NCBI GenBank assembly: GCA_001780725.1
Contig: MFIM01000027.1
Coordinates: forward strand, 1 to 48,840
DNA length: 48,840 nucleotides
Source: Candidatus Giovannonibacteria bacterium RIFCSPLOWO2_02_FULL_45_28
Lineage (GTDB): Bacteria; Patescibacteriota; Minisyncoccia; UBA11713; 2-01-FULL-45-33
Direction: 5' to 3'
A model generated the notes under the pieces. That model saw only the letters and a list, made by a program, of their open reading frames with translations. It made no database searches and was not told where the DNA came from. How positions within the stretch are numbered: the first letter of the stretch is position 1; each line of letters begins with the position of its first letter. The position numbers and the translations under genes were made by a program. Below are positions 1 to 48,840 of the stretch, piece after piece.

Positions 1-48
1 TGCTGGTAATATCCCCTTAATCCTACCAGCGACGGCGCCGCAGGGGTA

Positions 49-156
49 TTACCGATGTATCTCATCTTCTTCATGCACACCGTGGGATAGGAATGAAATA
101 ACAAAACAGATACAACATTTAATCCAAGGGGCTTTCGGCTGAACGCATTTCGGCAT
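49..156 (-). CDS. possible 35-aa Cys-rich microprotein (MPKCVQPKAPWIKCCICF...)
   Basis: Hand-translated, below the ORF-track cutoff. GGAGGT Shine-Dalgarno (168-163) just upstream; follows the 158..313 gene. Confidence 0.35.
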   Translation of the reverse strand: MPKCVQPKAPWIKCCICFVISFLSHGVHEEDEIHR

Positions 157-157
157 A

Positions 158-313
158 CTACACCTCCAAATAGAACCGTATCGGATAACCGACGACGGCC
201 AGCGCTACAACAAGCGCAATTACCAGCGCGAATCCCCAGAAAATAAGTTTGGGGCTTTTGGTTTCAAAAACTTTCTCGTTTTGCGCAATCAACCAAGCCA
301 ATTGCCTATCCAT
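158..313 (-). CDS. small single-TM membrane protein
   Basis: Start moved to MDRQ, which has GGAGGAGG upstream; hydrophobic stretch LIFWGFALVIALVVALAVVGY. Confidence 0.55.
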   Translation of the reverse strand: MDRQLAWLIAQNEKVFETKSPKLIFWGFALVIALVVALAVVGYPIRFYLEV

Positions 314-324
314 AAAACCTCCTC

Positions 325-373
325 CTTGCTTTCCTCTAAAAATCATGCTAGCATAACATTATGAATGGGTCAA
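325..373. promoter_or_regulatory. overlapping bidirectional sigma70-type promoter, copy 1
   Basis: + strand TTGCTT(326-331)-N17-TAGCAT(349-354) with TG extension; - strand TTGACC(373-368)-N17-TAGCAT(350-345); core ATGCTAGCAT is a palindrome. Confidence 0.6.
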
Positions 374-567
374 CGATACAAGAGAAAAGAATAGGCGATA
401 TAGCTCACAAGCAAGTAATGGCGGCATTGCGGGAAATTTTGAGCGATCCTGATCGCGGCCTTGAGTTGAGAGCTGGTTTTGTCAGTCGTGTTAAAAAATC
501 TATGCGCTCAAAAGAGGCTGGAAAAGTGAAGAATTTGGAAGAAGTTTTGGCAAATCGCGCTGCTTAA
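361..567 (+). CDS. putative antitoxin of the RelE/ParE pair
   Basis: 68 aa, directly upstream of a RelE-like toxin; DPDxGLELR...GKVKNLEEV resembles small type II antitoxins. Confidence 0.65.
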   Translation: MNGSTIQEKRIGDIAHKQVMAALREILSDPDRGLELRAGFVSRVKKSMRSKEAGKVKNLEEVLANRAA

Positions 568-569
568 CC

Positions 570-851
570 ATGGATCAGTGGAAATTTAATATTACGGAGG
601 ATGCGCAGCTGGATTTAGCTAAATTGGACATTCAAGTAAAAAATCGGGTTTTGGCAAAATTGGATTGGCTGGTGAATCATTTTGAAGATATTACTCCAAT
701 TCCTTTGGGAGAACCACTCAAGGGGTTTTTCAAATTGAGAGTGGGTGATTGGCGGATAGCATACGAAGTAGAGGATGCCAAGAAATCGGTGACTGTTCAC
801 GCAATTGACCGCCGCGACAAGGTTTATAAAAAATTACTTAGAAGAAAATAA
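570..851 (+). CDS. RelE/ParE family toxin
   Basis: 93 aa; A.LDLAKLD...LKGFFKLRVGDWRIAYEV...VHAIDRRDKVY is the RelE pattern. Confidence 0.9.
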   Translation: MDQWKFNITEDAQLDLAKLDIQVKNRVLAKLDWLVNHFEDITPIPLGEPLKGFFKLRVGDWRIAYEVEDAKKSVTVHAIDRRDKVYKKLLRRK

Positions 852-865
852 AAAAAAGAGTATTG

Positions 866-914
866 CTTGCTTTTCTCTAAAAATTATGCTAGCATTTAGT
901 TACGCAAAAGTCAA
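866..914. promoter_or_regulatory. bidirectional promoter, copy 2 (direct repeat of 325-354)
   Basis: 866-895 matches 325-354 at 28/30; - strand TTGACT(914-909)-N17-TAGCAT(891-886). Confidence 0.6.
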
Positions 915-937
915 ATCGGTGTTATAATTTTTTACAC

Positions 938-3613
938 ATGCCTCCTTACGGACAATTTACGATAAAAGCCCAGGAAGCGCTCAAAAAAGCGCATGAGCTG
1001 GCAATAGAGCGCGGCGGAAGCCAAATTGACGCCATGCATCTTTTGGCCGCCTTGGTGCTGCAGGAAGAAGGCCTTGTGCCATCGCTGTTGGATAAATTGG
1101 AAATAGACCAAAACAGTTTGATTGATTTGGTGCTGAACAATCTTGACTCCACGCTCCGCACCAACATTCTTTCTCCGTCGCACCAGATTTACCTGACACC
1201 GGAACTGGCTCGGGTTTTGGAGGAAGCCCACAAAGCCGCAGGATTTTTGAAAGACGAGTTTATTTCCACAGAACATTTATTTTTAGGCATTTTGGAGTCT
1301 CCTTCAAAAGCCCGCGAGATTCTTGCGCGATTTTCTCTAAATCGCGAAATTGTGCTGCGCGCTCTCGCCGACATTCGCGGATCGCAACGGGTAACCGATG
1401 TGGAACCGGAAAACAAATATCGCGCGCTTGAAAAATATTCCAGAAATTTAACGCGTTTAGCCCGCGAAGATAAATTGGATCCGGTAATCGGCAGGGACAA
1501 TGAAATTCGGCGGGTGATGCAGGTATTGTCGCGCCGCACCAAAAATAACCCGGTTCTCATGGGTGAAGCCGGAGTCGGCAAAACCGCTATTGTGGAGGGT
1601 TTGGCGGAGCGCATTGCGTCCGGAGATGTGCCGGAGACTTTAAAAGGCAAAGAGCTGATTTCTCTTGATTTGGGCGCGCTTGTTGCGGGCACCAAATACC
1701 GCGGCGAATTTGAGGAAAGATTGAAAGCTGTAATGAAAGAGCTGGAGCGCGCCGCCGGCAAGGTGCTTCTTTTTATTGACGAAGTGCATACGTTAGTCGG
1801 TGCCGGCGCTGCCGAGGGGGCGATAGACGCTTCCAATATGCTTAAGCCGGCGCTTGCTAGAGGCGAGCTTCACGCCATTGGCGCAACCACGATTAAAGAA
1901 TACCAAAAATATATTGAAAAAGACGCGGCGTTGGCACGGCGGTTTCAGCCTGTTTTTGTTGACGAACCCGCGCATGACGATGCCGTTGCTATTTTACGGG
2001 GCATTAAAAATAAGTATGAGCTCCACCACGGCATCAGGATTGCCGATTCTGCAATAACCGCGGCAGTAAACCTTTCGGCTCGTTACATTACCGACCGCTT
2101 TTTGCCGGACAAGGCTGTTGATCTGATTGACGAAGCTGCCTCTTCTTTGAGGTTGCAGATGGAAAGCCAGCCGGATGAATTGGAACACACCAGGCGCGAA
2201 GTCATGAAACTGGAAGTTGAAAAGGAGGCGCTAAAAAAGGAGGACAATCCGGAAGCAAAGCAAAAAACGCGCCGGCTTCAAAAACAAATTGAAGAGTTGA
2301 AAGAAGAAACCTCCGGTTTGGAAATGCGCTGGAAGCACGAAAAAGAAACAATTGACGCCATCCGGCAATTAAAGAAAGATCTGGACGCACTGCGGCAGGA
2401 ATCGGATGCGGCGGAGCGGAGAGGGGATTTGGCCAAAGTTGCTGAAATACGCTACGGCCGGATTCCCGAATCGGAACGGAGGCTTTTTGTGGAGGAGAGT
2501 AAGCTCCGGAAACTGCAATCATCCAGAAGAATACTGCGGGAAGAAATAACCGAAGAAGATATTGCCGACATAGTTTCCCGCTGGACGGGCATACCGGTGA
2601 AAAAAATGCTTGAGTCGGACGCTAAAAAACTTTTGAGAATGGGGGATGCGCTCAAAAAGCGTGTTGTTGGGCAGGAGGAAGCCATAGAAAAGGTGTCCCA
2701 AGCCATCCGCAGGTCGCGCGCGGGAATTGCCGACGAGAAACGTCCGATCGGCTCATTTATATTTTTGGGGCCTACCGGAGTCGGTAAAACCGAGCTTGCT
2801 TTGGCTTTGGCTGAATTTTTATTCAACGACGAAAAAGCGCTGGTGCGGGTGGATATGTCTGAGTATATGGAGCGGCATGCGGTTTCTAAATTTATCGGTT
2901 CGCCGCCCGGCTACGTTGGTTATGAAGAGGGGGGAAATCTTACGGAGACCATACGCCACAGGCCGTACGCGGTGCTCCTTTTTGACGAAATTGAAAAAGC
3001 GCACCCGGAAGTTTTCAACATTATGCTTCAGATTCTTGATAACGGAGTGCTAACCGATGCCAAGGGAAGGCATGCGAATTTCAAAAATACTGTGATTATT
3101 ATGACGTCAAACATAGGCGGAGAATTTATCCGCGAGATTGAAAGCTTGGGATTTGTCGGTGCGCAAGATGACCGCGTGAAAAAAGAAGAAGAACTCAAAT
3201 TAAAAATTCAGCGCGCGCTTGAACACAATTTCAGGCCGGAGTTTTTGAACCGTTTGGACGAGATACTTATTTTTAATTCGCTTGACGCGGCGGCTCTAAA
3301 GCAGATCGCCAAAATTCAACTCTTGCGCCTTACCGAAAGGATTGGGGCGCGCGGGATTACTGTTTCGGTAAGCAAAGCGGCGGAAGATGCGCTGGCTAAA
3401 GAAGGATATGACCCGAACTATGGCGCGCGGCCATTGAGACGTCTTATTCAAAGCAAGATTTTAAACCCGCTTGCGGAAAAAATTATTTCAAAACAAATTA
3501 AAGAAGGGGACACGGCGCATGTTGATTATAAAACCGGCGTGTTTGTGATTGAGGGTAGGAAAAATCAGCAGCCTTTGCCAAAAAGCCCAAAAAGGGTTAA
3601 AATTACTGTGTAG
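938..3613 (+). CDS. clpB: ATP-dependent chaperone ClpB (Hsp100)
   Basis: Clp N-domain, [26 protein letters not shown], long coiled-coil middle domain, [33 protein letters not shown]. Confidence 0.93.
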
Positions 3614-3634
3614 TCCGCCGGTAGGCGGATAAAC

Positions 3635-3719
3635 GCGCAGGTGGCGGAGTGGTCAATCGCACGCGGCTGTAAACCGCGCGCCCGGAAGGGCTACGAAGGT
3701 TCGAATCCTTCCCTGCGCA
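3635..3719 (+). tRNA. tRNA-Tyr(GTA)
   Basis: GCGCAGG/CCTGCGC acceptor, loop CTGTAAA, long variable arm, GGTTCGAATCC; no encoded CCA. Confidence 0.95.
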
Positions 3720-3826
3720 AAAAATTGTTTTTGTGATAAAAAAGATAAAAAATAAATATGTTGTGCTATCGGAAACGACCGGCAGGAAATTCGGGACACA
3801 CCGAACAAAAATCGCAATAATATATT

Positions 3827-3899
3827 AGCCGATGGCCGGATTTGAACCGGCGACCTACTCCTTACCATGGAGTTGCTCTACCAACTGAGCTACATCGGC
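3827..3899 (-). tRNA. tRNA-Thr(GGT)
   Basis: GCCGATGTAGCTCAGTTGGTAGAGC...ACTCC-ATGGTAA-GGAGT...GGTTCAAATCC. Confidence 0.95.
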
Positions 3900-3910
3900 A
3901 TGCTGAATTG

Positions 3911-3981
3911 CGGGTCCACTAGGATTCGAACCTAGATCAGCGGTTTTGGAGACCGCAATTCTGCCATTGAACTATGGACCC
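3911..3981 (-). tRNA. tRNA-Trp(CCA)
   Basis: GGGTCCA/TGGACCC acceptor, GCGGT-CTCCAAA-ACCGC anticodon arm, GGTTCGAATCC. Confidence 0.95.
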
Positions 3982-3988
3982 ATTCTAT

Positions 3989-4147
3989 CTATTTCTTTGC
4001 CTCCTTGTGCGCGGTGTGTTTTCGGCACCAGCGGCAAAACTTGGAAAGCTCTATTTTGCGTTCCACCTTTTTCTTGTTTTTGCGGCTCCAATAGCCCACT
4101 CTTTTACAGCTTTGACACTGGAGCTTTATAAGATTATCTTGGGACAT
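3989..4147 (-). CDS. rpmG: 50S ribosomal protein L33 (Zn-binding form)
   Basis: Absent from the ORF track. MSQDNLIKLQCQSCKRVGYWSRKNKKKVERKIELSKFCRWCRKHTAHKEAKK; next to tRNA-Trp. Confidence 0.95.
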   Translation of the reverse strand: MSQDNLIKLQCQSCKRVGYWSRKNKKKVERKIELSKFCRWCRKHTAHKEAKK

Positions 4148-4175
4148 AGAAGCATTGTAACAGAAGGAGGCGGTT

Positions 4176-4688
4176 TTGCAAGTTGAATATTTGCAAGCGG
4201 TTGTATTATTTTTGTTGGCTTGTTGGATATTGGCAGCCGCATTTCACTCTTATTTTATACCGGCACTGGACACGAGTTCCCGCGACCATATACTTGATTT
4301 CATAATTTCAAAAAAGGGTTTAAAAATAAAACCCGAACTGGCTTTGCCTGATATTTATATTTTATCAATTCAAGATGTCGCTGGTGCAAACTTGATAACC
4401 ATGCCGATTCTGGAAGCATCCGGCATGCCCGATTTTTATGTGGAGCGCTATCACAAGACATGGAACAGGATTTTAATCGCCGAAGGATGCCGTCAGAATA
4501 TTTTAGTGCATTCACTTGTGCACTATGTGCAATTTGAATATGAGCCGGCGCTGATGTCTTTGAAAGAAAAAGAAAAGGAAGCGTGGGATATCACAAAGCA
4601 GTATTTAAAGCATTATTATCCGTGGCGCTATTGGGCGCTTACGATTCCTTACGGGTTTTATAATTGGTGGACCTCGGCGCCGTATTAA
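4176..4688 (+). CDS. membrane-anchored hypothetical protein with degenerate zincin-like motif
   Basis: TTG start with AGGAGG; N-terminal TM; ILVHSLVHYVQ. Confidence 0.65.
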   Translation: MQVEYLQAVVLFLLACWILAAAFHSYFIPALDTSSRDHILDFIISKKGLKIKPELALPDIYILSIQDVAGANLITMPILEASGMPDFYVERYHKTWNRILIAEGCRQNILVHSLVHYVQFEYEPALMSLKEKEKEAWDITKQYLKHYYPWRYWALTIPYGFYNWWTSAPY

Positions 4689-4700
4689 TTACGGCTTTTT
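4679..4700 (+). terminator. weak intrinsic terminator
   Basis: GCCGTA-ttaat-TACGGC followed by TTTTT. Confidence 0.45.
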
Positions 4701-4729
4701 ATTTTTGGTTGGCTATTTCCGCGCCGTGC

Positions 4730-5872
4730 TCATTTGCGCTTATTTACGATGTCGCACTGCTCGGGTATTAATTCAGACATCCCACCTTTTTCGGACAATA
4801 AATTAAATTCGCTGAATTTACTTCGGGGGATGGTTGTTTCTTCATCGGGATGACCAAGCCCCAAGGCGTGCCCTAATTCATGAGCAAAAGTCGACAACAT
4901 CCTTTTGGGGAGAATTATTTCTCCGGCGTCTTTATTTAAAAAATGAATGTACGGCCAGCTGATGAGTATTGCGTTGGCATTGATACTTGTTACGCCGGCT
5001 GGGCTGACGTTCGTCTCAAGATTCCAAAGCTGATTCCCAAAAAGAAAAATTCCAAAGTCTCCTTTCGGCACTTCAAGCGCTCGCATAGCTTCAACAACCA
5101 ACTCTTCTAATCTTTCCGTGGATACCACTATCGACGGCACGCCACCGTGTTCTTCGTAGAGACTCGACAAGAAACGGCCGTTTTTCAATTTCACTTTCTC
5201 GGCCCGCACGATTTTTACCGTTCCCAAGTCAAACGCTATGCCGCATTGGTCCCAAAGCCCGTTTATGTGCGGTATTACCGTTTTTTCAAATACTTTCGCA
5301 ACCGACGGCGATACACTCCCAGTAGTATCGCTGTCGGAAGCAAAGCTGGAATCGGTTTCTAATTCTGTTCTGGTTCCGCTTAAGATAAAGAAGTGAATTT
5401 TTTTGCGGCGCGAAATTGATCGTTGGGCAGTTTGTTCTTTATCATAATAATCATATAAAGCGACTGGCTCACCGGCTTGGTATTTAAGAATATATGGTTC
5501 GCTCATATGGCCGGCGCTGTCAACCAAAATAAATCGCTGTAATGAAAAATGCGGCTCGGGCACCAGTTGGGAAAAAGAAACTGTCCCGTTATAGATACCC
5601 GAGGCGGAGGATTTCAAATCAGAAACCGAATCAACCATCGAGCTGCCCGGCGAATCAAGCTCCTCAAATCTCGATTCGGCAAGGTCGCCGTCGCCATCTT
5701 GAAATTCTAGCATACCATCAATTGATTGGTTTAGTGGAATTTTTTCCGGAAAATCAACTTTTACTATTTTCGGCGTGGGCGGCAGCGTCTGAAAATAAAA
5801 ATATGCGAATAAACCAAGGAGGCCGATTGCCGCCACCGCTACAATTATGCCAATGATTTTTAAAACCTTCAT
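4730..5872 (-). CDS. membrane-anchored metzincin-type zinc metalloprotease
   Basis: N-terminal TM, beta-rich linker, HELGHALGLGH (HExxHxxGxxH). Confidence 0.8.
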   Translation of the reverse strand: MKVLKIIGIIVAVAAIGLLGLFAYFYFQTLPPTPKIVKVDFPEKIPLNQSIDGMLEFQDGDGDLAESRFEELDSPGSSMVDSVSDLKSSASGIYNGTVSFSQLVPEPHFSLQRFILVDSAGHMSEPYILKYQAGEPVALYDYYDKEQTAQRSISRRKKIHFFILSGTRTELETDSSFASDSDTTGSVSPSVAKVFEKTVIPHINGLWDQCGIAFDLGTVKIVRAEKVKLKNGRFLSSLYEEHGGVPSIVVSTERLEELVVEAMRALEVPKGDFGIFLFGNQLWNLETNVSPAGVTSINANAILISWPYIHFLNKDAGEIILPKRMLSTFAHELGHALGLGHPDEETTIPRSKFSEFNLLSEKGGMSELIPEQCDIVNKRK

Positions 5873-5876
5873 CTTT

Positions 5877-8789
5877 TTACTTCAAAAGCTCAAGAATCGG
5901 CCAGAGAAGCAACGCGAATGGGCTTTTGTTTTGCAGAAATGAGCTCGGCATAAATTGTTTGCATGCCGGATCTTGATAATTTTTAGTGCAATAGGTCTTG
6001 CATTCTTCTGGAGTTGTGCAACCGCCCGGCCCGCTAAAATTCGTCGCTGGCGGTGGAGTCGGTGTTGATCCGTCTCCAACATATGGTTCCGGGACGGCGT
6101 AGGCGGCGCAGGCCGGATCAGTGTAATGGGTGGTACAATAAGTCGTGCATTCTGCCGTGCTTTGGCAACCTCCGGGACCGCCGCCAGAACCTCCGCCTCC
6201 GCCGGAAGAAGCGCTACATTTTCCATTACTGCCTGCATTAAAGATTGCTTGGACTTCAGGCGCGCTTAGTGCTCTATTGTATACGGAGACCTCGTCGATG
6301 AGACCGGAGAAAAGCTCTGTAATTCCAAACCGGTCATCCCACGCGCCAAGCGTAAAGGGAGCCGGGCTTGTTGTGTTAGCATTTGCGGCTTCGGCGGTGC
6401 CATTCAATTGGCCATCTATATACAAACTCATTGTTCCGGAACCGATTCTTGTCGCAGCAACATGATGCCAGGCCCCTGAACTTATTGGCGCGGAAACACT
6501 GCCTCTGGGCTTGTCGGCGTTGCCGACAGTTTCGCCAGCAAAAAATTCTATTATGCTTTTATCTTTGCCGATAACCAGCCAATAACCGGCCCCGTCGCCG
6601 CTCATCGGATAGTTTGATTTTCTGATGATATTGCCCTTGGATGAGCCGCCGCCGTCCCAATTAATCCAAGCTTCCAATGAGAATGGGCCTGTTCCAAAGT
6701 TTAACTTTTCCGAATTTTCATCTTTAACGTATTCGCCGGATGCGTCAAATTTAAACGCATTCCCAACTTTTCCAGGAGCGAGGGTCACGCCGCTAACCGC
6801 ATTTGACAATACATCATCATCCACCCAACTCACTAAACCTGATGGGGGTGGAACACAGCTTTGGGTTGGAGGTGGTGGTTGCGGGAACGGCGGCACAACA
6901 GGATTTCCGCCTCCGCCACCTCCTCCGGGACCTTTACAGACGCCTTCATATTGCACCCCTCCGCCCTGGTCTTCGGCATGACATGCACTTACCCAGGTAT
7001 TATTGTCATTTCCGCAAACCGGGTCGGCAATATCCGAGCACGGCTTATCTGGCTGGCCATTTCTTATACAAACACCCTCATGAAGAATTTCTGTGCCTTG
7101 TTGCTTTGCGTGGCATTCATTAAAATATGTTGTTTCAACGCCCGATGGCGCTCCTTTTCCATTTATTCCGCAGACATAAGAGGCGCTCATACCTTTACTT
7201 ACGCACTCCAAAAAACTCGTACCGGGGTCGGTGGGAAAATCGCCTCCGCCAAAACCGCAAGCCTCCGGATTAGATGTGCAATAAGCCTCGCATTCTTCGC
7301 GGGATTTGCATCCTCCGGGGCCTTCAAAGCCGCTGCCTTCAAATTTAAATTGTCCGCGCATTTCCTCCGGCAGCATTGATTCAATGCATTCGCGCATTTT
7401 TTCACCGATTTCCGGACCCCCGAAAGATAAGTTTTTACCGGGTTCCTGCCCAGAAATACCGGGCGCTCCTATAATTTTCTCAACGCATTCTTTCACTCCG
7501 GGATCGGCGTTTTCCAGTGATTCTCTCATAAACTTCATTCCTTCCTCCGCGCGTTTTAAGTCTTCTTCGCTAATCAGTCCATTGTCTTTGGCGAAAGCAA
7601 GGCAAACTTCTTGGTTCGCTGGATTTTGGCAGAATGTCTGGCAAGCTCTTCCGCGGCAGCCTCCGGGACCCTTGCCACCTGTTTTTTTAATTATTTCTTT
7701 TTCTTGATCTGAAAGCAGGCCCGCTTCTTCGGCGAAAGCCACGCATGTATCAAAATTATTTTCATCCTCGCAAAACGCCTCGCAGGCCTCTTTGGTTTTA
7801 CATCCTCCCGGCGTTTTGCCTTGCTTCATCAACGGTATAAATTTTTCCGCTTCCTGCAGTTCTTGCTCGCTCATAAAGCCCGATTCTTTTGCAAAAGCAA
7901 AACATTCGTCAATATGCTCCGGACTTTGGCAATAAGCCTCGCAGGCCTTTTTGTTGCGGCAATCTCCCGGAAATTTTTTACCTGCGTCTAATGCGGCTTT
8001 GACTTTTTTGGCTTCAGAAAGTTCGCGCTCGCTCAAAAAACCATGATCTTCTGCGAATTTAACGCATTCGTCAATTTTCCCGATATCATTGCAGTAGCTT
8101 TCGCAGGTGGCTTCGGTTTTGCACCCTCCCGGTCCGCCGCCGCTCTTAACAACTTCTATAAATTTTTTACCACGCTCAATTTCTTCCCGCGGTATCAAAT
8201 TGTGTTCTTCAGCAAACGCAACGCAGCGCTCCATATTCGCCGGACCGTCGCAATATTTTTTGCACGATTCTTCGCTTGAGCAATTGCCTAATTCGGCGAT
8301 GGGATATTTGAGTTCCTTTTTAGGTTCCACAGAAGTCGGCGCTGGAGTTGGAGCCACGACGCTAGGGGTCGGAGCCGTAGCGGGCGGCGGAGGCTCCTTG
8401 CTCAATTTTTTCACTTGAGCTCGGCCGCTCGCATCCGTAGAGGAAATTTCAAACTCTGTTTCTCCGCCACGGCAGTCAACAATCCTGCCCTTAACTGTTT
8501 TGGCCAAATCCGAATCGTTGACCGCGCCGATATTATCAATTTTCCTGCTTTTGGGACAACCCCCGAGGTCGCCACTGTAAGGCGGCTTATCGGTTGAAAA
8601 CTCTAAAGCGAAAGACTGAATGCCTTCAGGGTCGCCAAATGTTAACACAAAAAGATCGCTGCTTTTATCTTTTACCAGAGATAAAGTGGCGTTCCCCGTG
8701 GTCTGGGCTTGGGCGATAAAAAAAACAAACACAAGCAAGCCGATTAGGCTTAATTTACTTAACTTGCTTAATTTGCTTGATTCGCTCAT
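5877..8789 (-). CDS. secreted Cys-rich GPGGC-repeat protein with Kazal-like and LamG-like domains
   Basis: Signal peptide; many (G)PGGC-x5-C-x3-C repeats; VCG..TYFNEC and PVCGNDNNTWVSAC Kazal-like units; WHHVAAT...LYIDG...GLIDEVSVYNRALS LamG. Confidence 0.85.
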   Translation of the reverse strand: MSESSKLSKLSKLSLIGLLVFVFFIAQAQTTGNATLSLVKDKSSDLFVLTFGDPEGIQSFALEFSTDKPPYSGDLGGCPKSRKIDNIGAVNDSDLAKTVKGRIVDCRGGETEFEISSTDASGRAQVKKLSKEPPPPATAPTPSVVAPTPAPTSVEPKKELKYPIAELGNCSSEESCKKYCDGPANMERCVAFAEEHNLIPREEIERGKKFIEVVKSGGGPGGCKTEATCESYCNDIGKIDECVKFAEDHGFLSERELSEAKKVKAALDAGKKFPGDCRNKKACEAYCQSPEHIDECFAFAKESGFMSEQELQEAEKFIPLMKQGKTPGGCKTKEACEAFCEDENNFDTCVAFAEEAGLLSDQEKEIIKKTGGKGPGGCRGRACQTFCQNPANQEVCLAFAKDNGLISEEDLKRAEEGMKFMRESLENADPGVKECVEKIIGAPGISGQEPGKNLSFGGPEIGEKMRECIESMLPEEMRGQFKFEGSGFEGPGGCKSREECEAYCTSNPEACGFGGGDFPTDPGTSFLECVSKGMSASYVCGINGKGAPSGVETTYFNECHAKQQGTEILHEGVCIRNGQPDKPCSDIADPVCGNDNNTWVSACHAEDQGGGVQYEGVCKGPGGGGGGGNPVVPPFPQPPPPTQSCVPPPSGLVSWVDDDVLSNAVSGVTLAPGKVGNAFKFDASGEYVKDENSEKLNFGTGPFSLEAWINWDGGGSSKGNIIRKSNYPMSGDGAGYWLVIGKDKSIIEFFAGETVGNADKPRGSVSAPISSGAWHHVAATRIGSGTMSLYIDGQLNGTAEAANANTTSPAPFTLGAWDDRFGITELFSGLIDEVSVYNRALSAPEVQAIFNAGSNGKCSASSGGGGGSGGGPGGCQSTAECTTYCTTHYTDPACAAYAVPEPYVGDGSTPTPPPATNFSGPGGCTTPEECKTYCTKNYQDPACKQFMPSSFLQNKSPFALLLWPILELLK

Positions 8790-9043
8790 TCAAATGGATT
8801 CTTGTAAGTGTCTTTAAACGGATTGGCGCGGTCTATAGGATTTAACTCCGGCACCTTGCCTTTAATGGGGTTGGACTTTACGTCTATTGCGGGCGCGCTT
8901 ATAGCCTTAATGGCGTCTTCGGCGGTTTTGACAGGTTCCGGCGCTTTTTTTCTTGCGGAATAATACCAAAAAACAAGGCCTAAAACGGCTAAAGCCATCA
9001 AAATTGCTCCAAATTTAATAAGATTCGTTTTCTGACTTTCCAC
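8786..9043 (-). CDS. small single-TM hypothetical protein (ends YKNPFE)
   Basis: ORF-track start 9079; GTG at 9043 preferred because TATAAT (9055-9050) lies 7 nt upstream; stop overlaps the next start. Confidence 0.7.
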   Translation of the reverse strand: MESQKTNLIKFGAILMALAVLGLVFWYYSARKKAPEPVKTAEDAIKAISAPAIDVKSNPIKGKVPELNPIDRANPFKDTYKNPFE

Positions 9044-9118
9044 AAGTTTATTATACACATCTTGCATTATTTTTTCCACACGCTAGTATGTGGATAGATT
9101 TGAAAATGGGGGAAGAAA

Positions 9119-11740
9119 ATGGCGAAAGCAAAGAAAGCAAAAAGGGTGAAAGGTAAAAATCCAAACGTCGCTCCAAAAAAACGCGTTGATTGGAGCAAGG
9201 CGCCAAAAGAATTTTTAGTGAGTATCAGGGAATTGCCTTGGAACGAAATACTTGATGCAATTGAAAAGAAAACCGGTGTAAGACCTAGTCGGCGATCTGC
9301 TTATTACGCTTTCCATAAGGCGAGAATCAGCTTGCCATACCACAAGGAAAACAGACCTGTCAATGAAAAGAAAGAGATGGAAAACGGTGAGCTAATTCCG
9401 GCAAAGCCGAGGAATAAGAAAAAAAATGGCATAAGCGAAGAAGAGAAAAAGATTCTTGAGATTCTTGCGCAGGAGCCACTTGGGCTCCCAATGCAACTGC
9501 TTGCTGAAAAAACCGGGGTCGGGAAAAGGGAGATTGTAAAAAAAATCCAGAAGCTTAAAACGCTTTTGGATGAGAAGGGCTTCTTCCTTTCTGTCAATGA
9601 AAGTAAAAAAACTGTTAATGTTGCAAGAAAGGGTTTTGAAAATATTGAGCCGAAGATTATTGAAATAAAAGTTTCTCCAGAAGAGTACATTAAATGCGGC
9701 GCGAACGTCGGAGTGTTCGCTGGACCTTTTTACGGAAGTGAAGGATATCGGGACGGGCTAATTGAGCTCAATGCCTATGTGCAGAAAGTGCATGCCGTGC
9801 ACTTCCTGTCGCTCCTTGGGTTGGTAGATGGGCGAGATTTGGAGGAACAGGCTAAGGTTCGGGCAGGTTCGCGCTCTAAGAATAAAGAGTACCAATACTG
9901 GGAAAATTTGTTTATTTCCCAGATTGCCAGAGAGCTTTCGTTTTGCCTTCCCAAAATAAAAAAGCCTGATGGTTCGCTTGTGAAGACCTATATATCTACA
10001 AGCCCTAAGGTGGACAAGAACATTGGCGAAGGCATCGCGCTTTTGCTTTCCGAATTGCGGAACGAGGACATAGTTTACTTCGGAAGCAAAAACAACCACC
10101 CGCTCATTGTGAAATACATAGGCGACGAAGGCAAAACCCTGCTTCCTATTACGATCCAGAAATCTTATTTGCCGGCGCAATACGCCTCAACCAAGATTCA
10201 AGGACAGCATCGCAAGCTTCTTAAGATTCACAAGGCCTCCGATATTTTGGTTTTTGGTGGATACGGCGTTTTTGTCCATAAACCTGCTGTCGGAGAAAAA
10301 TCCCGCCCGTATATCGGACTCCCCACCTTACATGCTATTTCTGAACAAGAAACTCGCAACGATTCTGAAAGCGAAATCGGAACAAGAACCATAAAATGGC
10401 GCCCGGACGGAAATTACACGGTTACCTCATCAGATTTTAAGTGGTTATTGCGCCAAGAGCGAGATTTAATTAAGGCTCCGCCAAGCGCGAACGAAACGCA
10501 GAAAAAAATCATCAGCGTTCTTAAAGAACGCGCCACGTTCATCGGTGTTTTGGCGGACAGGCTCGGTGTTTCAAGAGATGAGATCAAAAAAACAATTGAG
10601 GAGCTTGGTTATTTCCGCGCAGGCATTGTGTACGACAAAACCAGCAGGCTGTTTGATTTTTCCAACGAATGGTTCCAAAAAAAGATCAGATATACTTGGC
10701 CGGAAAATTTCGCGGAAGAGGCCATAGTGTCGTTGGCTTGCTTGCATGCTCTAGCAACTTATCCTGCTGACGGCAGAATTCTTACGGATTGTAAGTTTTT
10801 GCTTGACAGAGTTCCTAATTACATTTTAGAAACACGAGCTACCGCATTGGTCATAGCCGGAGACCTTATCCAGGGCTCCAAAGTGCACAATTTGCATTTG
10901 CGCGGTGAGGTTTTTCAAGGGCTTGGGCTTACTGTCCAAGAGCGTGTATCGGCTTACCTTGTGGGGCAAATGATGATTAGGCCTTTCAGAGTGTGGTTTG
11001 CTGAATTCATGCAAGATAAAAAGCCGGAGTCGCTGACTAAAGAAACGCTTATTGCGGCTTTTGAACGATGCCTTGTGACTCTCGGTTTTTGCGCGGGGAA
11101 CCATGATTTGTGGCAAACCGGAGACGCGGTAAGGGCTTTGTGGACGTTCCAGCAAGATCTAGTATGGTTTTTGATGCAAGAGATTTCTAAGACGCTTCAA
11201 ACATATTCGTTGAGCATGGACTTTCTTACATTGGCAGCGTTTTTATCGCTTAAGATTATTCGGGATTGGCCTGACGGACAGATTAGATACCGCACGCCAG
11301 CAGGGATTGCAGTCAAGATCGTGCACCCTCATACGGCGAGAACTGAAACAGCCAGCATTCCTCCAGAGAAACTTCTTTCACAGCACAGCCTTGCGCAGTA
11401 TGTTATTTCGGGGAATTGGCATACTGCGTTTGATATGCAGCAATCAGACGAATTCATGGGGCTGCGTCATATCGTGACAAACCCTACTGTGCTTTTGCGA
11501 ACTTTTTTTGAAGACAATAAAATGAAGCGCACGGACTTCGGAGTTAATGTCAGTTGGCTTAGATCATATCAGGGTCGGATTTACGAAACCGAAAGTGGAT
11601 TTTGGGGAGATAAAATTACGGATGAGTACACTAGGGAAAACAACGCGCGAATGGAAGAAATTCTGCATGAAATAGGAGAAGATATCTTCAGCTCAAAATA
11701 CGGCAAAAAAGCTGTTGAAGAAGTCAAAGCTCCGCAATAA
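9119..11740 (+). CDS. tandem (winged-HTH + calcineurin-like metallophosphoesterase)x2 protein
   Basis: Two HTH segments (KKILEIL..LAEKTGVGKREI; KKIISVL..LADRLGVSRDEI). C-terminal domain has ACLH, AGDLIQG, AGNHD, VHPH, SGNWH; first copy degenerate. Confidence 0.7.
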   Translation: MAKAKKAKRVKGKNPNVAPKKRVDWSKAPKEFLVSIRELPWNEILDAIEKKTGVRPSRRSAYYAFHKARISLPYHKENRPVNEKKEMENGELIPAKPRNKKKNGISEEEKKILEILAQEPLGLPMQLLAEKTGVGKREIVKKIQKLKTLLDEKGFFLSVNESKKTVNVARKGFENIEPKIIEIKVSPEEYIKCGANVGVFAGPFYGSEGYRDGLIELNAYVQKVHAVHFLSLLGLVDGRDLEEQAKVRAGSRSKNKEYQYWENLFISQIARELSFCLPKIKKPDGSLVKTYISTSPKVDKNIGEGIALLLSELRNEDIVYFGSKNNHPLIVKYIGDEGKTLLPITIQKSYLPAQYASTKIQGQHRKLLKIHKASDILVFGGYGVFVHKPAVGEKSRPYIGLPTLHAISEQETRNDSESEIGTRTIKWRPDGNYTVTSSDFKWLLRQERDLIKAPPSANETQKKIISVLKERATFIGVLADRLGVSRDEIKKTIEELGYFRAGIVYDKTSRLFDFSNEWFQKKIRYTWPENFAEEAIVSLACLHALATYPADGRILTDCKFLLDRVPNYILETRATALVIAGDLIQGSKVHNLHLRGEVFQGLGLTVQERVSAYLVGQMMIRPFRVWFAEFMQDKKPESLTKETLIAAFERCLVTLGFCAGNHDLWQTGDAVRALWTFQQDLVWFLMQEISKTLQTYSLSMDFLTLAAFLSLKIIRDWPDGQIRYRTPAGIAVKIVHPHTARTETASIPPEKLLSQHSLAQYVISGNWHTAFDMQQSDEFMGLRHIVTNPTVLLRTFFEDNKMKRTDFGVNVSWLRSYQGRIYETESGFWGDKITDEYTRENNARMEEILHEIGEDIFSSKYGKKAVEEVKAPQ

Positions 11741-11754
11741 CGCGGAGCTTTTTT
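11726..11754 (+). terminator. intrinsic terminator
   Basis: AAAGCTCCGC-aataac-GCGGAGCTTT plus T tract, overlapping the stop codon. Confidence 0.8.
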
Positions 11755-11808
11755 CTATGCGAAACATTGTGATTAAGCCAAAGTTTAATAATCAGACGGA
11801 GGTATTTT

Positions 11809-12429
11809 ATGGATTGTGTTTTTTGCGATAGAAGTCAGTTTGAAGAGCGGCTTTGCGGAGAAACCAAGGATTTCTGGATAATCGCGACTTTGGGGCAGAT
11901 AACCGACGGCGGGTATGTTCTTTTGGCGCCAAAGAGACATGTTGAGTGCGTTGGAGCGATGCGGGAGCCGGAAATTGATTCTTTGAATGAACTTTTGTTT
12001 AAAACGCGAAACGCGCTAATAAACGAATACAGCAATAGAGGGATTGTTTTTGAACATGGCATCGTATGTCAGACTATTAAACATGCGCATTTACATTTAC
12101 TGCCCGGAACAATCGATACTCTAAACGTCTTGTTGAGAATTGTGCAGGATTTCCCGCCTCAAAAATATTTGTTTTCTACTGTTCCGTCTTTAACAAACCT
12201 ACAGAGTATGTACAAAGACAAGCCGTTGCCGTATTTATTGGGACAAGACATTATGGACAGCGGTTTTGTAATTTGCTGGAACCCACTGGCGCCGCCGCAG
12301 TATTTGCGGATTGTTGTAGCTGAAGTGTTGGGCAGGCCCGAACGAGCAAATTGGCGAACGATGGATCCAGAATTTGATAAAAAATTGTGGAGCGAAACAG
12401 TAAAAAGGCTGAAGCCGTATTTTAAATAA
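11809..12429 (+). CDS. HIT-superfamily hydrolase (CwfJ/Cwf19-like)
   Basis: CVFC, GYVLLAPKRH, FEHG, HAHLHLLP, C-terminal QYLRIVVAEVLG..NWR; GGAGGT SD. Confidence 0.8.
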   Translation: MDCVFCDRSQFEERLCGETKDFWIIATLGQITDGGYVLLAPKRHVECVGAMREPEIDSLNELLFKTRNALINEYSNRGIVFEHGIVCQTIKHAHLHLLPGTIDTLNVLLRIVQDFPPQKYLFSTVPSLTNLQSMYKDKPLPYLLGQDIMDSGFVICWNPLAPPQYLRIVVAEVLGRPERANWRTMDPEFDKKLWSETVKRLKPYFK

Positions 12430-12463
12430 AAAAGTCCTCTGCTGGTTGGCGGATGGGCTTTTT
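12429..12463 (+). terminator. imperfect terminator hairpin
   Basis: AAAAAGTCC-TCTGCT-ggtt-GGCGGA-t-GGGCTTTTT. Confidence 0.45.
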
Positions 12464-12479
12464 ATGTTAAAATGGTTCC

Positions 12480-13112
12480 ATGGATTTAGCTGATATGCTT
12501 ATCAAAAAAGGCGTTTTAAAAAATCCGAGGCTGATTGAAGCGTTCCAAGCGGTGGATAGAAAGTATTTTGTTCCAAAAGAGTTAAAAAGCCATGCTTACA
12601 TTGACGAGCCGCTATCCATCGGCGAAGGGCAGACGATTTCCCAGCCGTGGACGGTGGCGTTTATGCTGGAGCTTTTAGATCCTATACCGGGCGACAACAT
12701 TATGGAAATTGGCTACGGTTCAGGATGGCAGACGGCGCTTTTGGCGGCGACCGGGGCAAATGTGTACGCGATTGAGAGAGTGCCGAAATTGTGCGAATTT
12801 GGAAAGAGAAATTTTGAGGAATTTTTTAAGAGGGGGAGGGGGTTTTATTTTTCAGCGCGCTTTTTCTGCCAAGACGGCACTCTGGGGCTTCCGGAAATCG
12901 CCAAAAAAATCGGGGGATTTGATAAAATTATAGTCGCGGCGGCTGGAGAAAAATTGCCAGAGGCGTGGAAAAACCAGCTAAAAATCGGTGGCAAAATCGT
13001 AGCTCCTATTGCGCATAGCATTTTTGAATTTATAAAAAATCCGGACGGTTCGTTTAACGAGCGCGAACACCGAGGCTTCGCTTTTGTTCCGCTTGTCCCC
13101 GATAAAAAATAA
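12480..13112 (+). CDS. pcm: protein-L-isoaspartate O-methyltransferase
   Basis: AYIDEPLSIGEGQTISQP, EIGYGSGW, FDKIIVAAA, QLKIGG, FAFVPLV. Confidence 0.93.
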   Translation: MDLADMLIKKGVLKNPRLIEAFQAVDRKYFVPKELKSHAYIDEPLSIGEGQTISQPWTVAFMLELLDPIPGDNIMEIGYGSGWQTALLAATGANVYAIERVPKLCEFGKRNFEEFFKRGRGFYFSARFFCQDGTLGLPEIAKKIGGFDKIIVAAAGEKLPEAWKNQLKIGGKIVAPIAHSIFEFIKNPDGSFNEREHRGFAFVPLVPDKK

Positions 13113-13874
13113 ATGGAAGAAAATAAAAATTATTTAAATAAATACTTAATTTGGACAGCGGTAGCTGCCGCGCTTGTTTTGCTTTACGTTTTTATAAAAC
13201 TTCCGGAATGGGCAGGACCGCGGGTAGAACCGGCGTCTAGAGAAATTACAATTACAATTCCAGAAGGGTTTAACGTCCGCCAGATAGGCGATGTTTTTGA
13301 AAAACTGGGAATTTTTTCTAAAGAAGATTTTGTGGCGGCAGCGCAGAAAGAAGAAGGATACTTATTCCCCGATACTTACAGGTTTTATAAAGACGCCGAG
13401 CCGCAGGACGTCATAGAAAGAATGAAGGCAAATTTTGGCAAAAAAATCACGCCGGAAATTTTGGCGGAAATAAAGAAAAATAAGAAAACCTTAAGCGACG
13501 TTGTTATTGTGGCGTCTTTGCTTGAAGAAGAAGTTGGTGCCGCGGAGGACAGAAAGATCGTCGCCGGAATTTTATGGAAAAGGCTGGAGCGGAAGATGGG
13601 GTTAAACGTTGACGCCGCTCTGACTTATGTTTTGGGCAAGGCGAGCCATGAATTGACAGCGGAAGATTTGAAATACGATTCTCCATACAACACTTATCGC
13701 TACCGCGGGTTGCCTCCTACGCCGATTTCCAACCCCGGCCTGGATACCATTTTGGCGACGTTAAATCCCACACCATCGCCATATTTTTATTATTTGACAG
13801 ATAAAGAAGGCAAAGCGCATTACGCCGCAACTTTGGAAGAACACGCCCTTAACAAATTCAAATATTTGCGCTAG
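13113..13874 (+). CDS. mltG: endolytic transglycosylase MltG (YceG)
   Basis: TM, TIPEG, EGYLFPDTY, ASLLEEE, SPYNTYRYRGLPPTPISNPG. Confidence 0.92.
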   Translation: MEENKNYLNKYLIWTAVAAALVLLYVFIKLPEWAGPRVEPASREITITIPEGFNVRQIGDVFEKLGIFSKEDFVAAAQKEEGYLFPDTYRFYKDAEPQDVIERMKANFGKKITPEILAEIKKNKKTLSDVVIVASLLEEEVGAAEDRKIVAGILWKRLERKMGLNVDAALTYVLGKASHELTAEDLKYDSPYNTYRYRGLPPTPISNPGLDTILATLNPTPSPYFYYLTDKEGKAHYAATLEEHALNKFKYLR

Positions 13875-13916
13875 GATTTGCACAGATTGATAAGGAAAAA
13901 TCAAGGAGCTGGACAA

Positions 13917-14948
13917 ATGAAAATATTTGTTGTGGGCAACGGAGCCTTCGGAACGGCTTTTACGGGGAAAATGGCGAGACAGAGGCACGCAACGTATCAA
14001 TGGTGCTCAACTCATGATTATCCGCATCTCAAACAAATGCTTGAACTTCAGAGAATGCCGGTAAAAGAAAATAAACTTTATTTGCCGGGAGTGGAACTTA
14101 GTAACAGCATTCAATTTACCGACAGTTTTGAGCCGGCCAAAATCGCGGATGTTGTTTTACTTGCGCAGCCTACAAAATTTATTTGGCAGTCTTTTTACGC
14201 CGTGGCCGGTATGATCAAAGAAAATCCTAAAATGACCATCGCGCTGCTCTCTAAGGGCTTTGATGCGGGGTCCCGGCGCGCTTTGGGTGCTGCCTTAGAA
14301 GATTATTTAAGATCCGGTTTTAAATTCTACAGATTTGCCGTAATTTCCGGACCGACTTTTGCAAGAGATTTAATCGCGCCGGAGAAGAAGCACACTATTT
14401 CCGTTGCAAGTTATAATTTGGGCGCCATTAAAAAACTAAAAGAAATGGCCCAAGGAACAGGCCTTACGCTTCGTGGCACAACTGATCTTTCCGGTGTAAG
14501 TTGGGGCGGGGGGCTTAAAAACGCCTACACTATCGGCTATGGGCTTTTGGAAAAACGGCTTGGCAAAGAACTTCTTTTTGAATATCTTTTGCTTTCGCTT
14601 CAAACGGAAATAAAAAAGTTTTTGGAATTTGCCGGCGCACGCCCAGAAACACTTTGGTCCCCGGCTGTTTGGGAAGATTATTATATGACAGCCCGCGGCG
14701 ATTCACGAAATAGGAGATTCGGTCAATTTCTCGCTGAATATCATAAGCCGGAAGAAATTAAAGAGCACACCAGAACAAATACTGTTGAGGGGTATGAAGC
14801 AATGATGATTTTGTGGGAGATCGCGCAGGAAAATGGTTTGGATATCCCGCTTTTGCACTGCATTCACGCAATTTGCGATAGTGAACACGGAGCGAGTCCG
14901 GGCACTTTCGTAGAATGTTTCAATAGAGTAAAAGCCTTGTCTGGTTGA
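13917..14948 (+). CDS. gpsA: NAD(P)H-dependent glycerol-3-phosphate dehydrogenase, divergent
   Basis: VVGNGAFGTA, ENKLYLPG, SKG, ISGPTFA, GGLKNAY, SRNRRFG, TVEG; start moved to the ATG with AAGGAG. Confidence 0.8.
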   Translation: MKIFVVGNGAFGTAFTGKMARQRHATYQWCSTHDYPHLKQMLELQRMPVKENKLYLPGVELSNSIQFTDSFEPAKIADVVLLAQPTKFIWQSFYAVAGMIKENPKMTIALLSKGFDAGSRRALGAALEDYLRSGFKFYRFAVISGPTFARDLIAPEKKHTISVASYNLGAIKKLKEMAQGTGLTLRGTTDLSGVSWGGGLKNAYTIGYGLLEKRLGKELLFEYLLLSLQTEIKKFLEFAGARPETLWSPAVWEDYYMTARGDSRNRRFGQFLAEYHKPEEIKEHTRTNTVEGYEAMMILWEIAQENGLDIPLLHCIHAICDSEHGASPGTFVECFNRVKALSG

Positions 14949-14973
14949 CACGGCTTTTTTTGTTTACTATACT
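14945..14973 (+). promoter_or_regulatory. rpsP promoter (leaderless)
   Basis: TTGACA-N17-TATACT, ATG 8 nt after the -10. Confidence 0.75.
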
Positions 14974-14980
14974 TACTACT

Positions 14981-15289
14981 ATGTTAATTATCAGGCTTCA
15001 GCGCGTCGGCAGGAAAAACGATCCGAATTTTCGGATGGTTGTAGTTGAGAAAAAACGCGCTCCGAAAAGCGGGGCGTCTTTGGAGACTGTCGGATCGTAT
15101 AATCCAAAAACCAAAAAAGTACAGTTGAAAAATGACCGTATTAAACATTGGCTCATGAAAGGCGTACAGCTTTCCGACACCGCTCATAATATGCTGGTAA
15201 AAGCAAAAATTATTGAAGCTCCTAAAATTAATAAAGCCGGAGGGGCCAAAAACAGCGAGGTATTGACAAAACCAGCAGAGGGAGTATAA
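14981..15289 (+). CDS. rpsP: 30S ribosomal protein S16
   Basis: MLIIRLQRVGRKNDPNFRMVV...GSYNP...WLMKGVQLSDT. Confidence 0.95.
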   Translation: MLIIRLQRVGRKNDPNFRMVVVEKKRAPKSGASLETVGSYNPKTKKVQLKNDRIKHWLMKGVQLSDTAHNMLVKAKIIEAPKINKAGGAKNSEVLTKPAEGV

Positions 15290-15290
15290 T
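15263..15290 (+). promoter_or_regulatory. consensus promoter for khpA inside the rpsP 3' end
   Basis: TTGACA(15263-68)-N16-TATAAT(15285-90). Confidence 0.7.
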
Positions 15291-15348
15291 AAGAGCATAA
15301 TCCGAAAGGTCGAAAATCGGCATTAGAAACTAATCTAATTTCAAGCAA

Positions 15349-15681
15349 ATGGCTGCAAAAGGATCATCTAGCGCGTACTCTGACGAGGAATTTTTGGAGT
15401 ATGTGGTAAAAGCGCTTGTAGACAATCCCAGCGCCGTGAAAGTTAGCCGCAAGGTTGATGAGATGGGCGTACTTTTGTCCGTGAAAGTGGACAAAGAAGA
15501 CGTTGGCAAGCTCATTGGCCGCCAGGGAAATACTGCAAATGCGCTGCGCACCTTGCTCCGCGTGGTAGGCATTAAAAACCACGCCAGAGTGAACCTCAAA
15601 ATTGAAGAGCCGGAAGGTTCTACGCATGTGAGAGGAGGCGGCAGGGGAGTAGACGAAGTTGTCGACGACCTTAAACTATAA
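15349..15681 (+). CDS. khpA: KH-domain RNA-binding protein KhpA
   Basis: FLEYVVKALVDNP...DVGKLIGRQGNTANALRTLL; usual position after rpsP. Confidence 0.9.
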   Translation: MAAKGSSSAYSDEEFLEYVVKALVDNPSAVKVSRKVDEMGVLLSVKVDKEDVGKLIGRQGNTANALRTLLRVVGIKNHARVNLKIEEPEGSTHVRGGGRGVDEVVDDLKL

Positions 15682-15729
15682 TTTTTGCGAAAGCAAAAAT
15701 CCAAAACCCCGCCTTTAGGCGGGGTTTTG
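15681..15729. terminator. tandem hairpins / bidirectional terminator
   Basis: ATTTTTGC-GAAA-GCAAAAAT, then CAAAACCCCGCCT-tt-AGGCGGGGTTTTG. Confidence 0.8.
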
Positions 15730-15753
15730 AGTTAACAAAAATAAAACCGGCGA

Positions 15754-16212
15754 TTAAGCGCCGGTTTTGATTGAGATCAATGCTGATACCTCATTTGTCA
15801 AATTTTTAAGTTCTACGCTTTTATCTCGCAATGTTCTGGCCAATCTCTTCTCAAAGATTTTTTTCTGATTTTCTCTTGAACGCAATTGTAACAACGTAGG
15901 CGCTTGCGCAAATTCCGCTTGTTCCAGTTTTTGCAAATCTACAACATACTGTTCATACCTTTTCCATCCCATAAAATTATGGGTGGTCGCAAAAGTGTTA
16001 TTACACCTTAAACAATATCTGCTACATTCATTCGGCCCGAAATTTTCTTGATATTGCGTTATTTGTTTGCAAATTGTGCAATATCCGAAATCAATTATTG
16101 TATATTCGTGTGGCGCGCTTTTTTCGTTCCGCAACGCATCCGCGACTTTTAAAAAATCTTCAGCGGTTTCAAGTTTTTGAGCCATATCGTATTTGTATTT
16201 ATAGTCGGCCAT
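15754..16212 (-). CDS. hypothetical protein with CxxC..CxxC zinc ribbon and coiled coil
   Basis: CTIC, CLRC. The ORF-track TTG at 16269 is more likely a -35 (TTGACA). AAAACCGGCG/CGCCGGTTTT hairpin over the stop. Confidence 0.6.
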   Translation of the reverse strand: MADYKYKYDMAQKLETAEDFLKVADALRNEKSAPHEYTIIDFGYCTICKQITQYQENFGPNECSRYCLRCNNTFATTHNFMGWKRYEQYVVDLQKLEQAEFAQAPTLLQLRSRENQKKIFEKRLARTLRDKSVELKNLTNEVSALISIKTGA

Positions 16213-16268
16213 AGAACCCACTTTTAGATGTTCTAGTTTAAAGTTATCAACTCGGATATAATATGTCA

Positions 16269-16970
16269 ATGCGGTTTGATATTATTACCATATTTCCAGA
16301 AGCTCTCCACGGCTATTTTAATGAGTCCATAATTTCGCGCGCGCAGAAAAATAAATTAGTTAACATCAAAGTTTGGGATTTAAGAAAATTTTCTCGCGAT
16401 AAGCATAAGAAGGTGGACGATAAACCGTATGGCGGGGGGCCGGGGATGGTTCTGAAGATTGAGCCGATTGCGAAGGCGCTAGAGTCAATTTTAAAACTTA
16501 GACGCCGGACGTCTAAGTCAAAGACGTCCGGCGTCTTAATCGTTCTTCTCTCCGTCTCCGGAAAACAATTTAATTCCAAAATGGCCGCTGATTTCGCAAA
16601 AAAATACAATCATATTATTTTAATAGCTGGCCATTACGAAGGCATAGACGAACGAATTAAAAAAGTGATTGAGAATTGGAAATTAAAAATTGAAAATTTA
16701 TCAGTAGGCCCCTACGTTCTTACCGGCGGAGAGTTGCCGGCGATGGTTATTGTTGACGCAGTTTCGCGCCATATCCGCGGCGTTTTGGGGAAAGCTGAAT
16801 CTTTGGAGGAAAAACGCCACGGAGTCGGTGTGCCGGTTTATACCAGACCAGAAATTTTCAAATTTTTGGATAAAAAATACAAAGTTCCTCCGGTGCTTTT
16901 GTCCGGCAACCACAGAAAAATTAATGTGTGGAGAAAAATGCGCGCGAAGTGGATTATTTCGGAAGGGTAA
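16269..16970 (+). CDS. trmD: tRNA (guanine-N1)-methyltransferase
   Basis: MRFDIITIFPE, VDDKPYGGGPGMVL, GHYEGIDER, YVLTGGE, YTRPE, VPPVLLSGNH. Confidence 0.96.
   Translation: MRFDIITIFPEALHGYFNESIISRAQKNKLVNIKVWDLRKFSRDKHKKVDDKPYGGGPGMVLKIEPIAKALESILKLRRRTSKSKTSGVLIVLLSVSGKQFNSKMAADFAKKYNHIILIAGHYEGIDERIKKVIENWKLKIENLSVGPYVLTGGELPAMVIVDAVSRHIRGVLGKAESLEEKRHGVGVPVYTRPEIFKFLDKKYKVPPVLLSGNHRKINVWRKMRAKWIISEG
16500..16536. repeat. in-frame 15-bp inverted repeat in trmD
   Basis: AGACGCCGGACGTCT-aagtcaa-AGACGTCCGGCGTCT, encodes RRRTSKSKTSGV. Confidence 0.85.
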
Positions 16971-17868
16971 TTTCCAAATAATTTCCGTCATCTAAAACAA
17001 TAATCTCGTCGGGCTCCAAAGATATGATATTTGGTTGTTTCCCTTGATAAAGCGGGAAAGCGTTCTGCCTGCCGGAAGAATCCATCTCCAGCGCCCAAAC
17101 ACCGTTTGACATAGTTGCAATCAGCCAATCGGGCCAATCTGGATAGGAGAAAACCTGGCGAATCGGGCCCATAAAATTGTTTGGGCCTACTTGCAAAAAT
17201 GGGTTTTTTTGCCACTCCGGCATTTTTTTTGCGTCCTCAAACCAAAAGGTATCAATAACGCCGGAATCCCAATAAATCACCCGTGAGAATGTTTCATCAA
17301 AAACGCTTTCTTTTTTGCTTCGTAAAATTTCCGCGGTTGTCGTACCAAAAATTTTGTAAATATCAAAAAGTTCTTTATTTCTATAAAATTTCTTGTCATC
17401 CCCCAAAATTATAAAATCCTCCGTTTTGGGGATTGCCCAAAATTTTTTTATTGACGCGTATGGGGGCTTATTTTTTTTTATCGGCGGGGTTGTGGTGCCT
17501 AAAATTTTGCCGTCAGGATTTTTCGGCACCAAAAGCGCCGAGCGTGCCGTAACAGTTTCCGACATTACCTCCAATTGTTTTTCCCAGTCCCAAAATCCTT
17601 CTTTTGTTACGGAAACTTTGTATGTTCCGGGCACCAAGTTTTTAATGAGTCCGCTTTTCCCCAAAAACGACGTGCGTTTATGTCTTGAGTCTATAAAAAT
17701 ATCAGCGCCCGTTTCGGAGGCTTGAATAAAAATTCCTCCGGTCTTTAAAATTTTGAAATCGCGCGAAATTCCGTAACCCAAACTGTAAAGAAGGATTGGA
17801 ACGGCGGCAATAAAAAAAAATGATATTGAAGCGTAGAAAAAGACGCGGCGTTTAGCTTTAGTCAGCAT
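16954..17868 (-). CDS. PEGA-domain membrane protein
   Basis: TM, YSLGY, KTGGIFI, GADIFID, NLVPGTYKVSVTKEGFWDWEK. Confidence 0.8.
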   Translation of the reverse strand: MLTKAKRRVFFYASISFFFIAAVPILLYSLGYGISRDFKILKTGGIFIQASETGADIFIDSRHKRTSFLGKSGLIKNLVPGTYKVSVTKEGFWDWEKQLEVMSETVTARSALLVPKNPDGKILGTTTPPIKKNKPPYASIKKFWAIPKTEDFIILGDDKKFYRNKELFDIYKIFGTTTAEILRSKKESVFDETFSRVIYWDSGVIDTFWFEDAKKMPEWQKNPFLQVGPNNFMGPIRQVFSYPDWPDWLIATMSNGVWALEMDSSGRQNAFPLYQGKQPNIISLEPDEIIVLDDGNYLEITLPK

Positions 17869-17903
17869 TGATTTTAATCCCAATTTATCATACATTTGAA
17901 GCG

Positions 17904-19214
17904 ATGGCAAAATTTTTAGTGAACGGAGGCAGGGCGCTGGAAGGCGAGATTTCGGTTTCCGGCTCCAAAAACGCGTCTTTGCCGGCTCTGGCGGCTTCGC
18001 TGCTTTTTTCTGATGCGCCTCCGCTGTTTCAAAACCTTCCTGAAATTGAAGATATCAAAAGAATGAAAGAGCTCCTTCAAAGCCAAAAAGACGGGAGATT
18101 TGATTATGAAGTCGCAAAAAAAATCCGCGCTTCTATTTTGGCTGTCGGTCCCGCTCTTGCTAGATTCGGCCGCTCTTCTTTTCCGCATCCGGGAGGGTGT
18201 GTAATAGGCGCGCGCCCGATTGATGTTTTTTTTGATGGTTGGAAAGCAATGGGGGCAATTGTAGAAAAAACGCCGCCAAGCGGGAAGAAACCTGGTTTTT
18301 TGGCGGTCTCAAAACCAGGTTTCGAGGAGCTGGGCGGCGTTCACTCTATCCCAATTTACGAAATCCGTGCGCCTCAAGGACTTAGGGGCTGCGATTTTAC
18401 TTTTAGAGTGCCCAGCGTTACCGGAACAGAGGGTTTAATGATGACAGCTGTTTTGGCGCAAGGGCGGACGATTTTAAGAAACGTTGCCGAAGAGCCTGAA
18501 ATTCTAAGCTTGGCCGATTGGCTTAATAAAAATGGCGCAAAGATCGGCGGAGCGGGCACGCACACCATAACTATTGAAGGCCGCGGCGGAAAGCTGCTTT
18601 CCGGACAAGTTCCATTTTTGGCGCCGCCGGACCGCATAGAGGCAGGAAGTTTGGCAATTTTGGGGGCAATCGCGGCCAAAAAAATGACTATTAAAAATTT
18701 TCCTGAAAATGAACTTACGGCTCTGCTTGGGGTTTTAAAAACCGCAAGAGCTGAATTTGAAATAACGCATCATGACCACTCGCTATTCCCATCCATTACC
18801 TTAAAGCGAGCAACGAAGTTGCGAGCGGTTAATGTTCAAACAAAAGAATATCCCGGATTTGCCACGGATTTGCAAGCGCCGTATACCGTTCTTGCAACGC
18901 AGGCCGAAGGCGTGAGCATGATACACGAAACTATTTTTGAGGGGCGCCTAAATTATGTGGAAGATTTGAATAAAATTGGAGCGCGGATTAACCTTTGCGA
19001 TCCGCACCGCGCAATAGTGCACGGACCCTCTAATTTAACAGGATGGAATCTTGAGGGGCCGGATATCAGGGCGGGGCTTGCGTTTTTGATAGCCGCACTC
19101 GTAGCCAGAGGAGAATCTCAAATCGGCAATATTTATCAAATTGACCGCGGCCACGAAAAAATAGACGCACGCCTCCGCGCGCTAGGCGCGGATATTAAGA
19201 GGATGGAAGCTTGA
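17904..19214 (+). CDS. murA: UDP-N-acetylglucosamine 1-carboxyvinyltransferase
   Basis: SGSKNASLP, RASIL, PGGCVIGARP, SVTGTE, DRIEAG, YPGFATDLQ, IFEGR, DIRAG, IDRG; start moved to MAKF. Confidence 0.96.
   Translation: MAKFLVNGGRALEGEISVSGSKNASLPALAASLLFSDAPPLFQNLPEIEDIKRMKELLQSQKDGRFDYEVAKKIRASILAVGPALARFGRSSFPHPGGCVIGARPIDVFFDGWKAMGAIVEKTPPSGKKPGFLAVSKPGFEELGGVHSIPIYEIRAPQGLRGCDFTFRVPSVTGTEGLMMTAVLAQGRTILRNVAEEPEILSLADWLNKNGAKIGGAGTHTITIEGRGGKLLSGQVPFLAPPDRIEAGSLAILGAIAAKKMTIKNFPENELTALLGVLKTARAEFEITHHDHSLFPSITLKRATKLRAVNVQTKEYPGFATDLQAPYTVLATQAEGVSMIHETIFEGRLNYVEDLNKIGARINLCDPHRAIVHGPSNLTGWNLEGPDIRAGLAFLIAALVARGESQIGNIYQIDRGHEKIDARLRALGADIKRMEA
18269..18341 (+). repeat. GGGAA/GAGGA structured element, copy 1 (in murA)
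   Basis: AACGCCGCCAAGC-GGGAA-GAAACCTGGTTTT-N11-AAAACCAGGTTTC-GAGGA-GCTGGGCGGCGTT. Confidence 0.85.
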
Positions 19215-19245
19215 CTTCGAAATGTTTTGCGCTTATCATAACCTT

Positions 19246-19500
19246 ATGAAGAAAAAATTAACCAAAAAAGTGTACCAATATACAGCAGTTTTTGAATTAA
19301 ATAAGGGCGGCGGCTATACTGCGATTATCCCTGCTTTGCCGGGCTGTATTTCGGAAGGAGATAATTTTGAGGAGGCGCTAAAAAATATTGAAGAAGCAGC
19401 CTTACTTTACCTTGAAGATTTACGTGCGGATAAAATGCTTGAGGAATTTGCAAAAGACTCTCAAAAGATAGTCTTGGCTCCGATAAAAGTAATGGCATAA
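19246..19500 (+). CDS. hicB: HicB family antitoxin
   Basis: GGYTAIIPALPGCISEGDNFEEALKNIEEAALLYLE; TTGACT-N17-TATCAT ends 7 nt before this ATG. Confidence 0.9.
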   Translation: MKKKLTKKVYQYTAVFELNKGGGYTAIIPALPGCISEGDNFEEALKNIEEAALLYLEDLRADKMLEEFAKDSQKIVLAPIKVMA

Positions 19501-19507
19501 AACTGCT

Positions 19508-19726
19508 GTGCCAAAACTGCCAAGAGTTAAACCGAGAGAAATTATTGGCGCGCTAGAAAAAGCGAGCTTTTATTTTACTCGCCAGAAAGGCAGCCACAAG
19601 CTTTATAAAAAAGACAAATGCAGGGTTACGATTGCTTATCACAACAAAGATATGAACCCCAAAACCTTAAAACACATAATAGAGCAGTCCGGCCTAACAT
19701 TAGAAGAATTTATTAAATTGCTTTGA
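19508..19726 (+). CDS. hicA: HicA family toxin
   Basis: REIIGALEKASF..RQKGSH..VTIAYH..TLKHIIEQSG. Confidence 0.9.
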   Translation: MPKLPRVKPREIIGALEKASFYFTRQKGSHKLYKKDKCRVTIAYHNKDMNPKTLKHIIEQSGLTLEEFIKLL

Positions 19727-19775
19727 TGCTGCGATTGAAGTGGGGAGAATAAAATGCTATAAATGAGGCATATTC

Positions 19776-20792
19776 ATGATTAATTTTTTCATCAAAAAAA
19801 TCGGGATAGATCTTGGAACGGCTAACACGCTGGTCTATGTTCCAGGAAAAGGCATTTTGCTAAATGAACCATCTGTGGTGGCGGTTGCCCTTCCTGAAAA
19901 TAAAGTGCTTGCGGTCGGCAACGAAGCTAAAGTTATGATTGGGAGGACACCAGAGACAATCGTTGCTTACCGCCCGATGAAAGACGGAGTAATCGCCGAT
20001 TATCGCGTTACGGAAGCCATGCTACGCTATTTTATTTCCAAAACTGTTGGGCGCTGGAATTTGATGCGCCCGGAAGTTTTGGTTTCCGTTCCGGCGGGCG
20101 TTACTTCAACCGAACGAAGATCGGTGGTGGAAGCAGCCATAAAAGCCGGAGCCAAATCGGCCTATGTTGTAAAAGAACCGGTGCTTGCGGCAATCGGCGC
20201 CGGAATTCCCATTCACGAACCGCGAGGTCATATGGTTGTAGATATCGGTGGAGGCACAACCGATGCGGCGGTAATTTCTTTGGGGGGCATTGTGAGCTCC
20301 ATTTCCGTAAAAGTCGCCGGCAACAAGATTGATCAGGCGATTTCGGATTATATTAAAAAGCAATTCAATCTGGCAGTGGGGGATTCAACCGCCGAACAAA
20401 TAAAAATAAGCATAGGATCGGCAACCCCAATAGAAGAAGAGTTGGTTATGACAATAAAAGGGCGCGATTTTTTAACCGGGCTTCCGAGATCAATAGACAT
20501 CCGCACCAATGAAATAGTAAAGGCGATTGACGGCGAGCTCCGCGATATCGTAAAAGCCATCAAGCAGGTTTTGCACAATACTCCTCCGGAACTTGCATCG
20601 GACATAATAGAAAACGGAATTGTGATGACGGGCGGAGGGTCGCTTTTGCGAAATTTAAATTTGCTGGTTAGCCGTTCCACTGGCGTTCCGACGACTGTTG
20701 CCAAAGACGCACTTTATTGCGTAGCCAAAGGCACTGGCATTGCGCTGGAGCATTTAGAGGCTTACAAGAAAAGCATTGTTGCTAAACGATAA
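19776..20792 (+). CDS. mreB: rod shape-determining protein MreB/Mbl, paralogue 1
   Basis: GIDLGTANT, NEPSVVA, VDIGGGTT, TGGGSLL. Confidence 0.93.
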   Translation: MINFFIKKIGIDLGTANTLVYVPGKGILLNEPSVVAVALPENKVLAVGNEAKVMIGRTPETIVAYRPMKDGVIADYRVTEAMLRYFISKTVGRWNLMRPEVLVSVPAGVTSTERRSVVEAAIKAGAKSAYVVKEPVLAAIGAGIPIHEPRGHMVVDIGGGTTDAAVISLGGIVSSISVKVAGNKIDQAISDYIKKQFNLAVGDSTAEQIKISIGSATPIEEELVMTIKGRDFLTGLPRSIDIRTNEIVKAIDGELRDIVKAIKQVLHNTPPELASDIIENGIVMTGGGSLLRNLNLLVSRSTGVPTTVAKDALYCVAKGTGIALEHLEAYKKSIVAKR

Positions 20793-21363
20793 ATCTCACG
20801 CTTATTTATTTTCCGGCAATGACGAAAAGGCAAAAAATCAGGCAATTGAATTTTTAATGTCTCGTTTTTTGGAAAAAAACTGGAGACACAGCCCGGATTT
20901 TTTTAAGGTAGCCAGCGATCCAATTACAATTGACGACGTGCGCGCGTTGAAAATAAGAGCTTCGCAAAGTCCCGTAGCGGGGCTATATAACGTTTTTTTG
21001 ATAGAGAGTATTGAAAATTTGAGCAGAGACGCTGCTCCGGCGCTTCTGAAACTTCTTGAAGAGCCTTCGCAGAGGTGCGTTATAATAGCAACAACCGCCA
21101 ACGCAAGAGCTGTTTTACCGACAATCAAATCCCGCCTTTCCACATTCAGATTTTGGAACAAGAGTGCGCTCGAAAAAGATTACGGCAAAGACGATTTTGG
21201 GGCAGCTTTGCAAAAATCACTGGCCAGAGCCGAGGCGGGCGCGAGAACAAGTCCGACGCAAGACAATATTTCAAAATTTGAAAAAACGCTTGAAATTTAT
21301 AAAATTATAAACGACCCCACCGCCAACAAAAGGCTTTTGGGCGAATATTTAAATTTAATTTAA
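20776..21363 (+). CDS. holB: truncated DNA polymerase III delta-prime-like subunit
   Basis: SHAYLFSG, HSPDF, ITIDDVR, ALLKLLEEP, LPTIKSR. Confidence 0.75.
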   Translation: MLLNDKSHAYLFSGNDEKAKNQAIEFLMSRFLEKNWRHSPDFFKVASDPITIDDVRALKIRASQSPVAGLYNVFLIESIENLSRDAAPALLKLLEEPSQRCVIIATTANARAVLPTIKSRLSTFRFWNKSALEKDYGKDDFGAALQKSLARAEAGARTSPTQDNISKFEKTLEIYKIINDPTANKRLLGEYLNLI

Positions 21364-21914
21364 TGATTGATTTTCCAAAAGAGGAAAAGGAATTCAAAAA
21401 TATAATATCGCGATTTGAAGAAGAGCTAAAAAAAATCCGCACCGGCCGGGCAACTTCTTCGGTTTTGGAAGGAATTCTTGTAGAATCTTACGGGGTTCAA
21501 ACACCGCTTATGCATGCGGCAGCCTTGTCTTCGCCGGACCCGAAAAGCGTGCTGATTCGCCCTTGGGATAAAAATTTGCTTCCTGCCATTGAGCAGGCGC
21601 TTGCAAGGGCCAATCTGGGGCTTTCTATAATTTCCGAATCGGATCAAGTCAGAGTTGTTTTTCCGGCGCTTACTGAAGAGCGCCGGAAAGAGTTCGTCAA
21701 GATGGTCGGCAAAAAAGCAGAAGAGGCGCGCATATCTGTCAGACAGCGCAGGGATGAAATATGGAAAACAATCCAGGAAGAAGAGCGAGCCAAAATCATA
21801 TCAGAAACACAAAAATATTCACAAAAAGAAAAAATGGAGAAAATGGTTGAAGAAGTAAATAAAAAAATTGCGGAGTTGGCCGAAAAAAAAGAAAAGGAGA
21901 TCATGAGCATTTAA
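21363..21914 (+). CDS. frr: ribosome recycling factor
   Basis: IRTGRA, VESYG, IRPWD, PALTEERRKE, KEKEIM. Confidence 0.95.
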   Translation: MIDFPKEEKEFKNIISRFEEELKKIRTGRATSSVLEGILVESYGVQTPLMHAAALSSPDPKSVLIRPWDKNLLPAIEQALARANLGLSIISESDQVRVVFPALTEERRKEFVKMVGKKAEEARISVRQRRDEIWKTIQEEERAKIISETQKYSQKEKMEKMVEEVNKKIAELAEKKEKEIMSI

Positions 21915-21918
21915 CGCG

Positions 21919-22974
21919 ATGACATTAATATTTTTTTTAATAATTTTGCTGGCGCTGGTTCTTTCTCATGAATTTGGGCATTTTTTTGCCGCGCGCGCGT
22001 TTGGGATAAAAGTTGAGGAATTCGGATTTGGCATTCCCCCGCGGATTGCGGGCATCTGGCGCGATAAAAAGGGCACTCTTTACTCTCTTAATTTTTTGCC
22101 GTTCGGCGGCTTTGTAAAAATATTCGGCGAGGAGGGTGACGGGTCGGACCAACCCGGAAGTTTTGGATCAAAACCCGCATGGTCAAAAGCTTTAGTTTTG
22201 GCAAGCGGAGTTTTAGCTAATATTTTGCTGGCTTATATGATTTTTAGTTTTGTAAGCTGGGCGGGCGCGCCGCAGGTAATTTCAGAGGAAGAAAGAAGCT
22301 TTTATCAGGACGCAAAAATTACTATCATAGATTTGGCGCCCGCGTCGCCGGCAGCTATGGCCAGCATTAAAGTCGGCGATCAGGTCGTCGGTTTTTCAAA
22401 AATAGAAAACTTCCAGAATTTTGTCAGGGAAAATCAAGGCCAAAACATTAACGTTTCTTTGCTCCGCGGAAAGGAGACGCTTGCAATTACAGTATTAGCC
22501 CGCGCTAATCCTCCGGAGGGAGAGGGGCCGCTTGGAATCGCGCTGGGCTATGTGCGCATAAAAAAATCGCCGTGGTACCTTGCGCCGATTGACGGCGCGC
22601 GGCTGGCTTGGCAGACGCTTGAAAGCACCGTTTTGGGTTTTTTTGAAATTGTTAAAAATATTGCAAGAAAAGAAACAGCAAATATTCAAGTGGCTGGGCC
22701 GGTGGGGATTTTCAATATCACATCTTCTGCAGTAAGCATGGGGCTAAATACGATTTTAATCCTGACTGCTATTCTCTCAATAAATCTGGCGGTGATTAAT
22801 GTTTTGCCATTCCCCGGGCTTGACGGCGGGCGGTTATTTTTCCTTCTGATTGAGGCAATCCGCGGTAAGCGGATTTCGCCAAAAATCGGCGCTTTTACTC
22901 ACAGTCTTGGTCTTGCCATCCTTATAATTTTGATGATTTTAATAACTTACCACGACATTGCGAAAACGTTCTGA
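21919..22974 (+). CDS. rseP: RIP/site-2 metalloprotease RseP
   Basis: HEFGH, EFGFG, PFGGFV, PDZ-like segment, NVLPFPGLDGGR. Confidence 0.92.
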   Translation: MTLIFFLIILLALVLSHEFGHFFAARAFGIKVEEFGFGIPPRIAGIWRDKKGTLYSLNFLPFGGFVKIFGEEGDGSDQPGSFGSKPAWSKALVLASGVLANILLAYMIFSFVSWAGAPQVISEEERSFYQDAKITIIDLAPASPAAMASIKVGDQVVGFSKIENFQNFVRENQGQNINVSLLRGKETLAITVLARANPPEGEGPLGIALGYVRIKKSPWYLAPIDGARLAWQTLESTVLGFFEIVKNIARKETANIQVAGPVGIFNITSSAVSMGLNTILILTAILSINLAVINVLPFPGLDGGRLFFLLIEAIRGKRISPKIGAFTHSLGLAILIILMILITYHDIAKTF

Positions 22975-22993
22975 CTCGGGTTATTATTAGCCC

Positions 22994-24220
22994 ATGCGGC
23001 TTTCGGAATTGTTTGCAAAAACCAAGAGAGCTTCGCCAAAAGACGAAGAATCAAAAAACGCCCAACTTTTGGAGCGGGCCGGTTTTATTCAAAAGCTCTC
23101 CGCCGGAGTTTATACTTTTTTGCCCCTCGGCCTTAGGGTTTTAAATAAAATAGAAAATATTGTCCGGGAGGAAATGAACAAAGCCGGAGGTGTTGAGATT
23201 TTAATGCCCGCTTTGCACCCAAAAGAAATTTGGGAAGCGACCGGACGTTGGCAGAGTTTTGGCGCGTTGTTTAAGACAGAGAGCGCTTTTGGCGGCCAGT
23301 ATGCCTTGGGGCCTACTCACGAAGAGGTTTTATATTCTTTGCTTAGAAATCACATAAGCTCGTACCGGGATTTGCCGGTTTGTGTTTATCAAATTCAAAC
23401 AAAATTCCGGGACGAGAAAAGGGCAAAAGCCGGATTATTGCGCGGAAAGGAATTTCGGATGAAGGATTTTTACAGTTTTCACGCTGATGATCAAGACAGG
23501 GATAAATATTATGAAGCCATGAAAAAGGTATATCTCGCCGTATTTCAAAAACTTGAACTTAATGCAATTCCTACAGCGGCCGGCGGCGGCACCTTTTCCG
23601 AACTTTCAATGGAATTTCAGGTTCCGTGCGAATCCGGCGAAGATGTTGTTTACTTGTGCAAAAAATGCAATGAAGCGGTGAATAAAGAGCTGGCGGGTTC
23701 CGCCCCTTCAAAATGCCGGAGTTGCGGCGGAGGGGCGGATGAGATAAAAACAATTGAAGTTGGCAATATTTTTCCTTTAAAAGAAAAATTTGCCAAAGAT
23801 TTTAATTTGAGTTTTAAAGATAAAAACGGCAACGCCCGGCTGGTTTCAGCAGGATGCTATGGCCTTGGCACTTCTCGTGCAATGGGCGCCATTGCAGAAG
23901 TTATGAACGACGAAAAGGGCCTTCGCTGGCCTGGAAGCGTGGCTCCTTTTAAGGCGCATCTTATAGAGCTGGACGCAGGTGCGTCAAAAATTTACAAAGA
24001 GCTTGTTGCAAAAGGGACAGAAGTATTATATGATGACCGCGCCGGAAGCGCTGCTGGCGAAAAATTTGCGGACGCAGATCTTATAGGCATTCCGCTACGT
24101 ATTGTTGTGAGCAAAAAAACTATTGCCAAAAACTCTGTGGAAGTAAAAAGGCGCTACGATGTTCAAACTGAATTAATTAAAATTCCCGACATTTATTCAT
24201 ATATTAGTAAAAATTTGTAA
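22994..24220 (+). CDS. proS: proline--tRNA ligase (short form, no editing insertion)
   Basis: LGPTHEE, QTKFRDEKR, GLLRGKEFRMKD, EVGNIF, GCYGLG, ADLIGIP. Confidence 0.95.
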   Translation: MRLSELFAKTKRASPKDEESKNAQLLERAGFIQKLSAGVYTFLPLGLRVLNKIENIVREEMNKAGGVEILMPALHPKEIWEATGRWQSFGALFKTESAFGGQYALGPTHEEVLYSLLRNHISSYRDLPVCVYQIQTKFRDEKRAKAGLLRGKEFRMKDFYSFHADDQDRDKYYEAMKKVYLAVFQKLELNAIPTAAGGGTFSELSMEFQVPCESGEDVVYLCKKCNEAVNKELAGSAPSKCRSCGGGADEIKTIEVGNIFPLKEKFAKDFNLSFKDKNGNARLVSAGCYGLGTSRAMGAIAEVMNDEKGLRWPGSVAPFKAHLIELDAGASKIYKELVAKGTEVLYDDRAGSAAGEKFADADLIGIPLRIVVSKKTIAKNSVEVKRRYDVQTELIKIPDIYSYISKNL

Positions 24221-24231
24221 TTAGTAGCGCT

Positions 24232-25284
24232 ATGTTTAGTAAATTTTTTGGAATATTTTCAAAAGATTTGGGTATTGATTTAGGGACAGCCAACACCCTT
24301 GTTTACGTCAAGGGAGAGGGCGTTTTGATCAACGAACCGTCCGTTGTTGCGATTAATCAAAAAACCGGGCAGGTGGTCGCTATCGGCAGCGAGGCTAAAA
24401 AAATGGTAGGGAGAACCCCGGGCCACATAACAGCTTTGAGGCCTTTGGTGGAAGGAGTAATTTCCGATTTTGAAGTAACGGCCGAGATGCTGAATTATTT
24501 TATAAAAAAAGTGCACAGTCCAACCCAACAGCTTTTCGCGCGGCCGAGAGTTGTCATAGGCATCCCTTCCAGCATTACGGAAGTTGAGCGCCGGGCGGTA
24601 AGGGATGCAGCCCGAAACGCCGGAGCGCGCGAAGTTTATTTGGTAGAGGAGCCGATGGCCGCCGCAATCGGCGCGCGGCTTCCTATACAGGAAGCTGTCG
24701 GAAATATGGTTATAGATCTCGGCGGAGGAACAACGGATATTGCGGTTATTTCTTTGGGAGGGATAGTGGCTTCAAGAAATTTGCGGATTGCCGGAGACAG
24801 ATTTAATGAAGACATTGCGGCTTACGCCAGAGACGAATTTAAACTTTTGATCGGCGAACGCACTGCGGAAGACATTAAAATTTCTATTGGTTCTGTTTGG
24901 AAAACCAACGAAATATTGGAGGGTGCGCTTCGCGGGCGCGATCTGGTCACAGGCCTGCCTCGCGAAGTGCTGGTTACCGACAGCGATATCCGTGCGGCTT
25001 TGGCTAAATCCATGCGCACGGTTATTGACGCGGCAAAAAACACAATTGAAGATACGCCGCCGGAATTGGTTTCCGATATTATGCACCGCGGCATCTTGCT
25101 GGTAGGAGGAGGAAGCCTAATACGCGGATTGGACAAGCTTTTGGAGCGGGAAACAAAAATGCCGGTTTATCTCGCCGAGGATCCGCTTACAACGGTTGTC
25201 CGGGGCACGGGCATAATCCTGGAAGACCTGGAAAGCATATCCGAGGTTTTTATTGAAGACGATTATGATTTACCTCCCCAATAA
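24232..25284 (+). CDS. mreB: rod shape-determining protein MreB, paralogue 2
   Basis: DLGIDLGTANT, EEPMAAAIGA, DLGGGTT; followed by mreC. Confidence 0.95.
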   Translation: MFSKFFGIFSKDLGIDLGTANTLVYVKGEGVLINEPSVVAINQKTGQVVAIGSEAKKMVGRTPGHITALRPLVEGVISDFEVTAEMLNYFIKKVHSPTQQLFARPRVVIGIPSSITEVERRAVRDAARNAGAREVYLVEEPMAAAIGARLPIQEAVGNMVIDLGGGTTDIAVISLGGIVASRNLRIAGDRFNEDIAAYARDEFKLLIGERTAEDIKISIGSVWKTNEILEGALRGRDLVTGLPREVLVTDSDIRAALAKSMRTVIDAAKNTIEDTPPELVSDIMHRGILLVGGGSLIRGLDKLLERETKMPVYLAEDPLTTVVRGTGIILEDLESISEVFIEDDYDLPPQ

Positions 25285-26008
25285 ACCCCCACACCAAAAG
25301 TTTTGGTGTGGGGGTAAAAAATCTTATACACTCATTATTTTATGGGCAGTGCTAGTTGCGCTAGTTTTTTTTAATAAAAGCCACGCGTTAATACAAAATA
25401 TAATAGTCAAAACATCAATGTTTTTGGTCCCGGAACGTCTTGCCCAAAAAGACAGCGCAAACATCGCGCTATTTCTAGAACAAATAAGGGCGCTTAAATT
25501 TGAAAACAACAAATTAAAAACTGCGCTAGAAATTCAAAATCATTATCGCGTTATTCCGGCCAAAATAAAATTTGGCGGCGGATATCTTTTTATAGATTAC
25601 GTGTTTGCTGATGAAGGCGCTAAATCAGGCATCAAAGAAAACAATATTGTTGTAACCGAAAACAACGTTTTGGTCGGGCAGGTGGAGGCGGTTGGCGCAA
25701 ACTGGAGCAAGATTAAAAAAACCGGCAGTCTCGGGCAAAAATTGACTTTGATCGGCGAAGATCCGAATTTGAGCTTTGACGCTGTTGGGCTTGGAGGAGG
25801 CGAGCTAGCGGCCGAACTTCCTGCACGTTTGAGCGCCGTATTTAAACCTGGTGATACTTTGCGCTGGGCGGAAAATCCGAATTACACGGTCGGACTGATT
25901 GATAAAATAGATTTTAAAGAAGGCAACCCATTCGGAAAAATCTTAATTGTGAGCCCAATATCTCCATCGGCGGTAATTTGGGTTAACATCTTACCAAACA
26001 ATGATTGA
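25265..26008 (+). CDS. mreC: rod shape-determining protein MreC
   Basis: TM, coiled coil (ENNKLK), DEGAKSGIK..VV..LVGQV; lies between mreB and PBP2. Confidence 0.8.
   Translation: MIYLPNKPPHQKFWCGGKKSYTLIILWAVLVALVFFNKSHALIQNIIVKTSMFLVPERLAQKDSANIALFLEQIRALKFENNKLKTALEIQNHYRVIPAKIKFGGGYLFIDYVFADEGAKSGIKENNIVVTENNVLVGQVEAVGANWSKIKKTGSLGQKLTLIGEDPNLSFDAVGLGGGELAAELPARLSAVFKPGDTLRWAENPNYTVGLIDKIDFKEGNPFGKILIVSPISPSAVIWVNILPNND
25285..25315. repeat. perfect palindrome in mreC N-terminus
   Basis: ACCCCCACACCAAAA-G-TTTTGGTGTGGGGGT, encodes PPHQKFWCGG. Confidence 0.85.
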
Positions 26009-26294
26009 TCAAAGAACCCTTTTTGCCGCATTTTTATATAGCGTGACTTTTGACAGGATTTACTTATTTCCGACTATAATTGTTGTGTTGTTTTTTAACC
26101 TGCTGCCGTTCCGATTGAAATTTATTAATATTGCAATCTCAGGCATTTTTGGCTTGTTGAGTTTGGGAATATGGAATTTGTGGCTGAACAGTTGGAACTT
26201 GTTTTCTTATGCATTCGCTTTGCACCTTTTAACGTACTGTTTTATACTTTTGGTTATAATTTATATTTTTCATGAGGAAAAAAAACAATTCTAG
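26001..26294 (+). CDS. small multi-TM protein in the MreD position
   Basis: Hydrophobic 97 aa between mreC and mrdA; assignment by position only. Confidence 0.55.
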   Translation: MIDQRTLFAAFLYSVTFDRIYLFPTIIVVLFFNLLPFRLKFINIAISGIFGLLSLGIWNLWLNSWNLFSYAFALHLLTYCFILLVIIYIFHEEKKQF

Positions 26295-27954
26295 AGAAAT
26301 AGAAATTGACGAAATTTTTCTTGATCATATGAATGCGCCGGGTTTTCATAAAGAAAACATGGAAGGAATGATTGAAAATCCGATAAAGCGCAGGGTTTTT
26401 TGGGCGTTGGGCTGTTTTTTGTTTTCTGCATTGGCATTATTTGCCTTTCGGGTCGGATTTTTGCAGATCATGCAAGGAAAAGTATTTTATGAAAGATCGG
26501 AAAAAAACTATCTGCGCGTGGTAAGCTTGATACCGAAGCGCGGGATTATTTATGACCGCGACGGAAATGTTCTGGCTTATAACGAATACGAAGACGGCAA
26601 AATATTAAGAAAATATCCTTCGGAAAATTTTTTGCACGTTTTGGGTTACTTAAATTCATCGCCCAGCGCAAGCGACGGCAACATTTTAACAGGCGCGGAT
26701 GGCCTGGAAGCCGCTTACGAAGATATCTTAAAAGGGGTTTTAGCAAAAAAAATTGAAGAAGTGGATGCCAATGGCAGTATAATAAGCTCCGGCGCGCTGG
26801 AAAACGGCGAGCCCGGGCAAAGTCTTTTAACCAGCTTATCGCGCGATTTAGAAAATAAATTGGGAAGCGCAATTTCGGCTACTATGCTGGAACGCGGATT
26901 TACGGGCGGAGCCGGAGTTTTTATAGATGTCAGGAGCGGCGAGATTCTTGCGCTGGTCAGTTTCCCGGAATTTGACCCTAATTTGCTGAACGAGCTTGCT
27001 GGAAAATTACTGCGTGATGAGCGTAAACCGTTTTTAAACCGCGCTATTTCCGGCCTTTATCCGCCGGGGTCAATTGTAAAACCGGCATTGGCCGCCGCAG
27101 CTTTAGCTGAACATATTATCACTCCTGATAAAAAGATTTTAAGCGCCGGCAGTATAGCATTGCCTAATCCATACGACGCCAATCGGCCGAACATTTTTCC
27201 TGATTGGAAAGCTCACGGCTGGGTTGATATGCGGCAAGCATTGGCCGTCTCCAGCGACGTTTATTTTTATGAAATCGGCGGCGGCTATCAAGACCAGCAG
27301 GGTTTGGGCGCCTGGAATATCAAAAAATACTTATCATTGTTCGGATTAGGAGAACGTGCCGGAATAGATTTGCCTGGAGAAAATGCTGGGCACCTGCCGG
27401 ATCCTTCCGAAAAACAAGACGGCAGAGACTGGACTATCGGCGATACCTATCATATTTCAATCGGCCAAGGCAATATGGTTGTTACGCCAATTCAAATGGC
27501 TGTATATGCCGCTACCATTGCGTCCGGCGGAGTTATGCCTTATCCTCATTTAGTACGCGCTTTGATTGACCAGGACAAAAAACCCACGCAAGTTTTTTCA
27601 TATCCGCCAAAAAAACAAATTGAAATATCGCCGGGTGTCTTCAGCGTTGTAAAAGACGGCATGCGCGAAGCTGTAAAAAGCGGGACGGCTGCCGGGCTCG
27701 GGTGGCTTCCTTTCCCGGTAGCAGCGAAAACCGGTACGGCCGAAATCGGAGAAATAAATAAGGTTCATTCATGGTCTATCGGATTTTTTCCATATGATAA
27801 ACCGCAAGTGGCCTTCGCGATTTTAATGGAAAGTGGTCCCAGGCAAAATACCATAGGCGCCACTTTCGTGGCCTCTGAAGTGTTGCGATGGATAGCGGAT
27901 ACCGATTTCCTTAAAAAGATGCAAAATGATATACTATTAACAACTAATATTTAA
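26272..27954 (+). CDS. mrdA: penicillin-binding protein 2
   Basis: RGIIYDRDG, YPPGSIVK (SxxK), SSDVYFY, KTGTAE. Confidence 0.9.
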   Translation: MRKKNNSREIEIDEIFLDHMNAPGFHKENMEGMIENPIKRRVFWALGCFLFSALALFAFRVGFLQIMQGKVFYERSEKNYLRVVSLIPKRGIIYDRDGNVLAYNEYEDGKILRKYPSENFLHVLGYLNSSPSASDGNILTGADGLEAAYEDILKGVLAKKIEEVDANGSIISSGALENGEPGQSLLTSLSRDLENKLGSAISATMLERGFTGGAGVFIDVRSGEILALVSFPEFDPNLLNELAGKLLRDERKPFLNRAISGLYPPGSIVKPALAAAALAEHIITPDKKILSAGSIALPNPYDANRPNIFPDWKAHGWVDMRQALAVSSDVYFYEIGGGYQDQQGLGAWNIKKYLSLFGLGERAGIDLPGENAGHLPDPSEKQDGRDWTIGDTYHISIGQGNMVVTPIQMAVYAATIASGGVMPYPHLVRALIDQDKKPTQVFSYPPKKQIEISPGVFSVVKDGMREAVKSGTAAGLGWLPFPVAAKTGTAEIGEINKVHSWSIGFFPYDKPQVAFAILMESGPRQNTIGATFVASEVLRWIADTDFLKKMQNDILLTTNI

Positions 27955-27957
27955 TTT

Positions 27958-28422
27958 ATGGACCAAGATTCAACATATTTTTCAAAAGAGGGACTCGCCA
28001 AATTAAAAAGCGAACTAGAACACCTCAAAACAAAGAAACGAAAAGAAATCGCAGATCGCTTGGAATACGCCAAAAGCTTAGGTGATTTATCGGAAAACTC
28101 CGAATATCAGGAAGCAAAAGAATCGCAGATATTAAATGAAGGTAAAATCGCGGAATTGGAAGATATGCTGCGAAGATCCGTGGTGGTTGAACATACTCGG
28201 GTTGATATGGTTGATATCGGGTCGCAAGTTTTAGTTAAAGATCAAAACGGCAACGAGACAAATTTTATCATTGTCGGATCAAAAGAGGCCGCTCCCGGAG
28301 AAAATAAAATCTCGCATGAATCTCCCGTCGGCAAGGCTCTTTTGGGCCATAAAAAATTTGAAAGCGTTTTGGTTAAAACGCCAAAAGGCGCAGTTGAATA
28401 TAAAATTTTAGACATAAAATGA
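27958..28422 (+). CDS. greA: transcription elongation factor GreA
   Basis: GDLSENSEYQEAK, ISHESPVGKALLG. Confidence 0.96.
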   Translation: MDQDSTYFSKEGLAKLKSELEHLKTKKRKEIADRLEYAKSLGDLSENSEYQEAKESQILNEGKIAELEDMLRRSVVVEHTRVDMVDIGSQVLVKDQNGNETNFIIVGSKEAAPGENKISHESPVGKALLGHKKFESVLVKTPKGAVEYKILDIK

Positions 28423-29873
28423 TACGGGACTGGCGCGTTAAAAAACTTGAAATTTTACGCAAAGCTGGCATTAATCCTTATCCGGCTGGCCCCGCCTTTT
28501 CTGTTTCACCGATTCAGGAAATCAGAAAAAATTTTAGAAAGCATTTAAACTCAAAAAAAAACATCGGTTTGGCTGGCAGAATAATGGCCAAGCGCGAACA
28601 TGGCGGGTCTATATTTATGGATATTTTCGACGGTTCTGGGAAATTGCAGATTTTTTTTGCAAAAGATAAAATTGGCGAACCCCCCTTTTCTTTATTGGCG
28701 GAAACCATTGATATTGGCGATTTCGTCGCCGTACAGGGCTGCGCTTTTTATACTAAAAAAAGTGAGCCGACAATTGAAGCCCGTAAATGGGAAGTGTTGG
28801 TTAAATCATTATTGCCTTTACCGGAAAAATGGCACGGACTTCAAGACGTAGAAGAGCGTTTTCGCAAGCGTTATTTGGATATATTGATGAATCCTCTGGT
28901 GCGCGATAGATTTTTGTTGCGTTCGCGCTTGATTGCCGAGATGAGAAATATTTTAGATGAGGCCGGATACATGGAAACGGAAACGCCGATTTTGCAGCCT
29001 ATTTACGGCGGGGCTTTGGCGGAACCCTTCAAAACGCACCATCGCATGCTGGATATGGATATGTATTTGCGCATAGCTCCGGAACTTTACTTAAAAAGGC
29101 TTTTGGCTGCCGGTTTTAATAAAGTGTACGAAATCGGCAAAAATTTTAGAAACGAGGGATTGGACGCTACTCATAATCCGGAATTCACCACGATTGAACT
29201 CTACGAAGCTTATCGGGACGCGGAATATCTTAGAAATTTTATCGCGCAAATTTTAGAAGCGCTTATTAAAAAATTGCTCGGAAAAACTGTTTTTAAATTC
29301 GGTGAAGAGACTATAAAATTCACAAAAAAAATACCAACAATAAAATTTTGGCATGTTTTGGAAAGATATGCTCTTTTGCCCGGCGCAGAAAAATTAAACC
29401 GCGACGATTTGTCGCTTAGAGCCAAGCAATTCGGAATAACCCCGGAAAGCTGGGAGACAAAAGAGAAAATTGCAGATGAACTTTTTAAAAAAATTTGCAG
29501 GCCAAAAATGATTCAGCCTGTTTATGTAGTGGACTATCCGGTAGAAATGTCGCCATTAGCAAAAAACATTAGCGGAAATAGCGGTATCGTTGATCGCTTT
29601 CAATTAATCTTGGGCGGCGTTGAACTCGTAAACGGATTTTCGGAACTAAACGATCCGGAGGAGCAAAAAGCAAGGTTGGAAACGCAGGAAACTTTAAGGA
29701 AAACGGAAAACAAGGAGGCTCATCCAATGGACGAAGAATTTATTGAGATGCTGGAATACGGCATGCCTCCGGCTGCCGGCTTAGCTGTCTCAATTGACCG
29801 TCTGGCCATGCTTTTAACCGATACTCATAATGTCAAAGAAGTTATCCTCTTTCCTACAATGAAACCTCGCTAA
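28419..29873 (+). CDS. lysS: lysine--tRNA ligase, class II
   Basis: LPLPEKWHGL, YLRIAPELYLKRL, FRNEG, HNPEFT, YGMPP, IDRL. Confidence 0.96.
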   Translation: MIRDWRVKKLEILRKAGINPYPAGPAFSVSPIQEIRKNFRKHLNSKKNIGLAGRIMAKREHGGSIFMDIFDGSGKLQIFFAKDKIGEPPFSLLAETIDIGDFVAVQGCAFYTKKSEPTIEARKWEVLVKSLLPLPEKWHGLQDVEERFRKRYLDILMNPLVRDRFLLRSRLIAEMRNILDEAGYMETETPILQPIYGGALAEPFKTHHRMLDMDMYLRIAPELYLKRLLAAGFNKVYEIGKNFRNEGLDATHNPEFTTIELYEAYRDAEYLRNFIAQILEALIKKLLGKTVFKFGEETIKFTKKIPTIKFWHVLERYALLPGAEKLNRDDLSLRAKQFGITPESWETKEKIADELFKKICRPKMIQPVYVVDYPVEMSPLAKNISGNSGIVDRFQLILGGVELVNGFSELNDPEEQKARLETQETLRKTENKEAHPMDEEFIEMLEYGMPPAAGLAVSIDRLAMLLTDTHNVKEVILFPTMKPR

Positions 29874-29910
29874 GTGAATAAGCTGTGAATAAATAAGCCT
29901 GTTTAGCTTT

Positions 29911-29942
29911 ATCCCGCACATTTTAGTAAAAATGTGCGGGAT
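29911..29942. terminator. 14-bp hairpin after lysS (terminator or palindromic repeat)
   Basis: ATCCCGCACATTTT-agta-AAAATGTGCGGGAT. Confidence 0.6.
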
Positions 29943-30019
29943 TTGCATTTACTCGTTAAGTGGATTAAAATGGAAGTAAGGTGGGAAAAGGTGGATAAAT
30001 CTGTGGATAATGTGGATAA
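29943..30019 (+). promoter_or_regulatory. mraZ promoter with MraZ-type GTGG repeats and DnaA boxes
   Basis: TTGCAT-N17-TAAAAT; (G/A)TGG at about 10-nt period from 29960; TGTGGATAA at 30002 and 30011. Confidence 0.75.
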
Positions 30020-30029
30020 CTTTTAAACT

Positions 30030-30452
30030 ATGTTAATCGGCGAATATTTACATACGATAGACCAAAAAAACCGCCTTTCGGTACCTTCAAAATTTCGCAA
30101 AGATCTGGGAGAGATTGTCGTACTGACCAGAGGACTGGATAAATGTCTGTTTTTGTACACATTGGTTGAGTGGCAAATACTGGCCGAGCGGCTAGCCAAA
30201 TTGCCGTGGGGCAAAGCGGAACATAGAAGTTTTGTGCGCGCAATGATCGCCGGAGCAACCGATTTGGAAATTGATTCTTTGGGAAGAATACTTTTGCCGG
30301 ATTATCTTAAGGTTTATGCCAGACTGGATGGCGCAGCGCAAATTGTCGGCCTTTATAATCGGGTGGAAATATGGAATCCGGGATTGTGGGTAAAATATAG
30401 CGAAGAAAACCGGGAAAATATTGAAGCGGTAGCGGAAAACATAGATATATGA
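30030..30452 (+). CDS. mraZ: transcriptional regulator MraZ
   Basis: GEYLHTIDQKNRLSVPSKFR, TRGLDKCL, DSLGRILLP, RVEIW. Confidence 0.95.
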   Translation: MLIGEYLHTIDQKNRLSVPSKFRKDLGEIVVLTRGLDKCLFLYTLVEWQILAERLAKLPWGKAEHRSFVRAMIAGATDLEIDSLGRILLPDYLKVYARLDGAAQIVGLYNRVEIWNPGLWVKYSEENRENIEAVAENIDI

Positions 30453-31297
30453 TACACGAGCCGGTTTTATTAAAAGAGATAATCGCACTTTTAAATCTTA
30501 AAGAGGGAGATAACGCAATAGACGCAACTTTAGACGGCGGGGGACACGCTAAAGCCATGTTTGAGAGCATCAAACCGTCCGGAAAAATTCTCGGCATTGA
30601 TCAGGATTCGGAAATGGTAAAAAAAATGAACAGTATAAAAAATCTAGTCGCTGTGACCGGAAATTTCAGAGATATTGGAGAAATCGCGTCGCGCAACAAT
30701 TTTAAAAACCCGAAAGCCATACTCTTTGACCTTGGTTTGTCGCGGTGGCATCTGGAAAAAAGCGGAAGGGGATTTTCTTTCCAGAAACCAGATGAGCCGA
30801 TTTTGATGCAATTTGATGCCGGATCTCAAAAAAACGCCGCTATCATTCTTAATGCTTATCCGGAAACGGAACTTGCAGAAATTTTTAAAAAATTCGGTGA
30901 AGTCCGCGCGCCGCATCAAATTGCAGAAAAAATAGTTTTTGCAAGAAAAAGAAAACGCATTTATTCGGTAGGGGATTTACTCGCAATTTTAGGCATTAAA
31001 AATAAAAAAAGTTTGGCGAAAATATTTCAAGCACTGCGCATTGCGGTAAATGACGAACTGGCGGCGCTTGAGGAGGCGATTCAAGGAGGCTTCAGAATAC
31101 TTGTTCCGGGCGGCAAACTTGCAGTGATATCATATCACTCTTTGGAAGACAGAGTTGTAAAAAACTTTTTTAAAAGCGAAGTTGCGAAGGGAAACGCAGA
31201 AAATATTTTAAAAAAACCGCTAGCCCCTGCGCTAGAAGAGATTTCAAAAAACCCCAGCGCAAGAAGCGCAAAATTAAGAGTTTTACAAAAAATATGA
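30449..31297 (+). CDS. rsmH: 16S rRNA m4C1402 methyltransferase
   Basis: HEPVLL, DATLDGGGH, DLGLS, RGFSF, FQALRIAVNDEL, SYHSLEDR, NPSARSAKLR. Confidence 0.95.
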   Translation: MIHEPVLLKEIIALLNLKEGDNAIDATLDGGGHAKAMFESIKPSGKILGIDQDSEMVKKMNSIKNLVAVTGNFRDIGEIASRNNFKNPKAILFDLGLSRWHLEKSGRGFSFQKPDEPILMQFDAGSQKNAAIILNAYPETELAEIFKKFGEVRAPHQIAEKIVFARKRKRIYSVGDLLAILGIKNKKSLAKIFQALRIAVNDELAALEEAIQGGFRILVPGGKLAVISYHSLEDRVVKNFFKSEVAKGNAENILKKPLAPALEEISKNPSARSAKLRVLQKI

Positions 31298-31644
31298 TTT
31301 TTTATTTACAATACAAAAATAATTTAACATTGCCGATTGTGGCGGCGTTGGAAGACCTGCCGTTAAAAAGGAAGGTGGGTATTTTGAAAAGCCTTGTTTT
31401 TGCCGTGATTGCGTTTATGACAGTGTACATTTATCTAGTCGGATTGGTGGTGGCGCAAAACTCTACTCGGGAAAATTTAAACCAAACATTGGAAAAAATA
31501 TTGATTTTAACAAGCCATACGGAAAATGCTCTTATTAAAGAAAATACGGAAAAGGGTATGGAATATTTTATAGCTGCCGGATACGAAAAGCCAAAAAAGC
31601 TTGAGATGATAGAAAAGATCAGCAATGTCGCCGCGAATTACTAG
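31294..31644 (+). CDS. FtsL-like single-TM division protein
   Basis: TM plus coiled coil between rsmH and ftsI; assignment by position. Confidence 0.55.
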   Translation: MIFYLQYKNNLTLPIVAALEDLPLKRKVGILKSLVFAVIAFMTVYIYLVGLVVAQNSTRENLNQTLEKILILTSHTENALIKENTEKGMEYFIAAGYEKPKKLEMIEKISNVAANY

Positions 31645-33301
31645 CATCATATTTTGCTTCGTTTTGCTCATTTCAATAGCAGCATCGCGACTCTTTTTTC
31701 TTCAAGTAATAAAACACCAAACTTATTTTGACGCAGCGCAAAAACAGCAAAATTTCAGCAGCATGCTGGCTCCTAAAAGAGGTGATATATTTTTTAAAAC
31801 CAAAGACGGGGAGCCTTATCGCGCTGCGGAAACTAAAATAGGCGCGCTTTTATACTTAAACACCAAGCTTCTGCAAAATCCAGGAGATACATATAATAAA
31901 TTGAATGCCATTACATCAATAGACCGTGATTTATTTGATCAAATTATTAACAAAAACAATGATCCGTATGAAATTTTAAAACACCGTTTACCGCAAGAAG
32001 AAGTTGAGCGCGTTCTTTCGCTTGGCTTGCCGGGCGTGGGTTTAGAAGAAGAAAGATGGAGATTTTATCCGTCGGATTTCAGGGCCAGCCATGTGCTTGG
32101 ATTTGTTTCTGCGGCTTCAGACAAGTCTGCGGGGCAATACGGCATTGAAAAATATTATGACGAAACATTGCGCGGCATTCGCGGACAGATTTTGGGCGAT
32201 AAAGACGCACGCGGCATACTTATTGCTCTTGGTAATTATTTGAAAGTAGAACCTGAAGAAGGAGAGGACGTTGTTTTGACAATTGAACCCGTATTGCAGC
32301 GTACGGCCGAAGACGAACTTGCAAAACTAATGGCAAAGTGGAACGCGCAAGGCGGGGGTATTATTATTGTTGAACCAAAAACCGGCAGCATTAAGGCATT
32401 GGCGGCCTCTCCAAATTTTAATCCGAATGAATACCAAAAAGAAAAAAATCTTGGTGTTTTTTTAAATCCGTTCACGGAAAAAATATTTGAGTTAGGATCG
32501 GTGTTCAAGCCTTTGACTATGGCTTCGGCCATTGACCAGGGAAAAGTAGGGCCGGATACAACATACATAGATACGGGATGGGTAAAAATAGGCGATCGTA
32601 TCATAAAAAATTTTGATGGCAAAGCGCATGGCGTGCGCACAATGACGGAGGTTTTGGAAGAGTCGCTAAATACCGGCGCGGTTTTTGCAATGCAGAAGCT
32701 CGGAGGCGAAGCGCTTAAGGAATATTTTTACCGCTTCGGTTTGGGGGAAAAATTGGGCATAGACTTGCCGGGGGAACTTAGGGGGGACTTAAGCAATCTG
32801 GATTCCGGCAGAGAAATAGAATTCGCAACCGCATCTTTTGGACAGGGGATTGCCGTAACTCCGTTGGAGCTTACTATGGCTCTTTCGGTTTTGGCAAACG
32901 GCGGAAAACTGATGAAACCTTTTATAAAAGACGGGAACTCGCCGCAAGTAATTAGGGATGTAATCAAGCCCGAAACCTCCGAGGCGGTTACAAAAATGCT
33001 GGTGGACGTTGTTGATATGTCGCTCGCGGGTGGGCAGGCAAAATTTCCGCACATGAGCATTGCGGCAAAAACAGGTACGGCGCAAATACCGGCTGCTTTG
33101 AGCGGCGGCGGCAAGGGATACGGCGACGAATATTTGCATTCCTTTTTCGGATATTTTCCGGCATATGATCCGAAATTTCTTATTTTTATATTTTTGGAGC
33201 GGCCGCAAGGCGTCAAATACGCATCACAGTCAATAACCGGCACTTTCAAATCACTGGTTGAATTTTTAGTTAATTATTATACAATACCACCTGACAGATG
33301 A
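31625..33301 (+). CDS. ftsI: class B PBP, FtsI/PBP3
   Basis: RGDIF, GSVFKP (SxxK), SLN, SFGQG, KTGTAQ; dcw context. Confidence 0.88.
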   Translation: MSPRITSIIFCFVLLISIAASRLFFLQVIKHQTYFDAAQKQQNFSSMLAPKRGDIFFKTKDGEPYRAAETKIGALLYLNTKLLQNPGDTYNKLNAITSIDRDLFDQIINKNNDPYEILKHRLPQEEVERVLSLGLPGVGLEEERWRFYPSDFRASHVLGFVSAASDKSAGQYGIEKYYDETLRGIRGQILGDKDARGILIALGNYLKVEPEEGEDVVLTIEPVLQRTAEDELAKLMAKWNAQGGGIIIVEPKTGSIKALAASPNFNPNEYQKEKNLGVFLNPFTEKIFELGSVFKPLTMASAIDQGKVGPDTTYIDTGWVKIGDRIIKNFDGKAHGVRTMTEVLEESLNTGAVFAMQKLGGEALKEYFYRFGLGEKLGIDLPGELRGDLSNLDSGREIEFATASFGQGIAVTPLELTMALSVLANGGKLMKPFIKDGNSPQVIRDVIKPETSEAVTKMLVDVVDMSLAGGQAKFPHMSIAAKTGTAQIPAALSGGGKGYGDEYLHSFFGYFPAYDPKFLIFIFLERPQGVKYASQSITGTFKSLVEFLVNYYTIPPDR

Positions 33302-34566
33302 GAGTAATTATAAAAAATTTAATAACGCGAGTTTTGGTTTGGGAAGCTAAAATGGCTCTGCGCCGCCATGGCCCGCAAATCATCGGCATTACCGGTTCGG
33401 TTGGCAAATCTTCCGCAAAAGAAGCTGTTTTCGCTGTTTTAGAACAAAAATTCAATGTCAGAAAGGGGCTCAAAAGTTATAATAGTGAACTTGGGCTTTC
33501 GCTTGCGGTGCTAGGCCTTGAAACCAGATGGCTTAACCCGATAGGGTGGCTTAATAATATATATTTGGGATTTAAAGAAATATTTAAAGAGTTCCCAAAA
33601 ATTTTGATATTGGAAATGGGTGTGGATCGGCCAGGAGATTTGGATAAATTATTAAAAATCGCGCGTCCTGATATTGCAATTGTAACCGCCGTGGGCGAGA
33701 TACCGGTGCATGTTGAATTTTTTGCGGGTGCGGAAGAGGTTGCCAAAGAAAAGGCAAAAATATTGAAAAGTTTGCCGGCAAACGGCAAAGCAATTCTGAA
33801 TTACGACGACGAAACGGTTTGGGCAATGAAGGAAAAAACTAACGCAGAAGTTTTGGGTTTCGGTTTTGCTTCGGGCGCTGATGTAGTCGCTTCCAATTAT
33901 CAAATTTCCGAAAACGGAATTTCTTTTAAGATAGAGCATAATGGTTCAACCGTGCCGATCCGCCTCAAAAATGTTTTTGGAAAACAAGCGGTATACGCAA
34001 GCCTCGCAGCCGCAGCCGCCGGGCTTGTCCACTCAATGAATCTCATTGAAATTTCAGGGGCTTTACAAAAATACCAGCCGCCTCCCGGCAGACTGCGTTT
34101 AATACAAGGAATTAAAAATAGTTTTATTTTAGACGATTCATATAACGCATCTCCGCTTGCCGTGCACGCCGCATTGGATACATTAAAAGACTTTGCAGGA
34201 AAACGAAAAATGGTTGTATTTGGAGATATGCTGGAAATCGGGAAATTTACCATATTGGCGCACAAAGCGGTCGGAGAGAGAGTTGCTTCATTTGCTGATT
34301 ATTTTGTAACGGTTGGTCCGCGCGCGAAATTTTCGGCAGAAGAAGCTGTCTCACGCGGCATGCCGAAAGAGCGCGTAAAAAGTTTTTCTACAACCAAAGA
34401 GGCCGCGGGATATATAAAAAATATTATGCAAGAAGGCGACCTGATTTTAGTAAAAGGTTCGCAGGCAATGAGAATGGAACGAATTGTGGAAGAAATTATG
34501 GCAACTCCGGAAGATGCCCCCAAATTGCTTGCAAGACAAGATAAATTTTGGAAAGATAAGGAATAG
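33298..34566 (+). CDS. murF: UDP-MurNAc-tripeptide--D-Ala-D-Ala ligase
   Basis: GITGSVGKSSAKE, LEMG, DDSYNASP, GDMLEIG, VKGSQ. Confidence 0.92.
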   Translation: MRVIIKNLITRVLVWEAKMALRRHGPQIIGITGSVGKSSAKEAVFAVLEQKFNVRKGLKSYNSELGLSLAVLGLETRWLNPIGWLNNIYLGFKEIFKEFPKILILEMGVDRPGDLDKLLKIARPDIAIVTAVGEIPVHVEFFAGAEEVAKEKAKILKSLPANGKAILNYDDETVWAMKEKTNAEVLGFGFASGADVVASNYQISENGISFKIEHNGSTVPIRLKNVFGKQAVYASLAAAAAGLVHSMNLIEISGALQKYQPPPGRLRLIQGIKNSFILDDSYNASPLAVHAALDTLKDFAGKRKMVVFGDMLEIGKFTILAHKAVGERVASFADYFVTVGPRAKFSAEEAVSRGMPKERVKSFSTTKEAAGYIKNIMQEGDLILVKGSQAMRMERIVEEIMATPEDAPKLLARQDKFWKDKE

Positions 34567-34571
34567 CTATT

Positions 34572-34643
34572 GGCCTCTTCGTCTATCGGCTAGGACGCAG
34601 CCCTCTCAAGGCTGAAAGATGGGTTCGACTCCCATAGGGGCCG
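34572..34643 (+). tRNA. tRNA-Glu(CTC)
   Basis: GGCCTCT/AGGGGCC acceptor, CAGCC-CTCTCAA-GGCTG, GGTTCGACTCC; no CCA. Confidence 0.93.
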
Positions 34644-34685
34644 AAAATAAAATAAACTGTATCAAGGTTTTATAATGTTTTATAA

Positions 34686-34752
34686 ACCGCTTCGCGGGAA
34701 AACATCCGATGTTTGAAGCACGCCAACATCGGATGTTGAAGAGCGGAGCGGT
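34686..34752 (+). repeat. GGGAA/GAAGA structured element, copy 2 (intergenic)
   Basis: ACCGCTTCGC-GGGAA-AACATCCGATGTT-N11-AACATCGGATGTT-GAAGA-GCGGAGCGGT. Confidence 0.85.
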
Positions 34753-34753
34753 G

Positions 34754-34762
34754 TTATCCACA
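34754..34762 (+). promoter_or_regulatory. consensus DnaA box
   Basis: TTATCCACA. Confidence 0.45.
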
Positions 34763-34852
34763 GCTTTTTAATAAAAATTTCTTTTGTTTAATTTTTATAA
34801 ACTCTATACTTAAAAATATGGAGTTTATTCATCTTTCTTGCAAAAGCTTTCT

Positions 34853-37800
34853 ATGAAATATATGAAAGAAAAGTATCTTTCAGCATCAGAAGCCGCGCGC
34901 TTATGTAATTATCATCGTATTTATGTTGGGCAGCTTTGCCGCGGAGGAAAAATTGATTGTAAAAAATTTGGAACGGATTGGATGGTGTCTGAAGAGTCAA
35001 TTTTAAATTACAAAAAAGAACTCACCAGTAAAAACCTATCCCTTACCCCTTCCCAAGGAAGGGGAAAAAACAACACCCTCCCCTTTGGGGAGGGTGAGGG
35101 TTGGGTTACAGAAAAAAGCTCCTCCACTTTACAAGACATCTTTCACGCGCAAGATAAGCCTGATGACGTGTGGGACAGGGCGATTTTGGGCGAAAAAGAG
35201 AAAGAAGCTTTTTGGTTCCCGGAATTTTCTCTGAAGCAGTGGTCGCTGGGAGCAGTCTCTCTATCGTCAATACTAATTGCCGCGCTGATTTTTTATAACG
35301 CAGGCGCAATCAAAAATTCTATCGCGGACGCGGTTGAAAGTGTTAATGTCTCCGCGAAAAACTTCGTAACTAAAACATCGTCAATCCCTCTCCTTGCGAA
35401 GGAGAGGATGGGGAACGTGGTTGAGTTCACCTCCTTAATAAGGAGGAGTGGTGAAGGGGTAGTGGAGATTTTCAATAATTTTGGAAGTTCAGGCTTGGAA
35501 CTTGCGCAAAACGGCAAAGATTGGGTTTCGGAAACCGCATCTGCCGTCGCCGATGAAATTAAAAATGGCTCTGCTCTATTAAACAAAATCCCTGATGTGG
35601 TTGCGGATAATCTCATCTTCGTGGAAAAAAAGGCTCTTGTGGCTCTTTCACTGCCCAAATTTTCTCTTCCTTTTACTTTGGAAGATGTCCGGCTTTCGCT
35701 TTCTGACATTAAGATGCGGTTTTTCAATAATATTTTTGCCGCTCGCGACTACATCGTCTTTCTGGGTTTAGATATTAAAAAGGTGGCGCTAGATTTTGTA
35801 TCGTCGCCCTCGCCGTCAGGGAAAACACTCGGTGTTTTTGGGGATTCAACACCGAGTGTTGAGGAGGACGGCGAGCAAAAACCGTCGCCCCTCATTGTCA
35901 GTAAAAACCTACCCCTTACCCCTTCCCAAGGAAGGGGAAAAAACAACACCCTCCCTTTTGGGGAGGGTGAGGGTGGGGTTACAGAAAAAAGCCCCCCCTT
36001 TTTACAAGGGGAGGGTTTGGAGAGGTCAAGAGGTGTTGATGAATCTTCCATCATCTCCCGCGTCCTTTCTTCCATTAATATCACGCAGCGTTTTCAGGAA
36101 TTGGAAAACCGTCTCACTTCCAACCTCTCACTTCTCATCTCTAATATTGAAAAACGCATTCCACCCAACGTCCAAAATCCGGTTGTTTTTTTAACCGCGT
36201 CTGCACCCTCTCCTATAAGAAATGATCCGCCGCAGCAGATTAGCGGAGTTTCCGCCGGCTTTGGAGATTTCTCGCAGGGGATTTCAACCGGAGGAAATCT
36301 TTCGGCGACCGGAAATGTCACTTTGGGCGACGACGCGAAAACCGCGAGCATTGCTTCAAGCGTTTGGGATATTACTTCTGCCGGCGCGGCTTCCGGATTT
36401 ATATCTCTCTCTACAAACTCTCTTTCCGCGTCCACATTTAATTTGTCGGGGCTTTTAACAACCGGTGGATTTATTGCAACAGCCTCTTCAACAATAATTG
36501 GGGATTTAACTTTTCAAAATGCAACTTCTACCGGATATTTATCAGTGACCGGTTCAGCAACTTCAACATTTGCCAACGGAATAAAACTTACAGGAGGATG
36601 TTTTCTTTTGCTTGACGGCACTTGCGCCGGGACAGGAAGCGGCTCTGGTTTGACTGGCACGATTGGGCAAGTCGCGTACTTCTCGGGGACCGACAGTGCG
36701 GTCGGCACCTCCACCATCGTCATTTCAACGAGCGGCAATGTCGGCATCGGGACAGCGGCGCCGCAAACCATTCTTGATGTCTTGGGTACCGCCTCATCCA
36801 CTCTCTATTTAGCAAATATTGGTTCTGAATCTGCCCCAGCGTACTCATTCGCGGGCGGTTCAAATGGGGGGTTCTTTCAAAATCCATCAGGTACTATCGG
36901 AATATCAACAGGAGGGGCTGCGAGGGTAACGTTCGCGAGTAGCGGACTATCTATGGGCGTGAATGGTACTGCGGCGAGTCCCAGCATCGCTTGGAGTGCA
37001 GACGGTGATACTGGTATCTTCCGCGATAGTTCTGACCAACTTGCTTTCACTGCCGGCGGCATTGAGGCGCTAAGATTTATTGAGGTAAATAGTATAGTCA
37101 CTTCGTATTTTAATGCAGGCAACGTCGGCATCGGGACGACTTCGCCTTCGGCTACGCTCAGCGTAGCTGGCAACACTTATCTTGATTCCAATTTAATTAC
37201 TTATTCTTCCTCAACCGCCGCGAATCTTACCATTTCATACCAGCGCGCGGCGACGACGACGATTCCACAAAGTATAAATGCTTTTGCCATCGGAACCACC
37301 ACCGGACCAACCGCGCCAATTCTTTCAATTGATGGTCTAAATGGAAGAGTCGGCATCGGGACGGCAAATCCTTTAGTGCCGTTGCAATTGAATGGCAATA
37401 TATTCCATATAAATAATGATAATGCCGAAATTGGATTAGGATCTTCGAGATCGTTCAATAGGCTCCTAGTAGATAGTGATACTAATGTTGGATTGGTAGG
37501 CAAGAAAAATGTGTGGATAGGCATTGACTCAGATAATAGCGGCACGGACGCCACCTTTGGTATAGTTGCCAATGATGATTGGTTGGGTGGGAGCGAAACG
37601 CCGTTGTTTACTGTTACAGAGGCTGGCTCCGTCGGTATCGGGACGACGAGTCCCGCAAGTTTGCTCTCCGTGGCTGGCAACACTTATCTTGATTCCAATT
37701 TAATTACTTATTCTTCCTCAACCGCCGCGAATCTTACCATTTCATACCAGCGCGCGGCGACGACGACGATTCCACAAAGTATAAATGCTTTTGCCATCGG

Positions 37801-40800
37801 AACCACCACCGGACCAACCGCGCCAATTCTTTCAATTGATGGTCTAAATGGAAGAGTCGGCATCGGGACGGCAAATCCTTTAGTGCCGTTGCAATTGAAT
37901 GGCAATATATTCCATATAAATAATGATAATGCCGAAATTGGATTAGGATCTTCGAGATCGTTCAATAGGCTCCTAGTAGATAGTGATACTAATGTTGGAT
38001 TGGTAGGCAAGAAAAATGTGTGGATAGGCATTGACTCAGATAATAGCGGCACGGACGCCACCTTTGGTATAGTTGCCAATGATGATTGGTTGGGTGGGAG
38101 CGAAACGCCGTTGTTTACTGTTACAGAGGCTGGCTCCGTCGGTATCGGGACGACGAGTCCCGCAAGTTTGCTCTCCGTGGCTGGCAACACTTATCTTGAT
38201 TCCAATTTAATTACTTATTCTTCCTCAACCGCCGCGAATCTTACCATTTCATACCAGCGCGCGGCGACGACGACGATTCCACAAAGTAGAAATGCTTTTG
38301 CCATCGGAACCACCACCGGACTAACCGCTCCAATTTTTTCAATTGATGGTCTAAATGGAAGAGTCGGCATCGGGACGGCGGCGCCAAGCGCTACTCTTAC
38401 CGTGCTTGGATCAGGCACCCTGCTTTCGCTCCAAAGTGGTGGTGGGGTGGCGTTTAGCGTTTCTACTTCTCAAATGCTTTTTGATGCTGATAATCAGCCT
38501 TTTGCTATTGGTGAAAATGCAGATTATTCACTTGGACATAATTCAACCACAGATAATTTTGAGATAGTTGATGGAAGTACAATAGGAACAAACGTTAGGA
38601 TGGTTATAAGTAGCTCCGGCAACGTCGGCATCGGGACGACGAGTCCGGCTGCCACACTCTCCGTAACTGGCAACACTTATCTAGATTCAAACTTAATTAC
38701 TTATTCTTCCTCAACCGCCGCGAATCTTACCATTTCATACCAGCGCGCGGCGACGACGACGATTCCCAATCTCGCCATCAACGCCTGGAGCATTGCCACC
38801 TCAACTTCCAATACTCCCGTCTTTACCATCTCTTCCACTTCTTCTCCCTTCGGACTGATAGGCATAGGCACCTCTTCTCCTTCTTACACCCTCTCAATTG
38901 CAGGAAACGAATACCTTACAGGAGGACTTGGAGTCGGCAAAGCCACCACAACCGCAGGAGTCATTGAATCTTCGGGACTCATACTCTCCGGAGGAGTCTT
39001 TGCGGCTTTGGGAACTGCAACCTCAACATTCTCGGGAGATATCAATCTTCCTACAGGCAAGTGCTACCAGGTGAATGGAACTTGCACTCTCATGAGCGCC
39101 ATTACATCTCTTAACGGACTTACTGGAACAACACAGACATTTGCTTCAAACGACTTAATTAGCATTGTTTCTCCCGCCGCCGGCACTGTACACAACTTCT
39201 ACGGCTCAACAACTCCCACTTTTGGATGGCTGCATGCAACGTCTTCAACAGCTTCGTTCTTTACAGGAGCTTTGGGTATCGGGACGACGAGTCCGTGGGG
39301 ATTGCTTTCAGTAAATCCAGATGGCATCTCCGGCCCCGCTTTCGTAGTCGGGTCTTCAACAGCAACTAATTTCATAGTAACCAACGGCGGCAACGTCGGC
39401 ATCGGGACGGCGGCACCTACTGCCGGACTCATGTTAGATATTAGGGGCGATATGTCTGTGAACAATGATGGTTACTATGCTTTTGCCGAAGATAAGGTTA
39501 ACTGGAGCATACACGGAAGGACCACTGACTCTACGACCATGTTAGGTTCGGCACTCAAAACAACGATTATCCCCGGTTCCGGTACGACCGAAGGCTTTGC
39601 TATTGCTGGTGCTGGCCTAGCGAGTTCTTTTGAAGCAAGAAACGATGGACAAATATACATGAAAGGCAACGTCGGCATCGGGACGACGAGTCCGGCTACC
39701 ACACTCTCCGTAGCAGGAAACACTTATTTAGATTCCAATTTAATTACTTATTCTTCCTCAACCGCTGCGAATCTTACCGTTTCCTACCAAAGAGCGGCGA
39801 CGACGACGATTCCAATAAATACCGTCTATGCTTGGTCTATCGCGACCTCCACCACCGCATCTCCTCTTTTTACTTTCAATACGAACGGGCCCTACGCGAC
39901 TACTTCCATAAATGGCGGATTTGTTTTGAATAACGGCGCAGTTAATTACGATTCATCAAGCGGCATAATTTCCGCGGATTCAATTCAGACCGGGCCCATG
40001 GGTTTTGACACCGACGCCGGAATTGTTTCCTGGATTGACATGCCAAGCTCTACCACCACCGCAAATATTGTAAACAGCTATTCCGCTATGCTGGATAGCA
40101 CAGCAATCCTCACGATTTACGGCACAACCACAACTTCAGGAAATATAACTTACGGTCATGTCGGCATCGGGACGACCAGCCCAACCATTGCTCGCCTTTC
40201 CGTTCAAGGCAACATCGCCGCTTTTGGCTGCATACGCTCCGCCACTTCTACTTATTCCATCGGGCCCGCAAGTTGTGTAGACATCGCCGAAACATACCCT
40301 ATATCGGAAGATGCCTCGGCTGGGGACATTATGATGGTAGGTCCGGATGGAAAATTAAAAAAAGCCACGGATCGCGCGGGGCTAATTGGCGTTGTGTCAA
40401 GCGAGCCGGCAATATTATTGGAAGGGCCTGTGGCGTTTTTCGGAAGCCAAATTAACAATCAAACACTAGAGCATAAAACTGGCTCTATGGCGCCCATTGC
40501 TTTAGCCGGAAGGGTCCCTGTAAAAGTTTCGGCAGAAGGCGGCCCAATAAAACCGGGAGATAGAATAACAATTTCTTCGGCGCCCGGAGTCGGAATGAAA
40601 GCTACCACCTCCGGCCAGACCGTTGGGATCGCTTTAGAGCCGTACGACAGCGGAGAAATCGGTAAAATAATTGTTTTTATAAATCTTGGTTATTCAAAAC
40701 TGGATTCAGGATTATCTCAAGCGCTGGATGGAAATGGGGGATTAATTGTTGATCAGGCAAGCGGCAAAATGAAATCTTCTTACACTTTGGATATGGACAA

Positions 40801-41377
40801 TAACGACATTATAAACGCGCGGAAAATTCTCTCTGCCTCCGGGCTTTGGTCAATTGACGAGAACGGGAAGCTAATCGTTCAGGAAATTGAAACCAAAAAA
40901 CTCACTGTAACAGGACAGCAGGGGATTACTATTTACGACCGCGTTACAGGACAACCCGTTTGTGTTTATTCCGAAAACGGAGTTTTGAAGTCGGAAGATG
41001 GGGAGTGTTGGGCCGCCGAAACTGGCGGGAAAACATCCGATGTTTCCGCCGAAGGCGGATCCGCCTCTGGCGGAGAGGAGCTAGTTTCGGATACTGACCC
41101 TCCAACAATCTCAATTTTGGGCAACAATCCTTCCGCCATTAATGTAGGCGGAACCTATTCTGACATGGGGGTCACGGTAACTGATAATATTGATCAAAAT
41201 TTGGGATACACGGCTTCTTTAGATGGCGGGCTTGAACTTTTGCAGGGAGATGGACTTCAAATTGATACCTCAAAGGCTGGCGAACATATAATTATTTACA
41301 CGGCAGCGGATTCGGCAGGGAATACCGCTTCGTCCACAAGAACAGTAGAAGTAGTAGAAATTTATGGAAATCAGTAG
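34853..41377 (+). CDS. giant membrane-anchored fibre/adhesin-like protein
   Basis: N-terminal excisionase-like HTH (YLSASEAARLCNY..YVGQLCRGGKI), TM, about 12 GNVGIGT modules, chaperone/autoprocessing-like region (DIAETY..GVVS..ALAGRVPVKV..IKPGD), C-terminal DUF5011-like Ig (DTDPPTISILGNNP). Start uncertain (34838/34853/34862). Confidence 0.85.
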   Translation: MKYMKEKYLSASEAARLCNYHRIYVGQLCRGGKIDCKKFGTDWMVSEESILNYKKELTSKNLSLTPSQGRGKNNTLPFGEGEGWVTEKSSSTLQDIFHAQDKPDDVWDRAILGEKEKEAFWFPEFSLKQWSLGAVSLSSILIAALIFYNAGAIKNSIADAVESVNVSAKNFVTKTSSIPLLAKERMGNVVEFTSLIRRSGEGVVEIFNNFGSSGLELAQNGKDWVSETASAVADEIKNGSALLNKIPDVVADNLIFVEKKALVALSLPKFSLPFTLEDVRLSLSDIKMRFFNNIFAARDYIVFLGLDIKKVALDFVSSPSPSGKTLGVFGDSTPSVEEDGEQKPSPLIVSKNLPLTPSQGRGKNNTLPFGEGEGGVTEKSPPFLQGEGLERSRGVDESSIISRVLSSINITQRFQELENRLTSNLSLLISNIEKRIPPNVQNPVVFLTASAPSPIRNDPPQQISGVSAGFGDFSQGISTGGNLSATGNVTLGDDAKTASIASSVWDITSAGAASGFISLSTNSLSASTFNLSGLLTTGGFIATASSTIIGDLTFQNATSTGYLSVTGSATSTFANGIKLTGGCFLLLDGTCAGTGSGSGLTGTIGQVAYFSGTDSAVGTSTIVISTSGNVGIGTAAPQTILDVLGTASSTLYLANIGSESAPAYSFAGGSNGGFFQNPSGTIGISTGGAARVTFASSGLSMGVNGTAASPSIAWSADGDTGIFRDSSDQLAFTAGGIEALRFIEVNSIVTSYFNAGNVGIGTTSPSATLSVAGNTYLDSNLITYSSSTAANLTISYQRAATTTIPQSINAFAIGTTTGPTAPILSIDGLNGRVGIGTANPLVPLQLNGNIFHINNDNAEIGLGSSRSFNRLLVDSDTNVGLVGKKNVWIGIDSDNSGTDATFGIVANDDWLGGSETPLFTVTEAGSVGIGTTSPASLLSVAGNTYLDSNLITYSSSTAANLTISYQRAATTTIPQSINAFAIGTTTGPTAPILSIDGLNGRVGIGTANPLVPLQLNGNIFHINNDNAEIGLGSSRSFNRLLVDSDTNVGLVGKKNVWIGIDSDNSGTDATFGIVANDDWLGGSETPLFTVTEAGSVGIGTTSPASLLSVAGNTYLDSNLITYSSSTAANLTISYQRAATTTIPQSRNAFAIGTTTGLTAPIFSIDGLNGRVGIGTAAPSATLTVLGSGTLLSLQSGGGVAFSVSTSQMLFDADNQPFAIGENADYSLGHNSTTDNFEIVDGSTIGTNVRMVISSSGNVGIGTTSPAATLSVTGNTYLDSNLITYSSSTAANLTISYQRAATTTIPNLAINAWSIATSTSNTPVFTISSTSSPFGLIGIGTSSPSYTLSIAGNEYLTGGLGVGKATTTAGVIESSGLILSGGVFAALGTATSTFSGDINLPTGKCYQVNGTCTLMSAITSLNGLTGTTQTFASNDLISIVSPAAGTVHNFYGSTTPTFGWLHATSSTASFFTGALGIGTTSPWGLLSVNPDGISGPAFVVGSSTATNFIVTNGGNVGIGTAAPTAGLMLDIRGDMSVNNDGYYAFAEDKVNWSIHGRTTDSTTMLGSALKTTIIPGSGTTEGFAIAGAGLASSFEARNDGQIYMKGNVGIGTTSPATTLSVAGNTYLDSNLITYSSSTAANLTVSYQRAATTTIPINTVYAWSIATSTTASPLFTFNTNGPYATTSINGGFVLNNGAVNYDSSSGIISADSIQTGPMGFDTDAGIVSWIDMPSSTTTANIVNSYSAMLDSTAILTIYGTTTTSGNITYGHVGIGTTSPTIARLSVQGNIAAFGCIRSATSTYSIGPASCVDIAETYPISEDASAGDIMMVGPDGKLKKATDRAGLIGVVSSEPAILLEGPVAFFGSQINNQTLEHKTGSMAPIALAGRVPVKVSAEGGPIKPGDRITISSAPGVGMKATTSGQTVGIALEPYDSGEIGKIIVFINLGYSKLDSGLSQALDGNGGLIVDQASGKMKSSYTLDMDNNDIINARKILSASGLWSIDENGKLIVQEIETKKLTVTGQQGITIYDRVTGQPVCVYSENGVLKSEDGECWAAETGGKTSDVSAEGGSASGGEELVSDTDPPTISILGNNPSAINVGGTYSDMGVTVTDNIDQNLGYTASLDGGLELLQGDGLQIDTSKAGEHIIIYTAADSAGNTASSTRTVEVVEIYGNQ
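35026..35992 (+). repeat. 94-bp in-frame multi-hairpin repeat, two copies (35026-35119, 35899-35992)
   Basis: 3 mismatches between copies; contains CCCCTTCC-caa-GGAAGGGG and CCCTCCCC-ttt-GGGGAGGG. Confidence 0.85.
35809..35875 (+). repeat. GGGAA/GAGGA structured element, copy 3
   Basis: CTCGCCGTCa-GGGAA-AACACTCGGTGTT-N11-AACACCGAGTGTT-GAGGA-gGACGGCGAG. Confidence 0.85.
37166..38288 (+). repeat. 507-bp tandem duplication (about 2.2 copies) in the giant gene
   Basis: Units start at 37166, 37673 and 38180; the ORF track shows identical antisense ORFs offset by 507. Confidence 0.9.
41016..41090 (+). repeat. GGGAA/GAGGA structured element, copy 4 (composite)
   Basis: CCGAAACTGGC-GGGAA-AACATCCGATGTT-TCCGCCgaaGGCGGA-TCCGCCtctGGCGGA-GAGGA-GCTAGTTTCGG. 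Confidence 0.85.
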
Positions 41378-41993
41378 AAACTTATGGAAATTGATTTTGA
41401 TTGCGGCGCTGATTTTGGGTGCGGCGAGTTTCTATAAGTTTCAATTTATTTCCACAAGTTTCAATGATTCCAATGGCTCTCAACCAGTTTCAACCAATTT
41501 CAACGAATATCGCAACGCAGATTTCAAATTTTCTTTTCAGTATCCTAAAAACCTAACTCTCCAGGAATTTGATGATGAAAGGGGACATGTGATTTTGTTT
41601 GAGGCGAGCGGGAAAACATCCGATGTTGAATCCCCAAAAACATCGGATGTTGAGGAGCTCGCCGGCTTCCAAATTTTCATAGCTCCTTTCGACGAAGAAG
41701 GCCCAATAACTCCCGAACGCATAAAAAAAGACTTGCTTAATATTGTCGTGGAAAATCCAACTCCGACAAAAGTCGGCCCTTCGACAGGCTCAGGGCAAGC
41801 TGACGCTTTGAGTTTTGTCGGAGAAGGGGACCCGCCTACCGGCGAGGCAGGCGGCTTTAAAACCGCCGAGGTCTGGTTTGTTTATCCCCCCGAACCCTAC
41901 CCCAACGGAAATTATCTTTATCAAGTCACCGCGAAGCTGGAGGACGCAACTTTAATAGAAGAGATTTTGAAAACATGGAGATTTAGCCGCTGA
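41364..41993 (+). CDS. membrane-anchored PsbP-like protein
   Basis: TM, YRNADFKFSFQYP, GFQIFI, EVWF..YLYQV, EILKTWRF; carries three palindromic inserts. Confidence 0.7.
   Translation: MEISRNLWKLILIAALILGAASFYKFQFISTSFNDSNGSQPVSTNFNEYRNADFKFSFQYPKNLTLQEFDDERGHVILFEASGKTSDVESPKTSDVEELAGFQIFIAPFDEEGPITPERIKKDLLNIVVENPTPTKVGPSTGSGQADALSFVGEGDPPTGEAGGFKTAEVWFVYPPEPYPNGNYLYQVTAKLEDATLIEEILKTWRFSR
41603..41663 (+). repeat. GGGAA/GAGGA structured element, copy 5
   Basis: GGCGAGC-GGGAA-AACATCCGATGTT-N11-AACATCGGATGTT-GAGGA-GCTCGCC. Confidence 0.88.
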
Positions 41994-42028
41994 TACTTCG
42001 CTGATTACTACGCAGATAAAACGCTGAT
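41988..42028 (+). repeat. left array of 4 CGCWGAT units
   Basis: Units at 41988, 41999, 42011, 42022. Confidence 0.85.
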
Positions 42029-42030
42029 CT

Positions 42031-42435
42031 ATGAAAAACAAAGTAAAATATTTTTTATACGAGAGGGAGTCCTACCTTATACGAGGGGCGTGTTTTGAGG
42101 TATGGAAAGAATTTAAAGGTATGTTTAAAGAATCGGTAATAGACCGCGCTCTAAACATCGCGCTTGAATCACGCGGCTTAAAAGTTGAATCGCAGAAGAG
42201 AATTGATATCTACTTTAAAGATAAAAAGGTGGGCACTTATGTTCCCGATAAAATTGTTGAAGGCAAGATTCTGCTCGAGTTAAAAGCAAAACCATTTATT
42301 ACTAAACAAGATATTGAACAATTTTGGAAGTACCTTAAGGGCTCACAATACAAACTTGGGTTTCTTATAAATTTTTCACCCACGAGATTACAAATTAAAC
42401 GCGTCGTATATGATACTGCCCGTAAATCAGCGTAA
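42031..42435 (+). CDS. GxxExxY family protein (PD-(D/E)xK nuclease fold)
   Basis: SYLIRGACFEVWKEFKGMFKESV, VGTYVPDKIVEGKILLELKA, YLKGSQYKLGFLINF. Confidence 0.88.
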   Translation: MKNKVKYFLYERESYLIRGACFEVWKEFKGMFKESVIDRALNIALESRGLKVESQKRIDIYFKDKKVGTYVPDKIVEGKILLELKAKPFITKQDIEQFWKYLKGSQYKLGFLINFSPTRLQIKRVVYDTARKSA

Positions 42436-44593
42436 AATCAGCGTTTTTATCAGCATGATATCAGCGGTCGTTGTAGCCGCCTTTCTTTTTATCGTATCAC
42501 CCAATAGTGCGGCGGCCGCCTTACTCATAAATCGCCCCTTATATATCGGCTTAAATAGCGGCCTCGTCGGCTACTGGTCTTTTGATGGCCCGGATATGGC
42601 GAACGTCACCGCTTACGACCGCTCGGGTAACGCGAACAACGGCACTCTCACCAACGGCCCCACTCGAGCAGTAGGCAGAATCGGCCAGGCGCTGGAGTTT
42701 GACGGGGCAGATGACAGAGTTGATATCAGCTCCCCCAGTTTTAATGGCGCAGAACCATTTACAATCAGCGTATGGATAAAACCTGCGAGTTTGGGGGAAG
42801 GAAGTTTGGGACGCATTATGTCGTTTAATAATGCCACTACTGATGACTTAAGAATGGGTGTCGGTCCATTAGTAAATTTTTCCCCCAATGGTGGTGCGGG
42901 AGGGGATTGTGACTCTAACAATATTACTCTTAATGTTTGGGTTCATGTGGTGTTTACGCTTTCAAGCACAGGTGTTTGTACATTTTACATTGATGGAGTG
43001 AATCAAACTTTTGATAGTTCTGGTCAAACAATCGGGGCTTCAACAAGTTTTTCCATAGGAAATTTGGTAGGTGGCGTAACTAGAACTTTCGACGGTCCCA
43101 TTGACGAATTCCGTTTCTACAATCGCATCCTCTCCCCAGACGAAATAAAACGCCTCTATAAAATCGGGGCGACGCTGAAAGTCAATAAACCCAACTATGT
43201 GGGGTTGGATAACGGCCTCGTCGGCTATTGGTCTTTTGACGGGCCGGATATGGCGGGGAACACCGCGTACGATAGAAGCGGGCAAAACAACCACGTCTCT
43301 TCTACCGGGTCAAATATGCCTACTCGCTCGGCTGGAAAAATAGGGCAGGGACTGAAGTTCGACAATGCCAATGATTATATTGAGATTACTTCCTTTGCGC
43401 GCGGAGGCAACTTTACCTGGGCGGGATGGATTTTCCCCATAACCACCGGTGGGGGAGATAAAGGCAGACTATTCAATAATGGCATCACAGGGGCTATACA
43501 GGTTGGTTTGTATGTAAGCGGATCGCCTACACCATATATAGAATTAACAACCAATACTGGAGTATGGAGAAGCCCAAGTGGGAGCATAGAACTGAATAAA
43601 TGGCAACATGTAGCAGTTGTTTTTGATTCCACCTCTACGAATAACGATCCTGTTTTCTATATCAATGGATCTTTAGTATCAACATCGGAGTTTACTACGC
43701 CCACGAATACGCCATCGGACAATGTTTTGCTTACTATTGGAAATAATCCTAATACCGAGCTTACTAGGACCTTTGACGGAACTCTTGATGAAATGCGTGC
43801 CTACAACCGCGCGCTGTCGGCGGACGAAATCAAACGCCTCTACAAAATCGGGGCGACGCTGAAAGTAAATAAACCTAACTACGTGGGCTTAAATAGCGGC
43901 CTCGTCGGCTACTGGTCTTTTGACGGCCCGGATATGTACAACAACACCGCGCTTGACCGCTCCGGTCAGGGCAACAACGGCACGCTCACAAACGGCCCCA
44001 CGCGCAAAGTTGGCCGCATCGGCCAGGGGCTGGAGTTTGATGGGAGTAATGATTATGTGGATATTGCCAACGAAAGTAACTTTGATTTTGAGCGTACCCA
44101 ACCATTTTCATATTCTCTATGGACAAAACCTAAGGCTGGGGATACCAGTATTTCCTTAGCGCTTGGAAAAATTTTAGATTCTGGAAATTTCACTGGATGG
44201 GCACTTCTTACAAATTACGATTATAGTTCTAACACCGAAGTAGCCGGCAGATTAGCTGTAGCACTTGTCAATATCTCCGGTACCACAAATGCTATTGGTA
44301 TTGAGGCTGATTCAAAGATCAATGATGGAGGATGGCATCATTATACTGTTACATATGATGGTTCAAGCTTTGCAAGTGGTATAAAAATCTATGAAGATGG
44401 TATATCACTTGCTCTTAATGTTGCTTCTGATAGCCTTACCGGTTCGATACTTAATAACGTTAATGTAGAAATCGGTGATAGAGATAGTGGTGCGAGTTCC
44501 TTAAACTATCCCGGCCTTATCGACGAAGTCCGCATCTACAACCGCGCGCTTTCCGGCGATGAAATCAAGCGGCTCTATAATTTGGGACGGTAG
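42410..44593 (+). CDS. secreted protein with three LamG-like jelly-roll domains
   Basis: Signal peptide; 3x GLVGYWSFDG...GQ.L.FD...W.H...G..DE.R.YNR.LS..EIKRLY; true start may be 42455. Confidence 0.88.
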   Translation: MILPVNQRKISVFISMISAVVVAAFLFIVSPNSAAAALLINRPLYIGLNSGLVGYWSFDGPDMANVTAYDRSGNANNGTLTNGPTRAVGRIGQALEFDGADDRVDISSPSFNGAEPFTISVWIKPASLGEGSLGRIMSFNNATTDDLRMGVGPLVNFSPNGGAGGDCDSNNITLNVWVHVVFTLSSTGVCTFYIDGVNQTFDSSGQTIGASTSFSIGNLVGGVTRTFDGPIDEFRFYNRILSPDEIKRLYKIGATLKVNKPNYVGLDNGLVGYWSFDGPDMAGNTAYDRSGQNNHVSSTGSNMPTRSAGKIGQGLKFDNANDYIEITSFARGGNFTWAGWIFPITTGGGDKGRLFNNGITGAIQVGLYVSGSPTPYIELTTNTGVWRSPSGSIELNKWQHVAVVFDSTSTNNDPVFYINGSLVSTSEFTTPTNTPSDNVLLTIGNNPNTELTRTFDGTLDEMRAYNRALSADEIKRLYKIGATLKVNKPNYVGLNSGLVGYWSFDGPDMYNNTALDRSGQGNNGTLTNGPTRKVGRIGQGLEFDGSNDYVDIANESNFDFERTQPFSYSLWTKPKAGDTSISLALGKILDSGNFTGWALLTNYDYSSNTEVAGRLAVALVNISGTTNAIGIEADSKINDGGWHHYTVTYDGSSFASGIKIYEDGISLALNVASDSLTGSILNNVNVEIGDRDSGASSLNYPGLIDEVRIYNRALSGDEIKRLYNLGR
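42426..42466 (-). repeat. right array of 4 ATCAGCR units (inverse of the left array)
   Basis: Units at 42426, 42437, 42449, 42460. Confidence 0.85.
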
Positions 44594-44619
44594 ATTTTTG
44601 TTGGGAAATATGCTATAAT
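44591..44619 (+). promoter_or_regulatory. leaderless promoter of TA pair 1
   Basis: TAGATT-N17-TATAAT with TG extension, ATG 7 nt later. Confidence 0.7.
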
Positions 44620-44625
44620 GAACAA

Positions 44626-44823
44626 ATGTATAACTGGTCAACCGATATAAAAAACCTTAAAAAACACCCGGAAAAATATAAAATCTGGAGGCTTGAACAG
44701 ATGATAAATTTTGGTTTGAATGGTAAAAAATTGAAAGAATTTGAGCTTAATAAATATTTTAACAAACTCAAAATCGATCCGTATCGTCGTAAATTTTTAA
44801 AACTACTTTTGAATGGAAAGTAA
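44626..44823 (+). CDS. putative antitoxin (DUF6922-like)
   Basis: 65 aa, NWSTD..L.K....IWRLEQMINFG; overlaps an AbiEii-like gene. Confidence 0.65.
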   Translation: MYNWSTDIKNLKKHPEKYKIWRLEQMINFGLNGKKLKEFELNKYFNKLKIDPYRRKFLKLLLNGK

Positions 44824-45469
44824 AATTTTAGACGAAAGGCAAATTAAATTTTTAGAAGAATTTCAAAAAATACCATTTTTGAAAGATAATTTTTATCTTA
44901 CCGGAGGGACGGCTCTTGCGGCTTTTTATCTCAAACATCGTTATTCGGAAGATTTGGATTTTTTTTCGGAAAAAGAAATAGATCTTTTAAATTTAGACAC
45001 GTCGTTAAAAAAACTTCAGAAAACATTAAAGCCGAATAAGGTTGATTTTCAGCAAAGCTATAATCGCAACTTATTTTTTTTGAGTTTCGGAAAACATATT
45101 TTAAAAACCGAATTTACTTATTTCCCATTCCTGAGAATAGACAGCAAGGTTTCAAAAAAAGGCATTTCTGTAGATAGCTTGATAGATATCGCGGTAAATA
45201 AGCTTTTTACCATATATCAGAGGGTTGCCGCGCGGGACTATATAGATTTGTATTTTATAATTGAGCGAGAAGACTTTAAAATTAACGACTTGATTTTGAA
45301 AGCTAAAGCAAAATTTGATTGGAATGTAGATCCTATACAGTTGGGGGCGCAATTTGTTAAATCCGGAGAAGCCGAAGATTTTCCAAGAATGATTGAGAAA
45401 ATCAAAACAGCTGTTTGGAGAAAATTTTTTATTGATGAAGCGAAAAAACTAAAGAGAAAAATTATTTAA
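44813..45469 (+). CDS. AbiEii/AbiGii-family nucleotidyltransferase toxin
   Basis: FYLTGGTALA..HRYSEDLDFF, DIAVNKL..IYQR..RDYIDLYF. Confidence 0.88.
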   Translation: MESKILDERQIKFLEEFQKIPFLKDNFYLTGGTALAAFYLKHRYSEDLDFFSEKEIDLLNLDTSLKKLQKTLKPNKVDFQQSYNRNLFFLSFGKHILKTEFTYFPFLRIDSKVSKKGISVDSLIDIAVNKLFTIYQRVAARDYIDLYFIIEREDFKINDLILKAKAKFDWNVDPIQLGAQFVKSGEAEDFPRMIEKIKTAVWRKFFIDEAKKLKRKII

Positions 45470-45470
45470 T

Positions 45471-45551
45471 GGCCTCATCGACGATGTCCGCGTCTACAAC
45501 AGGGCGCTTAATGGGAACGAGATTAAGAGATTGTATAATTTGGGGAGATAG
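45471..45551 (+). pseudogene. orphan 3' end of a LamG gene
   Basis: GLIDDVRVYNRALNGNEIKRLYNLGR*, 22/26 aa identical to 44513-44593; no start codon. Confidence 0.9.
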
Positions 45552-45583
45552 ATTTTTACTCAAATGCATGCTATAATAAGGGC

Positions 45584-45817
45584 ATGATTCCATCCAACAT
45601 TAAGCGGTATTTTTGGGAAGTAGATACGGAAAAACTTAATCCCAAGAAGCGTCCGGAATATATTATTTCGCGGCTATTAGAATACGGCAGGCCCGACGCG
45701 ATCCGCTGGGCATGGAGGTCTTTTTCTAAAAAAGAATGGGGAAAGGCGTTAAAATTACGTGAGGTGTCAAGGAAAAGCAAAAATTTTTGGTTGCCGTTTT
45801 TGTCTAATAAACAATGA
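45584..45817 (+). CDS. putative antitoxin (DUF6922-like)
   Basis: YFWEVDTEKLNPKKRPEYIISRLLEYG; TGCTATAAT ends 7 nt upstream. Confidence 0.75.
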   Translation: MIPSNIKRYFWEVDTEKLNPKKRPEYIISRLLEYGRPDAIRWAWRSFSKKEWGKALKLREVSRKSKNFWLPFLSNKQ

Positions 45818-46212
45818 ATTTTTCTTTGGAAAATATCAGGCCCAATGTCAGGGCTCTGGCGGAAAAATTAAGCGCCAAAAGTTTTATTAGTAAGTTTTAT
45901 TTGGCGGGCGGAACTGCTATCGCACTATTTTTTAATCATAGGCGTTCTGACGATTTAGACTTTTTTTCGGAAAAAATGTTTAAAGGAGTGGCTTTGATAA
46001 ACAATTTAAAAAAAACAGGTAAATTCGAAACACTCAAAACAGACGAAAACACCTTAATCGGCAAATTAAATGGCGTCAAAAGTCTTGCTTATTTTAATGA
46101 CGCAGAATACGATGAAATGCCAGAAATGTATATTGATATTAAATGGCGGGAGGTAAAAAATTTTTTCTTGAAACAAAAGTTGGTTTTAGCCAAAAAGTTC
46201 TTCGGAATTTAA
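45814..46212 (+). pseudogene. AbiEii-family toxin with in-frame internal deletion
   Basis: FYLAGGTAIAL..HRRSDDLDFF..GVK joined directly to SLAYFNDAE; 132 aa vs 218 aa neighbour; K..R..D..D helix region missing. Confidence 0.7.
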
Positions 46213-46258
46213 TTGTGCGAGAATCAAGCGGCTTTATAATCTCGGCCGTTAGACAAAT

Positions 46259-47338
46259 ATGAAATTTGCGTTAAAAATCATATTTATATTTCTGATTTTT
46301 GTGGCCATTCTTATTTTACTTGCTCCGGCAAAACAGAAACTTTCTTACGGAGTCACTTTTTCGCAAAAATTTTCAGAAGAGTTTGGGTTTGAATCTGCAA
46401 ACGGTATGGCGGGTTGGAAGCGGAATTATCTCGCGCTTCTGGACGATTTGAAAGTTAAAGATTTGCGTCTCGTAGCATATTGGGATTTGGTAGAACCCGC
46501 CGAAAGCCAATTTAATTTTAAAGATTTGGATTGGCAAATTACCGAAGCTGAAAAACGCGGAGCAAAAATTATTTTAGTAGTAGGCAGAAAAGTGCCAAGA
46601 TGGCCGGAATGTCACATTCCATCATGGGCGCGCTTTTCAACGCCACCCGGGAAGAAGTCCGACTTCTTTGGGGTTTCGAAGTCCGACTTCGAGGAGGGCG
46701 GCGTTTTCCAGCGCGCCCAATTACTAAATTACATTAAAACAACCATAGAACACTACCGCTCCAACCCCGCTATCATTGCTTGGCAGGTTGAAAACGAACC
46801 CCTGTTTCCGTTCGGCGAGTGCGGCACAATTCCAGTTTCGCTTTTAAATCAGGAAATTAAATTGGTGAAATCGTTGAGCAATAAGCCGGTTATTTTAACC
46901 GATTCCGGCGAGTTGGGGTTCGCTTGGCCGTACCTTGCCGCAAAATCCGACATCTTCGGCACTACATTATATAGATATATAAACAACAGATTTTTAGGCG
47001 ATATCCGTTATTCGCTTATTCCGGCTTATTATTTTAGAATTAAAGCGCGGTGGGCTGGCAAGATTTTAGGGAAACAAATAATAATTTCTGAGCTGCAAGC
47101 CGAACCGTGGTCGCAAGTTTCCCTTGCCGAGACTTCTTTTGATGACCAAGCTAAAAGTATGAGTCCGGAAAAATTCAGAGAAATTATTGATTACGCCGAA
47201 CGAAGCGGTTTTCCTAAGGCCTATCTTTGGGGCGCGGAATGGTGGTATTGGATGAAAGAAAAACAAGGGAGGCCGGAGATGTGGGAAGCGGCACGGAGCG
47301 CAATTAATAACCCGCCTGCCGGACGGGCAGGTTTCTAA
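46259..47338 (+). CDS. membrane-anchored clan GH-A glycoside hydrolase (GH5/GH42-like)
   Basis: YWDLVEP..F.F..LDWQI, PRWPECH, WQVENEP, ISELQAEPW, YLWG. Confidence 0.8.
   Translation: MKFALKIIFIFLIFVAILILLAPAKQKLSYGVTFSQKFSEEFGFESANGMAGWKRNYLALLDDLKVKDLRLVAYWDLVEPAESQFNFKDLDWQITEAEKRGAKIILVVGRKVPRWPECHIPSWARFSTPPGKKSDFFGVSKSDFEEGGVFQRAQLLNYIKTTIEHYRSNPAIIAWQVENEPLFPFGECGTIPVSLLNQEIKLVKSLSNKPVILTDSGELGFAWPYLAAKSDIFGTTLYRYINNRFLGDIRYSLIPAYYFRIKARWAGKILGKQIIISELQAEPWSQVSLAETSFDDQAKSMSPEKFREIIDYAERSGFPKAYLWGAEWWYWMKEKQGRPEMWEAARSAINNPPAGRAGF
46639..46705 (+). repeat. GGGAA/GAGGA structured element, copy 6
   Basis: AACGCCACCC-GGGAA-GAAGTCCGACTTC-N11-GAAGTCCGACTTC-GAGGA-GGGCGGCGTT. Confidence 0.85.
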
Positions 47339-47359
47339 TTTCTAATATCTAATTTCTAA
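47332..47359 (+). repeat. heptamer tandem repeat (TWTCTAA)4
   Basis: Fills the gap between the two GH genes and includes the upstream stop. Confidence 0.75.
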
Positions 47360-48621
47360 TGCAGTACAAATTTCCAAAAAATTTTTTGTGGGGGGCGGCG
47401 ACTGCCGCTCATCAAGTTGAGGGTTGGAATCATAATGATTGGAGTGAATGGGAAAAAGAAAATGCTAGTCGTTTAGCAGAAAATACCGAAAACAATATAT
47501 CATCTTACACTAGACGCTGGAAATTGCCAGATTATATAAAAAATTCTTACCCATCGCCGTTTAGCCCAGAAAATTACATTTCCGGTCGGGCTTGTGACCA
47601 TTATAATCGCTTCCGCGAGGACTTTGATATCGCTAAGTCTCTTGGCCACAATTCCCACCGTTTCTCTATTGAATGGTCTAGAATTGAACCGGAGGAGGGG
47701 AGATGGGATGAAAAAGAAATCGCTCATTATCAGGAAGTGATCAATGCGCTTAGAGAACGAGGGATTGAGCCGTTCGTGACACTTTGGCATTGGACATTGC
47801 CTGTTTGGGTCGCCAAACAAGGCGGTTGGGAAAACAAGAAAACAATAGGTAATTTCGCACGCTACGCAGAAAAAATTGTTGAATCTTATCCTGAAGTAAA
47901 GTTTTGGATTACGCTAAATGAACCGGAAATTTATACAATGAATAGTTATTTGCGCGGGAAACGGCCCCCGCAGAAAAAATCGTTTTTTAAATTCTTGAAA
48001 GTTTATAGAAACTTGGCAGAGGCGCATAAAAAAGTTTACATCATAATTCATCCCACTTGGGTGTCGGACACCCAAGTGGGAATTGCCAAAAACAACTCTT
48101 ATTTTGAGGGCTGGCTCGCGCCGATTTTAAATTATCTTTGGAATAATTGGTTTTTGAACAAAATCAAAAATCATCAGGATTTTATCGGGCTAAACTATTA
48201 TTTCCATAATCGCATTAAGGGTTTTAAATACAATCAAAATGAAAACAAGTGGGTATCCGATCCCGTGTGGGACGGTAATTTTTGGGAAATTTATCCGGAA
48301 GGGATTTATCATGTTTTGAAAGATTTAAAAAAACATAACAAGCCGATTTATATTACCGAAAACGGGGTTGCGGACGCGCGCGATGTTTATCGCGAAAAAT
48401 TCATAAAAGAACATTTGCGCTGGGTTCACAAGGCTATTTCCGAAGGCACAGACGTGCGTGGATATTTTTATTGGTCGCTTTTGGACAATTTTGAGTGGGA
48501 TAGCGGTTTTGCGCCGCGATTTGGATTGGTTGAAATGAATTACCGCACAATGGAGCGCCAGATTAGACAAAGCGCCTACGCTTATGCTAAGATAGCGAGA
48601 GAAAATTCAGTGACGGCATGA
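47359..48621 (+). CDS. glycoside hydrolase family 1 (beta-glucosidase/galactosidase)
   Basis: FLWGAATAAHQVEG, RFSIEWSRIEP, TLNEP, ITENG, WSLLDNFEW. Confidence 0.93.
   Translation: MQYKFPKNFLWGAATAAHQVEGWNHNDWSEWEKENASRLAENTENNISSYTRRWKLPDYIKNSYPSPFSPENYISGRACDHYNRFREDFDIAKSLGHNSHRFSIEWSRIEPEEGRWDEKEIAHYQEVINALRERGIEPFVTLWHWTLPVWVAKQGGWENKKTIGNFARYAEKIVESYPEVKFWITLNEPEIYTMNSYLRGKRPPQKKSFFKFLKVYRNLAEAHKKVYIIIHPTWVSDTQVGIAKNNSYFEGWLAPILNYLWNNWFLNKIKNHQDFIGLNYYFHNRIKGFKYNQNENKWVSDPVWDGNFWEIYPEGIYHVLKDLKKHNKPIYITENGVADARDVYREKFIKEHLRWVHKAISEGTDVRGYFYWSLLDNFEWDSGFAPRFGLVEMNYRTMERQIRQSAYAYAKIARENSVTA
48051..48081. repeat. perfect palindrome in the GH1 gene
   Basis: TCCCACTTGGGTGTC-G-GACACCCAAGTGGGA, encodes PTWVSDTQVG. 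Confidence 0.85.
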
Positions 48622-48840
48622 TAAAAGGAATCATTTTTGATCTTGATATGTGCATATGCGATACTTTGACTGTTCCAAAAAGCGCTTTGGATCCTGCTTT
48701 AAAAATATTGCGTAACTCCGCGTTGTCGCCGCAATTGGTGGCAGAGGTTGAGACCGCTCTATGGAATACCAGCTGGGATGATATTATTCAGATTTATTCA
48801 ATTCCGGAGCCAATTGCCAGCGAACTGGGAAACGCGTATG
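48618..48840 (+). CDS. HAD-family hydrolase (partial, runs off the window)
   Basis: MIKGIIFDLDMCICDT motif I; ATGA overlap with the GH1 stop. Confidence 0.75.
   Translation, partial: MIKGIIFDLDMCICDTLTVPKSALDPALKILRNSALSPQLVAEVETALWNTSWDDIIQIYSIPEPIASELGNAY

Follow-up and report, generated by a model that had tools for sequence, protein, structure and literature searches.

Copies of a short hairpin element scattered through the very small genome of a Candidatus Giovannonibacteria bacterium from groundwater are probably REPIN-like, non-autonomous selfish DNA. Their paired 13-mers would serve as the palindromes (REPs) recognised by a diversified set of Y1/HUH RAYT-like transposases, whose genes lie at other places in the genome. 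The general kind of element is known; its nested form is new. Six copies are present, at 18269, 34686, 35809, 41016, 41603 and 46639, in the window, that is, the whole stretch of 48,840 nucleotides that was analysed (Table 1). The sequence confirmed these positions, the anatomy and the four 13-mers given in a preliminary description, including the variant at 41016, which has two TCCGCC hairpins and keeps GGGAA/GAGGA. The labels given there to the murA gene (EPSP_synthase family in Pfam) and the glycosyl hydrolase gene (Glyco_hydro_42, 37.9 bits) are also supported, and a PsbP-like label for the ORF at 41364-41993 found no Pfam support at E <= 1e-3.

Table 1. Element copies and related palindromes in the window
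Feature	Position	Strand	Context	Details
murA copy	18269..18341	+	sense, ORF 17868-19214	13-mer type GAAACC/AAACC-N-GGTTT; 13-bp outer stem with one mismatch; peptide TPPSGKKPGFLAVSKPGFEELGGV; 87.9 bits
Intergenic copy	34684..34754	+	between tRNA-Glu (34571-34644) and giant ORF start at 34838	type AACATC; loop TGAAGCACGCC; right 5-mer GAAGA; 84.9 bits
Giant-ORF copy 1	35807..35877	+	sense, ORF 34838-41377	type AACAC-NNN-GTGTT; 87.2 bits
Giant-ORF variant copy	41015..41091	+	sense, ORF 34838-41377	outer stem, GGGAA, one AACATC 13-mer, TCCGCC-NNN-GGCGGA tandem doublet (41045-41074), GAGGA
Copy in ORF 41364-41993	41603..41663	+	sense, ORF 41364-41993 (no Pfam family)	type AACATC; 7-bp outer stem; 78.5 bits
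Glycosyl-hydrolase-like ORF copy	46639..46705	+	sense, ORF 46259-47338	type GAAGTC; 87.9 bits
Scaffold-less related palindromes	16496..16535	.	in ORF 16263-16970	ACTTAGACGCCGGACGTCTAAGT then GACGTCCGGCGTC
Single palindrome	48052..48080	.	in ORF 47359-48621	CCCACTTGGGTGTCGGACACCCAAGTGGG

The conserved unit is 63 nt, or 21 codons, long and has the form CGCC-N3-C-GGGAA-(13-mer, 11 nt, inverted 13-mer)-GAGGA-G-N3-GGCG, the right-hand 5-mer being GA(G/A)GA in the window copies. The 13-mers of the window are each close to a palindrome on their own, and the two in a hairpin are reverse complements of one another (centre C against G); at 46639 both carry C instead, which leaves a C.C mismatch at the hairpin's centre. 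Folded as single-stranded DNA, the unit is a single long hairpin with a 5x5 purine internal loop between two helices of 10-13 bp. Five of the six window copies adopt this structure (z -4.2 to -7.1), and in a control none of 200 shuffles was as stable; the copy at 46639 favours two small hairpins (z -2.8). Stems at 34686 and 41016 tolerate G.T positions. Pairing, assessed over 31 distinct rows, reaches 94.2% of cells, where shuffles give 71.1% and slid controls 34-43%. Double changes occur at 20 of 23 stem pairs, and the covariation score of 0.653 (against 0.256) was reached by none of 500 shuffles. Sequence conservation in 52 copies is confined to positions -8 to -5 (CGCC), -1 (C), both 5-mers, +1 (G) and +5 to +8 (GGCG). 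The earlier proposal that structure rather than sequence is conserved therefore holds for the strongly covarying stems, but not for CGCC/GGCG and the 5-mers, nor for the 13-mers, which belong to a few discrete RAYT-palindrome types.

A covariance model trained on five copies identified 30 strong copies (forward matches, E <= 9.2e-9) in the 886-kb genome (G000), together with copies in 16 of the 19 further genomes from the family to which it belongs (f1), and gave nothing at E <= 1e-6 in the 41 genomes of other families, a distribution well outside what chance would give. Long ORFs house 29 of the 30, and relative to the host gene 14 are sense, 15 antisense and one intergenic. The initial observation that all copies lie on the sense strand is thus true of the window but not of the genome. 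The preliminary description of the window's five coding copies as sharing one frame is correct (GGG AAx), and the same uniformity extends to all 14 sense copies and, in a single frame of their own, to all 15 antisense peptides, though alternative frames are often stop-free; one copy in a second genome, G001 (L119), is an exception. Insertion leaves the host ORF open in every case, in either orientation and in essential genes as well, the hosts including MurA, LeuRS, SerRS, GatB, UvrA, UvrB and a CCA-adding/poly(A) polymerase-family enzyme. Either orientation encodes similar peptides (PP-x-GK..EE-x-GG and PPSS..FP-GG). Element strand tracks local GC skew weakly, by 19 to 11 in G000.

Eight divergent Y1/HUH RAYT-like genes, called as PF01797 matches above the cut-off, are present in G000. 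All lie outside the window, in agreement with the preliminary remark that no mobilising enzyme is visible in it. The paralogues are 31-61% identical to one another with HUH and Tyr invariant, and their profile matches ISDra2 TnpA. In a Foldseek search with a structural model of moderate quality (pLDDT 72.8), a RAYT in complex with a REP hairpin (4er8) was the best and sole match at E <= 1e-3; structures 2xm3, 2vjv and 2a6o were also matched by profile or structure searches. Each of the eight genes in G000 is flanked by a palindrome of its own, which in seven of them occurs both upstream and downstream, often inside the ORF too, and the palindrome differs between paralogues. All five 13-mer types of the element are identical to a RAYT-flanking palindrome in at least one genome of the family. 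The palindromes at 16496..16535 belong to the same family as those flanking one RAYT-like gene (C19:12695-13339), and the palindrome at 48052..48080 borders another (C14:17936-18571) on both sides. These identities favour the earlier suggestion of a REP/RPE-like element moved by a HUH transposase in trans, and we infer that RAYTs drive its mobilisation. The flanking of such genes by the motif, which the preliminary description proposed to look for, is seen for the 13-mer palindromes but not for the scaffold (CGCC stem plus GGGAA/GAGGA), which was not found beside any RAYT-like gene.

The inserts in murA and the glycosyl hydrolase gene are absent from most orthologues, which have empty sites of the kind that the preliminary description proposed to look for. 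The site at 46639 is occupied by the same element in G001 and by a GACGTC doublet in G003, and is empty in G005, G002 and G013:C7; the site orthologous to 35807..35877 holds, in G001, a copy of the same 13-mer type that is inverted. Orthologous sites are kept between genera, and the cassettes in them differ. A 67-nt unit nests at a fixed position in the apex of resident copies, with 3 nt of resident stem kept per side and 13 nt between 5-mers. Of 52 copies, 13 have a TCCTC-like 5-mer at a distance of exactly 13 nt upstream, 13 have a TTCCC-like 5-mer at exactly that distance downstream, and 10 have both. Five orthologous sites hold a simple resident in G000 versus a resident with an AAACC-type unit in its apex in G001; the latter genome has the cognate RAYT and 15 AAACC-type units, and G000 is without that RAYT and has at most two. 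No target-site duplication was found in the 52 copies: direct repeats of 3-8 nt, sought at boundaries 8, 10, 13 and 16 nt outside the 5-mers, matched in at most 2 of 52, approximately the expectation.

A RAYT paralogue would bind 13-mer hairpins in single-stranded DNA, cut at fixed distances from them, a step modelled on IS200/IS605, and then paste or copy the unit, with a preference for the hairpins of copies already resident. Because insertion would prefer a resident hairpin, sites may persist while cassettes turn over and frame would be preserved by construction. Stems could afterwards be perfected or extended into the flank through template switching on quasi-palindromes, and the inserts would be translated as short, disordered, Pro/Gly-bracketed surface loops. 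Several points count against the RAYT explanation. The link between copy number and cognate RAYT is weak, with a mean of 5.0 in 9 RAYT-positive cells versus 2.9 in 23 RAYT-negative cells of a comparison covering 8 genomes and 4 13-mer types; five genomes in which an AACAC RAYT was not found nevertheless have many AACAC-type copies, and AAACC RAYTs occur in three genomes without AAACC scaffold units. The NCBI RayT model gives 29-32 bits with the RAYT-like proteins against a cut-off of 80. The lack of a scaffold-flanked RAYT, the frame of L119 and the very short hairpins that the 13-mers alone would form count likewise. So does the weak strand preference, since IS200/IS605-type transposition would lead one to expect a strong lagging-strand bias, and none was seen.

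It is unlikely, but the best of the alternatives, that host replication and recombination alone (hairpin template switching, slippage, gene conversion) spread the palindromes and that RAYT genes share the 13-mers by random landing. Such processes fit stems that are locally perfected and partly copied from adjoining sequence, as in the 16-bp perfect outer stem at L099, which takes in AT-rich local flank and which simple cut-and-paste does not explain. They also fit loops found in either orientation (the loop at 41603, GAATCCCCAAA, is the common loop TTTGGGGATTC read from the opposite strand), in-frame internal deletions (as at L107), the weak correlation with cognate RAYTs and a scaffold without a RAYT of its own. 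Random landing, however, does not predict a paralogue-specific palindrome on both sides of a RAYT gene and usually in its ORF. Moreover, identical 61-67-nt units occur at unrelated sites, homology between copies is just 5-13 nt, and new units enter resident hairpins at a single fixed position, which points to a site-specific enzyme.

Another reading, which we consider improbable, is that many proteins have recruited an acidic/basic loop, bracketed by Pro-Pro...Gly-Gly, as a module under selection for its function, with DNA palindromy secondary. The single frame per orientation, the similarity of the peptides from both orientations and the persistence of sites across genera are what it would lead one to expect, but frame uniformity arises because the apex is replaced in 3n units at a fixed position. 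The hosts are unrelated housekeeping enzymes whose orthologues function without the insert, the peptide type switches at one and the same site, one copy is intergenic, and disorder is predicted for the murA insert (residues 139-159, pLDDT < 50, coil between two strands in the AlphaFold model). The preliminary description had also considered a signal on mRNA for processing or protein binding. Such a cis element, or one for translational pausing, would be read through the hairpin and its purine-rich loop. The sense orientation of all five coding copies in the window, the strongly conserved 5x5 loop and the tolerance of G.T agree with it, but it fails because orientation is random over the whole genome: of the 29 coding copies, 15 are antisense and place the pyrimidine loop TCCTC/TTCCC in the host mRNA. 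As host genes are functionally unrelated, the element is missing or inverted in orthologues, and no Rfam family matches (sub-threshold miRNA hairpin models only, E 0.06-0.43), such a signal is very improbable. Equally improbable is a classical MITE, derived by deletion from a DDE-transposase insertion sequence, recognised by double-stranded terminal inverted repeats and inserted with target-site duplication. The element resembles one in being short, multi-copy and nearly all inverted repeat, but the direct repeats are missing, its termini are unconserved outside CGCC/GGCG, and a transposase (rve or DDE_Tnp_1) has no match in the 98% complete genome.

Rickettsia palindromic elements (RPE) likewise are palindromes placed in frame within genes, but no transposase is known for them, and the present element differs in having cognate RAYT-like genes. 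Members of IS200/IS605 have a Y1/HUH enzyme that cuts at fixed distances from hairpins near both ends, without terminal inverted repeat recognition or target-site duplication. The element shares with them and with palindrome-associated miniature derivatives the enzyme, the hairpins near both gene ends, the lack of terminal inverted repeat recognition and the missing duplication. Unlike IS200/IS605, it has no TnpB partner (no match in the genome), no transposase genes in the form of multi-copy identical insertion sequences and no clear lagging-strand bias, and it seems to target a further hairpin instead of a tetranucleotide.

Parallels are also found in REP/REPIN-RAYT systems (Nunvar 2010, PMC2817692; Bertels and Rainey 2011, PMC3116915, PMC3337134; Ton-Hoang 2012, PMC3333891; Messing 2012, PMC3479197; Corneloup 2021, PMC8266576). 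Hairpins made of two short, inverted palindromes a short spacer apart, divergent Y1/HUH genes each with its own flanking palindrome, the absence of near-identical transposase duplicates and the long persistence of copies at orthologous sites are common to both. In contrast to the 1.3-1.8 RAYTs per replicon reported (Bertels 2017, PMC5581495), eight paralogues occur here in 0.89 Mb. Nearly all copies lie within genes and keep the frame, the REPs measure no more than 13 nt, and a shared scaffold with the fixed GGGAA/GAGGA loop carries various REP types. One unit can sit inside another at a fixed spacing, and the host belongs to the Patescibacteria/CPR lineage; literature searches listed no paper that connects RAYT or REPIN with CPR. 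GTAG/CGTC REPs are palindromic repeats too, and they are inserted without breaking the frame in genes whose proteins are known, uvrA and uvrB among them (Di Nocera 2013, PMC3733652), but the GTAG tag is absent here and CGTC occurs in the GACGTC type only; the 5x5 purine loop, 63-nt unit, recursive nesting and fixed-site cassette turnover are not described in the available parts of that account. PARCELs, which repeat in tandem within the genes for surface proteins of Mollicutes and protists, are likewise palindromic coding DNA giving similar peptides in either orientation (PMC2996958), whereas the elements here are dispersed single hairpins linked to a transposase.

The TCCGCC doublet within the giant-ORF variant copy is a dispersed repeat in its own right, with 25 motif matches in G000, mostly doublets. 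Metagenome contigs from 4 runs pile up over this doublet.

The repeated element is a real, non-random and well-delimited feature, and we consider it likely to be selfish DNA of REPIN type, associated with RAYT transposases and translated in frame. The anatomy given to its six window copies in the preliminary description is present in the sequence, namely an outer stem, GGGAA, a 13-mer, an 11-nt spacer, the inverted 13-mer and GA(G/A)GA. The outer stems of these copies are 7-13 bp long and vary in sequence from copy to copy with their complementarity kept. The four 13-mers are as quoted, each of them nearly self-palindromic (e.g. AACATC-C-GATGTT), and the five coding copies are all sense and lie in the same frame of their ORFs, the sixth (34686) being found between tRNA-Glu and the giant ORF (34838-41377). 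The copy at 41016 keeps the frame of the element and contains, as described, one 13-mer and two TCCGCC-NNN-GGCGGA hairpins. As single-stranded DNA, five of the six copies fold into the described structure (z -4.2 to -7.1). In the copy at 46639 the central pair of the hairpin is C.C, and the ssDNA fold of this copy favours two small hairpins, which indicates that each 13-mer is able to fold alone.

The source genome comprises 886,299 bases in 29 contigs, is 98% complete and has a Candidatus Giovannonibacteria MAG as its closest named relative. An nhmmer profile from 22 exact-pattern seeds gave 35 non-overlapping matches to it at E < 1e-3. Five window copies were used for a covariance model (77 positions, 23 pairs), which matched the genome 47 times at E <= 0.01. 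Thirty of these matches are distinct forward-strand places with E <= 9.2e-9; the other 17 score at most 37 bits, and most of them are the same places read on the opposite strand. Of the 19 other family genomes searched with this model, 16 contain the element, at 1 to 37 copies each; the model had no match at E <= 1e-6 in 41 genomes, one from each of 41 other families of the class. The further copies and the covariation anticipated in the preliminary description were thus both found: in 31 distinct rows 94.2% of cells are paired, compared with 71.1% in shuffles and 34-43% with slid partners, and double-sided changes occur in 20 of the 23 pairs. The inner helix is 98.7% paired, with double changes in 10 of its 13 pairs. 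Pairing of this kind in DNA palindromes shows that inverted repeats are maintained, not necessarily that an RNA structure is. At gathering score, Rfam recognised four tRNAs only in the window, and an E-value search of 40900-41800 returned only miRNA hairpin models, far under their gathering scores; such sub-threshold matches were drawn by a long AT-rich inverted repeat, GAAACTTATGGAAAT ... ATTTCCACAAGTTTC, running from the end of the giant ORF to the start of ORF 41364-41993.

Conservation in a position matrix of 52 copies (22 of the 30 in the source genome and 30 of the 37 in G001, a genome of the same family) is confined to CGCC at -8 to -5, C at -1, GGGAA, GAGGA, G at +1 and GGCG at +5 to +8, which defines a unit of 63 nt, or 21 codons, whose fixed positions we call the scaffold. 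No target-site duplication of 3-8 nt was found at four candidate boundaries. Outer stems, when no more than one mismatch is allowed, are most often 13 bp (16 copies) or 10 bp (11 copies) long, and pairing often restarts beyond a 5-nt gap; one copy, L099, has a perfect stem of 16 bp including an AT-rich stretch found in no other copy. Stems that vary in sequence but still pair are, from established knowledge, probably the product of template-switch correction of quasi-palindromes. The entire stem may move with the unit, or part of it may be copied from the flank, and the net insert size relative to empty orthologues (54-63 nt) is compatible with either origin. Element loops are found in both orientations.

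Relative to the long ORF that spans them, 14 of the 30 copies in the source genome are sense and 15 antisense, with one intergenic. The placement of all six window copies on the sense strand is therefore local, and by the criterion set in the preliminary description the reading of the element as an mRNA signal is refuted by this random orientation genome-wide. The strand bias raised in the preliminary description is not borne out with respect to genes, and with respect to replication none is clear from GC skew in these short contigs, the element strand dividing 19 to 11 against local skew and the host-gene strand 25 to 5 (30 copies). The reading frame is uniform. All 14 sense copies have GGG AAx in frame and encode (T)PP-x-GK, a tetrapeptide (TSDV, TLGV, KSDF or KPGF), 3-4 residues, the same tetrapeptide again and EE-x-GG. 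The 15 antisense copies likewise share a single frame, giving PPSS, a tetrapeptide, three residues, K, a tetrapeptide, FP and mostly GG. Stop codons were ruled out as the cause of this uniformity, since, according to the frame considered, 10-26 of 28 copies have no stop in an alternative frame, and stops alone are thus insufficient. One exception, copy L119 of G001, is read in another frame.

The inserts are probably translated. Their hosts include MurA, LeuRS, a second class I synthetase, SerRS, GatB, UvrA and UvrB, as well as an enzyme of the CCA-adding/poly(A) polymerase family and a class V aminotransferase. In the AlphaFold model of MurA (mean pLDDT 87.3) the insert, residues 139-159, is a coil between two strands with pLDDT < 50. 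In this minimal genome of 0.89 Mb, which has almost no intergenic DNA, 29 or more in-frame inserts of 21-24 codons are tolerated, and the bearers include MurA, aminoacyl-tRNA synthetases, GatB, UvrA and UvrB. The inserts also create spurious similarity among unrelated proteins (a murA query matched dozens of unrelated ORFs by way of its insert) and break metagenome assemblies.

Empty sites exist for both genes in which the preliminary description had proposed to look for them. Most murA orthologues lack the insert and are 420-425 aa long versus 448, and the insert is likewise missing from the glycosyl-hydrolase gene in three genomes; in G001 the orthologue of this gene carries the same element at the identical site. 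At both the murA and the glycosyl-hydrolase site, family member G003 has a GACGTC-type doublet without the scaffold and G005 only stem-like sequence. The glycosyl hydrolase on contig C25 of G013 (1941-3017) is 100% identical to the window gene, so that this genome is not fully independent of the source genome; G013 is the representative genome of another species, with 4% contamination, and C25 may be shared or mis-binned. In the comparison of G001 with the source genome 27 of 30 G001 copies were usable, the script having found the host ORF broken in three, and the states of the orthologous sites are listed in the table. In metagenome contigs from four DNA runs (40500-47500) the glycosyl-hydrolase copy is bridged unchanged and breaks fall within the 41603 copy. 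These contigs contain no trustworthy excision joint across any element, the candidate joints deriving from other places, with 85% likeness over sides of 20-46 nt.

Positions and states of palindromes, element sites and other repeats (C, contig; G, genome of the same family)
Feature	Genome	Position	Sites
RAYT-like gene flanked by GAAGTC-S-GACTTC, which contains an element 13-mer	Source	C19:6153-6983	
RAYT-like gene flanked by GACGTC-S-GACGTC, which contains an element 13-mer	Source	C19:12695-13339	
AACAC-NNN-GTGTT flanking RAYT-like gene	G001		
AACATC-N-GATGTT flanking RAYT-like genes	G004, G031		
AAACC-N-GGTTT flanking RAYT-like genes	G001, G017, G018, G031		
RAYT-like genes with own flanking palindrome in frame in coding sequence	Source	C9:64979, C29:23183, C19:13146, C19:6474	
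Tight GAAGTC doublets without scaffold	Source	C1:45929, C16:26526, C19:16342, C19:22170, C20:16799, C24:10924	
REP-type palindromes outside scaffold	Source, window	16496-16535, 48052-48080	
G001 orthologous site, same type and orientation	Source		3 (our reading)
G001 orthologous site, occupied, other 13-mer type and/or orientation	Source		17 (our reading)
G001 orthologous site, 30-nt internal-deletion remnant	Source		1 (our reading)
G001 orthologous site, no recognisable element	Source		6 (our reading)
TCCGCC-NNN-GGCGGA palindromes	Source, window	41045-41074	
Repeat of ~43-60 nt, giant ORF	Source, window	35040-35100, 35913-35975	
Exact direct duplication, giant ORF	Source, window	37166-38288	
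38-nt direct repeat, ORF 42410-44593	Source, window	42548-42585, 43886-43923	
AT-rich inverted repeat	Source, window	41354-41465	

Short palindromes are dispersed in large number through the source genome, as in REP/REPIN-RAYT systems. The GAAGTC palindrome occurs 23 times inside the scaffold and 23 times outside it, and further examples are counted at 15 (CTTGGCGG..CCGCCAAG), 8 (CTTGGGTGTC..GACACCCAAG) and 9 (TTAGACGTC..GACGTCTAA). Throughout the genome, REP-type palindromes are also found singly or in doublets that lack the scaffold, and the window has two such places. A third architecture of the GAAGTC type consists of tight doublets, GGAAGTCCGACTTCC-N4-GGAAGTCGGACTTCC, that lack the scaffold. 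No solo scaffold (GGGAA, one 13-mer, GAGGA) is present in the source genome, where the single match was spurious.

The window holds no mobilising enzyme, as had been stated, and eight PF01797 (Y1_Tnp) genes lie elsewhere in the genome, with matches of 23-45 bits above the cut-off and ORFs of 211-276 aa. These RAYT-like paralogues are divergent (31-61% identical, with no identical copies), with an invariant HUH and Tyr that their profile aligns with those of ISDra2 TnpA. They score 29-32 bits with the NCBIfam RayT model versus a cut-off of 80, and in sequence searches of the PDB a single RAYT had no match at E <= 1 and a profile reached E 0.034 at best. A structural model of moderate confidence (pLDDT 72.8) had as its top Foldseek match, and the only one at E <= 1e-3, the E. 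coli RAYT-REP complex 4er8 (E 1e-4), followed by the IS608 and ISDra2 transposases. Of 20 family genomes, 19 have genes of this kind, as do 33 of a class-wide sample of 61, so that these genes are more widely spread than the scaffolded element.

The same palindrome lies just upstream and downstream of seven of the eight genes in the source genome, often also within the ORF, and differs between paralogues. For each of the five 13-mer types of the element, one or more genomes have a RAYT-like gene flanked by it, usually with two or three copies per gene in the relatives, and the 13-mer is self-palindromic because it is itself a REP. The search suggested in the preliminary description for a RAYT/IS200-like gene flanked by the motif succeeded for the 13-mers but not for the scaffold, since no gene flanked by CGCC-N4-GGGAA...GAGGA-N4-GGCG was found. 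Some RAYT-like genes carry their own flanking palindrome in frame in the coding sequence, in one example as the residues LGGSAAK, which are missing from the paralogues.

The abundance of each type follows its enzyme only partly. In G001, AAACC units nested in resident elements show a lineage-specific burst, and the AAACC-cognate RAYT is present; this genome holds 15 AAACC-type units, compared with 2 in the source genome, which has no such RAYT. Units of the GAGTC family (GAAGTC) number 12 in the source genome and 7 in G017, and both have a GAAGTC RAYT. AACAC units are common in the source genome, G002, G018, G031 and G003, in which no AACAC RAYT was found, and AAACC RAYTs occur in G017, G018 and G031, genomes without AAACC units. 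In our own tally of 32 genome-type cells, which come from non-independent kin and an incomplete set of their RAYTs, mean copy number was 5.0 with a cognate RAYT (9 cells) versus 2.9 without (23 cells), and the overall correlation is weak. The burst in G001 is indirect evidence that the units may be mobilised by RAYT.

A TCCTC-like 5-mer lies exactly 13 nt upstream of 13 of the 52 copies in the matrix, a TTCCC-like 5-mer exactly 13 nt downstream of 13, and both are present in 10; smaller peaks fall at 7, 10 and 16 nt, in steps of three. The 13-nt spacing is that of a unit inverted inside another unit. Nesting in the same orientation is seen only in the orthologous pair L101 / C12:21540. At five orthologous sites (L098, L116, L097, L103 and L113) the source genome has a simple resident element, and G001 shares with it the outer scaffold and only 3 nt per side of the resident inner stem, the remnant at L103 being on the right side only. 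The apex in G001 is at each of these sites a 67-nt unit made up of a 10-nt stem, the core and a 10-nt stem, and that of L113 is identical in sequence to the unit at C1:129314 of the source genome, an unrelated site. Replacement of the apex changes the length by 36 nt, so the frame is kept automatically.

A tentative account of this apex exchange as a whole, which we regard as possible but rather doubtful, is that essential genes of the lineage carry permanent "docking hairpins". A site-specific single-strand DNA enzyme would recognise the GGGAA/GAGGA loop and would cut in both hairpin arms 3 bp above it, which is 10 bp below the next loop. The exchange would involve entire hairpin apexes, moving as cassettes that may face either way and always amount to a multiple of three bases, and the cassettes occupying the fixed sites would change with the RAYT paralogue that is active. 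If true, the element would be a self-nesting hairpin replicator, frame-safe by construction, and its junctions would expose the long-unknown chemistry of REPIN transposition.

Among known systems the element is closest to REPIN-RAYT, with which it shares the doublet of two inverted REPs with a short spacer, the single hairpin and the flanked transposase. It differs in not being extragenic, 29 of the 30 copies lying within long ORFs, and in its tags: PMC3733652 defines REPs by GTAG or CGTC at one end, whereas GTAG is absent from the element, CGTC occurs only within the GACGTC type and the conserved flanks are GGGAA and GAGGA. With RPEs, compared by description, it shares a palindromic repeat inserted in frame in genes that stay open. 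PMC3733652 already describes REPs within genes, and REP dimers, that encode 20-30 amino acids, including in uvrA and uvrB, and equates some of them with the RPEs of Rickettsia, so that in-frame palindromic inserts are not new in kind. A phage origin found no support in a search for the exact degenerate core pattern of the AACATC type, the one type tried, which matched 0 viral contigs. A MITE of DDE type is very unlikely, as conserved TIRs, a target-site duplication and a parent DDE insertion sequence were not found and searches for rve and DDE_Tnp_1 gave no match. A search for TnpB gave none either.

What appears undescribed in the literature searched, with the proviso that the supplementary tables of intragenic REPs in PMC3733652 may hold closer precedents, is a scaffold common to different REP types, with a fixed 5x5 purine loop, its recursive nesting at fixed in-frame spacing and the turnover of cassettes at conserved sites. 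Nor did we find described the occurrence in a CPR lineage, or eight RAYT-like paralogues in a 0.89-Mb genome, compared with 1.3-1.8 per replicon in PMC5581495. No paper was found to connect CPR, Patescibacteria or Giovannonibacteria with RAYT or REPIN, and PMC6006769 contains none of these words. The mechanisms by which REPs and REPINs are disseminated are poorly understood, according to the abstract of PMC8266576. The nested copies and the filled, empty and swapped orthologous sites offer base-precise junctions for this unsettled question (the conserved unit of 63 nt, the inserted one of 67 nt and the 3 nt kept from the resident stem per side), and together with several RAYT paralogues that have distinct cognate hairpins they are concrete substrates for biochemistry.

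Other repeats are present in the window. The TCCGCC-NNN-GGCGGA palindromes form a dispersed family of their own, with 25 motif matches in the source genome, mostly as tandem doublets with TTT in front. Contig depth in four metagenome runs rises from ~3-5 to 30-206 over 40968-41201, and the many different loose ends on both sides of the TCCGCC repeat indicate that it is widespread in those samples. The giant ORF contains twice a repeat composed of two G/C palindromes, CCCCTTCCCAAGGAAGGGG and CACCCTCCC-NTTT-GGGGAGGGTG; similar CCCTCCC...GGGAGGG hairpins are additional in-frame inserts in two places, the glycosyl-hydrolase orthologue of G001 and the site in the source genome orthologous to copy L117. 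In the giant ORF a stretch of at least 616 nt is also exactly duplicated in direct orientation, at an offset of 507 nt, and the 38-nt direct repeat in ORF 42410-44593 is near-exact.

Follow-up and report, generated by a model that had tools for sequence, protein, structure and literature searches.

A GxxExxY nuclease gene between phased inverted arms: a candidate selfish cassette in a bacterial adhesin operon

Introduction

In the REP/REPIN-RAYT systems a single gene lies between inverted short repeats, and doublets of these repeats without the gene are found across the same genome. Free-standing homing endonuclease genes, including those of PD-(D/E)xK homing enzymes, are small nuclease genes placed among host genes or in conserved sites, and the ends of Tn7 and Mu carry several phased transposase-binding sites with a distinct terminal copy.

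The Rickettsia palindromic elements (RPEs) are palindromic DNA that lies in frame in housekeeping genes and is read through as an extra peptide (PMC10969869), and the ORF-bearing 23S rRNA intervening sequences (IVSs) of Coxiella and Leptospira are stretches of a few hundred nucleotides with terminal inverted repeats and one small ORF (PMC4990558). The locus described here lies in the window, by which we mean the whole stretch of 48,840 nucleotides that was analysed, between two surface-protein genes of an adhesin operon and not in rRNA. Its one enclosed gene encodes a GxxExxY protein, and our literature search returned no biochemical or genetic data on any protein of that name.

Results

An earlier note on this DNA had described four short units upstream of the GxxExxY gene and four inverted units downstream, in mirrored spacing of 11,12,11, and had placed an upstream stop codon at 41991-41993, the GxxExxY stop and an ATG of the LamG gene at 42455 within these arrays. 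All of these positions were recovered, and the locus is laid out as follows.

41364..41993, plus strand: upstream host gene, 209 aa, without a family match; its orthologues end ..TW(K/R)F plus 1-3 residues
41987..42467, plus strand: whole cassette, 481 nt, ends CCGCTGA...TCAGCGG, delimited by the inverted repeat and by similarity to the G002 copy (L019) that stops at 42467
41987..42031, plus strand: left arm, four CGCWGAT units at 41988, 41999, 42011 and 42022, spacing 11,12,11
42031..42435, plus strand: GxxExxY/PDDEXK_3 gene, 134 aa, intact; Pfam PF13366 at E 3.4e-27 (95.6 bits, cut-off 22), NCBIfam TIGR04256 at E 8.8e-28 (97 bits, cut-off 35)
42423..42467, plus strand: right arm, four inverted units at 42426, 42437, 42449 (variant) and 42460, spacing 11,12,11
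42455..44593, plus strand: downstream host gene (LamG), with three Laminin_G_3 domains

The right arm carries CGCWGAT on the minus strand at 42426, 42437 and 42460 and a one-letter variant at 42449-42455. A repeat search returned the two arms as an inverted repeat (41987-42031 / 42423-42467) of 45 nt with 73% complementarity and a gap of 391 nt, and the cassette thus has terminal inverted repeats of the kind expected of MITEs and TIR transposons. The fit between arms and genes is close. The GxxExxY ORF takes up the inter-arm space to within 2 nt, its own ATG following the innermost left unit by 2 nt and its stop falling between right-arm units 1 and 2; the left arm includes the last codon and the TGA stop of the upstream gene, and the right arm includes the GxxExxY stop and the ATG at which LamG probably starts. 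Scans for promoters and terminators gave results at chance level.

CGCWGAT occurs 22 times in the window, against 10.7 +/- 3.2 in shuffled sequence (22 or more in 0/100 shuffles), and among its 305 matches in the genome (886,299 bases) the only runs of at least three units spaced by at most 25 nt are the two window arms. The same genome holds no second copy, with or without a gene, of the window cassette's own unit type. A run search listed 20 DNA runs from 14 studies with the region and no RNA run; in four lower-share metagenome runs (contigs, depth 3-5), assembled sequence crosses both arms and shows no differences. The shuffles, the genome-wide count, the bridging contigs and the recurrence of the arrays at related loci rule out chance and assembly error as the source of the arrays. 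The earlier note had also suggested looking for junctions between about 41990 and about 42465; no joint that skips 41987-42467 was found in the contigs of the four runs, which drop rare variants, so that rare excision may have escaped them. With the cassette unchanged in these four runs and no second copy of its unit type in the genome, we see no sign of current movement.

The enclosed gene matches PF13366 only and is not an HUH Y1 transposase of the REP/REPIN-RAYT kind. E34, D73 and K85 do not vary across 90 sequences, in which E83 is at least 90% conserved, and the catalytic PD-(D/E)xK residues E..D..ExK are present in the window protein. That PD..ELK is intact and that the motif tyrosine is an isoleucine, as first noticed from the translation, are both borne out by the alignment and by this conservation. 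The literal G-x-x-E-x-x-Y motif is absent, the window protein reading M-F-K-E-S-V-I with the glutamate kept; since the closest relatives share the isoleucine (it is found in L019, L012 and L004), we regard it as a trait of the subclade, not as decay. Open frames are found in 75 of the 80 homologues. The AF2 model of the window nuclease has a pLDDT of 89.9, and a Foldseek search of the PDB with it returned generic PD-(D/E)xK matches only, of which the best (Cas4, lambda exonuclease and Hjc) are weak, with TM <=0.50; a sequence search against solved structures gave no match below E 0.2.

The flanking genes of relatives show the junction in several states. In one relative, G007, it is empty, as the earlier note had supposed it might be somewhere: the two flanking genes are directly joined and overlap, stop overlapping start. 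In G013, G031 and G036 the same junction holds an unrelated gene for a four-helix-bundle "23S rRNA IVS protein" (PF05635) with its own inverted arrays, and cassettes of like design with this other cargo indicate that the nuclease is not needed for the design; the genome studied here has no PF05635 gene. Similarity of the downstream gene to its G013 orthologue begins after the signal peptide. The label PsbP-like, given earlier to the upstream gene, finds no Pfam or NCBIfam match at E<=0.01. Deleting 41987-42467 in silico leaves the host genes without a sensible stop or start; the junction has been remodelled, and the exact target is no longer readable.

A cassette whose protein is 87% identical to that of the window (L019, in G002) lies elsewhere: in a different genus, it is flanked by a KH-domain gene and trmD. 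The DNA similarity between the two copies ends sharply, exactly at the arm tip (42467). To judge by sequence comparison, the window cassette is an insertion.

A search for related loci, seeded with seven closer sequences, yielded 80 loci, all from the window's own branch of the family. The architecture is conserved in the 78 related loci compared for arms, which span many bacterial phyla. As the earlier note had anticipated, in-register inverted arrays recur at most of them: at least two units stand on both sides in 60/78 and at least three in 42/78, the opposite orientation is found in 0/78, and fewer than two CGCNGA-type units on either side in 13/78. The word CGCNGA occurs upstream at 3.04 per 200 nt, against 0.17 for the reverse word, and TCNGCG downstream at 2.86 per 200 nt, against 0.31. 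In a 6-mer test that was blind to the motif, 50/78 loci scored at least 2 for inverted repeats, and 2/78 did so for direct repeats. Spacings of 10-12 nt make up 129/164 of those upstream and 125/155 of those downstream, and in the cassette family each arm is built as a phased array in which units of 7-8 nt, usually four of them, recur at roughly one helical turn. Where both arms have four units (29 loci), the spacing is mirrored as 10-12-10 on both arms in 12 loci and as 11-12-11 in 5.

The outermost unit is distinct in the letters that precede it, CC (22) or AA (19), those before inner units being AC (143/172). The left end in the 29 loci follows three bases that are mostly T (18), A (20) and A or G (25), spelling TAA/TAG, and no fixed target-site duplication was found among them (0 nt in 20/29, 1 nt in 6, 2 nt in 2 and 4 nt in 1). 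Cassettes of the AAGC-ended class have ..TAG on one side and CTA.. on the other, which could be either an extended repeat or a TA duplication. Of 119 flanking ORF pieces, 106 point the same way as the cassette gene. In a quick protein tree of 113 columns, with 35/86 inner branches unresolved, the class of the arms tracks the protein and not the host phylum, and the copies that lie within genes form one clade of 15.

Free-standing copies, of which the intergenic window cassette is one, occupy well over a dozen unrelated gene pairs, although some operon junctions recur (LemA-HtpX x4, T2SSF-pilin x3, upstream of glyA x3, RsmI-MetRS x2). Within genes, too, sites are reused: lepA is entered in 7/80 loci and also in G000 and G002, recG in 2 and leuS in 2. 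Recurrent sites with empty alleles are thus a property of the in-gene clade (lepA, recG, leuS), and the window's clade uses diverse sites. The genome's second GxxExxY copy belongs here, lying in frame inside lepA, and gene-less arm pairs lie in frame in its tsaD, gatB, recG and lepA. In unit and spacing class these pairs agree with the lepA copy and differ from the window copy, and they hold the 11-12-nt phasing across their centre. Host genes read through the insertions: the gene-less copies and the lepA copy are palindromic inserts translated in frame, as RPEs are, and in lepA, recG and leuS the sister copies keep the reading frame open.

These insertions are polymorphic. Among 18 aligned sequences only G000 and G002 have the lepA insert, and the LepA proteins of G017 (92% identical to that of G002) and G013 (90%) are without it. 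At the recG site, 16/29 relatives have the empty length (33-34 aa); G000 has an arm pair there without a gene, and L129 and L136 have the complete cassette. At lepA there is no sign of co-conversion, the similarity of the G000 and G002 proteins not being raised beside the insert.

Discussion

Overall, we would give roughly even chances to the view that window positions 41987-42467 are a copy of a widespread selfish cassette family, a GxxExxY nuclease gene between inverted phased arms, with the mechanism proposed below included. Of the earlier reading, the minimal selfish cassette inserted into an adhesin operon is supported, in light of the empty site in G007, the other cassettes at the junction in G013, G031 and G036, the G002 copy elsewhere and the recurring arrays; its second part, excision or processing at the RNA level, is not supported.

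The cassette resembles REP/REPIN-RAYT systems in that its gene is flanked by inverted short repeats and gene-less arm pairs share the genome, but it has four-unit phased arrays, in-frame intragenic copies and close relatives across phyla, and no HUH Y1 transposase. With homing endonuclease genes it shares a small nuclease gene wedged among host genes or into conserved ones and the reuse of sites; it differs from them in the conserved inverted arrays on both sides, the many unrelated sites and the gene-less derivatives. As in Tn7 and Mu, the inverted ends are built from a repeated word, here a putative binding site, with a distinct terminal copy, but there is no transposase or integrase gene, no target duplication, and the total size is below 0.5 kb. 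The gene-less arm pairs in tsaD, gatB, recG and lepA behave like RPEs; RPEs, as far as the cited account describes them, have no linked gene (PMC10969869), whereas here the same arms also carry one, and the hosts are CPR bacteria and many other phyla.

The 23S rRNA IVSs are likewise short cassettes with inverted ends and one small ORF, patchily distributed and suspected of horizontal transfer (PMC4990558), and the family of their ORF, PF05635, occupies the window's junction in three relatives. They have a continuous 28-bp stem (PMC4990558), however, and not phased arrays of one short word, whereas the cassettes described here lie outside rRNA, carry a PD-(D/E)xK nuclease and have sister copies that are translated in frame, and excision by RNase III would, we propose, not be needed.

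Three other explanations deserve to be weighed. It is unlikely, in our judgement, that the arms are a mobile or recombinogenic framework moved by another enzyme or by general recombination, with GxxExxY as one of several passenger genes. Two unrelated cargos in one kind of frame at the same junction, the occurrence of gene-less arm pairs, and the phasing of 11-12 nt across their centre, which makes the arm pair look like the basic unit, would all suit such a framework; yet across phyla it is the GxxExxY clade that the unit word and the spacing class track, the ORF leaves no more than 2 nt of the inter-arm space unused, and PF05635 is missing from this genome.

We find it more doubtful still that the cassette is an RNA-level element of the rRNA intervening-sequence type, whose arms would pair in the operon transcript, the stem then being cut by an RNase III-like activity or holding the upstream stop beside the downstream start, so that translational coupling of the host genes survives. 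In the MFE and centroid folds the arms do pair in register, forming four short helices broken by internal loops, just as had been drawn from the letters at the outset; the upstream stop and the LamG ATG both lie in pairing arm segments, and stop and start overlap in the empty site of G007. The alternative cargo at the junction also belongs to a family named for 23S rRNA intervening sequences, the stems of which are cut by RNase III in the account cited (PMC4990558). Moreover, all units are alike, so that pairing of the RNA would need no register-specific covariation. Nonetheless, the folding z-score of the whole stretch is only -1.96, and Rfam has no relevant match in 41300-43000. Across the 29 loci with four units on both sides, the variable unit letter matches in register in 75/116 cases and out of register in 233/348, the spacer letters match in 70/217 and 62/166, respectively, and about one unit pair in three (41/116) has a central mismatch. 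Because unit and spacing alone are common to the two arms, with no in-register complementarity beyond the unit, we take the units to be phased sites at which protein binds the DNA; in these alignments the conserved feature is the units, not a stem. The open, in-frame sister copies in lepA, recG and leuS are a constraint unexpected for an RNA that is removed, and their read-through makes a need for removal unlikely.

The least probable of the three is a classical site-specific homing endonuclease gene, in which the nuclease would cut its site in alleles without the insert and accessory arms would serve autoregulation or homology: the repeated use of lepA, recG and leuS, the recurring operon junctions and the single clade of 15 in-gene copies fit it, but it has to contend with the many unrelated gene pairs that hold free-standing copies, with the unrelated sites of the window copy and the copy with the 87%-identical protein, with LepA similarity between G000 and G002 that is not raised next to the insert, and with conserved phased arrays on both sides, which it leaves without a reason.

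A possible pathway of a selfish nuclease cassette can be sketched. A multimer of the GxxExxY nuclease would bind the units on one face of duplex DNA and bring both arms together, and would cut at the distinct outermost unit or close to it. The cassette might then spread by break-and-repair or by cut-and-paste, using host repair enzymes, and would settle where it does little harm, either right after a stop codon between co-directional genes, as in the window, or in frame within surface loops of conserved proteins. In this context, the gene-less arm pairs would be non-autonomous relatives of the cassette.

More tentatively, GxxExxY proteins may be the enzymes of a new class of prokaryotic mobile element, a type of which we found no description in the published literature searched. 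Such an element would be a cassette of about 0.5 kb, its sole gene a PD-(D/E)xK nuclease of 125-135 aa that recognises phased heptamer arrays at the ends, and it would move itself and gene-less arm pairs into operon junctions and, in frame and unspliced, into essential genes in many phyla. Cassettes with the four-helix-bundle "IVS protein" would then form a sister class with the same arm design.

Regardless of the specific mode of movement, neighbouring genes draw stop and start codons, and signal-peptide codons too, from the cassette arms, which bears on annotation, and the fixed partnership with phased inverted arrays gives GxxExxY/PDDEXK_3, a large family without known function, a concrete hypothesis that can be assayed. 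If the cassettes do move, they would add a very small, nuclease-only element to known mobile DNA, and may be the source of at least some of the translated palindromic inserts in housekeeping proteins of the ultra-small (CPR) bacteria. The long-unexplained ORF-bearing rRNA intervening sequences would then be tied to a wider cassette family.

A nuclease gene between inverted arrays

The repeat-flanked nuclease gene in the window is real: a 481-nt cassette (41987-42467) in which a GxxExxY (PDDEXK_3) gene stands between two arms, each an array of evenly spaced 7-nt words (units), with those of the right arm inverted relative to the left. Units, open reading frames and repeat were all re-found, and the earlier note was correct in its coordinates and in what it said of arrays, stops and ATG; its "PsbP-like" label for the upstream gene drew no support from Pfam or NCBIfam profile search.

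41988, 41999, 42011 and 42022, plus strand: left-arm CGCWGAT units, spacing 11, 12, 11
42426, 42437, 42449 (one-letter variant) and 42460: inverted right-arm units, spacing 11, 12, 11
41987-42031 and 42423-42467: inverted repeat from the repeat search, 45 nt, 73% complementary, 391 nt apart
42031-42435: open reading frame between the arms, 134 aa, PF13366 (3.4e-27) and TIGR04256 (8.8e-28)

The window holds 22 CGCWGAT matches against 10.7 +/- 3.2 in shuffled sequence, a number reached by 0 of 100 shuffles, and of the 305 matches across all 886,299 bases of the genome, only those in the two arms form runs of at least three. The stop of the upstream gene (41991-93) lies within the first left-arm unit, and the arms contribute the last codon and stop of that gene; the GxxExxY stop falls between units 1 and 2 of the right arm, and the Laminin_G_3 (LamG) gene downstream has an in-frame ATG at 42455, inside the right arm, which likely supplies its start. 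Promoter and terminator signals at the cassette did not rise above chance, and it is probably transcribed with the operon. The window copy gave no sign of current movement: the contigs of four metagenome runs include the cassette without difference, and none skips it. A search for RNA runs covering the region found none.

Two other features of the window were recorded. At 44626-46212 lie two gene pairs in tandem, each with a small gene ahead of an AbiEii-type nucleotidyltransferase gene; in the second pair the small gene carries DUF6922 and the AbiEii gene is short (132 aa). At 41042-41076, within the 2179-aa adhesin gene (peptide ..AEGGSASGGEE..), there is a short GC-rich double hairpin, which is evidently common to many organisms because its summed contig depth in four soil metagenome runs (~370-660) is far above that of its surroundings (3-5).

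Insertion at the host junction

The window cassette is an insertion, and one member of a widespread cassette family. Orthologues of the upstream gene occur in 9 of the 41 genomes searched (that of the window, G000, counted), with a LamG-type gene downstream in five. In G007 the stop of the upstream gene overlaps the start of the LamG-type gene and no sequence separates the two, an empty site of the kind that the earlier note had envisaged. In G013, G031 and G036 the same junction is filled by a gene of 119-123 aa for a four-helix-bundle protein (PF05635, "23S rRNA IVS protein"; Pfam-checked in G013 only, 1.4e-21), each with flanking inverted arrays of its own, built on a different word. In G013 (L023 560-700, minus strand) and G036 (L029 ~2420-2520) the LamG protein takes its N-terminus, the signal-peptide region, from translation of the downstream array. 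G018, G015, G019 and G012 have a different downstream gene, or the locus ends ~190 nt beyond the upstream gene. The proposal of a selfish cassette inserted into an adhesin operon is thus supported, both by the empty site and by the other cassettes at the same junction.

A near-identical copy (L019) in the related genome G002, its protein 87% identical to that of the window, occupies the junction of a KH-domain gene with trmD. The left tip of this copy comes 2 nt after the stop upstream, and the right tip lies 1 nt ahead of the trmD ATG. Because DNA similarity to this copy stops exactly at window 42467, the cassette ends can be set at CCGCTGA...TCAGCGG. L019 also has ~70 extra nt with a hairpin between left arm and nuclease ATG (~1400-1467).

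A widespread cassette family

PF13366 is present in 17 of 41 relatives (G000 counted), and many of these genes have, by eye and without a count, inverted arrays of other words. A scan of species-level genomes, using as query the family branch to which the window protein belongs, gave 196 relatives, from which 80 loci were kept, in Patescibacteria (many classes), Omnitrophota, Gammaproteobacteria, Bdellovibrionales, Chlamydiae, Elusimicrobia, Planctomycetales, Ignavibacteria and one Helarchaeota-labelled MAG. The expectation that inverted arrays would recur at other GxxExxY loci was borne out in the 78 loci whose flanks were long enough: at least two units stand on both sides in 60 and at least three in 42, 13 have fewer than two on either side, and none reaches two on both sides in the opposite orientation. 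Per 200 nt, CGCNGA occurs 3.04 times upstream vs 0.17 for the reverse word, and TCNGCG 2.86 vs 0.31 downstream; spacing is 10-12 nt in 129/164 cases upstream and 125/155 downstream, and a motif-blind 6-mer test agrees with the unit counts. Five of the 80 related genes are interrupted by a single stop codon: in L076 and L116, CGCNGA-type words still flank the gene left and right (6-mer score 4), and L081, L112 and L118 have few or none. L068 and L069, from MAGs labelled Helarchaeota and Gammaproteobacteria, have identical GxxExxY proteins and the same flank Pfam match and ORF coordinates, either through a binning mix-up or through very recent transfer.

In a quick maximum-likelihood tree (90 sequences, 113 columns; 35 of 86 inner branches unresolved), the window's group has mostly CC-ended, 11-12-11 arms, AA-ended, 10-12-10 arms belong mainly to another group (SH-aLRT 95), and all 15 members of a third are in-frame copies (lepA, leuS, recG, glycosyltransferase, asnB, other long ORF). 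Host phyla are mixed within each, and on these sequences arm type follows protein clade rather than host phylum. In-gene sites recur in lepA (7 of the 80 loci, plus G000 and G002), leuS (2) and recG (2). Free-standing copies lie between many gene pairs, LemA-HtpX four times, T2SSF-pilin three, upstream of glyA three, RsmI-MetRS twice, and atpD-atpC, tldD/pmbA, RF-secA and lspA-lgt once each; flanking ORF pieces are co-directional with the nuclease gene in 106 of 119 cases. Directly ahead of the left tip, most of 29 loci have T (18), A (20) and A or G (25) at three successive positions, which gives TAA or TAG; no regular target duplication was found in these loci.

In-gene and gene-less copies

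The G000 genome contains two matches to PF13366. The second is a full cassette in frame within lepA, without its own ATG, whose arms have four CGCRGAA-type units spaced 10-12 nt. Among 18 aligned LepA proteins it occurs in G000 and G002 only; it is missing from G001, of the same genus, and from two genomes with LepA cores close to the G002 one, G017 (92% identity) and G013 (90%). At the same LepA linker, which follows the G domain (PPP motif), most relatives in this 18-genome alignment have a different short insert (for example EAGLPSGSPAS, TLGVFGDSTPSV, KSDFPGKSDF), and G005, G012 and G033 have none.

L001 1..2127, minus strand (G000:C20): full lepA cassette, in frame
L141 2042-2123, L142 1050-1131 and L143 1129-1214: loci noted with G000 gene-less arm pairs

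These gene-less arm pairs, both arms with no nuclease gene between, are ~80 nt long with eight units, their 11-12-nt phasing continuous across the centre. In G000 they lie in frame within tsaD-like, gatB, recG and lepA genes, the inserts reading as peptides of the type ..AEQ..TQ..AE..LRNSASS.RESA; half arrays occur in a PolX-like gene and mfd. The pairs match the lepA copy in unit and spacing class, not the window copy, and the genome holds no gene-less copy of the window's unit type. The recG site has a base length of 33-34 aa in 16 of 29 relatives and a 26-aa arm-pair insert in G000, with a shorter relative in G009; in L129 and L136, from other lineages, a full cassette occupies the site.

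The nuclease and its arms

E34, D73 and K85 are invariant among aligned homologues and E83 nearly so. The predicted structure (pLDDT 89.9) is a plain PD-(D/E)xK core whose best PDB matches are weak (TM <=0.50: Cas4 SSO0001, lambda exonuclease, Hjc), and sequence search found no solved relative. The motif Tyr is Ile in the window protein, and this is no sign of decay, because L019, L012 and L004 have the same change.

In 29 loci with 4+4 units, the window among them, the variable letter of paired units is the same in 75/116 cases in register vs 233/348 out of register, and middle spacer letters agree in 70/217 vs 62/166; therefore only unit word and spacing are kept between arms, and a central mismatch is expected in ~1 of 3 unit pairs. 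Spacing is mirrored, with both arms at 10-12-10 in 12 loci and at 11-12-11 in five; CC (22) or AA (19) stands before the outermost unit, AC before inner ones (143/172). The near-helical-turn period, the repeated words in each arm and the special terminal copy are more in keeping with sites on duplex DNA to which a protein binds than with a stem, of RNA or DNA, under selection. The most likely mechanism, in which we place middling confidence, is that the encoded nuclease would recognise the phased units at the DNA level; the main rival is that something else moves the arms, with the nuclease as mere cargo. Excision at the RNA level is not supported. The arms do pair in the RNA fold of the window cassette (z-score -1.96), a pairing for which the repeated word by itself accounts.

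Relation to known elements

Accessible text on GxxExxY mentions it incidentally, a superfamily survey gives the function of PDDEXK_3/PF13366 as "Unknown", one further, unrelated paper mentions the family, and our search of the open literature found no published description of such cassettes. The accessible parts of a Coxiella study (PMC4990558) describe rRNA intervening sequences that carry an ORF, have inverted repeats at their ends and are excised by RNase III, recall old proposals of their mobility, and do not mention arrays. The family PF05635 has a relative in the DGR protein Avd. A MITE review (PMC10969869) describes Rickettsia palindromic elements in frame. The cassettes can be set beside these ORF-bearing intervening sequences, free-standing nuclease genes and RPE/MITE-like repeats. 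The selfish-cassette reading is supported, and we suggest, tentatively and with more doubt than we attach to the mechanism, that the cassette may represent a new class of mobile element.
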